From: Cenarchaeum sp.
GTDB taxonomy: Archaea > Thermoproteota > Nitrososphaeria > Nitrososphaerales > Nitrosopumilaceae
Direction: 5' to 3'
Length of the DNA: 64,000 nt
Assembly: GCA_965242695.1 (NCBI GenBank)
Contig: CBDESU010000001.1
Span: forward strand, 1,024,001 to 1,088,000
The notes beneath the pieces were generated by a model. It searched no databases. It saw only the letters and a list, made by a program, of their open reading frames with translations, and was not told the DNA's origin. This document shows, piece by piece, positions 1 to 64,000 of the stretch (position 1 is the stretch's first letter; each line of letters opens with the position of its first letter). The position numbers were made by a program, and so were the translations under genes.

Positions 1-2205
1 GGCGCCACCGCTCTGCGATATGGTATTGCCCGTCACGTTTACGTTGTCCGTATCGCTGAGGCGGTTGCCGTCGTCGGGCACCACCAGTATGGCCGCATCC
101 TGCGTCAGGTTGCGGCTGTCCTCAACGCCGCGCAAGAAGTCGTGGTTGGGTGCGTACGAGGCGTTTGTTATGGTGTTGCCCCGCACCGAGATTCCGTCCG
201 AGCCGCCCCTCACCCAGACCGCGCTGAGCGGGATGTCCGCAAACGTGTTGTCCGACAGGTCCAGGTTCCTAGCCTGCCTGACGTCGACTGCAACACCGGC
301 CACCCTCTCGAACGTGTTTGACGAGATCTCTGCATTCCTCATCTCCACAGATCTCGAGTGGACGCCCGTCTTTATCGCGTTGCGCGGCTCGTCGGGCACG
401 CCGTCGTAGTGCCTCGCGTTGTACCCGATGTCCCTAAAGGTGTTGTCGGCTATCAGCACATCCGACGCGCTACCCTCACGGTTGAAGCCGCCCGACAGGA
501 TGCCGCCGTAGCAAGTGTTGTCGAATACGTTGTCGGTTATGGTGATGTTGCTGTCGTGCGAGCGGTGCACGCCCACGTTGATGACGTACTCGGAGAGGTA
601 GCCGTTTGTGCGGTCGACGTTCTGCACCTTGTCGTGGCATGTCGTGTCGCGGAACGTGATGCCCTGCACGGCCACATCACTGTTGCGTATGAGTATGTGC
701 GACGCGCCGGTGAATACGACGCCGCCCTGCCGCCCCGACTCGGAGCGTATTGTCATGCCCTTTTCGGTCCCGCCCGCGTTAGTCGTCAGGTAGACGTCGC
801 GGTATGTCCCGTCCGGAATGGAGACTACGCCGCCGTCGGGCACCTCCCTAGCCAGGCGCTCGGGAACCGACTCGGGCCGCGGGTCGATTACTGTCAGATC
901 TGGCCCAGCAAAGCCGAGTGCGTACACGATGCCGGTGTCAAGACTTCCGGCACCCATACCTGCCGGAAGCGCGGACGATACAGCGATTGCATCTATTGCG
1001 GCATCTGCACCGCTCCAGCTAGGCCGGTCGACGACGGCTATTCGAGCCCCGTCGGACGTGCGGTACACGCCGATGTTTGTGGATGTGACCCAGTACAGCA
1101 GACCGCGCCTCTCGTCCAGCACAAGATCTCTGTTGGCTCCGGTAGTGCTCTCGAGATGTCCTCCGATTGTCGGGAGGCCAGCCGCTCCAGAAGTGCGGTT
1201 TTTTAGGTCGTACCATGCAAGCGTCTTGTTCTGGAATAGTGTGAACAACTTGTCGTTACGGTCGTCAAGGACCATGTCGTGGGCATTGGCACTCTGGTCA
1301 GACATGCAAGCGCTGCCGGCACACAGAGCCATGCTGTCGATCGTCGTATAGTTTGGATTGAACTGTCCACCGCCCCCAAATTCCAGTGTGTTCAGGGCAA
1401 ATATGCGATTACCCACCGCAGTGTCCCAGTACATTGTCATAGCGTAGGCAGTGGCGTTTTGTGCCGTCGAATTGATGGCTATGGATGATACGTACCAAGC
1501 GTTGTAGGTGTTCCGCCATCCCGTTCCGTCCCCACTTCTCCCGTACGGCAGGAGAACGGGCGGCTCGGCAGTTGCATTGACCACCAGTATGCCGTGCGCA
1601 TTTACGGATAGGGTAGAACTGTATGTCGAGATATACACCAAGCCGTGCTTGGAATCTACATGCAGCTTGTCGGGGTTTGGGCTCTGCAGTGTCCCATCAT
1701 AATGGTACGGAGCAGTCAAAGTGACATTGCTCAACGAACCACTAGCATTCATTATGTGCAGGTACGTGGTGTCCCCATAGTCCGTCGCCACGTACAGGTC
1801 GCCCGTCTTCGTATTGACGGCCATTGCCTCCACGGGGTTGCCGGGAGCGCCCGGAAAGGTCGCGTTGAGGATCATCGGGTAGCCGGGGCGGCCCGCATCG
1901 TACACTGCGACCGTGTTTTCGTACGCGATGTACAGCCTGTCGTTCACGGGATCGAACTCGATCAGCCTTGACCCGCCGGACGGCCCCGTCTCGGGGCGCT
2001 CCACTACGGGCAGGTCGGTAAAGCGGAATATGCAGTCTGTCGGGTCTGGCGCGCAGTGGCCGTTGTCGTACTGCTGCGCGTGCGCGGCCGGAGCCACACC
2101 GTCCAAGAAAGGCATGCCTGCGAGGGCGGCAACGGCGATCGCTACTACGGCCACAATGGGCAATGCGGACGGGACGGCGTATCTGGCCTGTCTACAGGGC
2201 CGCAC
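1..2205 (-). CDS. Secreted/surface protein with YVTN-like beta-propeller and parallel beta-helix (NosD/pectin-lyase-like) repeats; 3' end lies outside the window
   Basis: Minus-strand frame absent from the ORF track because it runs off the edge; checked stop-free from 2205 to about 1200 and open at the left end. Hydrophobic signal-like N-terminus (VAVVAIAVAALAGMP..AAHAQ), propeller-like blades (IEFDPVNDRLYIAY, MAVNTKTGDLYVA, LHVDSKHGLVYIS), beta-helix-like text at the edge (LSDTDNVNVTGNTISQSG). In-frame GTG at 2205; probable true ATG at 2230 is out of frame by 1. Confidence 0.75.
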   Translation of the reverse strand, partial: MRPCRQARYAVPSALPIVAVVAIAVAALAGMPFLDGVAPAAHAQQYDNGHCAPDPTDCIFRFTDLPVVERPETGPSGGSRLIEFDPVNDRLYIAYENTVAVYDAGRPGYPMILNATFPGAPGNPVEAMAVNTKTGDLYVATDYGDTTYLHIMNASGSLSNVTLTAPYHYDGTLQSPNPDKLHVDSKHGLVYISTYSSTLSVNAHGILVVNATAEPPVLLPYGRSGDGTGWRNTYNAWYVSSIAINSTAQNATAYAMTMYWDTAVGNRIFALNTLEFGGGGQFNPNYTTIDSMALCAGSACMSDQSANAHDMVLDDRNDKLFTLFQNKTLAWYDLKNRTSGAAGLPTIGGHLESTTGANRDLVLDERRGLLYWVTSTNIGVYRTSDGARIAVVDRPSWSGADAAIDAIAVSSALPAGMGAGSLDTGIVYALGFAGPDLTVIDPRPESVPERLAREVPDGGVVSIPDGTYRDVYLTTNAGGTEKGMTIRSESGRQGGVVFTGASHILIRNSDVAVQGITFRDTTCHDKVQNVDRTNGYLSEYVINVGVHRSHDSNITITDNVFDNTCYGGILSGGFNREGSASDVLIADNTFRDIGYNARHYDGVPDEPRNAIKTGVHSRSVEMRNAEISSNTFERVAGVAVDVRQARNLDLSDNTFADIPLSAVWVRGGSDGISVRGNTITNASYAPNHDFLRGVEDSRNLTQDAAILVVPDDGNRLSDTDNVNVTGNTISQSGGA

Positions 2206-2253
2206 TTGCGTCCCCCCCCCCCCCGATCATTTGGCGCGCCGAGAGAATATGGG

Positions 2254-2261
2254 TATAAAAA
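2254..2261 (-). promoter_or_regulatory. TATA box (TTTTTATA) of the surface protein gene
   Basis: Lies 24 bp upstream of ATG 2230, typical archaeal leaderless spacing. Confidence 0.55.
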
Positions 2262-2601
2262 GCATCCCCGCAGCCTCAAAACTTGGGCAAGGGTCTGTGG
2301 AGCTGTGCAGTGGCGCGCAGCGTGGCACAGGCAGGGACCGCGGCCGGCTGATCATCCCGCGCTTGACGGGGTATGGCGGAATGGCCCACGTCCAGCCCGC
2401 GCGCCTCTCGCCTCTCCCCCTGCACCCCGTCCGCGTCGACGGCCACGTCGACGGCCGCGCCGCCGTGTGATGCCAGCGGGCGGGTCGAACCTGCCATGGC
2501 CCCCGACAGGGAAGGGGCCGCTGCCAGGCATGGGCATGTGGCCGATGTGTCGCGCAGCGCCCAATCAAACGCATAAAGGCGGCACGCCGTGCACGGGGGG
2601 C

Positions 2602-3669
2602 ATGGACGGCGCAAAAACGGCCGCCGGCGCAGATGCGAACGCGCTGTGGGCGGCGGCCGCCGACGCAAGGGCGTGGAATGCTTCCATGCACGATCATGCG
2701 GCGTGGGTGGAGCGCAGGAAGGCATGGGCGATCAAGGCCGATGCCGACGAGTCGATGAGGCGGGCGGGCAGGGCATGCAGGCGGGCGGGCAGGGCGCTGG
2801 ACAGGATGGACGCGGGAGCGACAATGAAGGTGTCGGCGAGAGTGAGCCAGGCCGCCGATGCGTTGGAGCGGGCGGCCGATGCGTTCAGGCGATCGTCCGA
2901 GCTTAGCAAGGCGGCAGGAGTGGAGCTGTTGCGGGCATCCAGGGCACATGTGCGCTCCGGCAAACGCGCCGGAGCCGAGCGCATCCCGGAGGCGGAGCTG
3001 TTGCGGGCATCCAGGGCACATGTGCGCTCCGGCAAACGCGCCGGAGCCGAGCGCATCCCGGAGGCGGAGCTGTTGCGGGCATCCAGGGTATACGCGCGGG
3101 CCGCCGGCCTGCGGCGTGGCGTGGCCGCGGCCAGGCGGGCCTCAAGGTCGTACGACCACGCGATAGCTGCGTCCGATTTGGCCATCATCGCGCTTGACGG
3201 GACGGAGGCGCTCATGCGGGATTCCGTCAAGCTGGCAGAGGGCGCAGTCAAGCTGGCAGAGGGCGCGGCAGGGCAGCCCGATGCGGGCATCGTGTGGGAC
3301 GGCATCCGCAGCGCGCTGTCGTCGGCGCAGGACGGCCTGCGGGGGACCTCGGACTGGGCACGCGCGCTGTCGGAGGCGTCGGAGGAAGATGCGGGCAAGG
3401 CGGAACGGCGGGCGGCGAAGGTGCGGAAGCGGGCGGCCGCCGCTGCCGAGCGCTCGGCGGCAAGGGCGGCCGCCGCTGCCGAGCGCGGGCTGGACGACCC
3501 GGGCGCGCAAAGGGCCGCGGCGGCGTGGAACAAGGCCAGGGCGGCGGCCGGCAGGGTTGACGGGCGGCGGGATGCAAAGGCAGTGGCGGTCGAAAGGCGG
3601 CGGGCAGGTCGGGTCGCACGGGGGCGCCGCGGCGGCGACACGGGCGGCGGCACACATGATTCGGCATGA
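2602..3669 (+). CDS. Ala-rich helical family protein, copy 1 (with internal 72-bp duplication)
   Basis: N-terminal LWAAAADARAWNA..W..KADADESM and C-terminal PGAQRAAAAWNKA match the other copies; CATAAAGG about 25 bp upstream. Confidence 0.75.
   Translation: MDGAKTAAGADANALWAAAADARAWNASMHDHAAWVERRKAWAIKADADESMRRAGRACRRAGRALDRMDAGATMKVSARVSQAADALERAADAFRRSSELSKAAGVELLRASRAHVRSGKRAGAERIPEAELLRASRAHVRSGKRAGAERIPEAELLRASRVYARAAGLRRGVAAARRASRSYDHAIAASDLAIIALDGTEALMRDSVKLAEGAVKLAEGAAGQPDAGIVWDGIRSALSSAQDGLRGTSDWARALSEASEEDAGKAERRAAKVRKRAAAAAERSAARAAAAAERGLDDPGAQRAAAAWNKARAAAGRVDGRRDAKAVAVERRRAGRVARGRRGGDTGGGTHDSA
2922..3088 (+). repeat. 72-bp tandem duplication (24-aa unit ELLRASRAHVRSGKRAGAERIPEA x2 plus a partial copy)
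   Basis: Read directly from the sequence. Confidence 0.9.
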
Positions 3670-3857
3670 CAGTTTGTTTCGCCTCGACAGTCGCCCGTAC
3701 GGGCCAGATCAAGATTCAAGCGCCGGCGAGCGACCTGGCGTGCGGTCCGAGGCGGAGGATTGCGCCAGAGGAATCCCGGCGGGCGGTGCGGCGGATGCCC
3801 GCGGCCCGCGGCGGCGCACGGCGATGGGCAGATCTGCGGCAACGTCTGGCCACCCCG

Positions 3858-4436
3858 CTACCTTGACGCGGCAGGGATCTGTGGGGCGGCCGCGGGGTAG
3901 CGCACCGACGATGCCAGCACGGGCCGCCACTGACACCCCTCGGTCGTGTACTTGTCGCAGTCCAGGACGATGCCGATCTTGGGCGAGGTCAACTCGTCGA
4001 CTATGCCGCGGCACTGCTCGGCCGAGCGCCCTGACGCCAGCCCGCCGACCAGCTCGGCCAGGCCTTCGGTATCGGGCCTCATATGGCTGAAGACGATCAG
4101 GTAGGTGGCCGCCTTGATCCAGTCGGCGTCCTTGCCGGCGAGCAGGCGCAGGAGCCGTTCCCCGTCAAAGCCGTCCGGCAGCGGCGGCGCATCGCACCCG
4201 AGGCCGGCCCGCACACGCGGCACGGCCGACTCGAGATCGTTGTAGAGCCGCTTCGAGTACGGACCGTTCGAGAGCTTGTCGTCAAACACGTACCCGTGGT
4301 TCAGCCCGAGCCGGCCGGCTATGAGGGTGCAGTGGACCAGCATCCCCAGCTCGTCAAGCTTCTGGTCCTCGTCCGCGGGCGGAGACCTCCGGAGTAGCCC
4401 GCCGTCCACAAGGAGCCGCACAAGCGCATCCAGCAT
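3858..4436 (-). CDS. YwgA/SocA(Panacea)-like winged-helix protein, putative antitoxin
   Basis: GY.F..KL.NGPYSKRLYNDL resembles the GPYS..L..DL motif of YwgA/DUF4065-like proteins; adjacent to a PIN gene. Confidence 0.55.
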   Translation of the reverse strand: MLDALVRLLVDGGLLRRSPPADEDQKLDELGMLVHCTLIAGRLGLNHGYVFDDKLSNGPYSKRLYNDLESAVPRVRAGLGCDAPPLPDGFDGERLLRLLAGKDADWIKAATYLIVFSHMRPDTEGLAELVGGLASGRSAEQCRGIVDELTSPKIGIVLDCDKYTTEGCQWRPVLASSVRYPAAAPQIPAASR

Positions 4437-4545
4437 GGGCGGCGGCGCCTAGGCATTCCATATAGCCCTTTGCTCCTCCTAGATCGCCGTGCTACTGGCA
4501 AATATGGCCTTAAAAGGTAATATACTACAGGATTCGGTCCCCGGC

Positions 4546-5031
4546 ATGGTCGTTGTCGTGTACCTGGACACATGGATCTTGAGGGCATACGTGTCGAAAG
4601 ATTCCAAGGAGCGGCGCGATGCGGCCCGTCTGCTCGCCCGGCTCCAGTCGGGCGTCTATGTCGTAAAGGTGCCGCAGGTGATCATCGGCGAGGCGGTCGC
4701 GACCGTAATGAGAGACTACGACCCCGACGAGTGGGAAGAGGTGGTAGGCAGGATGATGCGGGCGATCGCAGATGTGGCCGATCCGGCCACCTGCCTTCCA
4801 CCCCTGGATACGGCGGTGGTCGAAAGGGCCGATCAGCTGAAGGCCCGCATCGTGGGACTGGCGGACACGGACGCCCTCTTGGCGGCGCAGGCGCTGAACG
4901 ACCCCCAGGCGCAAAAGGTAGTCACAAGGGACCACCTCCTCTCTACCTCGAACATTCTCAAAGCGGTGGTTCGCGAGATGATTGAGAACGGTGAGAGGGA
5001 GTTTAGCCTTAAATTCGGCGACAAAGTGTAA
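4546..5031 (+). CDS. PIN-domain (VapC-like) ribonuclease
   Basis: VYLDTWIL...IIGEAV...DTDALLAAQA...VVTRD acidic PIN motif pattern. Confidence 0.8.
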   Translation: MVVVVYLDTWILRAYVSKDSKERRDAARLLARLQSGVYVVKVPQVIIGEAVATVMRDYDPDEWEEVVGRMMRAIADVADPATCLPPLDTAVVERADQLKARIVGLADTDALLAAQALNDPQAQKVVTRDHLLSTSNILKAVVREMIENGEREFSLKFGDKV

Positions 5032-5256
5032 AGCCGAATGATTTGCGTGGGCGCCGCCGCGAAGGGGGGTTTGTAGTCTCTCACCCCAGGCCCCCAGCCC
5101 ACCGACAGCGTGTACAGCCCATGTAAATCCGTCAGGAATGGCGGATCTTCATGACCCGCGGCAGTGCGGAGACGATCCCGCGCGGCTCGCAGTTTCGGAT
5201 TCGCCTGCCCCCTTCCCGTATGCCGCAGGCGCAGGCGGCACCCACTAGGGGCGCAG

Positions 5257-5297
5257 GGTGGCCCGCCATGGTGGCCCGCCATGGTGGCCCGCCATGG
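5257..5297. repeat. 13-bp tandem repeat GGTGGCCCGCCAT x3
   Basis: Read directly from the sequence. Confidence 0.85.
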
Positions 5298-5425
5298 CGC
5301 CTGCCTCGCGCGGCGGCGGCATGTCAGGCTACGCGAGGGCGCCGTGTGGTGGCCGCAGCGCGCGGGCGGGGAGAGACCAGACGCGGTGGCAGAAACGATG
5401 TGGGCAGGGGCGGCCGGTCGCCTGG

Positions 5426-6004
5426 CTACCCCGGTACGGCAGGGATCTGCGGGGCGGTCGCAGGATAGCGCACCGACGACGCCAGTTCGGGCCGCCACTG
5501 CTTCCCCTCGGGCGCGTACTTGTCGCAGTCTAGGACGATGCCGATCTCGGGCGATGTCATCTCGTCGACTATGGCGCGGCCGTAGTCGATCGAGCGCTCC
5601 AGGATCTGCTCGCCGAGCCACGCGACAAGATTCTCGATGCTGGGCCGCATATGGCTGAAGACGATCAGGTAGGTGGCCGCCCTGATCCAGTCGGCGTCCT
5701 TGCCGGCGAGCAGGTGCAGGAGCCGCTCCCCGTCAAGGCCGTCCGGCAGCGGCGGCGCATCGCCCCCAAGGCCGGCCCGAGCGCGCGGCACGGCCTCTTC
5801 AAGATCGTCGTAGAGCCGATCCGAGTTCGGGCCGTTCAGGAGCTTGTCGCCGACCACGTACCCGTGGTCCAGCCCGAGCCGGCCGGCTATGAAGGTGCAG
5901 TGGACCAGCAGCTCCAGCTCGTCAAGCTTTTGGTCCTCGTCCGCGGGCGGAGACCGCCTGATCACCCCGCCGTCCATGAGGAGCCGCACGAGCGCTTCCA
6001 GCAT
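5426..6004 (-). CDS. YwgA/SocA-like protein, close paralogue of 3858-4436
   Basis: Near-collinear protein (ML.ALVRLL.DGG..RRSPPADEDQKLDEL...LAGKDADWI.AATYLIVFSHMRP). Confidence 0.6.
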   Translation of the reverse strand: MLEALVRLLMDGGVIRRSPPADEDQKLDELELLVHCTFIAGRLGLDHGYVVGDKLLNGPNSDRLYDDLEEAVPRARAGLGGDAPPLPDGLDGERLLHLLAGKDADWIRAATYLIVFSHMRPSIENLVAWLGEQILERSIDYGRAIVDEMTSPEIGIVLDCDKYAPEGKQWRPELASSVRYPATAPQIPAVPG

Positions 6005-6282
6005 GGGGCGGCGGCGCCTAGGGTTCGGTATAACTGCTCGCTTTGCGACGATCGTCGCACGCATGGGCGGGATCGGGATTCAAGCGTCGGCGTGCGGCGC
6101 GGCTCCGCCGGCCCATGCGTGTCGCCGCTCGCCTGCCCGAGCACGGCTCGCAGGTGCGTCACAGCGCACTCGCCCGCATTCCCTAGGATGGCTGTGGCCT
6201 TTCCCGCCTCGCTCCGGTCCTGCGCTCGGGACGGAGAGCCCCCTCCCCAAGGCTTTTACCGCCCGCCCACCGCACGCCCCGC

Positions 6283-7851
6283 GTGGAATCGGAAGAGGAC
6301 GCGCAGCGCGGGGCCAGAACCAGCGCCGGCGACGATGCCGCATCCGCGCCGATCGCCAGGCTGCTCGCCGAGAATAAGCACGCCGAGGCCGTCGCCGCAT
6401 GCGACCTCGCCCTGGCCTCGAACCCGGGCCACATCTACCTCTCCTCGGCGAGGGCCGCCTCGCTAAAGCATATGGGCCGCCTGAAAGAGGCCGCACGCGC
6501 ATTCGAGGATCTCGCAAAGCTGTGCCGCGCCGCGCTCGACTCGGATGCCGGCGATGCGGATGCGGCGGGGCACATGGGCCGCGCCCTGCTGGCGCTCAAC
6601 CGCTACTCCGAGGCCGCCGAGGCGGCCGAGGCGGCCATCAAGGCCGGCGCGTCCGGCGCCGAGATGCGCGTCCTCAGGGGCCGCGCCCTGTCCGGCACGG
6701 GGCGGCACGAGGATGCGCTAGAGTCGCACAGGGAGGCCGCGCAGATCGATCCGCGCAGCGCCGCCGCGTGGTCCGGCGCGGCCGCCGCGCTCAACGCAAT
6801 GACGCGCCACGCCGAGGCCGCGACGTACAGCGAAAAGGCCGCGCGCGCCGAACCGGGCAACCCCGTCCTGCTCGCGAACCTCGGGGACATGCTGCGCATG
6901 GGCAGGCGCTACGCAGAGGCCGCCGAGGCATGCGACAGGGCGCTTGCAATCGACGGCGCGTGCACCGAGGCGCACGAGGCCAAGGCGCGCGCGCTCCTCG
7001 AGCTCGGGCGCGTGCGCGATGCGCGCGTCTGCTGCCGCGACATGGTCCGCGCCAGCCCGAAGAGCGCCGCCGCGTGGGCCGCCAGGGGATCCATCCTGCA
7101 CGACATGGGCCTGCACAAAAAGGCCCTCGGGTCGGCCAGGCGCGCAATACGGACGGACCCCGGCTCGGCCGGCGCGCACGAGCTTAGGGCCAGGATCCTA
7201 GAGGCGATGGGGATGCCCGAGAGGGGCGCCGAGGCGTGCGACAGGGCGATTAAGGCCGACCCGCGCGGCGCTCTGGCCCGGGCCACAAAGGTGCGCCTGC
7301 TCCTGAGCATGGGCATGCATGCAGAGGCGCTAGAGTGCGCCGACGAGGCCGTCAGGCTAGACCCGGGCTCGGCCCGCGCGCACCTTGCCAGGGCAGAGGC
7401 CATGATGGCGCACCGGCGGCTCGAAGAGGTGGCGGCGGGCGCGGCCAGGGCCGCCAGGCTCGACCCCTCGATGCACAGGGCCCACGCGGCCGGCGCGGAT
7501 GCGCTCTGCGCGCTCGGGAGGCTCAAGGAGGCGCTCGAGCGCGTAGACGAGTCGATCCGGATCGATCCGGGCGAGCCATACCCGCACATGGTGAGGGGCA
7601 CGATCCTGGTCCGCATGGGGCGCCGCGCCGAGGGGATCAGGTCGTACGACAGGTCGATCGAGTGCGATATCTCGTACACGCCCGGCTACGTCATCAAGGC
7701 CATGATGATCGCGGCGGAAGGAAGGCGCAAGGAGGCGATCGCATGCTGCGATGCGGCCCTGGCAAACTGCCCGCCCGGGCCGGCCGGCGACTACGGCCGC
7801 ATGATGGCCAGGAGGCAGAGGGAGGAGATCATCCGCGGCGGGAAGGGCTGA
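6283..7851 (+). CDS. Tetratricopeptide repeat (TPR) protein
   Basis: Many 34-aa units of the form EA....D.A..IDP....A....G..L. Confidence 0.9.
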   Translation: MESEEDAQRGARTSAGDDAASAPIARLLAENKHAEAVAACDLALASNPGHIYLSSARAASLKHMGRLKEAARAFEDLAKLCRAALDSDAGDADAAGHMGRALLALNRYSEAAEAAEAAIKAGASGAEMRVLRGRALSGTGRHEDALESHREAAQIDPRSAAAWSGAAAALNAMTRHAEAATYSEKAARAEPGNPVLLANLGDMLRMGRRYAEAAEACDRALAIDGACTEAHEAKARALLELGRVRDARVCCRDMVRASPKSAAAWAARGSILHDMGLHKKALGSARRAIRTDPGSAGAHELRARILEAMGMPERGAEACDRAIKADPRGALARATKVRLLLSMGMHAEALECADEAVRLDPGSARAHLARAEAMMAHRRLEEVAAGAARAARLDPSMHRAHAAGADALCALGRLKEALERVDESIRIDPGEPYPHMVRGTILVRMGRRAEGIRSYDRSIECDISYTPGYVIKAMMIAAEGRRKEAIACCDAALANCPPGPAGDYGRMMARRQREEIIRGGKG

Positions 7852-7934
7852 GGGCGGGGCCGGCCTGGAATGGCGGGCCCCGGCGGCGGGCGGGGGCCGA
7901 AAGCCATAAATTGCACCGGTGCGGCCTCGGCGCG

Positions 7935-9350
7935 TTGGCGCAGGAGGCGGAGCAGGAGCGCAGGCCGGCGGGGCGGGGCGGCGGAGTGGGATCCGCGGCA
8001 TCCGCCCTAGAGGAACAGGAGTCGGGGGAGCAGAAGGTAGAGGTCGCGCACTGGTACATCGATCAAGACCTGGTCGACGACTACCTGTCCGTTCCGCATG
8101 TGACGACCATCCACGACATACTGTTCGAGATGGATCCTAGGTACGACGAGATGGTCATACGCAATGGCATCGAGCACGGCGGGTACCGGACGGCGCTCGA
8201 TGAACTCAAGGATCCTCCCCCGCACCATCCGCAGGGAATCTATGTCGTCGGCTACCGCGCGCGCATGCTCGAGCGCCTCGGCAGGTACGAGCAGGCAGAG
8301 GCGCTGTACCGCAGCGTGGTCGAAGAGCTGCCCGGGAGTCCTGTCGCCCACCTCGACATGGCAAGGGTGCTAGAGCAACTCGGCCGCGGAGAAGAGTCGG
8401 CGGCCGAGGTCGCCCGCGCGGGCAAGTTCATTCCAAACTATCGCAGGGCGTTCGAGGCCGGCATGCACCCCGACCCGCGCCAGCTGGATCCCTCCGCCGT
8501 CCCGCTCCGCCTGATCATACCAATGTCCGTAATCTCGGCGGCCGGAACGGTGCGCTCGAGGGCAGAGCTCTCGGCGGCATCGCTGCTCGTGCAGTCCGAG
8601 TGCGGGCTCGACCTGTACCCCCAGGCGGCGTCGCGACTGCCGGGCTGCGCCGGCCTCGGCGCCGACATGGGGAGGTTTTACCACCTTGTCGTCGAGGATA
8701 TCGTCTCGTACCCGATAAGAGGCGAGCCGACGTACTACTACGACCTCACCGACAGGGGGATCGACATGGTGCGCGAGCTCGGCGAGCGGGCGGACGGGAA
8801 CGAGGGAGGCGGCGGCGCGGCGCGCATCGCCGCATCTGCGCGCCGCATCGCCGGCATCGGCGCGTATGCCATTCTCGAAGAGGCCTGTCGCGGCGCCGCG
8901 GCCCGAGCCGGGCGCGAGCGTATCGGGCGCGCCGAGGCCCTGGCGGGACTGCGCGGGACGGCCGAGCGCATAATCGGCGAGATCGGCAACGGCATTGCGT
9001 TTGGCGGCAATCATGCGGCCGTGCTCGAGACCAAGGCCAGGCGCATACCAGACATGCTCTCGCAGGCGCGCGATGCGCCCGACGCGCAGTGGGACGTGGC
9101 CGCCGCCCTGGGCGGCGACATACTGGGCCTGTGTGCGCGCATCGCGTTCGACCAGCGGCCGCACCCGAGGTCGTACGCGCTAGGCCCCCCGTACCCCGAC
9201 ATCCGGGATCTGTACACTCTGCTCGTCGGGTACTGCAGGGAGAAAGGCATTGCCGAGCCCAGGATCGAGGTGTTGAAGATCGAGGAGCCTGCGCCCGAGA
9301 GTATCGAGGAGATTAGGCGCGACATGCTCAAGGTGATAGCCGGGTCATGA
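7935..9350 (+). CDS. TPR plus winged-helix (YwgA-like) fusion protein, translationally coupled to a PIN gene
   Basis: TTG about 25 bp after CATAAA; TPR segment (LERLGRYEQAEALY..PGSPVAHLDMARVLEQLGR); wHTH-like YYYDLTDRGIDM; ATGA overlap with the next gene. Confidence 0.6.
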   Translation: MAQEAEQERRPAGRGGGVGSAASALEEQESGEQKVEVAHWYIDQDLVDDYLSVPHVTTIHDILFEMDPRYDEMVIRNGIEHGGYRTALDELKDPPPHHPQGIYVVGYRARMLERLGRYEQAEALYRSVVEELPGSPVAHLDMARVLEQLGRGEESAAEVARAGKFIPNYRRAFEAGMHPDPRQLDPSAVPLRLIIPMSVISAAGTVRSRAELSAASLLVQSECGLDLYPQAASRLPGCAGLGADMGRFYHLVVEDIVSYPIRGEPTYYYDLTDRGIDMVRELGERADGNEGGGGAARIAASARRIAGIGAYAILEEACRGAAARAGRERIGRAEALAGLRGTAERIIGEIGNGIAFGGNHAAVLETKARRIPDMLSQARDAPDAQWDVAAALGGDILGLCARIAFDQRPHPRSYALGPPYPDIRDLYTLLVGYCREKGIAEPRIEVLKIEEPAPESIEEIRRDMLKVIAGS

Positions 9351-9958
9351 TCGTCATCTTCGACACGAACGTCTGGTACGCATACCACATGGACTTTATG
9401 GCGGTGAGCAGGGACGGGCGGGCCGTCAGGGTGCGGCGCCGCAACAGGGACGCGGTGGTCGCCGCGGTCGACGGTGCGATAGAGTCGGGGGAGGTTAGGA
9501 TTATAGATACTGTCGCAGTTGAGGTGCGCGGAGGCATGGAGGATGCGTTTAGGTCGGCTGCCAAGTCGGCCAACCCCGAAGCCGTTTATGATGACGAAAT
9601 TGCAGAGGATGCACTGGCAGGGTTCATGCCGCTGTACAAACGCTTTCGCATTCGCGACTACAAGGACTACCTGGACGACATCGAGTGCATGTATATTGAG
9701 ATATGGCGCGATCCAAGGATGGCCGGCGCGGTGGACCGGCGGCGGCGCATCAAGGAAAGGCACGGGCACGGGTCGGCGCGCCCCTCGCTGGCGACGCATG
9801 CAAGGGACTTTGCGATACTCTCGACGGCCGCCTACATGGCCGCGCGGGGGGAGTCGGTCAGGCTGGTCACATTCGACCACGACATTGTGGAGTTTGCCGA
9901 TGCGATCTACGAGCGGTTCGGCGTCGTCGTAGTCGACGGCGCAGGCCTGCAGCTGTAA
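9347..9958 (+). CDS. PIN-domain protein
   Basis: MIVIFDTNVW...VAVEV...RDFAILSTA...LVTFDHD. Confidence 0.8.
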   Translation: MIVIFDTNVWYAYHMDFMAVSRDGRAVRVRRRNRDAVVAAVDGAIESGEVRIIDTVAVEVRGGMEDAFRSAAKSANPEAVYDDEIAEDALAGFMPLYKRFRIRDYKDYLDDIECMYIEIWRDPRMAGAVDRRRRIKERHGHGSARPSLATHARDFAILSTAAYMAARGESVRLVTFDHDIVEFADAIYERFGVVVVDGAGLQL

Positions 9959-10358
9959 TCCCGGCGCAGCCAGGCGCGCCGCCGATGCGCTAGCCACTGC
10001 CGCGCTCGCGCCATCCTCGCACCGGGGGGTTTTTCCAGCTCTGCGGCGGCCTGTGCACGCTCGCGTGCGGCCTCCCAGGCCGACTCGACTTCCCGGCAGG
10101 AGCCCGCCCGCCCGCCCGAACCATGGGCCGCCTGCGCCGGCTGCCAGGCGCGGCGGCAGAGCGCCGAACATGCCGCATGCTCTGGCCGCGCAGTCGCATG
10201 CCCAGAGCCGCTCCCGCGCCCGCCCGCGCCCCGCCGCCCTTTGGGCACGCGGCGCCGGCCGATGCGGCGCCTTCCCCCGCTCCGATCCCTGCCTCCGGAC
10301 TCGATCGCCGCGCCCGCCGCGTCCAAGGTTTTTACCGGGCGCGCCGCGCCCGCCGCGC

Positions 10359-11966
10359 GTGGGACGCCGGCGGTCGCGGACGGGGATCGGGCCCCACGCA
10401 GGCAAAGCCAGCGACGGCGAAAACGCCCTGTCCCTGCCGATCGTCGAGCTGCTCGAGGGGCAGAAGTACGCCGAGGCCGTCGCCGCATGCGACCGCGCCC
10501 TGGCCGCGCACCCGGGCCACATCTACATCAGCTCGGCAAGGGCCATCTAGCTCAAGCACCTGGGCCGCGACGAAGAGGCCGCGCGCGGGTTCGAAGAGCT
10601 CGCAGGCCTGTGCCGCGCGACCCTCAAGTCTGACGCCGGCGATGCAGAGGCGGCCGAGCACATGGCCCGCGCCCTCCACATGCTCGGCCGCCACGCCGAG
10701 GCCGCCGTGGCGGCAGGGGCGGCCATCGAGGCCGGCTCGATGGGCGCCGAAATGCACGCGCAGAGGGGATGCTCGCTGTCCAATGCGGGCCGCCACGAAG
10801 AGGCGCTCGAGTCGTGCAGGGCGGCAGTCGGGATCGATCCGCACGACGGCGGCGCCTGGGCCGCCATGTCGCGCGTGCTCAACAGCATGGGCCGCCACTC
10901 AGAGGCCGCATCGTGCAACGCAAGGGCCGCGCGCGCCGAGCCGCGGGACGCCGGCCAGCTCGTCGGGCTGGGCTACTCGCTGTACAAGGCCGGCCGCCAC
11001 GCCGAGGCCGTCGAGGCGTGCGACGGGGCCCTTGCGATCGACGGCGCGAGCGCGGATGCGCACGCGGCCAGGGCGCGCGCTCGACGCGCTCGGACGCCGG
11101 CGCGATGCGCTCGCATGCTGCCGCGACATTGTCCGCGCGAACCCGAAAAGCGCGACCGCGTGGACCGCCAGGGGGTTTGTCCTGCAGGACCTGGGCCTGC
11201 ACAGGAGGGCCGCCAGGTCGCTCGGACGCGCGATACGGCTCGACCCCGGCCTGGCCGAGGCGCACGAGCGCAGGGCCAGGTCGCTCGGCGCCATGGGGCG
11301 GCACAAGGAGGCGGTTGCGGCGTGCAGGGCGGCCGCTGCCGCCGACCCGCGCAGGGCATCGGCGCGCGCAGAGCTGGCGCGCCAGACCTTCGAGGCCGGC
11401 CGCCACGCCGAGGCGCTCGGCCTGGCCGACGAGGCCATACGCGCCGATCCCGGCAGGGCCGATGCGCACCTGGCCAGGGCCGAGGCCCTCTTGGCGCTCA
11501 AGAGGTACGAAGAGTCGGCGGCAAGCTCGGCGGAGGCGGCCAGGATATACCCTCCCATGCACAGGGCCCACGCGGCAGGGCCGACGCCCTCTGCTCGATC
11601 GGGCGCGATGCGGAGGCGCTCGAGTGCGCCGACGATGCGATCCGGATCGAGCCGGACGCGCCGTACTCGCACATGGTAAGGGGGACGGCCCTGAGCAACC
11701 TCGGGCGCCGCGCAGACGGAATGCGGTCCTGCGACAGGGCGATCGAGTGCGATGCCTCGTACGTGCCCGCCTACCTTTCCAAGGCCATGGACCTGGCGAT
11801 GGACGGCAGGCGCGAGGATGCGATCGCATGCTGCGATGCGGCCCTGGAAAACTGCCCCGCCGGGCAGTCCGGCCGCTTTGAGCGCGGGATGGCCACGAGT
11901 GCGAGGGAGATGGTCAGGGACTGGCCGTACGGCGCGCCGTACGGCGCGCCGGGCGATCGCATCTAG
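10359..11966 (+). pseudogene. Disrupted paralogue of TPR protein 6283-7851
   Basis: Same N-terminal motif (AEAVAACD.ALA..PGHIY.SSAR); in-frame TAG at 10548-10550; frame changes near 11080 and 11580; similar upstream CCAAGG.TTTTACCG. Confidence 0.8.
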
Positions 11967-12181
11967 CCCGACACGGACACGTCCGGCGAGGCGGACGGCG
12001 ATCCCGGCGAGCCCCGCTCGGGCGGGGACATGTCTGCCGCGCCGATCCCCAGCGCCGCATCCCTGCGCCCGCCGCCGTAATAGCGCTGCGCGCCCGCGCC
12101 CGATCGCGGCGACCGGCCAGAGGCAGGCGGCGGCAAGGGCGCAACCAGCGGTTAAATACGCGCATCCTCCCGCCATCCGCG

Positions 12182-12600
12182 TTGGGAAGGCTCAGCAGAT
12201 CCAAGCGCGAGAAAGAAGAAAAAAGGCGCCACGGCGGGGGGCGCCGGGCGCGACGCTCATAGAGATTGCAGAGGCCCTGCTCGTGACCATGCTCCGAAAG
12301 GACGGCAAGGACGAGCGATCGAGCCTGGGCAATCCAGACGGCTCGATGATCAGCTCCGAGTGGACAGAGATGCAGTTCAACTACGACGGAAAGCGCCGCA
12401 GGCTGTCCGTGCCGTCGGTCGTCCTGCGGGATGCCGGCCACGACTTCCAGCTCGGCTACATCTACGGCACGCTGGCGCAAAAGGTAAGGCCCCACGTGCG
12501 CAGGTGCCCGGACTGCGGCAAGCTGCACGAGCCGACGTACGGGTTCAAGGGGAGCACCCTATACAGGGCCGACGGTGACGCCAAGGACGTCGGCTGCTGA
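12182..12600 (+). pseudogene. Small CxxC protein, paralogue A; N-terminus frameshifted near a G run at about 12235-12250
   Basis: LIEIAE..F.Y.GK.R..S.P...L....DFQ.G..YG...Q..RP....CPDCGK shared with the next ORF; TTG 12182 frame matches the paralogue N-terminus (GRL.RSKRE) but not the body. Confidence 0.5.
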
Positions 12601-12619
12601 CGGGCGGCAGGGGCTAAAT

Positions 12620-13078
12620 ATGCGCCGCATCCGGCCGCGCGCAGCGGGGAGGCTCGGCAGGTCCAAGCGCGAGGGCCGAAAAAGGGGCGGGGAGGGCGGC
12701 GGCGGCCGCAAGGTCGTAGAGCTCGAGCCCATGCCGCTGATAGAGGTGGCCGAGAAGATGCTCGAGATGTTCCGGCAGATGGACGGGAAGACGGCGCCGC
12801 ATTCCGGCCCGAAGGATCCCGAGGGCGCTATGGTGGGCATCGAAAAGTTCGACTGCCGCTTCGCCTACAACGGCAAGGGCCGCAAGATATCCATGCCGAG
12901 GGCCCTGCTCAAGACCGGCCGCGACTTCCAGCCAGGGTGCGCCTACGGCATGCCCCTGCAGAGGATCAGGCCCCGGATGAACGTATGCAAGGACTGCGGC
13001 AAGGTGCAGGATCCGCGGTTCGGGTTCGGGCACGGTGTGATCATGGATGCGGTGCCGAGTAGCCACCGCGACGAGTAG
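12620..13078 (+). CDS. Small CxxC protein, paralogue B (start may be ATG 12731)
   Basis: Collinear with paralogue A; CKDCGK motif. Confidence 0.6.
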   Translation: MRRIRPRAAGRLGRSKREGRKRGGEGGGGRKVVELEPMPLIEVAEKMLEMFRQMDGKTAPHSGPKDPEGAMVGIEKFDCRFAYNGKGRKISMPRALLKTGRDFQPGCAYGMPLQRIRPRMNVCKDCGKVQDPRFGFGHGVIMDAVPSSHRDE

Positions 13079-13099
13079 ACGGGCGGCGCGCGCCTGGCC

Positions 13100-13900
13100 C
13101 TACAGCACCTTTGCCGCGGCCTTTTCGGCCCTGCCGGCGGCCGCCATGGCCCTCCTCCACGCCTCGGCGGCCTCCCGCGCCTCCGGCAGGCCCCGCTCGC
13201 GCGCGGCCGCCGCCGCCGACCGCTCGGCCTCGGCGGCCATGTTCCTTCGCAGATCCGCTGTCATCCGCTCGTCGTCGACGGCCCGCCTGGCCTGCTCCAT
13301 CGACTCTGCGCACTCGCGCCCCGCCTCGTCCATCATGCCGGCAAGCATGGGCTCCATCGCGCCCATGTCTGCGCCGATCCCGTACCCGTCCTCCCCCCAC
13401 CGCGACGCGCCGGCGGCCCACCTGTCGGCCTGCTCGCCGAGCAGCCCCGCGCCAAGCCTCATGCGCCTTGACAGCATGGCCGAGCCGCGCGAGTTCGTGC
13501 GCGTCTTTTCCGCAAGCCCCGACGCGAGCTGCCCGTGCATGCCGTCGGCCGCATGCCCGTACGCGGCGGCCGCCTCGCTGTGCTCGGCCGCGGCCGCCCT
13601 GCTCAGCCGGGACGACCGCCTGAACGCGACCGCCGCTCGCCGCATCGCCGACGCGCCCTGCCTGATCGCATCAAGCGCCCGCCCCATGGCCTCTGCATCC
13701 ACGCCCTTGCGCGGATCCACCGCCTGGCCGGCCGCCTCGGCGGCGCGCCTTACGGCATCCTCGGACTCGGCCTTGGCGGCCCAGCCCTGCCGGTTCGCCT
13801 TTGACATCGCCCGCGCGTATATCGCCGCGGCCCACATCCTGGCATCGGCCGCGGACCGCCACACGACGGCGGCCGCCGCATCCCGCCCGCTGCCGCCCAT
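13100..13900 (-). CDS. Ala-rich helical family protein, copy 2
   Basis: VWRSAADARMWAA..WAAKAESEDA; C-terminal P.AREAAEAWRRAMAAAG; family promoter motif at 13923-13945. Confidence 0.75.
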   Translation of the reverse strand: MGGSGRDAAAAVVWRSAADARMWAAAIYARAMSKANRQGWAAKAESEDAVRRAAEAAGQAVDPRKGVDAEAMGRALDAIRQGASAMRRAAVAFRRSSRLSRAAAAEHSEAAAAYGHAADGMHGQLASGLAEKTRTNSRGSAMLSRRMRLGAGLLGEQADRWAAGASRWGEDGYGIGADMGAMEPMLAGMMDEAGRECAESMEQARRAVDDERMTADLRRNMAAEAERSAAAAARERGLPEAREAAEAWRRAMAAAGRAEKAAAKVL

Positions 13901-14134
13901 GCATGCCGGCCCGCCCGCGGCGCCTTTATGCCATTCGATCCGCGGCGCGGGCAGGGGGAGGCGGCGGAGGGGGAGGCGGGGCGCCGCTGGCAAGTCTGCG
14001 ACTCGGGGGCGGCAGAGGCGCTAGGAGGGGAGGAGGCAGCTGCCGCTGGACGGCCGCAGCAAGGGCGTGGCGCAAGGCCGGAAGGGCCGTCAAGAGGGGC
14101 GAATCCCGCGGAGCGGCACGCCGCGCGCGGGCGC

Positions 14135-14400
14135 TAGGGGAAGGCCGGATGCCCTTGTAGACGTCCTTGCGCGGGCCTGCTCGTACGACGGGGATCTTTC
14201 GCGCGTCGTTCCATGTGCGGCATGCGATCCCATACGACCCCGCCTTGTCCCTGCAAAGATCTCGGCCGGCCGTTCTGCTCCCCCTGTGCGGATCCTTGCA
14301 AAGCAGTCCATCATTCCCGTGTTATCCGCTTGCGCATTTCTGGACGTGTATCCTTGATGCCCCTGCGGGCAACACCGCTGAAAAGCGCTTCGTACGTCAT
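14135..14400 (-). pseudogene. RelE/ParE-like toxin, frameshifted
   Basis: ATG 14400 overlaps the upstream stop: MTYEALFSGVARRGIKDTRPEMRKRITRE*. Another frame continues LLCKDPHRGSRTAGRDLCRDKAGSYGIACRTWNDARKIPVVRAGPRKDVYK, a RelE-like C-terminus. The 3' end is approximate. Confidence 0.65.
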
Positions 14401-15446
14401 GAGCAGAACTCTTTCCGCATCTGTTCGTACGTGTAGCATTCGCCTCTTGCCATCTGGAGCAGGCCCTCGTCGATCTCCTTTGCATCCTCGCCATCGAACG
14501 CGCCGGGCTCGTCTGTGTTGACCAGTCTTACTATGTACTCTCCCACGGTCTCGCCGCTGGCCCTATCGTCCCCAATCCCCTCGAGAAAGGTGCCTGCAAA
14601 GCTGGGCCCCGGCCCGGCCGTCCCGCCCCGTTCGCCGCGGCAGGCCGCCGCAGAGCCGCTCGAACCAGGCGCCCGGCGAATGGAGTCCCCATCCATGTCG
14701 ATCTTTGAGGCGCGCAGGAGGCATTCCAAGACGCGGTCGAGGGTCAGTGCATCGACGTCGCGGGGCAGCGCCCTAGTCAAGTGGCCCCTGCTCTCGAAAG
14801 AGGCCTGCATGGATATTGCCCGTTCCACCATTGCGACGGTATCCGGATCCGGATCGCCCCGCAAGGCCCCGCTGCTCGGCCCCGCAGCAGATGCGAAGAA
14901 CGGGGCGCCGGCCGGGCGCCGGCGGGCGGGATTCCCCCCGCCTGCCGTCCGCAGCCTGAACTCTACGACCCCGCCTGCCCTGCCGTCCGCATCAGCCTCT
15001 ACCCTGAACTCGTGCGAGTCGTACTCTACACGTGAGTTGAACACCAGGGCATCGCCGTCCCTTGTAAAGCACAGGACGGCGTAGCCATCCTCCCTTGAAC
15101 GGGCCAGGGCAAGGCCGTCGCAGGACGCGCCCGGGCTCCCGGATCCTGCGCGATCGGAGGCCTGGACCATGTGCACCGTGCCGGCGTCGGGGCCAGCGCC
15201 CGCATGTCCAGAGTGGGAGCCGGCCGGCCGCACGAGTACCATGCACCTGTTCCTCCTGCTTGCGCGCATGCATCCGTCCGCCGGCACGCCGTACATGGCA
15301 TGCAGATCCTCGTCGCTGAACCGCTCGCCCGGCGCGGGCACCGTGACGGCCGTGGCAACCCCGGGATCAGGTGCGGCGCTCGGCTTGCGGGCAGTTTCCC
15401 AGAGTGCGCCCACGGAGCATGGCGGCAGGCCCGTCTTATAGCCCAT
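14397..15446 (-). CDS. SRA-like domain fused to an archaeal RelB-like antitoxin tail
   Basis: N-terminal GERFSDEDLHAMYGV..GCMRASRRNRCMVLV..LARSREDGYAVLCF..VFNSRV..VVEFRL resembles restriction-associated SRA domains; C-terminal GETVGEYIVRLV..EIDEGLLQMARGECYTYEQMRKE resembles RelB-type antitoxins. Confidence 0.55.
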   Translation of the reverse strand: MGYKTGLPPCSVGALWETARKPSAAPDPGVATAVTVPAPGERFSDEDLHAMYGVPADGCMRASRRNRCMVLVRPAGSHSGHAGAGPDAGTVHMVQASDRAGSGSPGASCDGLALARSREDGYAVLCFTRDGDALVFNSRVEYDSHEFRVEADADGRAGGVVEFRLRTAGGGNPARRRPAGAPFFASAAGPSSGALRGDPDPDTVAMVERAISMQASFESRGHLTRALPRDVDALTLDRVLECLLRASKIDMDGDSIRRAPGSSGSAAACRGERGGTAGPGPSFAGTFLEGIGDDRASGETVGEYIVRLVNTDEPGAFDGEDAKEIDEGLLQMARGECYTYEQMRKEFCS

Positions 15447-15491
15447 ATCCTAGGCAGCTGCATGCACGCCGGCATCGGCGGCATCCCCCTC

Positions 15492-17342
15492 CTACCCGCC
15501 CTTGCCGCCCTTGCCCGAGGCCCTGTCGACGGCGGCCATCGCGCTCTTGAGCGCCGCGGCGGCATCCTCAGTCCCGGGGCCCGAGCCCGCGCGCGCCGCA
15601 TCCGCGGCAGACTGCCCGGCCGCCTCCTTGACCACCCTGAGCATCTCGGCGGCCTGCTCCTCCCCCTCGGCCAGCCGCTCGGCCTCCCTGGCCGCCGCCG
15701 CGCTCTCCTGCTTCGAGTCCCCGAGCAGGTCCGACCGCGCAGCGGCCATTATCATGCTGCCGTCGCCGCCGCCGAACTTGGACTTGCCCTTGCCCCACAG
15801 CGCAATGACCGGCGCCCACCTGTCGGCCTGCCGGCCGAGCACGCCGGCGGCCATGTCCGCCTCGGCGGCCAGCTTGTCGGCCTTTCGCGCCATTCCGCGC
15901 GACATCGCCGCCTGGCTGCGCACGGTCCTCCTGTACACGGGCTCGTACGCATGCACGTACGCCGCGGCCGCCTTCTTCTGCTCGGCGGCCGTGGCGCGGC
16001 TCGCATCGGCCGACCTCCTGAACGCCGCGGCCGCGAGCCCGTTCAGGTCAGCGGCATGCCTGATCTCTTCGATCGACCGCCCGATCGCATCCCCGTCGAT
16101 CACGCCGGGCTCCCCGACGGCCTGCCCGCATGCCTCCGCCGAGCGCCCCATCGCATCGGCCGCCCTGGACTTTGCCGCCCACGCCTGCCTCCGCTCGGAC
16201 ATCATCGCCCCTGCGTGCAGCGCCGCGGCCCACATCCGGGCATCGGCGGCGGCCCGCCATACGAGGGCCGCCGGGTCGGACTTTTTGCCGCCCTTGGGCG
16301 GCGCCTGCGGGCGGCGCGCCGTCGGCGCCGCCGGCGCGTCCGGCGCCGGTTCGGCTCCGTCCTCCGCCGCATCCTCGTCGTCCGCGGCGCCGGCGCCCCG
16401 CCGCCGGATCCTCTCGTCGTCCGCGGCAGCCCTGCTCGCCGACTCCATGGCGTTCATCCATGCGGACACGGCCTTTTCCGCCTCGGGCTCCGATCCCGCA
16501 AGGGCCGCCATCGCGGCGGACCGCTTGGCCGCAGCCTCGGTCATCTCCCGCGCCGTCGCCGTCAGCCGCTCGATCTCCCTTGCGCGCTCGACCTTTTCCT
16601 CCATGCCCTTGTAGATCTGGCCGACGGCGTCGAGCAGCTCGGCCCGCAGCCGCGACAGTCCCGACGCGTCCGCGCCGCTCCCCCCGCCGGCCTCTGGCGC
16701 TGCCGCCGCCGCTGCCAGCGCGTCGGCGATCGGCCTGACAGTCTTTGCCCCGCGGGCCATGTCCGAGGCCTGCTTGGATGCAGTCTCGGCGTACTCGCTC
16801 GACATCTTCGCCCGCTCGGAGACGTCCCTGGCCTGGCCCCTCGAGGCGCCTCGCCTGTACAGCCTGGCGGCGCGCCTCAGCTGCGACACGGCCGCCTTGT
16901 TGTACCGCGACGCGCGCACGTACGACCTAGAGGCGCGCCGCAACAGCGCCCCGACGCGCCCCGCCGCCTCTGCGGCGCGCCCCGCCGCCTTGGCCCTCTC
17001 CCGGCCGCCCGCTGCCGCCGCCTCGGACGCGGCCTCGGCGACCGTCTTCATCTCGCCGCCGGCCTCGGCCCTGGCCGCCCATCCGTCCACGCTCGCCGAC
17101 CACGCCGTATGCTCGCGTATGGTCGCCGCCCACGCCCTTGCGTCGCCGGCGCCCCTCCACGCCACGGCCGCCGCATCCTTGCCCTTGCTGTCCATGGCCG
17201 GCGGCATTGCGGATGCCAGGACGCTTGCGGGCACCGAGGCGGCAACGTCGCCGGCCGCGTCCTCTTCCCCGCCGCCGTCCACGGGCGGCGTTCCTAGCGC
17301 CGCAGCGGCGCCGCCGGCCGCGTCCTCTTCCCTGCCGTCCAT
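15492..17342 (-). CDS. Ala-rich helical family protein, copy 3 (two family domains fused)
   Basis: AWRGAGDARAWAATIREHTAW...DDERIRRR, linker, then VWRAAADARMWAA...; family promoter motif at 17365-17390. Confidence 0.75.
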   Translation of the reverse strand: MDGREEDAAGGAAAALGTPPVDGGGEEDAAGDVAASVPASVLASAMPPAMDSKGKDAAAVAWRGAGDARAWAATIREHTAWSASVDGWAARAEAGGEMKTVAEAASEAAAAGGRERAKAAGRAAEAAGRVGALLRRASRSYVRASRYNKAAVSQLRRAARLYRRGASRGQARDVSERAKMSSEYAETASKQASDMARGAKTVRPIADALAAAAAAPEAGGGSGADASGLSRLRAELLDAVGQIYKGMEEKVERAREIERLTATAREMTEAAAKRSAAMAALAGSEPEAEKAVSAWMNAMESASRAAADDERIRRRGAGAADDEDAAEDGAEPAPDAPAAPTARRPQAPPKGGKKSDPAALVWRAAADARMWAAALHAGAMMSERRQAWAAKSRAADAMGRSAEACGQAVGEPGVIDGDAIGRSIEEIRHAADLNGLAAAAFRRSADASRATAAEQKKAAAAYVHAYEPVYRRTVRSQAAMSRGMARKADKLAAEADMAAGVLGRQADRWAPVIALWGKGKSKFGGGDGSMIMAAARSDLLGDSKQESAAAAREAERLAEGEEQAAEMLRVVKEAAGQSAADAARAGSGPGTEDAAAALKSAMAAVDRASGKGGKGG

Positions 17343-17763
17343 GGGCGGCGGCGGCTACACGCTGCCTTTATGCCGTTCGATCCGGCCCCGCCGGAGGGGA
17401 AGGGGGCGCCGCTGAGGAGACGGTGCGCGCCGGATCGGCAGGGCGCAGCCGGCGCGCGCGGATGGCATCGGCGCCGCGGGCGCCGGCGAGATCCGCGCCT
17501 GCCGCTCGGATGATCTCTGGCCGGCGGACTGCCTTGGAGACGGCGGCCGCAGGAGGCTTGCGGTTGGATGCGCAGGCGCCCTTGCATGATCGACGGGACG
17601 CGCGGCGCGGAGGCAGGGCGCCTGCGGGGCGCCGATGCGGGCGCTGCAGGCTTTGCCCGGGGCACGCGCTCGCCTGCGACAAGGCCGACGCCGGGCGCGC
17701 CGCCGCGCATGCGGCGCGGCGGCCTCTGCGCATTCCGCCGGGCCGGCTCCGGCCGCGCAGCCC

Positions 17764-18609
17764 CTATGCCTTTTGATCGCCGCCGATGCCGCGGGCGCCG
17801 CCGCGGGCGCCGCCCTCTCTTCTCTTCCTGATCCTCTCGTCGTCCGCTGCCGCCTTGCCGGCGGCCGCCATGGCCTTTTTCCAGTCGGCCGCGGCCCTCT
17901 TGGCGCCCGGCTCGGCCCTTGCGCGCGCCGTGCCGTCGGCCGACTCTTTGGCGGCGGCCCCTGTCAGCTCCCGCGCCATCGCCGTCAGCTGCACCGCCTT
18001 CCCCGCCCGCTTCGCCATGTCCGTCGAGGTCTTGCGGTAGCGCCCGGCGACGGCGAGCAGGTCGGACCGCATCGACGCCATGTCCGGCGCAGCCGCGCCG
18101 CCGCCGTCCGCCGGCGCGGCCGACGCCATGGCCAGCACGCCGACAAACGGCTCAAACGACTTTGCCATGCGGTCCAGCTCGGCCGAATGCTTGGCCGCCG
18201 TCTCGGTATACTCGCCCGCCATTGCCAGCCGCTCCTCCACGTCCTTGGCCTGGCCCCGAGCGCCGGCGCGCTCGTACGCCCTGGATGCCCGCCTCAACTG
18301 GCGCACCGCCGACCCGTTGAACCGCGACGACCGGTCAAGCAGCCTCGAGGCGAGCCCCATCCGCGCCACGACGCGCCGCATCGCCTTGGCGGCCCGGCCC
18401 AGCTCCTCGGCGCTCGCCGCGCCCTGCGCCCCGGACGGCTCGGACGTCGACGTGGCGAGCAGCCCTAGCGCATCGTCGGACTCTGCCTTGGCCGACCATC
18501 CCTGCTCGCTGGCCGACCAGGCCGTGTGCTCGCGTATGGTCGCCGCCCACGCCCACGCATCGCCGGCGGCCTTCCATGCCAAGGCCTCTGCATCGGGTTT
18601 GCCCCCCAT
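17764..18609 (-). CDS. Ala-rich helical family protein, copy 4
   Basis: AWKAAGDAWAWAATIREHTAW...WKKAMAAAGKAAADDERIR; promoter motif at 18632-18657. Confidence 0.8.
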   Translation of the reverse strand: MGGKPDAEALAWKAAGDAWAWAATIREHTAWSASEQGWSAKAESDDALGLLATSTSEPSGAQGAASAEELGRAAKAMRRVVARMGLASRLLDRSSRFNGSAVRQLRRASRAYERAGARGQAKDVEERLAMAGEYTETAAKHSAELDRMAKSFEPFVGVLAMASAAPADGGGAAAPDMASMRSDLLAVAGRYRKTSTDMAKRAGKAVQLTAMARELTGAAAKESADGTARARAEPGAKRAAADWKKAMAAAGKAAADDERIRKRREGGARGGARGIGGDQKA

Positions 18610-18822
18610 GCGCGCCTGCGGCCGCATGCCGCCTATATGCCGTTCTACCGGCCCCGCCGCGTCCGGCTCGGCGGCGCATCCGGCGCAGGCGGCCAGAGGG
18701 CGGGCCGGGGGCCGCGCCCCGGGCTCTTCCCCGCGCTTCGCCCCGTCCCCTGCCGGCGCTGCGGCCGCCCCTGCCGGGCAGGATGCCGGAACGCGCGGTG
18801 CACCATGTGCCCAAGGCCGGCA

Positions 18823-19421
18823 TCAGACGTAGTGGACGGACAGATCCTGCCCCATGTCCATATACATTGACACCAGAGTACTCCCTTCATCCCCCTCTTC
18901 GTCCAGTAGCGCATTAGGATTGGGGCACGGGGCACAAGGGCTGGAAAGCAACGACGGGGGGCAAACCTTGCAAAGCCCATCTTTTTATAGAATCCTACCG
19001 CATCCGGCTCCGAGTTGGCAAGCACTACGCGGCATCCAACGTCTGTGGCCATCTTGGTTGCAAGGGAGATTGCAAAAGACACCATGCGCCTTCCCACTCC
19101 ATTCCGCTCGTGCCGCTCGTCGGTAGCCAAGCGTGCAATCACATGGGCAGGCAGGTGTCCATAAGCGTCTATGCCCAAGCCGGCCTGTTGTGTTTTGCCC
19201 ACATGTCCCATCGCCAGCATCATGTACCCCACGATTTTGCCGTCGTGCAAGGACCAGTACATGCGTCCCATCCTTTCCTGGCGATCATATATCGACTCAA
19301 TGTACAGGTATTCGGCAAACTCGGGCCTTCACCGAAAGTCGACGGGGATGCGCGTCTCGTCGGCCTTTGCCGCTTCAAGGCCATGGTCCGCATGGCATTG
19401 CCTCCTGATCCATGCCGGCAA
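18823..19421 (-). pseudogene. GNAT acetyltransferase toxin (AtaT/TacT-like) with in-frame TGA and a probable frameshift
   Basis: IARLATDERHERNGVGRRMV...AVGFYKKMGF GNAT motifs; upstream in-frame VDFR*RPEFAEYL (TGA 19329-19331); natural-looking end SMYMDMGQDL lies in another frame after the C run near 18955-18961. Confidence 0.7.
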
Positions 19422-19474
19422 GACATGCGTTCATGCATCATCCTGTGGCTCGGTCGGGCTTCGCGCCTCGCCTT

Positions 19475-19699
19475 TTACTGCGTTGCGCCAGGACGGCGCT
19501 CCCGACGGTGTGCCGAGTCTTGGAGGGGGAGGTATGCCTCTTCCTTGACGGCGCTCGCGTCCCTGACCGGCGTACGACGGGCAAGTTCCAAGGCCCTCTC
19601 CACGGCCCGAACCTGCTCGGGCGTCGGTCCGCGCCTGATGGCCGCCATGAACTCGTCCCACGCGTCCGGATGAAGCGGCGGTATGGCGGGCATTACCAT
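19475..19699 (-). CDS. DUF1778-like antitoxin
   Basis: LHPDAWDEFMAAIRRGPTPEQVRAVERA resembles the DUF1778 C-terminal segment; directly upstream of the GNAT; TTTATA about 25 bp upstream. Confidence 0.55.
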   Translation of the reverse strand: MVMPAIPPLHPDAWDEFMAAIRRGPTPEQVRAVERALELARRTPVRDASAVKEEAYLPLQDSAHRRERRPGATQ

Positions 19700-19736
19700 G
19701 GCAGGCAGGACATGATGTGGATGCTATAAACCATCA

Positions 19737-19795
19737 GAGGGGCCGCGGTGCGGCTAGGAGGGGCCGCGGTGCGGCTAGGAGGGGCCGCGGTGCGG
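19737..19795. repeat. 21-bp tandem repeat GAGGGGCCGCGGTGCGGCTAG x2.8
   Basis: Read directly; lies just upstream of the antitoxin TATA box. Confidence 0.85.
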
Positions 19796-19932
19796 GCCGG
19801 CCGCTGTCCGCAGCCCCTGCCCGCCGCCTCTGCTACCCTGCCCCACAGGTGCCGCCGCGCGTGCGGGCCGGCAGGCCGATCCCCGCCTCGGATTCCGCCG
19901 GGCAGTCTGCCGGACCCACACCCCTGCGCGCC

Positions 19933-20805
19933 TCAACCGCCGCCGCCGCCGCTGCGCTCCGCGGCGCCGCCCCGGGCGGCGCGGGCCGCATGCCGCCGCC
20001 GGATCCTCTCGTCGTCCGCCGTCGCCCTGCCGGCCGCCGCTACGGCCTTTTTCAGCGCGGCCGCGGCCGCCAGCGCGCCGGGGCTGGAATCTGCGGGCGC
20101 CGCGGCGGCGGCCGCGGCGGCGGCCGCGGCAGTCTGCCTGGCGGCCGCCTCGATCACGTCCCTTGCCAGCGCCGTCAGCTGCTCGCCCTCTCCCGCCTGC
20201 TCGGCGAGTGCCGCCGACTTTTTGCGCTCCCGCCCGGACATGGCGAGCATGTCGCCGATCGACGACGCCAGCTCGGCCGCCCTGCCCGCGACCATGTCTG
20301 CCGCATCCGGCGAGGCCGCGGCCATCTCCAGCCCGCGGGCAAGCGGCACGAACATCGCGGCCCCGCGATCCAGCTCGGCCGACTGCCTGGCGGACGCCTC
20401 GGCGTACTCGCTCGACATGGCCATCTGCTCCGCCACCTGCCTTGCGCTGCCCCGCTCCGCGGCCCGCTCGTACGCCCTGCCGGCCCGCTCCAGCTGGGCC
20501 ACGGCCGCCCTGTTGAACCTCGACGACCGGTCGAGCAGCCTGGCGGCCAGCTTCATCCGCGCCACGATGCGGTCCATCGCCGCGGCGGCCCGCCGCATCG
20601 CATCGGCGCTCGCCCGGCCCTGCGCCCTTGCCGCCTCGTCGGTCGCCTCGGCGACCAGCCTCATCGCATCGTCGGACTCTGCCTTGGCCGACCACCCCTG
20701 CACGTTCGCCGACCATGCCGTGTGCTCGCGTATGGCCGCGGCCCACGTCCTTGCGTCGCCGGCGGCCTTCCATGCGGCGGCCTCTGCACAGGGTTTGCCG
20801 CCCAT
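19933..20805 (-). CDS. Ala-rich helical family protein, copy 5
   Basis: Family motifs; promoter motif at 20827-20853. Confidence 0.8.
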   Translation of the reverse strand: MGGKPCAEAAAWKAAGDARTWAAAIREHTAWSANVQGWSAKAESDDAMRLVAEATDEAARAQGRASADAMRRAAAAMDRIVARMKLAARLLDRSSRFNRAAVAQLERAGRAYERAAERGSARQVAEQMAMSSEYAEASARQSAELDRGAAMFVPLARGLEMAAASPDAADMVAGRAAELASSIGDMLAMSGRERKKSAALAEQAGEGEQLTALARDVIEAAARQTAAAAAAAAAAAPADSSPGALAAAAALKKAVAAAGRATADDERIRRRHAARAARGGAAERSGGGGG

Positions 20806-21110
20806 GCTCGCAGGCGGGACGGGCCGCCTTTATGCCGTTCGATCGGGCCCCGCCGCGCGGGCGCGGGCAGGACCGCCCCGCCGCGTTCGGATCGGCATGC
20901 GCCAGGGCGCGGACCCGGCCGCGCCGCCTGCGCCCGCCGCCGGCGCCCTGCGGCTCGGCGCTGCGCCTAATTGTCCGCAGGCCACATCAATCGGGCTGTG
21001 CGCCCCGCATCTGCCGCCGCTGCATGCAGGTAGATATCCAGACGTGCGCGCTTTCGCGCCGCGGGCGCCGCCTCGCATGCCGCCGGGTGCGCCATACCCG
21101 CGCGCGCAGC

Positions 21111-21962
21111 TCAGCCGCCGCGCGCCTCTGCGCCCCGGGCGGCATGCCGCCGCCGGATCCTCTCGTCGTCCGCCGCCGCCCTGTCGGCAGCCTCGGCGGC
21201 CCTTTTCAGCGCGGCCGCGGCCGCCAACGCGCCGGGGCTGGAATCTGCTGGTGCCGCGGCGGCGGCGGAAGCGGCCGCGGCGGCGGACTGCCCTGCAGCT
21301 TCCTCGGCCGCCTCCCTTGCCCGCGCCGCCGCCTGCTCGACCCTTTCTGCCCGCCCGGCCACCTCTTCGGCCTTTTCGCGCTCCCGTTCGGCTGCGGCGA
21401 GCATGCCGTCGAACAGCGACGGCGTCTCGGCCGCCCCGCCCTTGAGCATTTCTGCCGCATCCGGCGTGGCCGCGGCCTTTGCCAGCGTGTCGGCATACGG
21501 CCCGAACGACGCCGCCTCGCGATCCAGGTCGGCGGCCTGCTCGGCCGCCGCCTCGGCGTACTCGCGCGACACCGCCGCGCGCTCCCCTGCCTGCCCTGCG
21601 AGATCCCGCTCCGCGGCCCGCCTGTACGCACCGGCGGCCCGCCCCAGGTGGGCCGCGGCCGCCCCGTTGAACCTCGACGACCGGCCGACCAGCTTGGAGG
21701 CCCGCTCCAGCCGCATCACGACGCGGTTCATCGCCACGGAGGCCATCTTCAGCGCCTCGGCTGCCGCAGGGCCCCGCGCCCTTGCCGCCTCGTCGGTCGC
21801 CTCGGCGGCCTGCACCATCGCATCGCCGGCCTCGATCTTGGCCGACCACCCCTGCACGCGGATCGTCCAGGCCGTGTGCTCGCGTACGGCCGCGGCCCGC
21901 GCCCTTGCGTCGCCGGCGGCCTTCCATGCAGAGGCCTCCGCATCCTGTCCCATGCGGCCCAT
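21111..21962 (-). CDS. Ala-rich helical family protein, copy 6
   Basis: Family motifs; promoter motif at 21985-22011. Confidence 0.8.
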   Translation of the reverse strand: MGRMGQDAEASAWKAAGDARARAAAVREHTAWTIRVQGWSAKIEAGDAMVQAAEATDEAARARGPAAAEALKMASVAMNRVVMRLERASKLVGRSSRFNGAAAAHLGRAAGAYRRAAERDLAGQAGERAAVSREYAEAAAEQAADLDREAASFGPYADTLAKAAATPDAAEMLKGGAAETPSLFDGMLAAAEREREKAEEVAGRAERVEQAAARAREAAEEAAGQSAAAAASAAAAAPADSSPGALAAAAALKRAAEAADRAAADDERIRRRHAARGAEARGG

Positions 21963-21987
21963 GCGCGCCGGCGGGAGCGGGCCGCCT

Positions 21988-22893
21988 TTATGCCGTTCGA
22001 TCGGGCCCCGCCGCCCCTGCGCCGTTCGGCCGCCGCCGGCCGTTGCCGCGGCCGCCTTTTACATCGGCGCGCCGCAGCCGGATCCTTTCGTCGTCCGCGG
22101 CCGCCCTGCCGGCCGCATCCATGGCCCTCTTCCACGCGGCAGCGGCCCTCTGAGCGCCGGGATCTTTTCTTGCGCCCGCCGTGCCGGCGGCCGACTGCTC
22201 GGCGGCCGTCCGGGCCAGCCTTCGCAGCGTCTCCGTCATCTGCACGGCATCCCTTGCCCGCTCGGCCATATCCAGCGACTCTTTTCGCACCCGCCCGACG
22301 ACGGCGAGCACGTTCGCCTGCGACGAGTCCAGCCCGGCCGCCGCTTCCGCCGCCGGCGCCGCCCCTCCCCCGACCCAACCGGCCTCCAGTCCGGCCGCGC
22401 CCACCGCCAGCGTGTCGGCGTACGGCGCGAACGACTCCGCCTCGCGGCCCATGTCGGACGCCTGCCCGGCCGCCGTCTCGGCGCACTCGCCCACCATTGC
22501 CAGCCGTCCGGCCACGTCCCTGGCGTGGTCCCGCGCCGCGGCCCGCCTGTACGCCCTGGCGGCGAGCCGCAGCTGGCGCACGGCCGCCCCGTTGAACCTC
22601 GACGACCGGCCGAACGACTCGGAGGCGCGCCGCATCATCCCTACGGCGAGTCCCGCCGCCTCGGCGGCCCGCCGCATCGCCCCGGCGCCCGCCCGGCCCT
22701 GCGCCTTTGCAGCCTCCGTGAGGGCCCCGGAGGCCCGCCCCATCGCATCGTCCGCCTCGGCCCTGGCCGACCACCCCTGCGCGCTGGCATCCCATGCAGT
22801 GTGCTCGCGTATGGTCGCGGCCCACGCCCTTGCGTCGCCGGCGGCCTTCCACACGGCCGCGGCCGCCGTCACGTCCTGCACCGGGATCCCCAT
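21988..22893 (-). CDS. Ala-rich helical family protein, copy 7
   Basis: ATG 22893 lies 25 bp from the promoter motif (22916-22936); family motifs; its stop falls inside the TATA element of the next copy. Confidence 0.75.
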   Translation of the reverse strand: MGIPVQDVTAAAAVWKAAGDARAWAATIREHTAWDASAQGWSARAEADDAMGRASGALTEAAKAQGRAGAGAMRRAAEAAGLAVGMMRRASESFGRSSRFNGAAVRQLRLAARAYRRAAARDHARDVAGRLAMVGECAETAAGQASDMGREAESFAPYADTLAVGAAGLEAGWVGGGAAPAAEAAAGLDSSQANVLAVVGRVRKESLDMAERARDAVQMTETLRRLARTAAEQSAAGTAGARKDPGAQRAAAAWKRAMDAAGRAAADDERIRLRRADVKGGRGNGRRRPNGAGAAGPDRTA

Positions 22894-23044
22894 GCGCGCC
22901 GTCGGGAACGGGGCGCCTTTATGCCGTTCGGACGGGCGCATGCCGGGGCGGCGAACCGGCGCAACGGACGCCCCGATCGGCCTGTCGCGCCGCCCGGGCA
23001 TGCGGCGCGCAGTGCGACCTCGGGGGCCGCGGCAGGCGGCGGCC

Positions 23045-23839
23045 TCAGCCCCCCGCCGCCTTTTTGGCCGCGGCCATTGCGTCGTCGAGCGCCGCCGCAG
23101 CCTCCCGCGCCCCGTCCAGATCCCGGGCCCGGCTCGCCCTGGCTGCCATGCGTTTCGCCGCAGCCGCGGCCCGCTCCAGCTCGCCTGCCGCCTCCCGCTC
23201 GTCCACGGCCGCCGCCTCGGCCAGATCGGCCCACTTTGCCCGCTCCCTGCCGGCATCCTCGCGCAGCTGGACCAACTCGGCCCTTATCGCAGCCCTGCTG
23301 CCGTCCGGCTGCATTATGCCCGTCGCACACGCGTCCGATCTGATCTTCCACCTGCCGGCCTCCTGCGCGAGCATGTCCTCTTCCCTGCCCGTCTCCTCCA
23401 CCCACTCTGCCGCGATCCGCGCCAGGCCGCGCATCTCCCTTTTCCACTTGCGCGCCGCCCGCGCCCTCTTGTCCCGTCCTGCGCGTTCGTACGCCTCTGC
23501 GGCCCTGCCGTACGCGCCGGCCGCGGCGCGGCTGCGCCTCAGCGTCCGCCTGAACGCCCCGGCGGCCCTCTTCGTCGCAGCGGCCGCCCGCTCCACCGCC
23601 CCCGCAATCTCGGCCGTTGGATCGCCGGCCGCGGGCTCGCCCGCCAGCCTCTTTGCCTTCGCGACCCGCACCATCTCGGTCATCGCCTCGGCCTTGGCCG
23701 TCCATGCGCGGCCGTACGCCAAGAGCGCCGCGCGGTCGCGCGCGACCGCCTCCCATGCGGACGCGGCTCCGGCCGCGGCCCAGACGGGTGCCGTGCGATC
23801 GTCCCGCTTGCCGCCGCTGCCTTCAGTGCCGCTTGCCAA
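23045..23839 (-). CDS. Ala-rich helical family protein, copy 8 (subfamily B)
   Basis: VWAAAGAASAW..ALLAYGRAWTAKA...AYERAGRDKRARAA; TTG start inferred from TATA spacing (alternative ATG 23854). Confidence 0.75.
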   Translation of the reverse strand: MASGTEGSGGKRDDRTAPVWAAAGAASAWEAVARDRAALLAYGRAWTAKAEAMTEMVRVAKAKRLAGEPAAGDPTAEIAGAVERAAAATKRAAGAFRRTLRRSRAAAGAYGRAAEAYERAGRDKRARAARKWKREMRGLARIAAEWVEETGREEDMLAQEAGRWKIRSDACATGIMQPDGSRAAIRAELVQLREDAGRERAKWADLAEAAAVDEREAAGELERAAAAAKRMAARASRARDLDGAREAAAALDDAMAAAKKAAGG

Positions 23840-24070
23840 TGCCCGCGCCGCCATGCACCCCGTCCTTATGCGTTGGGGCGGCCATCCCGCGGTAGGCCGG
23901 CTACTGTCGACTTGCGGCCAACATGAAGGCTACAAACGCGGCCTACTGCCATCATGCAGCCGGCCGACGCCACTAGAACCCATGTGAGGCTGATGCGCCA
24001 CCCCCCCCCCCAGATTGAGAACGATTTTGAGGTCATTTGGGGGGGAGGTCTAGCGCTCGATGCGGCCGCG

Positions 24071-24877
24071 CTACGCGGTACGGCCCCGGCCCCCCGTAGC
24101 CTTCCTGACCGCGGCCATTGCGTCGTCGAGCGCCGCGGCCGCTTCCTGCGCCCCCTCCAGTTCCCGAACCCGCGCCGCCTTGGCTAGCGCCAGCGCCGTC
24201 GCGGCCGCGGCCCGCTCCAGCTCGGCCGTGGCCGCCCGCTCGTCCTCGGCCGCCGCCTCGGCCATCCCGGCCGAACTTGCCCGCTCCTCGTCGGCCCCCT
24301 TGTGCAGCATGGCCTTTTCGGCGAGCATTGTGGACCTGTCGCCGTCCAGCTCGAACTCGCCCGTCGCCCACGCGTCCGCGTTGCCCACCCACTTGGCGGC
24401 CCGCCGCGCCAGCATGCCCTCTTCCCTGCCCGCCGTCTTCTTCCACCGGGCCGCCTCGCGCACCATCCTGCGCACCTCCCCTTTCAGCCTGAGCGCCGCG
24501 CGCGCCCTCTTGTCCTTTCCGGCCCTCCCGTACGCATCCGCGGCCCTCCCGTACCGGCCGGCCGCCGCCCGGCCGCGCCTGGCAGCCTGTTCAAACGCCC
24601 TGCCCGCCGTCTGCATCGACGCGGCCCCGCGCCCCATCGCCCCCGCCATCTCCCTCATCGCATCCTCGACCGCGGGATCGCCCGCCTCTGCGGCCCGCCC
24701 CTTCGCATCCGCAACCTTCATCATCTCGCCGTACATGTCCGCCCTGGCCTTCCATGCGCGGCCGTACGCCGAGAGCGCCGCGCGTCCGTGCACGGCGGCG
24801 GCCCATGCGGATGCGGCGCCGGCCGCGGCCCACACGGGCGCGGCGCGATCGCCGTGCCCGCCAGCACCGTCCGCCAT
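24071..24877 (-). CDS. Ala-rich helical family protein, copy 9 (subfamily B)
   Basis: Close paralogue of copy 8; CATAAGG about 26 bp upstream. Confidence 0.8.
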   Translation of the reverse strand: MADGAGGHGDRAAPVWAAAGAASAWAAAVHGRAALSAYGRAWKARADMYGEMMKVADAKGRAAEAGDPAVEDAMREMAGAMGRGAASMQTAGRAFEQAARRGRAAAGRYGRAADAYGRAGKDKRARAALRLKGEVRRMVREAARWKKTAGREEGMLARRAAKWVGNADAWATGEFELDGDRSTMLAEKAMLHKGADEERASSAGMAEAAAEDERAATAELERAAAATALALAKAARVRELEGAQEAAAALDDAMAAVRKATGGRGRTA

Positions 24878-25206
24878 GCCCGCGCGGCCGTGCGCCCCGT
24901 CCTTATGTGTTAGGACGGTCTGCGTTGCCGGCGCCACCGCTACTCCCGCCACTCCGTCACCGCGACGTCATTCATGGCGCTGCTCCGGTAAGCGACACCT
25001 ACAGTTTGATCGCATCGTAGACCTAGTCACACCTCCTCCCACCGCTCCCCTCGCGGCGGCCAGTATATTCAGCAGTGACCATTGTCCGGGACCAAGCTCG
25101 AAGCGTGCGCCGCGCCGCCAAGCGCAGATCCAGCACATGCGATAAGCGTAGTAGATAAGTCCTTTTTCTCTGTGCCGCAGCGCAATCCGAGATATTGGAC
25201 ATGTGC

Positions 25207-26193
25207 TCAAACGAGTCGTCCCATGCCAGCTGTACTAAACTGTCCGTCCCGGAATATTTTGGCTACCATGACCTGCACGTTATATTTATGCATCGATTCA
25301 ACACTCTTGGCGATCATCCCTTCTACCCGACCGGCATCTCTTCTAGCTCTTCGGGTGCGGACTTGGTCGTCCCCGTGGATTTGATCTTGAAGCTCTGCGA
25401 TTCTCCGCACGTCTCCCATGCGCAGCAGAACTCGTACCGCGGCTAACGGCAGGGGCACTCCCCAAACCGGCCAGGCCACAGTCTTTCCGCTTCTACTACA
25501 TCCGGTCGTACCCAGTCGACCGCCATGTTCAGGCGCAGACGTAAACTCGACTATCCCCAAGGCGGTCAGAGGTTCTGCACCCGTGACGGGAGCTTTGAAG
25601 CCCACAGGATCCCTTGCGCGCAGGGCATGCCTGCGATTCTCCCGCCAGTCTAGCCTAAAGGGCTTCAGATCTGCCTTAGACCGACTCCCTTCCTCTGCCC
25701 TGTCCCAGGTCTCGAACAATCCCTTGCATATCTCGCCAGCCATCTTCTCCTTCTGCAGCGCAAAGGCCGCATCAAAAGCATCCCCGAAGTGCTGGTGTCC
25801 GGCCCCATACATGAGACAAAGGGCCGTCGGCCTCATGTGCCCTCCTTTGTCCGTAGCCCCGTCGGATGTCAATGCTGCCACTACATCTGCATTTGTCTTG
25901 GACAGCATCTCCGCTAGCGCCGCGGGTTCAAGGTCGTGTATGTCCTTTTTTTCGAGCCGCATGGCCCCTCCCAGCGACAGTACGCCCTTGGCCGCTGCCT
26001 CGGCCACTTCTTTGTGACTTGGCCCAGATGACGCGGCAGTCGACAGCCGAGCACGGCCTCTATCCCACCAGGCCTCTGGCTTCCACTCCGGAACCGACTC
26101 TTCAAGAGCCCTCAACAATCCGACTAGGGCCAGCGCTGCCGCCAAGCTGTCCTGCCGTAGCCCGTCCAACGGCATACCGTCACGCGCCGCCAT
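25207..26193 (-). CDS. cas8g: Type I-G large subunit (small Cas8g/Cas8u-like), operon A
   Basis: Immediately follows cas3; N-terminal LDGL...LAAALALVGLLRAL, LMYGAGHQHF and WPVW..PL...VR.LL motifs seen in Cas8u-type proteins. Confidence 0.7.
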   Translation of the reverse strand: MAARDGMPLDGLRQDSLAAALALVGLLRALEESVPEWKPEAWWDRGRARLSTAASSGPSHKEVAEAAAKGVLSLGGAMRLEKKDIHDLEPAALAEMLSKTNADVVAALTSDGATDKGGHMRPTALCLMYGAGHQHFGDAFDAAFALQKEKMAGEICKGLFETWDRAEEGSRSKADLKPFRLDWRENRRHALRARDPVGFKAPVTGAEPLTALGIVEFTSAPEHGGRLGTTGCSRSGKTVAWPVWGVPLPLAAVRVLLRMGDVRRIAELQDQIHGDDQVRTRRARRDAGRVEGMIAKSVESMHKYNVQVMVAKIFRDGQFSTAGMGRLV

Positions 26194-26195
26194 AT

Positions 26196-29057
26196 TTATC
26201 CAGCCCCCTCTGGCGAATACTTGCCGTCATCCCTCCTCTCCTCCCCTGATCTGCGACCGTCCGCAAGTCGTAGGATCGCCTCCATGTTAGCCAGCTTCCA
26301 TGGTCCGTACCGAAGGTACGCTCGCTCGACAAGTCGACACCACCAGGGATCAAGCCCCGTGTCCCACGTGCCTGTCGGAAATGTAGGCCGGCCGTGCCCA
26401 TGATGCGTCCCGATCAGCCACATGACAAGGTCTGGATCGCTTGCTCGGCCCATGCCCTCCCCGCTCCTTGCTCTTTGTACGGAAAACCACTCGTGCCTGT
26501 ATCCGTCAGGCATGCACGCTAGTCTTTTGGCCGCGTCTTGCTGCCCCTTGCTACGATGATTACTCTTTGCGATCGCCGGTCGGTTTCTGACCCCCTCCTG
26601 CGTCGTCCCGTGGAGTACCGCTTGCATGATCCTCTCCCGCTTGCCAATGTCGTGTATCCGGGCGGCGATCTCAATGTCCAATGAATCAGAATCGCCTAGG
26701 CCCGACTTTTTGGCAAACTCGGCGGCAGTCCTTGCAACCCCCTCCAGGTGATCGTCAAGCGGAACGGTGCCGCCGCGCTTCCCGTCCTTCCATCCAATCG
26801 AATATTCGGAGATCATGTCGGGTGCGTCTTCAAATATGGGCTCTGCGGCCTTCCTGCATGCGGTAGGGCTCTGCGTCGTGGTAAAGGATACGCCAAATAC
26901 TGTCCCATCAGGCCTCCTGATTACCTCGGCCTTTCGATCGCGCCTGACAATGTCCCTCCATACCCCTGGCAAGCCCTCCGTCCTCGACAAGATGTCGACT
27001 ACAGATGAATCGTCATCCTCGTCGGCTATTGCATCGCGCAACACACTCCACACATCTCCTGTCGCCGCATTGCCGGCCGATGCGCCATCAGATCGCAGAG
27101 CGAGCTTGCCGCGCTGAACCAAGTGGGCCAGCATGCTAATGTCCGTGACAGGTTCGCCCGCATCCGAGCCTGTCCATCCATACTCGTCGCACCCACGATA
27201 TGACGATGGAACGACCACAGTGTCGCCGGGCCCCACATCCCCCGCACCGATGCGCTCGCACCTGCCCCGTGGCCCTACCCTGACGGCCACTTCCGGTCCC
27301 ACCTTGCCGGGTATGTCTGCGGCATACTGGCCTTCTATGTCGGCCAGGCTGGACGCCGTCCGGCGCCCGGTTGTTTTTTCCTTCGTAATATCCCCTTTGC
27401 CCTCGCGCATCCCCTCAAGCCAACTGCGCACGTGCCATATAGGCAGCTGGATAGACTCAAGCGCTGACGGCGGCACCGTATGCACAGACATCTCGACATC
27501 ATCCAACCCTACTCCAGCTCTCCACACCACGCTAACATCTGCCCGGTGGTAGTGTTTTTCCGGAATGCCGTGTAGGAACAGCGAAACGTCAGGATCCGGC
27601 GATCCCGGCGGCATTGTAGTGTGCCACGCCTTGACATATGCGGGCAACAGTGTTGCGGCACTCCTTTTTGGGGCAGACATCTCCTCAATCTCAGATCCTA
27701 GCGGCATTTGGAACGATCCAGGGCCAAAGTCTACGGTGTTATCACCGTCCGACATGTTAGTGAGCCACGACCACGTTGCAGCTGTGGCTTTTCCGTACAC
27801 GGGATCGTCCGCGTTGGCGCCGATATCTCTCCCGTCGGCGACTACCACGGCCGTCCCAATCACCTCCGCACCAATCCTGTTCAGCCTGCCAAACCGCTGC
27901 AGCAACGAGTCGAGGGGGGCCGCCTGCGTGAGCAATGCGTCAAACGTAATATCCGCACCAGCCTCTATGCACTGCGTCGCCACCGTCACGGACTTTTGGT
28001 GCCCGGACGACCCGGGACGGAGGTCGTCGACAATCCCTTCCACCAGTCTCTCCCTGTCAAGCGGCCGCGACCGGCCCGTGAGGAGGTACGCCGCGTATCC
28101 GTGCCGCTTCGCGCCACTGCGCACCTCCTCAAACACAGTCCTTGCCGCCCCCACCGTATTGACTACTATCCCTATTCGACGCGGGCCGTCCTTGGCCATC
28201 ATATCCTTGGCAATTCTTGCAAGCTTGTCCGGTGCCATATGTCGGCCCGCAGCCTGCAGAGTGGCCGGCTTGGGGCGGGACATGCGATCGCCCATCCCCT
28301 TGATCATGTACTGTCGATCATCCGGATGCGGAAACGTGGCGTCTGGATCATCTGCCTGCAGTGTGGCGCTCATCTGAACGACGGGCCCCTGCGTCTCCCA
28401 TCCCATTTTCCGACGCATGTCTTCGATCGAATGCAGCATCCGCACGAACGGCCCCGACAGGTGGGCCTCGTCGAGTATGTACAGCGTGTCAGTGCCGACA
28501 AGTCCTGCGTGGACGGGCCTCATCTTATTGCTCACGCCGTACCCGCGGAACAGCAACCTAGAGCCGATCTGATCGATGGTTGATAGTATGATGGTCGGAT
28601 CCGATGGCGAGAGATCCCACCCCGAGTCCTGCGGAATGCCGCCCCTAAGCCTCTTTACGTATAGCGGGTCCCCTGTCGATGCCGAGCGCAAGGCTTTTGC
28701 TGCCCATGCCGCCGCACCTTTCCCGCGTTCTTCCCGCAGCGCCTCCGCTATTTTTTTGGCGTGGTTGTACGAGTCGTCGACTGATATCCGCCGGTCTACA
28801 ATCATCGCGATTCGGAGCGGAGCGATCCTTTTTTCCCTCCGGAGGCGGCCCTGCGAGATATCGCATGCTAGGTGCCACACGGCTATGTCTAGCACGGATG
28901 TCTTGCCCGATGCCGTAGGCATTGAAATCGCTCTGGGCCATCCCGAGCAACGCACTCTTTCGGCCAGGGCCGACTGCCATTCAAACGGCTCCCTGTCGTA
29001 GCTGTGCACATCTCTGTAAAACGCTGCGAATGAGATCGTGTCGCTATCCATGACCAT
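26196..29057 (-). CDS. cas3: Type I-G Cas3 helicase-nuclease with C-terminal HD domain, operon A
   Basis: MPTASGKT, VDRR, GSRLLFRGYG, DEAH, QRFGRLNR; C-terminal HDIGK, YRHE, HHGHGRP, LRLAD. Confidence 0.95.
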   Translation of the reverse strand: MVMDSDTISFAAFYRDVHSYDREPFEWQSALAERVRCSGWPRAISMPTASGKTSVLDIAVWHLACDISQGRLRREKRIAPLRIAMIVDRRISVDDSYNHAKKIAEALREERGKGAAAWAAKALRSASTGDPLYVKRLRGGIPQDSGWDLSPSDPTIILSTIDQIGSRLLFRGYGVSNKMRPVHAGLVGTDTLYILDEAHLSGPFVRMLHSIEDMRRKMGWETQGPVVQMSATLQADDPDATFPHPDDRQYMIKGMGDRMSRPKPATLQAAGRHMAPDKLARIAKDMMAKDGPRRIGIVVNTVGAARTVFEEVRSGAKRHGYAAYLLTGRSRPLDRERLVEGIVDDLRPGSSGHQKSVTVATQCIEAGADITFDALLTQAAPLDSLLQRFGRLNRIGAEVIGTAVVVADGRDIGANADDPVYGKATAATWSWLTNMSDGDNTVDFGPGSFQMPLGSEIEEMSAPKRSAATLLPAYVKAWHTTMPPGSPDPDVSLFLHGIPEKHYHRADVSVVWRAGVGLDDVEMSVHTVPPSALESIQLPIWHVRSWLEGMREGKGDITKEKTTGRRTASSLADIEGQYAADIPGKVGPEVAVRVGPRGRCERIGAGDVGPGDTVVVPSSYRGCDEYGWTGSDAGEPVTDISMLAHLVQRGKLALRSDGASAGNAATGDVWSVLRDAIADEDDDSSVVDILSRTEGLPGVWRDIVRRDRKAEVIRRPDGTVFGVSFTTTQSPTACRKAAEPIFEDAPDMISEYSIGWKDGKRGGTVPLDDHLEGVARTAAEFAKKSGLGDSDSLDIEIAARIHDIGKRERIMQAVLHGTTQEGVRNRPAIAKSNHRSKGQQDAAKRLACMPDGYRHEWFSVQRARSGEGMGRASDPDLVMWLIGTHHGHGRPTFPTGTWDTGLDPWWCRLVERAYLRYGPWKLANMEAILRLADGRRSGEERRDDGKYSPEGAG

Positions 29058-30456
29058 CCCCTCCTGGTACGCACAGGCCCAAGCCGCGGTACCTCATCGC
29101 CCCTACCATCACGGGGCCCGGAACCGCCTCGCTAAACTCGATCCGGGCATGCCACAGGCCGCCCCGTCCGGCGTGCCGTACCCACCGACCCGCATGCGAT
29201 GCGCCGTACGCCATTCCACCGCGCGACACTTCTACTTGCGCCGGTCTCGGAAGCCCCATCCGCTCTACGCTGTCGGCTATGCCCGGTCCAGGGTCTTTGC
29301 CGGGGTGGCAGTGTCGATCTACCGCAATTGGAGTCACTGTGGTCCACACGCGTGACGCCCTCGTGTACCTGTCGGTCTGAAGGCTAGTCCTGCCGTCAGC
29401 GGGGCCAAACGACACAGCGGCGCCGCCGGGCAATACTATTTGATTGTCCGGCGAGGTCAGTGCGCCCACCGCGGTTCCAAGCGCTGTCATCTCATGCGAG
29501 CCGCCGTTGGTGCCCACCGGCATGACTAGCGACACGCCAAGCAGCCCCCCGCTGGAATGGGGCCAGCCTACGTTGAGCATGGGAACGATGGCCATGTGTG
29601 GCCGGCGTGACGGACTCTCGTCCGGCGCAAGGCCTGAAAGGGCCTCGGGCACGGCTCTTCCCAGTTCCGAGACTATGGCGGAATGGATAGCCTTGGCTAC
29701 GGCGGGAAACGACTCGGGTGTGGGCACGGTGCCCCGTATTCCCAGTACTGTCCACTCCCCCCATATTGGCGACACCTGCGCGGCGGCTGAATCATCCAGT
29801 ATCGAGTAACGGGGGCAGGACACGGACAGGCTCGGGTGCCATACCGCCCCCGTCTCCTTGGCCTCGCGATAGCCCTCGAGTAGATCGTCGAGCCGGCCAG
29901 GGAACGGGCACTTGATCGGCATCCCCCCTCCGCGTCCAGGCACGTAACGTATTCGACCTCGCGCTTCCGCGCCAGTCTTGACCTCAACACGCACCAGCGA
30001 CGACGAGTGACCCAAGCGCGACACACCAGCTGCCAGATACTTCAGCCCGTCGATTACCTCTGCCGGAGGATCTGCATTCCATGCCATGGTCACCGTACGC
30101 TCGTCGTCGGGCAACGCCACTGCAGGAAACCATCTCGGCTTGCGCGCGACCGGGGGCAGACCTGGCCCCCTGCCATCGTAGTGCCGCCCGTCGCCCCCCT
30201 TCCTGTCCTGTACTGGAACCCAGAACGCGTGTACGTCCCTTGCGCCATGCGGAGGGCACATTACCTCTGGCGGCTCCAGCGATTCAAGCCACCGCAACGC
30301 GCCTGCCTTTGCAGGGCCGTCATCCATGGATGACATAGAGTCGACCAAGGCTGAAAAGAGCCGATCCGGGCTCGGCGGCCACTCGGCCACACCATCGTCG
30401 TGTGCCGTTGCCGCATAGCACACGCCTGAGAGGTACTCTATGTCGATTGCGAACAT
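29044..30456 (-). CDS. csb2: Csb2 (Cas5-Cas6 fusion), operon A
   Basis: AEWPPSPDRLFSALV, LGHSSSLV, W.TVTPI, GPVMVGAMRYRGLGLCVP glycine loop. Confidence 0.92.
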   Translation of the reverse strand: MFAIDIEYLSGVCYAATAHDDGVAEWPPSPDRLFSALVDSMSSMDDGPAKAGALRWLESLEPPEVMCPPHGARDVHAFWVPVQDRKGGDGRHYDGRGPGLPPVARKPRWFPAVALPDDERTVTMAWNADPPAEVIDGLKYLAAGVSRLGHSSSLVRVEVKTGAEARGRIRYVPGRGGGMPIKCPFPGRLDDLLEGYREAKETGAVWHPSLSVSCPRYSILDDSAAAQVSPIWGEWTVLGIRGTVPTPESFPAVAKAIHSAIVSELGRAVPEALSGLAPDESPSRRPHMAIVPMLNVGWPHSSGGLLGVSLVMPVGTNGGSHEMTALGTAVGALTSPDNQIVLPGGAAVSFGPADGRTSLQTDRYTRASRVWTTVTPIAVDRHCHPGKDPGPGIADSVERMGLPRPAQVEVSRGGMAYGASHAGRWVRHAGRGGLWHARIEFSEAVPGPVMVGAMRYRGLGLCVPGGDGHG

Positions 30457-30462
30457 GTGATG

Positions 30463-31638
30463 TCAGCCCGTCTTGACCTTTCCCCTGCCCCTCTTGCCGG
30501 CCTCTTCCCCTAGCATACGCTCACGGGATTTCTTGATCAGTGCAACTAGGCTTTTGCCCGGCACTAATACGGTCGGCTCCACTTTCCACGCTTGTTCCCC
30601 CTTAAGCGCTTCGGACGACTCCTTGAGCCACGCCACAGCCTCGTTGGAGTCGAGGTTGAACGTTTCTGTCGAGCCGTCAGCCTTTACCACTTCCCACCCG
30701 TCTTCGGCTCCACCAGGGCGTTGCACCAGATCGCACCTTGATCTGAGCGACGAAAACGTATTGGGATTATCTGCACCCAAGATTGCAAGGGCGGTCAAGG
30801 CCACTCTTGCCGTCTGTTCGTTCTTGCCGGTAAAGCCAAGCTTGCGCAGCCCGGCAAGCGTGATCACGGTTGTTTGCTGTGCGTAGTCCATGGTGACCCC
30901 CAAGCTTGGAATATCCGTGCTTATTATGCTACCATGTCCGTATTCTGACGGCTTTTTGCCGCTGGAATCCAAGCTCATCTCGCCGTCCTTCATGGTGATT
31001 TTAACATCCTTGCTTATGTTGTATGGGTCGGTCTTTGCCGCAGGGCTATTGCCTTTTTGCACATTGACACCGATGATTTCTGATGTTATGCATCGCTGGA
31101 ACCGCGCGGTCAGGTTGCCGCCCCAGTACGACTTCCATGCTCCGTAGACTAGGCTAGTCGCAGAGTACCTCAGTATTGCCGTAGCGTTGCGCGGCGTCGC
31201 GCTAGCCACCTCTTCGCCGATGGCCGTCTTTGGAAACGGCACGTCGTCAAGCATTGAGTCGCGTATGGTCGCATCGTAAATACGGTGGGGCAAGTCCATG
31301 GACGTGACCCTCCCGACATCCTCCAAGTCCTCCACCCCTGCAAAGTCGACTGCTACGTGAGGAACCTTCAGCCCAAGCCCGTCCGCACGTAGCCTCTCCG
31401 CCATGGCGGCTAGCGCCTCCTCCATGCGGGCCGCTTGTGACTGGACAGAGTCAAGCAGGACGCACTCGACGTTCTCGCCCCCTATCCGCCTCGTCTCATA
31501 GGAGTGGACGCCCCACTTCTTTTTTTCAGGGTGGGGGTATGTCGGCGGGGACACGTAGTCGCCTGCGCCGCCGGCGGGCTCCAGTGTTCGAATGCGCCGT
31601 AGCGCACTGGCCGACTCTATCGCATCCTTGGAGGCCAT
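30463..31638 (-). CDS. csb1: Csb1 (Cas7) backbone subunit, operon A
   Basis: PPTY, LLDSVQSQAARMEEAL, PHRIYDA, SLVYGAWKS, LRSRCDL; ATG 31638 chosen from TATA spacing. Confidence 0.92.
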   Translation of the reverse strand: MASKDAIESASALRRIRTLEPAGGAGDYVSPPTYPHPEKKKWGVHSYETRRIGGENVECVLLDSVQSQAARMEEALAAMAERLRADGLGLKVPHVAVDFAGVEDLEDVGRVTSMDLPHRIYDATIRDSMLDDVPFPKTAIGEEVASATPRNATAILRYSATSLVYGAWKSYWGGNLTARFQRCITSEIIGVNVQKGNSPAAKTDPYNISKDVKITMKDGEMSLDSSGKKPSEYGHGSIISTDIPSLGVTMDYAQQTTVITLAGLRKLGFTGKNEQTARVALTALAILGADNPNTFSSLRSRCDLVQRPGGAEDGWEVVKADGSTETFNLDSNEAVAWLKESSEALKGEQAWKVEPTVLVPGKSLVALIKKSRERMLGEEAGKRGRGKVKTG

Positions 31639-31663
31639 CCTGCCCGCGCGGGCGCGAGCGGCC

Positions 31664-31673
31664 ATATATATAT
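31664..31673. promoter_or_regulatory. ATATATATAT, candidate bidirectional TATA element between csb1 and the mini-array
   Basis: 25 bp from the csb1 ATG on one side and 29 bp from the first mini-array repeat on the other. Confidence 0.55.
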
Positions 31674-31702
31674 CAGGCGCGGATGGGAAAGCGAGAGCTC
31701 AG

Positions 31703-31808
31703 GTCTTAGGGTGGACCGTGGTGGTCGCCTTGGCAACTTGGTCGGCGCGCGTGGAGCCGGCGGGCGGTATAACGTCTTAGGGTGGACCGTGATGGTCGCC
31801 TTGGCAAC
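31703..31808 (+). CRISPR. Mini-array: two 35-bp repeats GTCTTAGGGTGGACCGTG(G/A)TGGTCGCCTTGGCAAC with one 36-bp spacer
   Basis: Repeats at 31703-31737 and 31774-31808 differ at one loop base; GACC/GGTC hairpin; CRISPR-like spacing; adjacent to cas operon A. Strand is inferred. Confidence 0.75.
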
Positions 31809-32080
31809 GCCGCCGTATCAGGCGCCTGGCACGATCGATGCCGTGCCACCGGGGCGGGGGAGGAGAAGGGGGAGGGCCGCCGTCGTGACGGCGGCCGAGG
31901 CCGCGGCACGGAGGAAGAGGGTGTGCGGGGAGGAGGGGCAGGACGTGCCATGTGCATGCCCGCCGCGCGGCGCCTGCGGGGCACATCAGCCCGCCGCCGT
32001 CAACCCGAGGTGCCGGCAGGGGGAGGGGAGGAGTGGACAGGGGCAGAAGCCGGATCCTTTCCTGGGCCTGCCGGCTTCCG

Positions 32081-33753
32081 TCATCCGGCGCCGCTGCTAC
32101 GTGCCCCTCCGCCGCCCGGGGGCATCCATGCCGGCTGCCTCCCCGCCGCCGGCGGCCCGTCGAGTATGTTCCAGCCGGGATCTCCAATGGCGTACGTCAC
32201 GGCCCTGCCCAGCGACATGCCCCGCCTTCCGGCATTGGCCGCGATCGTCATCTTTCTCGACCCGACGACCATGCCGCGGTGCCCCTTGAACTGCACGTGC
32301 GCATCCATGTACCGCTTTGCGACGTTGCGTATGACCCTCTCCACGTCGTTCGAGTGCGCCGGCATGCCGTCGACCTGCGTGTGGTAGAACAGGCACGGCA
32401 TCGCATTCTCGTACCGCGTCCTGACAGGATGCTTGTCCCCGTACCCCTCGAGTATGGCGCACGCCGCGCGCTGCAGGGCGAGGGCCACGATCGGGGGCGC
32501 CGTGTTGATGCACGAGCTGACCCTGTAGAGGCACAGGAGTTCAAAGTAGGTGGTCGAGTCCCTGCGATATCCGGCGATCTCGCCGGCGGTCGGCCTGCGC
32601 CCCGACCGCGGCCGGGACTGCGGCGATGCAGCGGCGGCGCGATCCACGATTCCCGCAAGCCCTCCGCGCCGCGGCCGCCGGCCCCTTCCGGCCGCATCCT
32701 TCTCCTCCCTCCTCCCACTCCTCCCCTTTTTCAGCGCAATGTCTCCAGCCCGCGGCGGCTGCGGGAGGGAGGCGGCGGGCGCGGCAGCATCAGGGGGGCA
32801 GTAGGCGGCGGGCAGGATCGAGCGGATGGCCTTGACGGGGTCTTGGCAGTCGCTGCCGCCGCTGCCGCCGCCTCCTCCTCCTCCCTCGGCCGGCTCGACG
32901 GACGGCAGCTCGGCGCCGTCCACCAGCCGGACGTCCGGATTGGACCTGATCATGTCGACGAGCGGGGGGATTACAGCCCTCTCGACGGCCCTGAACTCGG
33001 CGCCGGGATCTATGCCGGCCTCTTCGGCGTGGTCGCCGAAAAGGGTGAGCCACACGTAGACGGGCTCTTCGGCGCTGCGCAGGTTGTGCACCGAGTCGGA
33101 CTGCCTGTTCCCGTCGGGGTAGGCGCCGTGCTCGTCCGTGACCTTTGGGAGGCCCCAGATCGGGCCGAGCGCCTCTTCAAGCGACGCCGCAGACCTGCTC
33201 GGGGCGGCCGTGATCAGCACGGCATTGCCGCTGCACGCGGCCACGATGTACGCCCACTTGCCCATGCTGCGCGCCATGGTCTCGTCGATCACGGCGTAGC
33301 CATTGGCGCATATGCTCTCGACTATACGCGGGATCAGGTGGGCCGCGGCGTCCATGCTAGCCGACACGGCGTTGGCGACCGCATTCTCGGACACGTCGAT
33401 CCCGTAGTACCACCGGATGTAGTTGGCCGCATCCTGGTAGGACATGTGCTCGGTCAGGTCCAGCAGGCGCTCCCTGACGATCGCGCCGAGCGCCGTTCCG
33501 GGGATCGAGATCGGCGTGCTCGCCTTCCAAGGCAGCCCGCACGCCGAGCAGCAGCCGACCTCGAGCTTTAGCGCTACGGCGCAGCCTCGCCCGACGCCGC
33601 CGATCCGGACGGCCTCCCTGGCAAGGTCCTGCAGGCGCCTGCCCCTGCCGTCGGTCGCTTCAAACTCCAAGAGCCATCCTCCGATCAGGTCGTAGAGCCG
33701 CTTGACGGCGTACCCGATTACGACATAGTCGGCGCCGCAGCACCACGAGGGCC
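32081..33753 (-). pseudogene. IS66-family-like transposase, C-terminal part
   Basis: Cys-containing CCSACG segment, AVIDET..W, VTDEHGAY, SNDVERVIR; cut off by the IS at 33754. Confidence 0.75.
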
Positions 33754-33809
33754 CAGTAGTTGCAGATGTGCCGCCACAATGCCCCCGTCGTGGCGGCCGG
33801 CCCTGCCCT

Positions 33810-35216
33810 CTACAGGGCAAAGAGCGGGCCGGCTGCGACCCTGGCCTTGGCCCGCTTTCTTGCAAGCAGCGCCGCCGTGGCCGCATCGGGGGTGAACAGC
33901 CGCGAGAACTCTTCGCAGGCCTCCGCCTCGTACGCGTCCTGTTCGCCCTTGCCAAGTATGGCCAGCCGCGTGGCCTCGGAAAGGAGTATGCGGCAGAAGT
34001 CCTTGTAGGTCATGGCGTACTTTTCCTTGTCCTTCCAGCCGTGCGTTCCGAGCCTGGGAGTCTGCACGTCTTGGATCGACTCGCCCTTCTTGGCCAGCCT
34101 CAGCGCCTTTAGCGCGCGGTCCGCCAGCACCCACAGGTTGGACGAGAGGAGCGAGTAGTGGAACAGGAACGTCCGTAGCGCCGGCGAGTTGCTGGTCGTC
34201 ATCGGCATTCCCTGCTCCGCCTCCCTGTAGCCGTTCTCGATGCGCTGCCGCTTCCTCATCTCTGCGCGCAGCATTGGAAGCGCCCTCCTCAGCATGGGGC
34301 GCGGCATGTTCGAGAAGAACGGCAGCGTGGTCTTTTTCGCCTTGCCGTCCCTGAACTCCTCGACCTCCCAAAAGGCGAGCGTGCCGGCAAACTTGCCCTT
34401 CTTGGACTTGACTATGTGCTCCGACAGGGCGGGGCGCTCGCCGCGCTCGTATTCGGCCATCGCCTTTTTGACCTTGGGCGTCATGCGCGCATACATCAGA
34501 AAGTACTCGCCCCTGTTGCCGAACTTGTTCATCGCATTCACGTTGTAGTACTCCCGATCGGCCGAGTAGTACAGGCAGAAGATGAGGCGCCTGGCGTTGT
34601 CGTCCAGGAGGTCCCCGACGTACTCGGACAGGGGGCGCCCCCTGCGCAGGATGCGCGACGACGTGTGGATCGTATACGGCCCCGAGACTATCGCCGACGA
34701 CACCGCGACGACAAAGGTCGACGTTCCGTTCTTGTACTTTGATCGCGCCGTGTAGTCGTCCCCCAGGTGCTCGCCGTAATACTCCATTTTGTGGCCGTCA
34801 ATCGAGCCTATCGGTCGCGCCGGGATCACGCCCGCCTCGCGCAGGGCCGCCACGGCGGCGTCGTCCACCGGCGCCCACCTTTCCTCCATGGCGTCGGGAT
34901 CGGGATCGGAGTTGATCAGCTCGCGCGCCCAGAGCGATGTCGGAGTGTCCAACTCGTCGATCCTCTCGATGCCGACCTGCCCGGCGGCCTCGATTGCGAC
35001 CAGTCTGGCCGCCTGGTGGCTGCACGAGCGATGCAGTGCTGCGGCCGCGAGGATGCTTGCAAATCCGGAAAGTCCGTGCAATGCATTGTAGCGCCTCGAA
35101 ATGGGAAAGTTGAATTTGGCCAGCAGGGCGTGGTCGAGCTTGAGCACGTTTTGCACAACGCGTATTGCATCGCGTAGTTCGTTATAGAACTTTCGCACGA
35201 TCCCCCCCCTGCACAA
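33810..35216 (-). CDS. DDE transposase (ISH3/IS4-like)
   Basis: SIDGHKMEYYG, ADREYYN, RKRQRIENGYRE; the start is uncertain. Confidence 0.85.
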   Translation of the reverse strand: MCRGGIVRKFYNELRDAIRVVQNVLKLDHALLAKFNFPISRRYNALHGLSGFASILAAAALHRSCSHQAARLVAIEAAGQVGIERIDELDTPTSLWARELINSDPDPDAMEERWAPVDDAAVAALREAGVIPARPIGSIDGHKMEYYGEHLGDDYTARSKYKNGTSTFVVAVSSAIVSGPYTIHTSSRILRRGRPLSEYVGDLLDDNARRLIFCLYYSADREYYNVNAMNKFGNRGEYFLMYARMTPKVKKAMAEYERGERPALSEHIVKSKKGKFAGTLAFWEVEEFRDGKAKKTTLPFFSNMPRPMLRRALPMLRAEMRKRQRIENGYREAEQGMPMTTSNSPALRTFLFHYSLLSSNLWVLADRALKALRLAKKGESIQDVQTPRLGTHGWKDKEKYAMTYKDFCRILLSEATRLAILGKGEQDAYEAEACEEFSRLFTPDAATAALLARKRAKARVAAGPLFAL

Positions 35217-35307
35217 GGCTTGCTTAAATCAGTTATGAACAAGTTGTCCACATTTGTAGGCCAATTGAAATTCGGGAAAGTGTTGGCAGTGCTTGCGATT
35301 GCAATTG

Positions 35308-35418
35308 TGTGTTTGCCGGATGTGTTTGCCGGATGTGTTTGCCGGATGTGTTTGCCGGATGTGTTTGCCGGATGTGTTTGCCGGATGTGTTTGCCGGATG
35401 TGTTTGCCGGATGTGTTT
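35308..35418. repeat. 13-bp tandem repeat TGTGTTTGCCGGA x8.5
   Basis: Eight perfect units plus a partial one, inside the IS upstream of the transposase. Confidence 0.95.
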
Positions 35419-35869
35419 TGTTGGGTGCTCGACCACCCGATCGGCAAGTGTAGATTAGATCGTTTTGACAACAACCGCGGAGCGGCGCATCACCGTGCTG
35501 GCCTGTTGCGCAGGCCGAACCACGAGCACATCCAACCACATCTGCACCATGCCATGCGCGACGTACTGCGAGGAATGCGCGCAATGCGCGCGGCGCGACG
35601 GCGAGTCCGACATGCGGCACTGGCCGCGCCGCGCGGCGCTAGCCTGTCTGGGCCGCCCTCCTCGCAGGCCCGCCCGCTGCAGACGAGCATCGCCTGTGGG
35701 ATTGCCGCAAATCGTCATGCGGCCTTGATCTCGATCTCGGCGGTGCCCTTGCCGCCACCGGGCAGATGCCGCCGGCTGGGCCCCGAACGGCCCGGTACGG
35801 CGACCGCTACCTACCGGCGCCGCAGGCGCTGTGCGATCGCACCCTCACCGAGCACATCTGCAACTACTG

Positions 35870-36588
35870 GGGCCCGAGCGGGACGGCCAGGGTGCACTCG
35901 GTCTTTGTGCTGTTCGACTTTCCCGGGCCGCGGCGGCGGCGGCGGCGTCTGGAGGGCGCCGCCGGTTCCGCCACCGCCGCCGCCTGGGATTCGGCCCCCT
36001 TTTTCCTCAAGGTGCTGACCGCGCTGCGAGTGGACGGCAGCCCACCGCCGCCGCCTGGGATTCGGCCCCCTTTTTCCTCCCCATCCTCCCTGCCGACGCG
36101 CCGCCGCTGTCGCCGCCCCTCTGCCGGCTCCCGCTTCCCTCCGATCCCCGCTCCGGCGAGTCCGCGTTCTTGTCCCTGCCGCCGCCGCTGCCGCCGCTGC
36201 CGCCGCCCCTCCGCCTGCCGTCGTCCCCCTCGTTGTACGATCCGATCTTTGCGCGCAGCCTGTCGCGCTCCCTGTGGCATATCGCCCGCGACGAGGTCGG
36301 GCTGTTGGGGTTTTCATGGCGCCGGAGCAGGGTGCGCATGCCCTCTACATCCTCCTCGAGCCTTCTGCATCTTTCCGACAGCTCGGCGCTCGTACCGGCC
36401 GAGGTGGCCAGTGCCGTCTTCTGCAGGCGGCAGGTGATCCTCAGGCCGTCCCGCTCCGCGGTGACCTCCGACAGATTGGACACAAGCTGACGGATGGTCT
36501 CGTTGAGGGTTTCCGTCTCGGCGTCATGCCTGCGGTGCACATTCGCAAGCTCCCTGCGGAGCAGGGTGACCTCGGACGGCGATCCCAT
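35870..36588 (-). pseudogene. IS66-like transposase, N-terminal part (coiled coil, NPNSPTSS, RKKG)
   Basis: LAVPLGP rejoins SWCCGADY in frame when the IS is removed; an extra 71-bp insertion with a 38-bp direct repeat (35971-36008 / 36042-36079) shifts the frame. Confidence 0.7.
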
Positions 36589-36733
36589 GGCCGCGCGCCG
36601 AACCAATTTGATCGATAAAGGTTTGGATCCTTGGCGCCAGGTTCGGGTGCCCGGCGCCGCCGAACTGCCGCAGCCGCGGCATGTCGTCGGCAGGCTGTGC
36701 CAGCGCACCTGCCGCCACCTGCAAGCAGCCTCG

Positions 36734-36757
36734 CCCCCCCCCCCCCCCCCCCCCCCC
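36734..36757. repeat. C24 homopolymer
   Basis: Read directly; intergenic. Confidence 0.9.
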
Positions 36758-37155
36758 GTCAGGCGTCAGTGGCATGGGTGAGACCTGAGCTCTCGCTACA
36801 TGAGGGCATCTGGCGTGCACATTCAGGTCGGGCATACGTTGCACGCATTGGAGGGGGTGGTGGCGGTAAGACGCAGTTGACGACGGAGGCCAGAATGTCT
36901 ACCAGCTGGTGTACGATGCCCGACATCCATTGTCACTAGACAGAAATGCGAGCGGCGGGAATTTTGCTCACGTGTTGGACTAAACACCGGGCCCACATGG
37001 ATGCATGGACTGGGGGCAGGGCAGGTGCGAAGTGGATAGCGCAGGCTTACCGTCCATGTCACAGCCGCTGCACGACATGCTAGCCGATGCGGGGAGGGTC
37101 GATGCCAGGCTGCGGTACTGCGCGGCGGCGCGGCGGCCGCCTCTGAGGTCCCCGA

Positions 37156-37863
37156 GTGTCGCATCCTGCTCGTCCCCGCGAAGAGGGGCTGTACAAGGCC
37201 GTCGCAGGACTGGTCGGAGCATGCGCGAGGGCTGGGCCGTCGCTCCGTCCGAGTGGCGCGAGGGGCAGAGGCGGCGGCGCAGGGGCGACTGAGGCCGCAG
37301 CCGGTGCCGTCGCACTAGACGGATTTACGCGCATGCATGCATCCGCGCATTACGACGCGGGGAGCGGCCGCGTGGCCCTCGTAGATGTACACAAGTCGCG
37401 TAGGATGGCGACGGTCCTGCTGTTCGGACGCGGCGCCTAGATTGCAAGGCTAGCCGGTAGTGGGCATTCCGCGCGCCTGTACGTGTGCATCAAAGCGACG
37501 CCGGACGCGTTCGATCTGCTCGCCTGCATGGTGCATGTGGGCAGGCCTGCCGCCGTCCCGCGGTCGCAGTTCGGCGGTGATGAGGGCGCCTGTGCAGGTG
37601 CCGTAGAAGCGGCCGAGCTTGCGTGGCGACTCGGCATTGCTCCTGCGTACGGCGCCGAGGATGCGTCCGAGTGCCTTGCAAGGCTGCTTTCGTTGGCCAG
37701 CACGGCAGATGCCGGAATGGGGACCTTTGTCATCGAGAGAGGCTCCGCGCGCAGGCTGTTTGCAGCGGGGTTTGCTCGCCGCTACGCCAGCGGGCCGCCG
37801 TCCCACCGGCGACTCCTGCTGACGAGTTGCATCACGCATGTGCGTAGGGCCACGCGACACTGA
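37156..37863 (+). pseudogene. Unidentified coding-like frame split by TAG at 37438-37440
   Basis: ORFs 37156-37440 and 37483-37863 share a frame and read as protein-like; no family recognised. Confidence 0.3.
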
Positions 37864-38596
37864 ATTGTGGCGGATGCGGTAGTGCTACACGGCGCGGTCT
37901 CGGCCCACGCCACTCTTTTGGCCGCCGCCATCGCGCCGCCGAGTGCCGCGGCCGCCCGCCCGTCCTCGGCCGCCGCATCGGACATCTCGGCCGAGCTTGC
38001 CCGCTCCTCGTCGGCCCCCTCGTGCAGCATGGCCTTTTCGGCCAGCATTGTAGGCCTGTTGCCGTCCAAACGGAACTCGCCCGTCGCCCACGCGTCCGCG
38101 TTGTCCGCCCACTTGGCCGCCTCCAGCGCCAGCATGCCCTCTTCCCCGCCCGCCGCCTTCTTCCACCGGGCCGCTTCGCGCACCATCCCGCGCACCTCCC
38201 CCTTCAGCCTGCGCGCCGCCCGCGCCCTCTTGTCCTTGCCGGCCATCTCGTACGCCTCTGCGGCCCTGCCGTACGCGGCGGCCGCCGCCCTGCCGCGCCC
38301 GGCCGCCAGCCCGAACGCCCTGCCCGCCTTTTTCATTGCGGCGGCCTCGCGCCCATCGCCCCTCCAATCTCCCTCATCGCAGCTTCGACCGCGGGATCGC
38401 CCTCCTCAGCGACGCGCCCCTTCGCCTCCGCAACCCTCATCAGCCTGGCGAACATTCCCGCCCTGGCCGTCCACGCGCGGCCGTACGCCGAGAGCGCCGC
38501 GCGGTCGTGCGCGGCAGCCTCCCACGCGGATGCGGCGCCGGCCGCGGCCCAGACGGCCGCTACGCGATCGCCGTGTCCGCCAGTGCCGCCCGCCAC
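37782..38596 (-). pseudogene. Ala-rich helical family copy 10 (subfamily B), frameshifted near 38345 and with a shortened C-terminus
   Basis: Two ORF pieces together match copy 9; CATAAGG about 26 bp upstream. Confidence 0.75.
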
Positions 38597-38688
38597 GCCC
38601 GCCGGCCCGCGCGGCCCGTCCTTATGCGTAGGGGTAGTCTACGCGGCCGGCCGGCAGCGTGGCTCCGACAGGCCAAGCCGGGCCGCCA

Positions 38689-39870
38689 CTACTCGAAATG
38701 GGGGCATCGCGAGCCGGTCACGGCATCCAGCCAGAGTGCCCTTCTCGCGCCGCCCTCCCGCTCTACGGTGGCCACGTGGTACGGGTAGTAGATGCACTCT
38801 ATCGACTTTACGCGCACGCCGCGCCAGTACGTTCCGGCCGCCTCCGCGACGGCCCCCGGATCCAGGCGCTCCCCGCCAGTCGCCCCCACGTCCGTGCGCG
38901 ACACCGAATGCGTTCCGCCAACGCTGCCAAGGGACGACGGATCCCCGGGGTACGGGTGCATGGCCTTGTACGTGGCGGGCCTGGCGTCGGTCTGCATCAG
39001 GACTCCCTTGGCTGCCATGTCGTTGATCATCTGTCCGACCTTGCCCGGTCCGACTCCGGGCACCGCAACGGCCCTCTTCTCAAACTTGTCGCCGCCGACG
39101 GCCCGTAGCAGGCTTCGCTGGGCGCCGTCAAGCGTCGCAAGCGCCGCATGATCGTACGACATGCCGTAGGCGCCGACGGATGCGATCGCGCCGGTCGCCG
39201 CATCGAACGTGACCCTTGCCTGCACCGTATGGACGGCCTCTTCCTTGGAGCGCCAACCCGTCTTTTCTACTATCCTTACCTCGGCGTCCAGGTCGACGTC
39301 GTAGTATGGATGCCAGACCGTGTCGACGGCGACTATGCTCTCTGTAACCTTCCCGCGCCCCATGAAGCCCCCCTTTGCGCGCTTTGTAACGATCTCGTTG
39401 AATGCGGCCCGCGCCTCGTCCTTGCCCACCCTAGCCTGCACGACCAGCGGAAGCGCGGACGCATCCCTGCCGCCCGATCCATCCTCCGATCGGGCCCTGA
39501 TTCCAGAGAGGAGGGACGCCGTCTTGTTCCCGTCCCATAGGTCTATGTTGCCGTACATGGCGGCCGTCTTGAGGGCGCCCGGGGTAAAGCCGCTCGTGGT
39601 GGCCAGTATGGCATGCCCCGCCGACAGGTCGTCCCGGATCGAGGCGAGCTTCATGACGGTGTCCTTATCGATGTTGGACTGGTGGTTCTTTGCCTCGATC
39701 AGGACGGTCGTCTTGTGGAGTGGGGCGTCGTGCGTCGCGTGCACGTCGATCTGGTGGACGGTGCCGGATCTGCCCTCCATCTTGGCGTTGTGTCTTACCG
39801 TGTAGCCGTTCTGCTCAAACAGGGCGTACAGCTCCACCTCGAGGCCGGTGCCCTTCTCTACCGTCGACAC
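38689..39870 (-). CDS. Mrr-like (PD-D/ExK) restriction endonuclease with long C-terminal extension
   Basis: KGTGLE..LFEQNGY.V...GRSG..HQIDV..LIEAKN...ATTSGFTPGA..IDLWDG. Confidence 0.85.
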   Translation of the reverse strand: MSTVEKGTGLEVELYALFEQNGYTVRHNAKMEGRSGTVHQIDVHATHDAPLHKTTVLIEAKNHQSNIDKDTVMKLASIRDDLSAGHAILATTSGFTPGALKTAAMYGNIDLWDGNKTASLLSGIRARSEDGSGGRDASALPLVVQARVGKDEARAAFNEIVTKRAKGGFMGRGKVTESIVAVDTVWHPYYDVDLDAEVRIVEKTGWRSKEEAVHTVQARVTFDAATGAIASVGAYGMSYDHAALATLDGAQRSLLRAVGGDKFEKRAVAVPGVGPGKVGQMINDMAAKGVLMQTDARPATYKAMHPYPGDPSSLGSVGGTHSVSRTDVGATGGERLDPGAVAEAAGTYWRGVRVKSIECIYYPYHVATVEREGGARRALWLDAVTGSRCPHFE

Positions 39871-40305
39871 GACCGCCCCCGCGCGCGGCGGCAGTTAAGC
39901 GTATCGCAACACGGACAGACGCTGGCGACGCAGGCGCAAGACGCCTGCGCCCACTACGTCCACCGCCTTGCGCCGCCCATATAGATGGCTCAGCGGCGCT
40001 CACGCCACCCACCCGCGTGTGGCCCAAGATAAGGCTTCAGGCCCCGCATCGGACCACTGCGAGCGTGTCGCAGTCGGCAAGCTCGCTGTTCGTGTTGCAA
40101 GTCGCTTTCCGGTTGATCGTGTAGGCCATGCGCCGCGGGCGCCGTCGCCTCGGCATCGTATGCCCCTCATAATCATTCATCAGAATCTAGAAAAATGCCA
40201 TGTCGTTAGCGACGTTGCACGACCCTCACACAACCACCATGCCGCGTCGCACGCTGTGTGTCCCGCCCCTTCTGCAAAGGCAGGCTCGCCGCGGGGATGT
40301 TGTTC

Positions 40306-41840
40306 CAGTCAACCCAACTCTGGGCGTTGACGGTGGGCTAGGACCATCGATCTTTTTTGGTCAGATATGTGCCCGCGCCAAACCGTCTTGATCAACGATA
40401 CTTTATAAAAATATAACCTGAAAACGAAAGACGTATAACTACTCACGCGGGCGGCCCCCCGGAATGGGGCAGAAAAAAGGGCCAAGCAAGGGCGGCAGCG
40501 GGAAAAAGAAGGATCTTACAAAGTCTCAGCAGAAGTTCATGGCGAAAAAGTCGACCAAGAAGATATCGCAAAAGTTTGGACAGATCAGGAAGGCCGGCTT
40601 CGCCATCAAGAAGATGACCGACAAAATGACCCAGGGGGAGCAGTTCGTGGACTTTTCCGGCGACTCGCGGGCAAAGTACGGCGCCGCCGAGTTCCACAAG
40701 AACATGCTCAACGGGTCCCTCTTCAACGCATCGAGTACCACCTGCGCCGAGCTGTCCAAGATAAAGGCAAAGGAGGAGGGGGGCAGGTCCAGCGGCTGCG
40801 AGTGGCAGCGCCTCAAGATCAACTCGGCCAACGACGAGCGCAGCGCGCGCGTGCTCGAGGACGAGGCGCGCGAAGCGATCGAGGAGCTGCGGCGCAACGG
40901 CCGGCTGTCGGACACCCCCACCTTTGCCGTCGACATACACGTTGAGGAGCGCTGGGACGGCGGGCGCCTGGTCACGCGTGGCGTGTCCGAGGCGCAGGTC
41001 AAGATCAACAGGGAGGCGCGCAGGCGCCTTAGAAAGGAGAGGAGGCTTGTCAAGTCGAAATCTAGTCGCGGAACGACCCAGTTTGAGGCGTACATCGTGT
41101 TGCAGTGCGTCGACAAGGGGGTGCAGATCGCGGTGGCATGCCTGCTCGTCGACGACCTGTCCAACCTTGCGCGGTTCATCCCCATACTGGCCGACAAGAT
41201 CAAGGCGCTGGGGATAAGCCGCGCCAGGCTGCTCCTCGACAGGGAGTTCTTCAACCAGGCCGGCGTAGAGGAGCTGATACGGACTAGGTTCCGCTGGATC
41301 ACCCCCTGCCGCAACACCCCGGCGGTCAAGAAGGCGCTCGCCAAGTTTGCCGAGACCGGGAAAAAGACGGGCGTCGTGCGCATGACCATCACGGGCGAGG
41401 ACGGCAGGGAGACCAAGTACTGGATGCGCATCGAGCCGCGCAAGAAGGGCGAGGAGGACGACGGGGATGAGGACGGCGCAGCCGGCTCGAGGAAGGGCAG
41501 GAATCTCGAGCCGCACGAGAGGTTCATCGGGTTCGCCGTCAGCCACCGATCGGAAAAGCCCCGCCACTACAAGAAGAGGTGGGGGATCGAGACGCGGTTC
41601 AAGATGGTGTCGATCAGGCGGAACAAGACGTCGAGCACCCTGCCGAACGCTCGGTTTCTCTGCTTCATCTACTCCCTGTTCGCCAGCAACGTGTGGGTCA
41701 TGATCAATGCCGTGTTCTGGCGGCACCCGTCGGACTACGTTCCGCGGATATCGCTAGCGGCCGTGCTCTCCATGAGCGTCAGAATGCTGGAAATTCGCGA
41801 GCCTAAACCGCCCCCGTAAGGCCCAGAGTTGGGTTGACTG
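40306..41840 (+). mobile_element. ISH3-family-like insertion sequence (1535 bp)
   Basis: 20-bp perfect TIR CAGTCAACCCAACTCTGGGC (40306-40325 / 41821-41840); 5-bp target duplication TGTTC (40301-40305 / 41841-41845). Confidence 0.92.
40464..41819 (+). CDS. DDE transposase (ISH3-like)
   Basis: FAVDIH, LLLDREFFN, YKKRWGIETRFK. Confidence 0.9.
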   Translation: MGQKKGPSKGGSGKKKDLTKSQQKFMAKKSTKKISQKFGQIRKAGFAIKKMTDKMTQGEQFVDFSGDSRAKYGAAEFHKNMLNGSLFNASSTTCAELSKIKAKEEGGRSSGCEWQRLKINSANDERSARVLEDEAREAIEELRRNGRLSDTPTFAVDIHVEERWDGGRLVTRGVSEAQVKINREARRRLRKERRLVKSKSSRGTTQFEAYIVLQCVDKGVQIAVACLLVDDLSNLARFIPILADKIKALGISRARLLLDREFFNQAGVEELIRTRFRWITPCRNTPAVKKALAKFAETGKKTGVVRMTITGEDGRETKYWMRIEPRKKGEEDDGDEDGAAGSRKGRNLEPHERFIGFAVSHRSEKPRHYKKRWGIETRFKMVSIRRNKTSSTLPNARFLCFIYSLFASNVWVMINAVFWRHPSDYVPRISLAAVLSMSVRMLEIREPKPPP

Positions 41841-41867
41841 TGTTCGGTGTCGTCCCGACCACGTGCG

Positions 41868-44012
41868 CTACGTCCTGGCATGTTTGGTGTCAGACTTCGG
41901 CTTTTCAGGTGACGGGACAAAGATGCCGAGTCCAAAGTGGGAGTTGTTGCCGAGTAAGAGAGGGCCCTTGAAGGATGCCCCGAATGAGATTTTCACTCGG
42001 CTAGCGGCGCCGTGCGGTCTCGCCTTGCCGGGCCGCGCGGCATCAAAAGTGCGGGCCGGCATGCGGCGCGATCCTGCCCGTATCACTGCACCCGCCTCGT
42101 GTTCTATGCGTACTGCATTCCTGTAGTGGTGGTTTTCATCCAGCTCCTTTTCTATCTGCTCTGGCACGCCAAAGTTCTTTTTTGCGTGCCGCGACGTATA
42201 GTACGGCGTGGCAGTCGTCCAGATCTTGCTTTCCTTGAACAGGATACACCTCTTGCCCATGTCCGCTGCCCCGTAGAAGCCGTCAAACCGTATGCGGGCA
42301 ACGGACGTATGCCGGTCGCGGACATCTGTTGTGGCCTGAAACGCGCGCCTTGTCGATGGTTCAAGTCCATATTTTGCATACACCGCGATGTGGTCTATCA
42401 GCCCGTCGCCGTCGTTGTCGACAGGCAGCCAGAACGCGTGGGAGTGCCCCGTGCGAAGGGGCCTGCCCGCATCGTCGTGCCCCGACAGCGACTGGGGCAG
42501 GCGGCCACCCCTGTACAGGCGACCCGCCTGTGACATGACCGCGGCCCTCACCGCTCCCGCAACCTTTACCGTCCTTTCAACCGGCGGGCGCTTACCGACC
42601 ACCTCGTAATATGCAACTTCGGGCAGCAGTGCAGGTGCCAGCAGGCCGTTACCACGCCTCGTGCCGGAACCTAGCAGCAGTGGGCCTGACACGGGGGCTC
42701 TGAACTCGATCTCTGCGTACCACAGGTTCGAGTCGTGGCCGATTTTCTCTAGGCCATCCCAGTCAGGGATCTTGTCCAGCCTTATCGACATGACAGAGTT
42801 CTTCAAGCCCCTGTCGGCAAGTTCGTCCAGTATGGACTTAGCCGCACTGCGCTTGTCGCCCGCCGAGCCGTCCGCATCCCCAGGATCAAGCGGCGTGGTC
42901 GAGCGCCACACGGTCGACCTGCGCACGTACCTCCTGGCCACACTGTCGTTATCAGGAGAAGGAACTAGCTGGAACCGGATCCCGCCAGCCTCGACAAACT
43001 TCGAGTTGATGCGGGCCAGAAGGCGATCCCGTTCAGGGACGCCCATTGACGGGGGAATTATCACTCCTACTCGCCTGACCATCGCATCAGAGTTCTGGTG
43101 TCCTATGCTGGGCATGGCCACGATCGAAGCGCAACCCAGTTTAGGGCCACACATGTCGTGCAGCCTGGCGGCCAGATCTGCAACCGCAGTGCGCGGGACA
43201 AAGCGCCTCGACTCAGTGTCGCTCAGCATGAACGTCACGAGCTTGGCCCTCGGCGCACCGCCCTTCCTGTACCCCCAGCTAGCTTGGTGCGTAATTGGCC
43301 CTGGCTTTACAAACCCCTTGGCGGTGACCTGCTCGAGAAACTCGGCATGCCTCCTTTTTGCATCGCCAAGCATGCCAGCGAGCGGTACATCAATCTTTAG
43401 TTCCGCTTGGCCGGTACCGCCACCGCCACCACCGTCGTTTGGCAGGTACTCCTGCGCCCCGGCAAGCGGTGACAGGGTGTCGGCCAGCATGCCGTTTACC
43501 GCCACGGGATCTATCCCCAGTCCCAGTACCGGCACCTCGCGCGCCAGGTTGCACAGCAGACGAGCCGCCGCGCGGCTGTCCCCACCATCGTCGGGAGCCA
43601 GCGTCCAGGAGTATCTCACTGTGCTTGCAATGTACGGCGCCATTTTCTTGGAGGTGGTGTACGCCCTCGGGTCCCGCGTGGACACGCCTTGCTTTGCATA
43701 GTCCTTTGATATCACATCCATGTCGTTGTTGGGCACGAAGATTATGTACTCTTTTCCCTTCGCCCCTCGAGCCTCGATCCGCGGCGGCCTTTGTCGCTCT
43801 AGGTATTCAAGCGCCCGATCGGCCTCGGCAACGTTGAACCGGCCTGACGGGCTCTGGTAGAGTGCCGCGACAAGCGCGAGAAAGAGCCGGCGTGGCGACG
43901 GAGGCCACTCCGCGCCATGGTACCGCTCAAGGAGAAAGCGGACGTCAATGACGAGGCGTGCCCCGTCTCCGGCCGGCAGTTCCTGCTGTTGTGACGGCAC
44001 TTCTAGCGACAA
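41868..44012 (-). CDS. csb2: Csb2, long form (Cas5 plus two Cas6-like modules), operon B
   Basis: AEWPPSPRRLFLALV; two W.(S/T).TP ... GPLLLG....G.G modules. Start among GTG/TTG at 44024, 44012 or 44000. Confidence 0.88.
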   Translation of the reverse strand: MSLEVPSQQQELPAGDGARLVIDVRFLLERYHGAEWPPSPRRLFLALVAALYQSPSGRFNVAEADRALEYLERQRPPRIEARGAKGKEYIIFVPNNDMDVISKDYAKQGVSTRDPRAYTTSKKMAPYIASTVRYSWTLAPDDGGDSRAAARLLCNLAREVPVLGLGIDPVAVNGMLADTLSPLAGAQEYLPNDGGGGGGTGQAELKIDVPLAGMLGDAKRRHAEFLEQVTAKGFVKPGPITHQASWGYRKGGAPRAKLVTFMLSDTESRRFVPRTAVADLAARLHDMCGPKLGCASIVAMPSIGHQNSDAMVRRVGVIIPPSMGVPERDRLLARINSKFVEAGGIRFQLVPSPDNDSVARRYVRRSTVWRSTTPLDPGDADGSAGDKRSAAKSILDELADRGLKNSVMSIRLDKIPDWDGLEKIGHDSNLWYAEIEFRAPVSGPLLLGSGTRRGNGLLAPALLPEVAYYEVVGKRPPVERTVKVAGAVRAAVMSQAGRLYRGGRLPQSLSGHDDAGRPLRTGHSHAFWLPVDNDGDGLIDHIAVYAKYGLEPSTRRAFQATTDVRDRHTSVARIRFDGFYGAADMGKRCILFKESKIWTTATPYYTSRHAKKNFGVPEQIEKELDENHHYRNAVRIEHEAGAVIRAGSRRMPARTFDAARPGKARPHGAASRVKISFGASFKGPLLLGNNSHFGLGIFVPSPEKPKSDTKHART

Positions 44013-44031
44013 TAGACTTCGCACCCGCCGG

Positions 44032-45078
44032 CTACTTTTTCTTCTTGGGCTTGCTCTTGGAGTCTTCAAGCTCCTTCTTCGCGCTCGCCAGCTGGAATGT
44101 CGCATCATCTCCTTCGCCCACGCCGAACGACTTGGCCGCGGCCTCTGCAAATGCCACTGCCTCGTCAGGATCAAGCGATACGGCATCCCTTCGACCGTCA
44201 GGATGGACGGCTTCCCACGACGGAATCCCCTTTTCCGAGTCCCTAGTAAGGTTGCAACCCTGGCGAAGATACAAATCGGTGGCCTTCGTCGCAGCCACCA
44301 GCGCAAGTCCCAGTATATACTTGCGGAGGGAGGAGGCGTCGATGCTACTCGACAGCCTGCGCAGCGCGACCAAGTTCACCACCACATCCCTGCGGATGCC
44401 GCCCCTTGCGATGACTCCCCCCGGCTGCCCTGTAGCAGGCGCCTCATTGAATCCATACTCTGACCTCGTGTCGTTCTCGGCAGTGTTAGTGATTTCCCCC
44501 AGCAGATCATCCTTCCTGTAGTCGACAGGCGGGAAGTACTGCGCCGAACGGCTCAGCTCGTCTATGTCGTACGCCCTGATCACGGACGAGATGATCCTCG
44601 GCGCCTTTACCTGCGTGTTGCGCGAGTCCCAGACCCCGAACAGCAGCGATGTCGGGGCCACCTTGGCAAGGGCGCCAGCATCGCCCGATGTCTTGTAGGA
44701 CTGTAGCGCCTCGCGGATGCGTCCGTACACATCCGAGTGCCTCAGCAGTGCATCACCCGCCCTGTGCCCAACCTCGCACAGGTTCACCTTTTGCTGGCCT
44801 GCTGTGATCGTAATCTGTGGTATAAGTCCTCTGTAGCGTCCCTCCATGAACAGCGGCTCCATGCGGTTTGCCTGCGACCCGACGCTGTCAACGAGGCACA
44901 TCTTAGTCCCGTCCTGCAGCGTGTCTATGCAGTACGAGCTCCCGTCGGATCCCGTCCCGGCATACGTGGGCGGGAAGAACGGCTCGCCGGCGCCCTCCAC
45001 CGGCACCAGATGCTCCCTCATCACCAAGGCCGACGGGCCACCCTCGACCCACGCCCCGGCATCCTCGGACAGCCCCAT
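44032..45078 (-). CDS. csb1: Csb1 (Cas7), operon B
   Basis: FFPPTYA, LVDSVGSQANRMEPLF, GHRAGDA, PTSLLFGVWDSR, LRQGCNL. Confidence 0.95.
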   Translation of the reverse strand: MGLSEDAGAWVEGGPSALVMREHLVPVEGAGEPFFPPTYAGTGSDGSSYCIDTLQDGTKMCLVDSVGSQANRMEPLFMEGRYRGLIPQITITAGQQKVNLCEVGHRAGDALLRHSDVYGRIREALQSYKTSGDAGALAKVAPTSLLFGVWDSRNTQVKAPRIISSVIRAYDIDELSRSAQYFPPVDYRKDDLLGEITNTAENDTRSEYGFNEAPATGQPGGVIARGGIRRDVVVNLVALRRLSSSIDASSLRKYILGLALVAATKATDLYLRQGCNLTRDSEKGIPSWEAVHPDGRRDAVSLDPDEAVAFAEAAAKSFGVGEGDDATFQLASAKKELEDSKSKPKKKK

Positions 45079-45079
45079 G

Positions 45080-45817
45080 TCAAACCGGCGCCTCACGGGA
45101 CATATTAAAGGCTTTGTTGGCGCCGCTCCGCCCCGTCCAGAACTCGAACTTCCGGTGGGCTAGGCGCCCAATCGCCCCACTTGCGACGGCGGCCGCAACC
45201 GTCATGGGTAGAGGCTCGCCCCATGTGTAGTAGGCATAGTGGCCCCGCTCGACCTCCCTCCAAGAGTACGACTGCACCCCCACATGGGCAAAGAACTCTA
45301 CAAGTGGGTACGTCCGCATTTCCTTCATCCCCTGCTCGTTGAGGCTAAAGCCGACATCCTGCGCAGTCCATCGCGTGGCGGCATCGATGCCGGACGGGAG
45401 GCTGACCGTCGAAAAATCCGTCCATGTGGACAGCCCGCCCCCCCTCTGACAGTACGCGTTCAAGAGGCGCGCCCACCGCTCCACCAGAGGCTTCGACCTG
45501 ATCTGCCCCGCGAACAGCTTGATTGTCGGCCTGTCGTCAAAGTGGTTCCAAAAGTCCAGCCGCAAACGGACGTCGTCGATGGTCACGGGCGAGTCCGCAT
45601 CGTCGGTCTCTGCTCTGACCGAGCCCGAGCAGTCCTTGAGTCTGCGTATCACGGAGATTGCCGGGTCGGGTTCGGCCGCGCGCAGGACAAACCGATCCCC
45701 ATCAAAGTGCCCCACGGCATCCCCGAGCAGATGGTCGGCGCAGTACAGTATGCCGCAGCATGCAAAGAACTGTCCGGGATTGCGCAGGTCTGTCGCAATA
45801 GTGGATGAGGCTGTCAT
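45080..45817 (-). CDS. csb3: Csb3 (GSU0052-like Cas8u), operon B
   Basis: DLRNPGQFFACCGIL N-terminal motif, KLFAGQ, DVGFS, YPLVEFFA..G.Q; located between cas3 and csb1. Confidence 0.82.
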   Translation of the reverse strand: MTASSTIATDLRNPGQFFACCGILYCADHLLGDAVGHFDGDRFVLRAAEPDPAISVIRRLKDCSGSVRAETDDADSPVTIDDVRLRLDFWNHFDDRPTIKLFAGQIRSKPLVERWARLLNAYCQRGGGLSTWTDFSTVSLPSGIDAATRWTAQDVGFSLNEQGMKEMRTYPLVEFFAHVGVQSYSWREVERGHYAYYTWGEPLPMTVAAAVASGAIGRLAHRKFEFWTGRSGANKAFNMSREAPV

Positions 45818-48420
45818 TGGTCGCCGGCCCCCTGCTTCTCCGATGCCTGCCAGTCGGCCCCGCGCAGCAGTCCCTCAAGCCAGGCAAGGCCCCACGCGCC
45901 GAACTTCTTTTGCAACGAGGCATACCTCCCCATTACAAGTAGGTGCTCGCTGTCGGCCGCGTCGATCGTTGCATTGGAGTTGAAGCAGGGGCGCGCCCAG
46001 CCGTGGTGCGCGGCGATCAAGTGCAGTACAAGATCCTTCTCCGGATGCCCGTCGAGTGAACCTGCAATCCTTCGGATGGACTCGAATTCGTGCCTGAACC
46101 CGCCCAAACTCAGGGGGCGCCTGCGCGAGGCAGTCTTTGCAAGCGGATCGTTTGCGTTGCCATGCATGCATTCCTGCCAGTGGGGGTGCGACTTGCCCAG
46201 GTCGTGGTATTCCGCCGCCGTGACTATGGCATCGGCCAGGTTGCCGTCTAGCCCCAGGTTGGAGACGATTGATTTAGCCGCCGCCTTGACATCCGCGTGG
46301 TGATCGCCAAGCCGCCGCTCGCTGGACGATGCGGAGTGCTGTCCAGCGGACCTTGCCACATAGTAGCGCAGCTCCTTGCTGGGCGCATCGTAGTCCATCT
46401 CGTCCGCGGAGCTTGTCACTACTGCCGCCGACATCTTCATGTCCGGGTGATTTGCCAGCCACTTTCCCAAGTCGTCCCCGTCGTCAAAGCCGTCTTGATC
46501 ACCGTCCAGCGTGACGCTGCCGTCGCCCCAAACCGCCACTTCGACCCTCATGCGGTTCCTATACTGGTCGTCGTCGGCCACATCGGGTACGCGGCGGTTC
46601 GAGTGTGCTAGCATCCCATCCTCGTTCAGCCCCCCCGCTTCGCAAGGCAACAGGAGTGTGGAGTAGTAGAGGTCGTCGTCGGCGATCTCGCCGATCGTCT
46701 TTACGCGTACAGTGCCGTCCCGCCGTCGAATTATGGCCTTTAGGCCGGAATGCTGGGCGGTGATTTTTTCCAGTATTTTTCTCACGTTCGGCGTCAAGTC
46801 ACGGGCCATTTCATGTGGAAGGAGTGGGTAGAGGTCTAGGACATCCTCTATCACACCCTCGTCCTGGCGGGCCAGTGCCCCCGCATCGCGCCTCCATGCC
46901 ACGTGTGTTTCGGGAACCTGATGCTTGTCGTGGCCGCGCAGCCAGTGATGGACTGCGGGCCGGGCAGGAAGCTCGGCAAGCGAAGTCATGGACCACATGT
47001 CGACGATGTCCGGCGTCAGCGGCTGCGTGTCGGGCACAGGAGATAGCATGTCGGATGTAGCCTGCGCGTCCAGTATGGGCGACAGGTTGCGCGGGCTTGC
47101 ATTGAAAGGCCCATCTGCGACGAGGCGCTTGAGCAGTCCCAAGGACGCGCAGAGGCGCTTCGACGCCCCCTTGTTCTTTTTAATGGCGTCATCCGAGTAT
47201 ACCACTACCGCCCTTGACGATCTGCCTCCGCTGCGGTTTACCCTCCCAAGCCGCTGAACAAGCGAGTCGATGGTAGAAATGTCGGACACCATGTCGTCGG
47301 CGTCAAGATCTGCTCCTACCTCCCCCGCAGATGTAGATACGAGGTAGCGCTGAACTCTGCCACCATCGGAAGCAGGCTTTGTAAACATGGCGAAGACGCT
47401 GGCGGGCGAGGCAGACTCCGCATCTAGAGAGGGGTCCCGTGTTGAGTGTTTTGGTGGTCGTGATGCCCCCGAGTCCGTATCTTTTGCAATGCCGCCGCTC
47501 GTCAGTGTGTCCCTCTCAAATCCGCGCAGTGTGCCAGTAAGGGTAGCTACTTTCATGCCCGCATCACGGAGTTTCTGTGCAATTGCAAGAGCCATGGATG
47601 GTTTCTGTACGTATACGAGCGTCTTGCCCGTCATTTTGAGTGCCTCTGTTGCGATTGCATCCAGCAAATTGGAGTCCCCCGCATCGACCAGCTCGAGGGT
47701 TTTTTTTGCATCATAGCGGTCGCATACTGCTTTGTGTTTCAGATCACTTTCGTCCAAGGATAAAACATTTTCTTTTTCATCGGTGTGGATTGTTGCAGAC
47801 ATTAAAAGGACTCGAGGGGGATAGATTTTCGTAGGTACAGAACCGGAGATCTTTTGTAAGTCTAAAAGGGAGCGTTTAAGTGCGGGGGACAGGTGTGTTT
47901 CGTCGAGTATGATCAGCGAGTCCTGTCCCATGAGTCCTGCATAGAACGGGCGGATTTTGCCCCCAAGTCCATAGCCTGAAAAGAGCAGCCGGCTACCAAC
48001 CATGTCAACAGTCCCTATCACTATAGACGGTTTGTCGGGATGTCGCATCCAGTCACGGCTGTCGGCCAAACCACCTCCTCCGCGAAATGTGCTGATGTAG
48101 GGAGTCAGTGCGAGGGAGTCAGAACCATTTATGTCATCAATGCGGTGCTTAATCTTGACTAGCATCTCGGATGCCTGATCCACAATGACCCTCCGATCTA
48201 CTATGTAAAGCAATCGACGCGGAACACGGACCGCGTGGCCCGACGATGACGTGTGTGAGAGCGCAATAAGCCATATGAGGATGACGGACGTCTTACCCAA
48301 TCCCGTTGGAATGTCAAGGACATCGGGCACATCACCCGTAATCAACCTAGAGTATAGACGATCTTGCCACGGGTACGGCTGATGGCCAGTTATGCGACAG
48401 AACGCCTCTTTAAAGTCCAC
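45814..48420 (-). CDS. cas3: Type I-G Cas3 with C-terminal HD domain, operon B
   Basis: PYPWQ, IPTGLGKT, VDRRVIVDQ, GSRLLFSGYG, DETH, QRLGRVNR, HDLGK, FRHE, HHGWARP. Confidence 0.95.
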   Translation of the reverse strand: MDFKEAFCRITGHQPYPWQDRLYSRLITGDVPDVLDIPTGLGKTSVILIWLIALSHTSSSGHAVRVPRRLLYIVDRRVIVDQASEMLVKIKHRIDDINGSDSLALTPYISTFRGGGGLADSRDWMRHPDKPSIVIGTVDMVGSRLLFSGYGLGGKIRPFYAGLMGQDSLIILDETHLSPALKRSLLDLQKISGSVPTKIYPPRVLLMSATIHTDEKENVLSLDESDLKHKAVCDRYDAKKTLELVDAGDSNLLDAIATEALKMTGKTLVYVQKPSMALAIAQKLRDAGMKVATLTGTLRGFERDTLTSGGIAKDTDSGASRPPKHSTRDPSLDAESASPASVFAMFTKPASDGGRVQRYLVSTSAGEVGADLDADDMVSDISTIDSLVQRLGRVNRSGGRSSRAVVVYSDDAIKKNKGASKRLCASLGLLKRLVADGPFNASPRNLSPILDAQATSDMLSPVPDTQPLTPDIVDMWSMTSLAELPARPAVHHWLRGHDKHQVPETHVAWRRDAGALARQDEGVIEDVLDLYPLLPHEMARDLTPNVRKILEKITAQHSGLKAIIRRRDGTVRVKTIGEIADDDLYYSTLLLPCEAGGLNEDGMLAHSNRRVPDVADDDQYRNRMRVEVAVWGDGSVTLDGDQDGFDDGDDLGKWLANHPDMKMSAAVVTSSADEMDYDAPSKELRYYVARSAGQHSASSSERRLGDHHADVKAAAKSIVSNLGLDGNLADAIVTAAEYHDLGKSHPHWQECMHGNANDPLAKTASRRRPLSLGGFRHEFESIRRIAGSLDGHPEKDLVLHLIAAHHGWARPCFNSNATIDAADSEHLLVMGRYASLQKKFGAWGLAWLEGLLRGADWQASEKQGAGDQ

Positions 48421-48550
48421 GAAGCGCCCCGCACGGCGGACTATAATAGTTTTAACGCGGCTAGGCCATCTACGGACGCGACCTCAACAGGCCGCCGAGG
48501 GAGGGAGGATTGCCACTGTGCCGAGGTCGGCGCGGCCCGGCTCCAGCGGA

Positions 48551-48651
48551 CTGTGGATGGGGCCGCAACAGGGGGTTGCGGAGTACGTTCCGTGGCCAAC
48601 CAGATGCCGCACCATTGCTTCAATGGGGCCGCAGCATAGGAGCTGCTGAGT
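48551..48651 (-). CRISPR. Two divergent trailer-end repeats with retained hairpins
   Basis: 48617-48651 GCTTCAATGGGGCCGCAGCATAGGAGCTGCTGAGT and 48557-48584 ATGGGGCCGCAACAGGGGGTTGCGGAGT (plus strand), roughly in register with the array period. Confidence 0.75.
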
Positions 48652-48687
48652 GGCGCTGCATGTGCAAGAGCAGGGGGCGCGCATAAC

Positions 48688-51600
48688 GCTTCAATGGGGC
48701 CGCAACTTGACAGTTGCGGAAGGCGTCTTGTGGGTCCACACGACCGGCGGCATCGCCATGCTTCAATGGGGCCGCAACTTGACAGTTGCGGAAGGGCTCG
48801 TCCGAGGCAGTCTCTTCAACCGTCAGCCTGCTTCAATGGGGCCGCAACTTGACAGTTGCGGAAGGCCTCAAGAGGAGTGCGACGACCCATGAGCGGCCGG
48901 CTTCAATGGGGCCGCAACTTGACAGTTGCGGAAGGGCCGCCTTGCTGTTTTCGGATTCGCTCCTCGTCGGCGCTTCAATGGGGCCGCAACTTGACAGTTG
49001 CTGAAGGCTTGCGCCTGCCGTCCTTGGCCCGCTTGCCGCCCCGGCTTCAATGGGGCCGCAACTTGACAGTTGCGGAAGGCTTGCGCCTGCCGTCCTTGGC
49101 CCGCTTGCCGCCCCGGCTTCAATGGGGCCGCAACTTGACAGTTGCGGAAGGCCCGCGCAAGCCCAAGCCCAAGCCCAAGCCCGCGCGGCTTCAATGGGGC
49201 CGCAACTTGACAGTTGCGGAAGGAGTCGTGCAGGCTGGCGGCAGTGGCGTCGGGGTCGCTTCAATGGGGCCGCAACTTGACAGTTGCGGAAGGCTCGACG
49301 GCGCTCGGCGCGCGGTACTCGTAGGCTGGCTTCAATGGGGCCGCAACTTGACAGTTGCAGAAGGCGTTGCCGCCATGCGCCGCCCCCTCAACGTGGCGTT
49401 GCTTCAATGGGGCCGCAACTTGACAGTTGCGGAAGGACCATATCATTTTCCTTAAACAAAAGATCATCCTCTAGCTTCAATGGGGCCGCAACTTGACAGT
49501 TGCGGAAGGCGACTACCCCAAGACGACCCTCAAGGCCAAGCCCTTGCTTCAATGGGGCCGCAACTTGACAGTTGCGGAAGGGATGGCCTCTTCAACGCCG
49601 ATTTTCAGCCCGTTAAGGCTTCAATGGGGCCGCAACTTGACAGTTGCGGAAGGCGCGTACAGGGACAAGCTGGCGCGCCGGCGCCGCCTGCTTCAATGGG
49701 GCCGCAACTTGACAGTTGCGGAAGGCGGAATCTACGCATGGCAGGCGGGCCAAGCCGGCAGCTTCAATGGGGCCGCAACTTGACAGTTGCGGAAGGACGG
49801 CAGCCGCCCTCCCGCCGGCGAACCCTGGCACGTGGCTTCAATGGGGCCGCAACTTGACAGTTGCGGAAGGGAGGCCGAGCAGCGCGAGTTCGACGAGGAC
49901 GAGGAGGAGCTTCAATGGGGCCGCAACTTGACAGTTGCGGAAGGTCGTACCCCATTGCCGGCGGGCGCAGACGGACCGGGCTTCAATGGGGCCGCAACTT
50001 GACAGTTGCGGAAGGCCCGCCATCACGCCCGCCCCCCACCGGGGGGGGTAATGCTTCAATGGGGCCGCAACTTGACAGTTGCGGAAGGAGTACATCCGCT
50101 TCCTGCACACCGTACACCGCATCCCGCTTCAATGGGGCCGCAACTTGACAGTTGCGGAAGGTCGCCCAGCAGCAGGGCGGCGAATATTGCGTGATATGGC
50201 TTCAATGGGGCCGCAACTTGACAGTTGCGGAAGGCGAGGGCCACGCCGACCCCGCCGCCGTCGCGGCATGGCTTCAATGGGGCCGCAACTTGACAGTTGC
50301 GGAAGGCCCCCAGGAGAAGATCCAGCGCCTAGAGGAGTATGCGCTTCAATGGGGCCGCAACTTGACAGTTGCGGAAGGACGGGGGCGGGGAAACAGGGGC
50401 GGCGGCGACAACGGCTTCAATGGGGCCGCAACTTGACAGTTGCGGAAGGCTCGCAAAGGCGGCTATCCAAGCCGAAATAGATCGGCTTCAATGGGGCCGC
50501 AACTTGACAGTTGCGGAAGGAGAAGAACGACGACAGCCGGAGCGATCCCTGATGATCGCTTCAATGGGGCCGCAACTTGACAGTTGCGGAAGGCAGGCCG
50601 TCCTCGGGCGCCGTCCACGACTTGTCGACGCTTCAATGGGGCCGCAACTTGACAGTTGCGGAAGGGTGACGGGCCCCTTGCTCATGCTCGCGATGGGACG
50701 GGCTTCAATGGGGCCGCAACTTGACAGTTGCGGAAGGCCGGGCCGCGCGCGGCATGCCCGACGAAGACCTGGTGCTTCAATGGGGCCGCAACTTGACAGT
50801 TGCGGAAGGTCGCAATCGGCACCGTATTCATATCCCGCACGTCGCTTCAATGGGGCCGCAACTTGACAGTTGCGGAAGGAGGAGCTCCGCCTCCTAGAGC
50901 GCTCCGACGAGGATCGGCTTCAATGGGGCCGCAACTTGACAGTTGCGGAAGGGTCGTCCTCGATCGACCTGGGCCCCGACCAGACCCGGCTTCAATGGGG
51001 CCGCAACTTGACAGTTGCGGAAGGCGTGATCTCGGACGACGAGGCCGCCCGCATCCTGGCGGCTTCAATGGGGCCGCAACTTGACAGTTGCGGAAGGGGC
51101 GGGGCTGACCAAGCCCAAGCCCGACCAGGCCGCGCTTCAATGGGGCCGCAACTTGACAGTTGCGGAAGGTTCTTCCTGGGCGGCGGCAGGGGCGGCTTGT
51201 CTTGCTTCAATGGGGCCGCAACTTGACAGTTGCGGAAGGGGCACCCGTGAGGCCCGTCTCGGTATGGAACTGATTGCTTCAATGGGGCCGCAACTTGACA
51301 GTTGCGGAAGGTCCTTTGCATGGAACGGCAGGTGCGCATCGACCAGCGGCTTCAATGGGGCCGCAACTTGACAGTTGCGGAAGGATCATGACCGAGCCGC
51401 GCGTGAACGCCAGGCGGTACGCTTCAATGGGGCCGCAACTTGACAGTTGCGGAAGGAATCTGGCTATTGCGCCAAGTAAAGGCCCCGACTGGGCTTCAAT
51501 GGGGCCGCAACTTGACAGTTGCGGAAGGTATCCCCCCTGCACGGCCGCCCATGCCCCGGGCTTCAATGGGGCCGCAACTTGACAGTTGCGGAAGGCCCAC

Positions 51601-54600
51601 ATTCCGACCACACCTGCCTAGAGTGCGGCATCGCTTCAATGGGGCCGCAACTTGACAGTTGCGGAAGGGGGGAGCGGATCGGCCGAATCATGCAAACAGA
51701 GGCGGGCTTCAATGGGGCCGCAACTTGACAGTTGCGGAAGGCACCTGCCGTCCCGCGAGATACCCGCCGCCGACGCCGCTTCAATGGGGCCGCAACTTGA
51801 CAGTTGCGGAAGGACGGTCCTGCCGTGGGTGCTTATCGTGGTGGCGTAGCTTCAATGGGGCCGCAACTTGACAGTTGCGGAAGGCCGGCCTCACCTGCCG
51901 CAACGACATCATCTGGCGGCTTCAATGGGGCCGCAACTTGACAGTTGCGGAAGGCGGCGGCCCTGTCCGTGTACCCGGCGAATTCGTCAATGCTTCAATG
52001 GGGCCGCAACTTGACAGTTGCGGAAGGGGGGACGTCGCAGGCAGGCAAGGCATGGAGGCGCAAGCTTCAATGGGGCCGCAACTTGACAGTTGCGGAAGGC
52101 TCCATACAGAAGGGCGGAATCAAGCGGGCTATAAGCTTCAATGGGGCCGCAACTTGACAGTTGCGGAAGGTCTCGCAGAATGTCATTGCCGCGCCGTTCG
52201 GTGTCAGCTTCAATGGGGCCGCAACTTGACAGTTGCGGAAGGTTATAAGGCCCCGCGCACGGCGCCCCCCTGATGACGGCTTCAATGGGGCCGCAACTTG
52301 ACAGTTGCGGAAGGCCAGCACGGCCACGGCCAACACGGCAATGACACCCGCTTCAATGGGGCCGCAACTTGACAGTTGCGGAAGGCACTATGTAGCGCGT
52401 CATGCGGCGGCCCCGATTCATGCTTCAATGGGGCCGCAACTTGACAGTTGCGGAAGGCCGTGTCTTTGGCTTCGCCGTCATCCCAAGCGTGGCTTCAATG
52501 GGGCCGCAACTTGACAGTTGCGGAAGGCGTATCAGTAGAGTCTCGGCAGGGACGTTCCGAGGGGCTTCAATGGGGCCGCAACTTGACAGTTGCGGAAGGT
52601 TCAGTCAACTCGTTCTTTATCGGCGAAATCCGCCAAAGCTTCAATGGGGCCGCAACTTGACAGTTGCGGAAGGGTCGGCGCTTATTGTGGATACTGAAAA
52701 GACGGGCAGGCTTCAATGGGGCCGCAACTTGACAGTTGCGGAAGGATGCATGGTTTGCGCCGCTAATAGATCCTATGGTGGCTTCAATGGGGCCGCAACT
52801 TGACAGTTGCGGAAGGCGCCGCCCGCCGGAGACGAAGGTCTTGCGGACAATTCGCTTCAATGGGGCCGCAACTTGACAGTTGCGGAAGGCCGCAAACTCA
52901 AACTTCTGCCCCTTGCGGGAAACGTTGCTTCAATGGGGCCGCAACTTGACAGTTGCGGAAGGCGCCCTAAAGCCGGCCGGCAACTACGTGCTAGTGATGC
53001 TTCAATGGGGCCGCAACTTGACAGTTGCGGAAGGGGCTCGCGCCGGCCGCTAAAGAGGCGGGCGTGGTGAGCTTCAATGGGGCCGCAACTTGACAGTTGC
53101 GGAAGGCGCCCGCCCGTGCATGGGGGACAAGCATACGGCGATGCTTCAATGGGGCCGCAACTTGACAGTTGCGGAAGGCGCCGCGTCGGCCGTCACGGAG
53201 ATGCGCCACGACGGCTTCAATGGGGCCGCAACTTGACAGTTGCGGAAGGCCGAGTACGTTTCCCATGCGAGGCACCCGACGAGGATGCTTCAATGGGGCC
53301 GCAACTTGACAGTTGCGGAAGGCGTCAAAAGCGGCGCCCGGATCCCTGATTTGCGAGGGGCTTCAATGGGGCCGCAACTTGACAGTTGCGGAAGGCGTAT
53401 CAGTAGAGTCTCGGCAGGGACGTTCCGAGGGGCTTCAATGGGGCCGCAACTTGACAGTTGCGGAAGGTTCAGTCAACTCGTTCTTTATCGGCGAAATCCG
53501 CCAAAGCTTCAATGGGGCCGCAACTTGACAGTTGCGGAAGGGTCGGCGCTTATTGTGGATACTGAAAAGACGGGCAGGCTTCAATGGGGCCGCAACTTGA
53601 CAGTTGCGGAAGGATGCATGGTTTGCGCCGCTAATAGATCCTATGGTGGCTTCAATGGGGCCGCAACTTGACAGTTGCGGAAGGCGCCGCCCGCCGGAGA
53701 CGAAGGTCTTGCGGACAATTCGCTTCAATGGGGCCGCAACTTGACAGTTGCGGAAGGCCGCAAACTCAAACTTCTGCCCCTTGCGGGAAACGTTGCTTCA
53801 ATGGGGCCGCAACTTGACAGTTGCGGAAGGCGCCCTAAAGCCGGCCGGCAACTACGTGCTAGTGATGCTTCAATGGGGCCGCAACTTGACAGTTGCGGAA
53901 GGACCCATCGACGATGGGCTTCAGGGCGAAGACTGGCTTGCTTCAATGGGGCCGCAACTTGACAGTTGCGGAAGGTGGCATACCGTCTTTTCGCCCGTCG
54001 TCGCTTGCGGCGCTTCAATGGGGCCGCAACTTGACAGTTGCGGAAGGCAAAGTCCTTCTCCCCGAAGACGTCAAAGTACTGATCGCGGCTTCAATGGGGC
54101 CGCAACTTGACAGTTGCGGAAGGATCAACCAAGTTCCCGCCCGCTCGATAGACCTTTGCGCTTCAATGGGGCCGCAACTTGACAGTTGCGGAAGGCTGCT
54201 ACCTCGCGTTCCGCAAGTTCGGCGAGCCGTCGCTTCAATGGGGCCGCAACTTGACAGTTGCGGAAGGTGACTGGGTACAACGCGGGGGGATCGACCGATG
54301 CGGAGCTTCAATGGGGCCGCAACTTGACAGTTGCGGAAGGACGTCCCGGTGGCGCCCAGGTCATACAGGGGGCGGACAGCTTCAATGGGGCCGCAACTTG
54401 ACAGTTGCGGAAGGTCGAATGGCGGAGGCCCCGATCGTCAACTTTGCCCTGCTTCAATGGGGCCGCAACTTGACAGTTGCGGAAGGCTCCTAGACGCCAT
54501 CCAGGCCATCCGCATCGCCACGCTTCAATGGGGCCGCAACTTGACAGTTGCGGAAGGTACACGAAGTCCGCAGGGACGGAACGGGCCTCTTCAGCTTCAA

Positions 54601-57600
54601 TGGGGCCGCAACTTGACAGTTGCGGAAGGCGCCGAGTACCCGCACCGCCGCCGCCGCCAGAAAACCCAGCTTCAATGGGGCCGCAACTTGACAGTTGCGG
54701 AAGGCGTCATGTACGGGTTTTCGGGCGTGGCGAACAGGTCGCTTCAATGGGGCCGCAACTTGACAGTTGCGGAAGGACGGGAAATGACGGCGGAGCAGAA
54801 GGCGGAAAACGCTTCAATGGGGCCGCAACTTGACAGTTGCGGAAGGCGCGCAGGTGTCCGGCGCCGAGTGGGAGCGGGCCAAGCTTCAATGGGGCCACAA
54901 CTTGACAGTTGCGGAAGGCCGCGCCTTGAACGCCTTGCTTGTACCTTGCCGGAAGCTTCAATGGGGCCGCAACTTGACAGTTGCGGAAGGACCAGTCGCA
55001 GTATTCGGAGGGGGGCGGACCGCCGGCTTCAATGGGGCCGCAACTTGACAGTTGCGGAAGGGCGCGTGGGGAGGTGAAGGCAACGCCGAAGATCTGAGCT
55101 TCAATGGGGCCGCAACTTGACAGTTGCGGAAGGCGCCGCCGGCGAGAGGCGCGAGGGCGCGGGCAGCGCTTCAATGGGGCCGCAACTTGACAGTTGCGGA
55201 AGGGGCGCAAGGCCGAGGGCGTCCGGCGGTACAAGGACGCTTCAATGGGGCCGCAACTTGACAGTTGCGGAAGGCCGTGCTCGGCCGCGCCGGCACGTTT
55301 CGATACGACGTGCTTCAATGGGGCCGCAACTTGACAGTTGCGGAAGGGTCGGATTTGCGCCCGACGAGTTGATTTGCGCATGCTTCAATGGGGCCGCAAC
55401 TTGACAGTTGCGGAAGGGCGGGCGTCGTCGGCAGGGGCGTTGGCGGACCGGGCTAGCTTCAATGGGGCCGCAACTTGACAGTTGCGGAAGGACGAATCCG
55501 CGGCGGAGCCTGACGAGGGGCCTGCGGAGCTTCAATGGGGCCGCAACTTGACAGTTGCGGAAGGATCGTCGGGGTTGACCCAGCGGCCGGACTCCTCGTC
55601 GCTTCAATGGGGCCGCAACTTGACAGTTGCGGAAGGCTGCGCGAGTTCCTAACGGCGCTCGGCGTCGACACCGGCTTCAATGGGGCCGCAACTTGACAGT
55701 TGCGGAAGGGGCCTTTCCGAACAACCAGAACCAAAGTCAGGCCATGCTTCAATGGGGCCGCAACTTGACAGTTGCGGAAGGCGTCCCGTCGTACAACGCG
55801 CAGACGGGCGCCAACCTCGAGCTTCAATGGGGCCGCAACTTGACAGTTGCGGAAGGCGTCCCGTCGTACAACGCGCAGACGGGCGCCAACCTCGAGCTTC
55901 AATGGGGCCGCAACTTGACAGTTGCGGAAGGCCTTGAGCGCGCCGACGATCGCGATGGCGGTGGCGTCGCTTCAATGGGGCCGCAACTTGACAGTTGCGG
56001 AAGGGGGCTGCACATGCTCGGCGGCGTATTTCAGATTCAGCTTCAATGGGGCCGCAACTTGACAGTTGCGGAAGGTGCGCGGCCGGGATTCGCTGTGGCA
56101 GTGTATGTGCGCTTCAATGGGGCCGCAACTTGACAGTTGCGGAAGGACCCGTCCGCGAGCGTCGCGGCCCTCGCCGACGCGCAGCTTCAATGGGGCCGCA
56201 ACTTGACAGTTGCGGAAGGTCGGCGGCCGTGCGATCGCCGTCCTTTGCGCTCGCGCTTCAATGGGGCCGCAACTTGACAGTTGCGGAAGGCCCTAACATA
56301 CTCGCATTGAGGGGCCTGCCGTTTATCGCTTCAATGGGGCCGCAACTTGACAGTTGCGGAAGGGGTCGGACGATACGGCATTGGGTGCGAAATAGACCCA
56401 GCTTCAATGGGGCCGCAACTTGACAGTTGCGGAAGGCTACTACCATGCCTCCCTGTGCCTGCTGGCGCTGCTGCTTCAATGGGGCCGCAACTTGACAGTT
56501 GCGGAAGGCTCACCACCCCGCCTCCCGCACGCGAGCCCGACCCCGCTTCAATGGGGCCGCAACTTGACAGTTGCGGAAGGGCCGACACCGTGCTGGTGGC
56601 CGCCGCCCGCAGGGCCGCTTCAATGGGGCCGCAACTTGACAGTTGCGGAAGGATGTGGTTTCTGCGAAATCCAGAAACCGGAATCGAAGCTTCAATGGGG
56701 CCGCAACTTGACAGTTGCGGAAGGTCCGGCGGTATTCATCCCGCACGGCAATAAACTCCGCTTCAATGGGGCCGCAACTTGACAGTTGCGGAAGGTACCC
56801 TGCCGACGACTGGGATATCCCGCTCGCCCGGCTTCAATGGGGCCGCAACTTGACAGTTGCGGAAGGCCGATGATGGACCGCATCGTAGCAGAGGGCGGTG
56901 ACGCTTCAATGGGGCCGCAACTTGACAGTTGCGGAAGGACGTTGACCATGGTCTATGGCTCAAAAGACGGCGGCGCTTCAATGGGGCCGCAACTTGACAG
57001 TTGCGGAAGGCTGTATCCGGCTTGGTGCGGCCCCACTTGTACGGCTTGCTTCAATGGGGCCGCAACTTGACAGTTGCGGAAGGGGGGTCGTGCTGCTTCG
57101 AGGACGCCGACAACGGCTTGCTTCAATGGGGCCGCAACTTGACAGTTGCGGAAGGATGCCGCAGGGCGCCGGGCGGGGGGCCGCCGCGAGCCGCTTCAAT
57201 GGGGCCGCAACTTGACAGTTGCGGAAGGAAGATGCGGCGCGAGAAGGAGCGCAGGAAGATGGACGGCTTCAATGGGGCCGCAACTTGACAGTTGCGGAAG
57301 GAGGCAAAGTCAATACTCGATGCATACAAGGAATACAAGCTTCAATGGGGCCGCAACTTGACAGTTGCGGAAGGCGCAACGTCTGCCAGTACTGCAAGCG
57401 CGCCCGGCCGGCTTCAATGGGGCCGCAACTTGACAGTTGCGGAAGGCGCCACGCTCGACGCCGTACGCAAGTACGTCGATCCGCTTCAATGGGGCCGCAA
57501 CTTGACAGTTGCGGAAGGGTGCTGGTCGTCGTCCCAGATGGGCCGCTCGGATCCAGCTTCAATGGGGCCGCAACTTGACAGTTGCGGAAGGGCCTGCTCG

Positions 57601-60600
57601 TGCGGGATCGTCGCGGCGACGAACCGGCTTCAATGGGGCCGCAACTTGACAGTTGCGGAAGGTGGATCCGCCAGAGCCGCCCCCGAACAGGCCCGTGAAG
57701 CTTCAATGGGGCCGCAACTTGACAGTTGCGGAAGGTTCGGCGCGGGCAGCCGGCAGGCGCCCGCCGAGGCCGCTTCAATGGGGCCGCAACTTGACAGTTG
57801 CGGAAGGACTTGGAGCGGCGGCGGCGGCCCCGGGAACACGAGCTTCAATGGGGCCGCAACTTGACAGTTGCGGAAGGTGGATGCCGACGGCTCCGCCGAT
57901 GCCCGCGCTGCCCAGGCTTCAATGGGGCCGCAACTTGACAGTTGCGGAAGGGGGTATAAAAGCATTTAGAATCAAAAATACTCTCGCTTCAATGGGGCCG
58001 CAACTTGACAGTTGCGGAAGGCCCGTCGCGTCGGCGGCCTGACGGCGCATGTCGACGCTTCAATGGGGCCGCAACTTGACAGTTGCGGAAGGTGCGTACC
58101 TTGACATATCGGGCGTGATTCTGCCGGGCTTCAATGGGGCCGCAACTTGACAGTTGCGGAAGGTCAACTCCTTTAGCTTTATGTCAACCAAAGTCCGCGC
58201 TTCAATGGGGCCGCAACTTGACAGTTGCGGAAGGTTGTTGGGACCGGGATATGGCTGCCCGCCGAGGGGCGCTTCAATGGGGCCGCAACTTGACAGTTGC
58301 GGAAGGGTGGGGGCGGAGTGCTCGCCGTACTCGGGCGAGGCCATGCTTCAATGGGGCCGCAACTTGACAGTTGCGGAAGGATACACGTCGGCCGTCGCCG
58401 CGACCGACGCCTTCGCTTCAATGGGGCCGCAACTTGACAGTTGCGGAAGGCGTGGACGTCACGCGCGGGGGCACCACCATCCCGCAGCTTCAATGGGGCC
58501 GCAACTTGACAGTTGCGGAAGGAGCATACGGCAGAGACCAGGGCCAAACTGTCCAAGATGCTTCAATGGGGCCGCAACTTGACAGTTGCGGAAGGCCGCA
58601 ACGCGACCACCGTAATAGAGGGCCACCAGCCGCTTCAATGGGGCCGCAACTTGACAGTTGCGGAAGGATATCTACAAGGCGATAGATGACGTGGAAAAGC
58701 CAAAGCTTCAATGGGGCCGCAACTTGACAGTTGCGGAAGGCTGGGCCGACGACACCTCGTCCTGGTCGGAGTCGGTGCTTCAATGGGGCCGCAACTTGAC
58801 AGTTGCGGAAGGTCGTATAAGCACTGTGGGCAGGCAGGGCGGCGCGAGCTTCAATGGGGCCGCAACTTGACAGTTGCGGAAGGATGCGACGTCGGCGGCG
58901 TGGCGGGCGGCGAAGTCGGCGCTTCAATGGGGCCGCAACTTGACAGTTGCGGAAGGGATTGGAGTGCAGTGTGCGCAAATCGAAAACCGCCGCTTCAATG
59001 GGGCCGCAACTTGACAGTTGCGGAAGGGCCAAGGCCAGCCCGATAGACACGGCTACGCCTAGGCTTCAATGGGGCCGCAACTTGACAGTTGCGGAAGGAG
59101 TTTACTACCTCCGCCTTGACTACCGCCAAGTCCTGGCTTCAATGGGGCCGCAACTTGACAGTTGCGGAAGGTAGAAGGTTGCGCAGGGCCGAGTCGACGG
59201 CGGCGTCGCTTCAATGGGGCCGCAACTTGACAGTTGCGGAAGGTATGACGGAATACGTGGCCGCCTTCGAGGAGGAGGGCTTCAATGGGGCCGCAACTTG
59301 ACAGTTGCGGAAGGCCGTCGCGTGGAAGCGGGGCGTGACGGTCGACAGGGGCTTCAATGGGGCCACAACTTGACAGTTGCGGAAGGCGACACCGAATACC
59401 TGGGCGAGCCGCACCGCCGCCAGCTTCAATGGGGCCGCAACTTGACAGTTGCGGAAGGAGGGATCGCGGGCGCGGGCGCATTTCTTGCGGTGGCGCTTCA
59501 ATGGGGCCGCAACTTGACAGTTGCGGAAGGCGGCGAGGTGCGTGGCGCTAATGGCGGCGGCGGCGGGCTTCAATGGGGCCGCAACTTGACAGTTGCGGAA
59601 GGGCCGCCCCCCGCCAGCCCTCGCCCGAGCTGACAATGCTTCAATGGGGCCGCAACTTGACAGTTGCGGAAGGGCGTTGGGAAAACGATGAAGGCAAGGG
59701 TTCGGCCGAGCTTCAATGGGGCCGCAACTTGACAGTTGCGGAAGGGGCGCGGGCGGCGCGGGCGGCGGCGGTGCGGGCCGTCGCTTCAATGGGGCCGCAA
59801 CTTGACAGTTGCGGAAGGCAGCTCGAACACGTTTACTGCCAACGCGCATGCCGCGCTTCAATGGGGCCGCAACTTGACAGTTGCGGAAGGCCCGTCGCTC
59901 ATCCCACCATCCACCTCCCTTCCGCGCTTCAATGGGGCCGCAACTTGACAGTTGCGGAAGGCCTAGACTCGGCGTCCCGCGCCCCCGTGTCGGCGGGCTT
60001 CAATGGGGCCGCAACTTGACAGTTGCGGAAGGGCGATGCAGGACCGCCTGTGGTTCCGCGCACAGATGATGCTTCAATGGGGCCGCAACTTGACAGTTGC
60101 GGAAGGAGTCCCCGTGGGGCGGGCCGGACGATGCAACAAGGCTTCAATGGGGCCGCAACTTGACAGTTGCGGAAGGTCAACGAGACCAAGTTCGAGGCCT
60201 TTTCGGCCAGCGCTTCAATGGGGCCGCAACTTGACAGTTGCGGAAGGTACCTGCTATCCAACGCAGGAAGCGTGGCATGCACCGGCTTCAATGGGGCCGC
60301 AACTTGACAGTTGCGGAAGGTTGAATGGGGCGACAGGACGGATATGCGAACCGGCGCGCTTCAATGGGGCCGCAACTTGACAGTTGCGGAAGGAGGGCCG
60401 CGAGATAACGGCCGCGCAAAAGGCGGCCGGCTTCAATGGGGCCGCAACTTGACAGTTGCGGAAGGGACGACAAGACGTGACATGAGGGCGGCACGCCCGC
60501 GCTTCAATGGGGCCGCAACTTGACAGTTGCGGAAGGTCGGGTACGCATACGCGCCCGAAGGCGCGGCCCGCCCGCTTCAATGGGGCCGCAACTTGACAGT

Positions 60601-63600
60601 TGCGGAAGGTGGATAGAGAGAGAGACACTGTGGGTCCGCACCAAGCTTCAATGGGGCCGCAACTTGACAGTTGCGGAAGGCGATCCGTTTGGCATGAGTA
60701 GCGGCCCCACTTTTGGTAGCTTCAATGGGGCCGCAACTTGACAGTTGCGGAAGGAGGGGGCGCATCGGCCAAGCGCCGGCCCCGCCCGCGCTTCAATGGG
60801 GCCGCAACTTGACAGTTGCGGAAGGCTCCGCCGTCAGGCCCGGGGTCACGATCGTGCTGCCGGCTTCAATGGGGCCGCAACTTGACAGTTGCGGAAGGTG
60901 ACGGCCCGCTTGCAGGCGTTCCGAGTCGCTATCGCTTCAATGGGGCCGCAACTTGACAGTTGCGGAAGGCGGAGCGGGCGGGACGAGGCAAGCGAGGGGG
61001 ACGAGCTTCAATGGGGCCGCAACTTGACAGTTGCGGAAGGTTGGCGAGCGTGTTTGCCCCGTTTCCTATCCACGTGCTTCAATGGGGCCGCAACTTGACA
61101 GTTGCGGAAGGCCGCATCGTTCGCATTGTCGAAGAAGCAGAATCCGTGCTTCAATGGGGCCGCAACTTGACAGTTGCGGAAGGTTCAATGTCCCCCAACT
61201 CCGCGAGCCTATCATCCCAGCTTCAATGGGGCCGCAACTTGACAGTTGCGGAAGGCAGGCGCGCGACGATCGCGCCCTCTGGCTTGGCCTGGCTTCAATG
61301 GGGCCGCAACTTGACAGTTGCGGAAGGCGACCCGCACCACCTCATCCGGGGAGGCCAGCGTGGCTTCAATGGGGCCGCAACTTGACAGTTGCGGAAGGGC
61401 CTCGCGAGGGTTGTCTGCATCGACGTGGAGCGTGCTTCAATGGGGCCGCAACTTGACAGTTGCGGAAGGCGTGTACGATTCGATCGTCGGAAAGAACGCG
61501 GACGCTTCAATGGGGCCGCAACTTGACAGTTGCGGAAGGGGACGTCGCCCTTCGGCGAGCCGAACCAGCCCATAGCGCTTCAATGGGGCCGCAACTTGAC
61601 AGTTGCGGAAGGCGCGTAGAGATTTCCAATCTCATACAGCGCCTGCTGGAGCTTCAATGGGGCCGCAACTTGACAGTTGCGGAAGGAAGATGTATACCGG
61701 CGGACACGTGCAGATATGTTCGCTTCAATGGGGCCGCAACTTGACAGTTGCGGAAGGGTACGCCCGCGAGCGCGACGCGGCCGCCGCCCTAAAGCTTCAA
61801 TGGGGCCGCAACTTGACAGTTGCGGAAGGCACTACGACCGCGCCCTTCGAAACCAAGAGGCCGCGCTGCTTCAATGGGGCCGCAACTTGACAGTTGCGGA
61901 AGGCGAGTCTCTGGCGAATACCGGTGAAACGACGTCTGGCTTCAATGGGGCCGCAACTTGACAGTTGCGGAAGGAGCAACCCTCCCGGGTACGCGGCCGT
62001 CATTGTCCCGCTTCAATGGGGCCGCAACTTGACAGTTGCGGAAGGCCGTATAGACCAGGCCACCGCCGCCAGCATTATCCCGCTTCAATGGGGCCGCAAC
62101 TTGACAGTTGCGGAAGGCCGTCATGATCGCTGTATGGAGTGCAACTGCCCCAGCTTCAATGGGGCCGCAACTTGACAGTTGCGGAAGGACCGATCCGATC
62201 ACGGCCGCCGCCCCCACGGCGGCGCTTCAATGGGGCCGCAACTTGACAGTTGCGGAAGGCTCCACGTGCGCGAGGCTCGAACGGATCGCCGCAGAGCTTC
62301 AATGGGGCCGCAACTTGACAGTTGCGGAAGGCGGCGGGGGCCTGCTGCCCGAGGCGAGTGTACCGGCGCTTCAATGGGGCCGCAACTTGACAGTTGCGGA
62401 AGGCGCATGGTCGCCGGCGTGTGCATGATCTCGGGGCCCCTGCTTCAATGGGGCCGCAACTTGACAGTTGCGGAAGGCGTGCGCCGTGTGCGACGCCCCC
62501 GTCCTCTACAAGCTTCAATGGGGCCGCAACTTGACAGTTGCGGAAGGCCCGTCCTCGACGCAGATCGCCTCGATCAAACTCGTGCTTCAATGGGGCCGCA
62601 ACTTGACAGTTGCGGAAGGTTCAACATAGCGGGTGCTGCCGCCCTTCACCGCCTTGCTTCAATGGGGCCGCAACTTGACAGTTGCGGAAGGGGCCGACCT
62701 GGCCGCCCTGCTCCGCGGCACCGCAGAGCTTCAATGGGGCCGCAACTTGACAGTTGCGGAAGGGGGCCGGCGCAGAGTACAGCGCCGCCCAATGCAAGCT
62801 TCAATGGGGCCGCAACTTGACAGTTGCGGAAGGGGCTTGCGCCGCCCCTCGCCATAGCAGATTGGGCAGCTTCAATGGGGCCGCAACTTGACAGTTGCGG
62901 AAGGCACGCGACTGCCGTCGCCAACGTCCTCGAGTACATGCTTCAATGGGGCCGCAACTTGACAGTTGCGGAAGGGCAGGGCCCATTCAGGGTCAAAGCC
63001 ACTGTCGTCGCTTCAATGGGGCCGCAACTTGACAGTTGCGGAAGGTGGTTATCGGCCCGCCGGCGGCGTGTACGGGCTGTCGCTTCAATGGGGCCGCAAC
63101 TTGACAGTTGCGGAAGGAATTGCCTGCGCCGTCTTAACCCGCCGGCCATTGGGCTTCAATGGGGCCGCAACTTGACAGTTGCGGAAGGAGACACAGCAGG
63201 CGATCGATGCCTGCGAGCAGGCATGCTTCAATGGGGCCGCAACTTGACAGTTGCGGAAGGTCTTGAACCGCTCGCTTACTTCAACGGCGCGGCCGGCTTC
63301 AATGGGGCCGCAACTTGACAGTTGCGGAAGGATCCCACTCGGGCCGCTCCTGCGCCCATATGGGCCGCTTCAATGGGGCCGCAACTTGACAGTTGCGGAA
63401 GGCAGTGCAACGTGGGTAATACCAGGCAGAAGGGGGCAGCTTCAATGGGGCCGCAACTTGACAGTTGCGGAAGGCTGGGGCCGAGCATGGGCCCGAGGTA
63501 CTTGACGAGCTTCAATGGGGCCGCAACTTGACAGTTGCGGAAGGAACAAGTACGCTGTTGTCGTCGGGAACCATTGTCAAAGCTTCAATGGGGCCGCAAC

Positions 63601-63976
63601 TTGACAGTTGCGGAAGGGTCAATCCCCCGCCTTCCCCAGGTGCCTCAATGCCAGCTTCAATGGGGCCGCAACTTGACAGTTGCGGAAGGGCCGCCCCCTT
63701 AGCTCTGGTCCCGCGGGATGCGCCAGCTTCAATGGGGCCGCAACTTGACAGTTGCGGAAGGTCATCGATCTGCTTTATTTCGGGGTTGTTTTTCTTGCTT
63801 CAATGGGGCCGCAACTTGACAGTTGCGGAAGGGCTCGTTGGCCGCCACGGTGAGCTCGGCTTCTTGTCTGCTTCAATGGGGCCGCAACTTGACAGTTGCG
63901 GAAGGCGCGGGCAGCTGGCCCCAGAGCCACGCCTGACGCTGCTTCAATGGGGCCGCAACTTGACAGTTGCGGAAGG
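48688..63976 (-). CRISPR. Large type I-G CRISPR array; 36-bp repeat CCTTCCGCAACTGTCAAGTTGCGGCCCCATTGAAGC (minus strand); about 210 repeats; continues past the window
   Basis: Near-invariant repeat with roughly 34-39 bp spacers; CCGCAAC/GTTGCGG stem; ATTGAAGC 3' end and degenerate left end indicate minus-strand transcription with the leader beyond 64000. Count estimated from span divided by about 72 bp. Confidence 0.99.
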
Positions 63977-64000
63977 CCGCCGTCCGCGTCGAGGTCGCGC

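Follow-up and report, generated by a model that had tools for sequence, protein, structure and literature searches.

The 64,000-nt stretch of the Cenarchaeum sp. genome analyzed here (hereafter the window) carries an array of alanine-rich genes beside a cas operon, which raises the question of whether these genes form a defence repertoire. The original prediction had described ten genes with 11 domains, had recognized no known family among them, and had proposed a diversifying, lineage-specific repertoire of a defence island, such as virus sensors. As an observation this was correct: positions 2560-38640 hold 10 genes and 11 domains (~265 aa) that belong to a single Ala-rich family, named ARH here for Ala-rich helical-bundle family (Table 1), and the motifs quoted at the time are present as given or almost so. 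The internal duplication is a 72-nt unit in 2.3 copies that are 100% identical, and the two-domain fusion joins an N-terminal A to a C-terminal C domain. The copy described as broken differs from its closest paralogue, the 24071 gene, by a 1-nt and a 2-nt deletion, both frameshifting, at 78% nucleotide identity. The division into three subfamilies was roughly right, but the tree instead shows four clades in the window: A with five domains, B with two plus the broken copy, C with two, and the 2602 gene alone. A longer ORF reaching 23256 for the 21988-22893 gene was rejected as over-extended, and the 23045-23854 gene may instead start at a TTG at 23842 because of its promoter spacing.

Table 1. 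Features of the window, in window coordinates. The 14-mer and the B-type element are the promoter motifs described in the text.
Feature	Position	Strand	Details
Giant adhesin-like gene	1-2205	-	Divergent from the 2602-3669 ARH gene
Promoter motif AAACGCATAAAGGC	2567-2580	+	2 mismatches to the 14-mer; 21 nt from its end to the ATG at 2602
ARH gene	2602-3669	+	355 aa; own clade in tree
Tandem duplication in 2602-3669	2922-3088		Perfect, in frame; 72 nt x 2.3
Duplication in 2602-3669	3226-3266		21 nt x 2
PIN_3 match	4489-5031		E=0.011, under Pfam's cut-off
ARH gene, subfamily C	13100-13900	-	266 aa; 14-mer 13922-13935
Two-domain ARH gene	15492-17342	-	616 aa; N domain A, C domain C, disordered linker of ~40 aa between; 14-mer 17364-17377
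ARH gene, subfamily A	17764-18609	-	281 aa counted from second ATG; 14-mer 18631-18644
GNAT gene	18645-19271		
ARH gene, subfamily A	19933-20805	-	290 aa; 14-mer 20826-20839; protein used for modelling
ARH gene, subfamily A	21111-21962	-	283 aa; 14-mer 21984-21997
ARH gene, subfamily A	21988-22893	-	301 aa; 14-mer 22915-22928
ARH gene, subfamily B	23045-23854	-	269 aa; B-type element ACGCATAAGGACGGG at 23859-23873
ARH gene, subfamily B	24071-24877	-	268 aa, ATG at 24877; B-type element 24896-24910
Cas8g-like gene	25207-26193		Type I-G cas operon adjoining the ARH array
Cas3 gene	26196-29057		Same operon; Cas5/6g, then Cas7g follow
Broken ARH copy, subfamily B	37782-38596	-	B-type element retained at 38615-38629

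ARH is a real, previously undescribed multigene family that is confined to some members of one archaeal genus. An HMM built from 10 domains of the window matched, at E<=1e-3, 34 of the genome's 34,672 six-frame ORFs, all on contig 1, with 37 domain matches and domain E-values as low as 1e-97. The genome holds ~32 ARH domains, every one on that contig; several copies are decayed and most are intact. In the coding frame GC3 is 0.84-0.90, and GC1 exceeds GC2. At 3.89 Mb, this genome is roughly twice as large as those of its relatives. ARH was present in 2 of 41 relatives, a congener contributing 12 matches, and was found neither in the 39 others nor in 400 further genomes from the phylum. Only 97 cluster representatives occurred among 1.84 billion proteins, and most copies had near-identical counterparts among metagenome proteins, some possibly from the same samples. 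Searches of Pfam, NCBIfam, PADLOC, PDB sequences and fold libraries returned no significant or specific match. At E<=0.01 no Pfam family matched the nine window proteins, and at E<=1 the 50 members tested gave 11 scattered single-member matches, none to a toxin family. Both the absence of a recognizable family and the lineage restriction that had been proposed thus stood.

Nearly all ARH genes lie behind a private, strongly conserved element of 14-20 nt, (GATC)GAACGGCATAAAGGCG, which in subfamily B takes the form ACGCATAAGGACGGG. Allowing one mismatch, the 14-mer AACGGCATAAAGGC occurs 22 times in the genome, and 21 of these occurrences are sense-upstream of ARH genes. The distance from its end to the start codon is 20-23 nt in 21 of 22 cases, the ARH starts in the window having been refined by promoter spacing. 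Within the window, seven matches were found against 0.34 expected, and the B-type element matched three times against 0.02 expected. ARH genes in the congener are also preceded by variants of the motif, and its core is exact across the two species and across paralogues whose proteins are only 25-35% identical. Archaeal BRE/TATA promoters have an A+T-rich box ~26 nt before the transcription start with a purine-rich element just upstream, and in leaderless mRNAs the start codon lies at the transcription start. The position of the 14-mer therefore fits a family-specific archaeal TATA promoter that yields leaderless mRNAs. Indeed, A+T content peaks at -28 to -24 of gene starts genome-wide, which suggests that leaderless TATA promoters are usual in this genome. 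From these sequence patterns we infer that the element is a BRE/TATA promoter with a leaderless start, and the family is probably co-regulated as one regulon.

Different ARH subfamilies are repeatedly joined, as fusions or as tight two-gene operons. A second fusion (C1:77169-78956) combines domains from different clades, the congener has a 635-aa form, and metagenome data include ARH proteins with two stretches. The gene pairs 802314+803176 and 817257+818101, which were duplicated as one unit, are separated by gaps of only ~8-16 nt, and the second gene of each is without the promoter motif. Together, these arrangements hint that the subfamilies pair with each other.

AlphaFold2 predicted the protein encoded by 19933-20805 to be an up-down five-helix bundle (pLDDT 91, pTM 0.86), although the alignment comprised only 10 paralogues and Ala-rich helices easily score high pLDDT. 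Foldseek, which had been proposed along with structure prediction, returned nothing at E<=1e-3 for this confident model. The predicted helices (7-60, 63-114, 118-164, 176-235 and 242-285) are 44-60 residues long. Conservation is concentrated in helices 1 and 2 and at the beginning of helix 5 (W12, W21, W38, F91, Y112, P242, W251), whereas helices 3 and 4 and the C-terminal end are variable; the conserved Trp/Phe/Tyr/Pro positions are retained in 50 diverse sequences. Model confidence is lowest, and indels are frequent, between helices 3 and 4, where the junction has ~11 residues. No signal peptide, membrane segment or anchor was found, and the nine proteins tested had no hydrophobic segment (highest 19-residue Kyte-Doolittle mean 0.59-1.33). 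The proteins are Ala/Arg-rich, with 26-35% Ala, and their net charge, from -13 to +19, is not conserved, which speaks against a single shared ligand, for example nucleic acid. The family evolves fast, as had been suggested: NG86 dN/dS for 10 paralogue pairs was 0.49-1.23, though the genome-wide paralogue median is already 0.48.

We then weighed what such a family might do, beginning with the proposal that the family supplies defence islands with diversifying sensors of viruses, with decoys or with abortive-infection effectors. The type I-G cas operon is the next gene set upstream of 24071-24877, the broken copy adjoins a gene for an Mrr-like nuclease, other clusters have M78/capP-like, type IIG RM, REase_II and PDC-S01 neighbours, and the high dN/dS would suit such a role. 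The claimed interleaving with toxin-antitoxin modules was weakly supported, by one PIN_3 and one GNAT gene and no recognized antitoxin. Hits to PADLOC other than TPR were found at 13 of 105 neighbours of all ARH clusters, compared with 6 of 126 in control regions drawn at random (Fisher p=0.052); when each system was counted once, the difference was gone (9 versus 6, p=0.29). Four of nine ARH regions had no PADLOC hit, and some clusters sit amid housekeeping genes (seryl-tRNA synthetase, IlvD, TauE, polyprenyl synthase). None of the nine ARH proteins matched PADLOC-DB 2.0 at E<=0.01, the proteins are without an enzymatic or effector domain, and one promoter common to ~30 genes is atypical of defence cassettes. 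The defence reading is thus weak, and we regard it as quite improbable; of the original interpretation, the real, unmatched and lineage-restricted family stood, and the defence component or virus sensor did not. A stronger association was with giant adhesin-like (ALP) genes. An ALP gene of >1000 aa lies within 1.5 kb of 5 of 12 ARH clusters where 0.67 would be expected (none of 5000 permutations gave as many), and within 5 kb of 7 of 12 against 2.2 expected (p=0.002), the 12 clusters not being independent because two flank the same ALP gene. ARH/ALP interleaving is also seen in the congener. This association, together with the heterotypic pairs and fusions and the fast evolution, would suit exported, variable surface or host-interaction proteins that work with ALPs as an archaeal analogue of PE/PPE proteins and reach the outside by a route that needs no signal peptide. 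Contingency gene families often have conserved upstream regions, as ARH genes do. However, the proteins carry no signal peptide, TM segment or anchor, and no export machinery is known for them; contig 2 carries 21 ALP genes and no ARH. In addition, where an ALP gene adjoins ARH, its nearest paralogues stand without an ARH neighbour, and the relative orientation is divergent, convergent or tandem, so that the two families may simply share permissive regions. We therefore consider export unlikely.

The family could also be an evolutionary by-product, that is, young Ala-rich genes, perhaps arisen de novo from GC-rich DNA, that were duplicated and drift near-neutrally with no specific role. Its confinement to part of one genus, an Ala content that GC-rich DNA readily encodes, the dN/dS of 0.5-1.2, the decayed copies and a genome swollen with paralogues (228 pairs, 75 ALP genes) all speak for this. 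The exact promoter core across diverged paralogues and two species, the predominance of intact copies, most with metagenome counterparts, and the retained aromatic and proline positions speak against it and make it a doubtful account. Less probable still is that soluble ARH bundles open and then insert into or coat membranes, several paralogues acting jointly, in the manner of ClyA-family, bipartite or tripartite alpha-PFTs or apolipophorins. ARH aligned with Cry6Aa, Hbl-B, ClyA, SmhA, YaxB, PaxB, MakB and MakA over 160-204 residues at VIA-align Z of 7.7-9.5, which is below the ~13 that unrelated helical bundles reach with this tool. The size, tandem paralogues, operonic pairs and missing signal peptide resemble alpha-PFT loci, and the indel-rich stretch between helices 3 and 4 matches in position the membrane tongue of ClyA. 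In contrast, Foldseek and Pfam gave no toxin match at the thresholds above, and the low hydropathy leaves no hydrophobic head.

Taken together, these results lead us to favour, tentatively and at somewhat less than even confidence, a separately transcribed regulon of cytoplasmic, hetero-pairing adaptor bundles in an ALP-linked accessory genome and not in a defence system. The conserved element would act as a BRE/TATA promoter with its TATA centre ~26 nt from the ATG, so that each ARH gene would give its own leaderless mRNA and all of them would make up one regulon. The proteins would remain in the cytoplasm, which is assumed from the missing signal peptide only, and would serve as interchangeable hetero-pairing scaffolds or adaptors whose variable helices set the binding target; any such function is inferred only. 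The genes would belong to a fast-evolving accessory genome that travels with giant adhesin-like surface-protein genes. If this regulon reading holds, a family with no detectable relatives beyond one part of an archaeal genus has reached ~30 copies and kept the same 14-20-nt core promoter at each while its proteins diverged to 25-35% identity. It would be a clean natural case for the wiring of an archaeal regulon at the BRE/TATA level, and a case for the expansion of a young or orphan family alongside giant adhesin-like genes in a genome about twice as large as those of its relatives. It also corrects the first reading, in that cas genes next door in a single window are not enough to class a family as a defence component. 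Until its expression and binding partners come to light, the family is of moderate practical value.

Compared with known systems, ARH could be separated from two candidate folds. PspA/ESCRT-III (Snf7) was rejected: neither PspA_IM30 nor Snf7 matched in Pfam or NCBIfam, and the model is a closed five-helix bundle, not a hairpin; the families do not appear in the Foldseek and VIA-align match lists either, which alone would not exclude them. TPR/SNAP-like repeats were rejected as well: no TPR match was obtained, whereas true TPR genes neighbouring ARH reached E-values down to 1e-37 in the same Pfam scan; the helices have 44-60 residues versus ~34-aa repeats, and gamma-SNAP and Sec17 gave only Foldseek E of 0.7-0.9 and TM of 0.12-0.14. 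The best structural and profile matches were Ala-rich antiparallel bundles of the 'Alacoil' type, including Rop and the designed proteins 8gl3 (VIA-align Z 11.0, 187 residues aligned; profile E=3e-6) and 4uos (profile E=1e-4). Long up-down helices and an Ala-rich core are common to them and ARH, which differs from the designed bundles in its five ~50-residue helices, its conserved Trp/Phe/Tyr and its being a natural multigene family; the resemblance is one of composition and architecture rather than of descent. Among natural proteins, the best fold match was the pink-coloured chromoprotein of Pleurotus salmoneostramineus (8ii8; Foldseek E=0.07, TM 0.41/0.51; VIA Z 10.7, 184 residues aligned), a fungal pigment-binding protein at a non-significant 11-13% identity that gives no hint of a shared ligand. 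ClyA-family alpha-PFTs (ClyA, Hbl-B, SmhA, YaxB/PaxB, MakA/B, Cry6Aa) are elongated helical bundles of similar length whose components are paralogues, encoded by adjacent genes and acting jointly, but ARH has no sequence relationship to them by Pfam, no hydrophobic head or tongue, and Foldseek E>=0.37. Mycobacterial PE/PPE proteins are paired helical type VII substrates formed of a 2-helix and a 5-helix partner. Like ARH, they are lineage-restricted, Ala-rich, helical, massively expanded in a high-GC genome and encoded as adjacent heterotypic pairs; unlike them, ARH is archaeal, has one five-helix domain of ~265 aa and shows no PE or PPE signature in Pfam. It would take a rather improbable combination, namely ~30 paralogues under one dedicated promoter and regulator, heterotypic pairing, signal-less exit, and ALP partners or membrane-active effectors, for ARH to be a new archaeal contingency system and the counterpart of PE/PPE pairs or bipartite alpha-PFTs.

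The Ala-rich helical (ARH) genes encode a real protein family that has no detectable relatives and is confined to part of one genus. The motifs quoted in the original prediction are present in translated open reading frames (see table). The reading frame is supported by codon-position GC, by a ten-domain alignment and by the specificity of the resulting HMM. The ARH coding frame has a GC3 of 0.84-0.90 with GC1 > GC2, a pattern that is mirrored in the open antisense frames. Mean column identity across the ten domains is 39%, and an HMM built from these window domains matches only 34 of 34,672 six-frame ORFs of the studied genome. The predicted two-domain gene was borne out by the HMM, and the internal duplication and the broken copy were likewise found. 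A tree also recovered the proposed split into subfamilies, with four window clades instead of the three claimed. Contigs from four sequencing runs (two studies) also contain the ARH array, the variant in one run being 1-2% diverged.

Features of the window and of contig 1 (C1), in window positions unless prefixed C1
Feature	Position	Strand	Remarks
ALP gene	1-2205	-	2628 aa, overlaps window start
ARH copy	2.6-3.7 kb	+	quoted motifs in translated ORF
Internal duplication	2922-3088		72-nt unit, 2.3 copies, 100% identical
Divergent gene pair	3858-4436, 4489-5031, 5426-6064	-, +, -	192-212-aa protein and PIN_3-like protein
Divergent gene pair	C1:1013508-1017659		as above
TPR-containing protein	7335-9350	+	overlaps next gene
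203-aa protein	9347-9958	+	PIN-like N-terminus (IFDTNV...)
TPR gene	10123-11966	+	seemingly split between two frames, with TPR-like sequence in each of ORFs 10123-11679 and 10662-11966
2-nt insertion	11072		sequencing run X5; within the split TPR gene
7-nt insertion	12214		GGCGGGG relative to window, outside ARH genes; contigs of sequencing runs X1, X2, X4
ARH genes	13.1-25.0 kb	mostly -	quoted motifs in translated ORFs
Two-domain ARH gene	15492-17342		subfamily A domain + subfamily C domain
Low-GC spacer	~23930-24060		between two subfamily B genes; C7 ... G11 runs (CCCCCCCAAATGACC...TCTGGGGGGGGGGG)
Transposase genes	32081-35216, 40464-41819		IS66-like, ISH3-like, DDE_Tnp_1
Broken ARH copy	37.8-38.6 kb		1-nt and 2-nt deletions
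Second type I-G cas gene set	41868-48420		upstream of CRISPR array
CRISPR array	48688-63977		very large, to window end; 72-nt period, repeat ~36 nt GCTTCAATGGGGCCGCAACTTGACAGTTGCGGAAGG, at least 212 units
Second ARH fusion	C1:77169-78956		joins two other clades
~400-aa family	C1:1801602, 1804466, 1575688		three members, not Ala-rich; ARH-like box CAACGGCATAAATRCG, ATG +20 nt
Second Ala-rich family	C1:805825-807661, 826366-827241		26% Ala, ~295 aa, three members; own conserved TATA box GAGCGTATAAGAA, 24-26 nt before ATG

The studied genome consists of two contigs (2.21 and 1.68 Mb; GC 68% and 67%), and the window corresponds to C1:1024001-1088000. Its host is an archaeon, scoring 1450 bits with the archaeal SSU model versus 1086 with the bacterial one; a methanogen identity was rejected, as mcrA was not found in this 96% complete genome. 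The HMM gave 37 domain hits, or ~32 domains after merging of fragments, in 12 clusters that all lie on contig 1. A congener (3.7 Mb) has 12 matches. The family is absent from the 39 other relatives searched, three of the same genus among them, and another 400 genomes of the phylum (161 genera) were without a match at E<=1e-5. Among 1.84 billion representative proteins, 97 relatives were found at E<=1e-3, 34 of these at E<=1e-30, and a word-indexed search of 5.8 billion clusters returned 19 matches, none of them named. For most paralogues in the genome there is a near-identical metagenome protein, and some of these may come from the samples behind the genome assembly; the branches between paralogues are long (0.3-0.8 in a quick tree). 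Related-locus searches of genome and metagenome contigs gave pattern matches and zero confirmed relatives. Scans of the ARH proteins against Pfam, NCBIfam and PADLOC had zero matches, the ESM Atlas yielded no usable one, and the titles and abstract openings of the papers found contained no description of the family or its motif.

The ARH genes are probably co-regulated, as judged from a conserved upstream element, GATCGAACGGCATAAAGGCG. With up to 2 mismatches, AACGGCATAAAGGC precedes 7 of the 10 window ARH genes (0.34 expected; 0 of 100 shuffles reached 7), and ACGCATAAGGACGGG precedes the three genes of subfamily B, the broken copy among them (3 matches versus 0.02 expected). With at most 1 mismatch, the 14-mer occurs 22 times on both strands of the 3.89 Mb, in 21 cases sense-upstream of ARH genes, and is shared even by paralogues just 25-35% identical in protein; matching at 3 mismatches was discarded as noise-dominated (130 non-ARH matches). 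The start codon follows 20-23 nt past the 14-mer in 21 of 22 cases, which places an ATAAAG box ~26 nt from the ATG. Across the crudely called gene starts of the genome, A+T peaks at -28 to -24, so that leaderless TATA promoters seem to be usual in this genome. The ARH version of this box is "frozen", with conserved flanks (GATCGAAC...GGCGGC), and congener ARH genes are preceded by motif variants. We infer that each ARH gene would be transcribed singly as a leaderless mRNA and that the family would form a regulon. From the promoter spacing, start codons were corrected to 18609, 22893 and 24877, with a TTG at 23842 possible. The sole non-ARH occurrence precedes a gene of the small, unrelated ~400-aa family, which uses a similar box and could have the same regulator. 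The second Ala-rich family was rejected as ARH kin (hhalign probability 0.1). In the spacer between two subfamily B genes, the C7 and G11 runs could form a long-loop hairpin, and the tract may be a terminator or prone to slippage.

ARH proteins are soluble and rich in Ala (26-35%) and Arg (10-15%), contain 3-10 Trp (3-7 in single-domain proteins) and have no Cys-rich motifs, signal peptide or hydrophobic segment (top 19-residue hydropathy 0.6-1.3). AlphaFold2, run on a 10-paralogue alignment, predicts an up-down bundle of five long helices (7-60, 63-114, 118-164, 176-235 and 242-285; pLDDT 91, pTM 0.86). Positions conserved among 50 diverse members (W12, W21, W38, F91, Y112, P242 and W251) fall in the first two helices and the beginning of helix 5; the indels and the greatest variability are found in helices 3 and 4 and towards the C-terminus, in the second half of helix 5. 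Across 29 genomic domains, net charge varies between -13 and +19 and pI between 4.9 and 11.2. A basic pI, as seen in the window copies, is thus no trait of the family, and nucleic-acid binding, an idea derived from it, was dropped.

Fusions and operonic pairs are hints of heterotypic pairing. Besides the two fusions in the table, a protein of 635 aa occurs in the congener, and several of the metagenome relatives show two separate matching stretches. The contig 1 gene pairs 802314+803176 and 817257+818101 have ~8-16 nt from stop to next start, with no promoter motif before the second gene; each gene has its sister in the corresponding gene of the other pair, so the two members of a pair were duplicated together. 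Complex prediction of subfamily A with subfamily C scored 0.30 against a mark of 0.32, and AlphaFold2 of the fusion gave two bundles with a disordered linker (pTM 0.43), a model in which domain placement is not readable. The best-supported mechanism, which we regard as plausible rather than probable, is that ARH proteins would be scaffold or adaptor bundles of the cytoplasm that pair heterotypically, vary in helices 3-4 and at the C-terminus, and have their promoter in common. They would belong to a fast-turning accessory genome that accompanies giant adhesin-like protein (ALP) genes.

The studied genome has 75 of these beta-helix/Big_5 ALP genes, encoding up to 8081 aa and totalling ~490 kb (~12.6% of the genome). 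Those of contig 1 lie all on the plus strand up to ~1.004 Mb and all on the minus strand from ~1.018 Mb; the ARH genes change strand at ~12-13 kb of the window, at the cumulative GC skew peak. This looks like a replication-related polarity switch. Among other neighbours, the overlapping TPR/203-aa pair recurs as 14 and 8 paralogues (BLAST), of which two copies stand in tandem immediately upstream of the ARH array at C1:797 kb; the 203-aa protein has no Pfam or PADLOC match. The divergent pair may be a toxin-antitoxin-like module; its 192-212-aa family has no known assignment and 10 paralogues in tandem arrays, and the PIN_3-like protein, a weak match (E=0.011), has 3 paralogues. The split TPR gene may be frameshifted. 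Transposase genes separate the broken ARH copy from the cas operon on either side of it, and Rfam at the gathering threshold found nothing for the CRISPR array.

The proposed dN/dS comparison gave high values for ten ARH paralogue pairs (0.49-1.23, NG86), the pair 19933/21111 ranking second highest among 224 genome-wide pairs. However, paralogue pairs across the genome already have a median of 0.48, and dS is lowered by the extreme GC3, so we read ARH evolution cautiously as relaxed or diversifying, not as proven positive selection. Such values would be compatible with a nearly neutral by-product, which we consider unlikely beside a promoter element kept across strongly diverged paralogues. 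ARH clusters lie within 1.5 kb of a large ALP gene in 5 of 12 cases (0.67 expected; 0 of 5000 permutations) and within 5 kb in 7 of 12 (2.2 expected, p=0.002), and the two kinds of gene are likewise interleaved in the congener. This proximity invites the idea of exported partners of adhesins, for proteins that have no signal peptide; it seems to us a similarly unlikely one. The link seems loose: orientation is mixed (divergent, convergent and tandem), contig 2 has 21 ALP genes and no ARH gene, and co-duplication was dropped since no ARH gene lies near the closest paralogues of those ALP genes that adjoin ARH.

A defence or decoy repertoire, the original prediction's setting being a defence island, would suit the type I-G cas, Mrr-like and PIN-like genes in the window. 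Across the family, non-TPR PADLOC matches at E<=1e-5 were found for 13 of 105 ARH-cluster neighbours versus 6 of 126 control genes (Fisher p=0.052), the controls being drawn from nine 20-kb regions placed at random on contig 1; both sets exclude ALP, ARH and ORFs <70 aa or >1200 aa and rest on crude, GC3-based gene calls. Counting each system once left 9 versus 6 (p=0.29). Four of nine ARH regions had no match, and some ARH genes adjoin seryl-tRNA synthetase, IlvD, TauE and polyprenyl synthase genes. The defence-island setting therefore belongs to the window and not to the family overall, and we hold a defence role to be distinctly improbable. No more weight is given to membrane-active multi-component proteins, a reading that toxin-like folds would favour and that meets sequences with no hydrophobic segment. 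The structural check suggested at the outset produced a confident five-helix bundle but no Foldseek match at E<=1e-3 in PDB or BFVD. A PDB profile search returned compositional matches only (designed bundles, an MCP coiled coil and Rop), and exhaustive VIA-align placed a designed bundle first (Z 11.0) and a fungal chromoprotein next (10.7). Unrelated helical bundles reach Z ~13 by that tool's own statement, above all ARH matches, and it is within this range that eight ClyA-family toxins resemble the ARH model, at Z 7.7-9.5.
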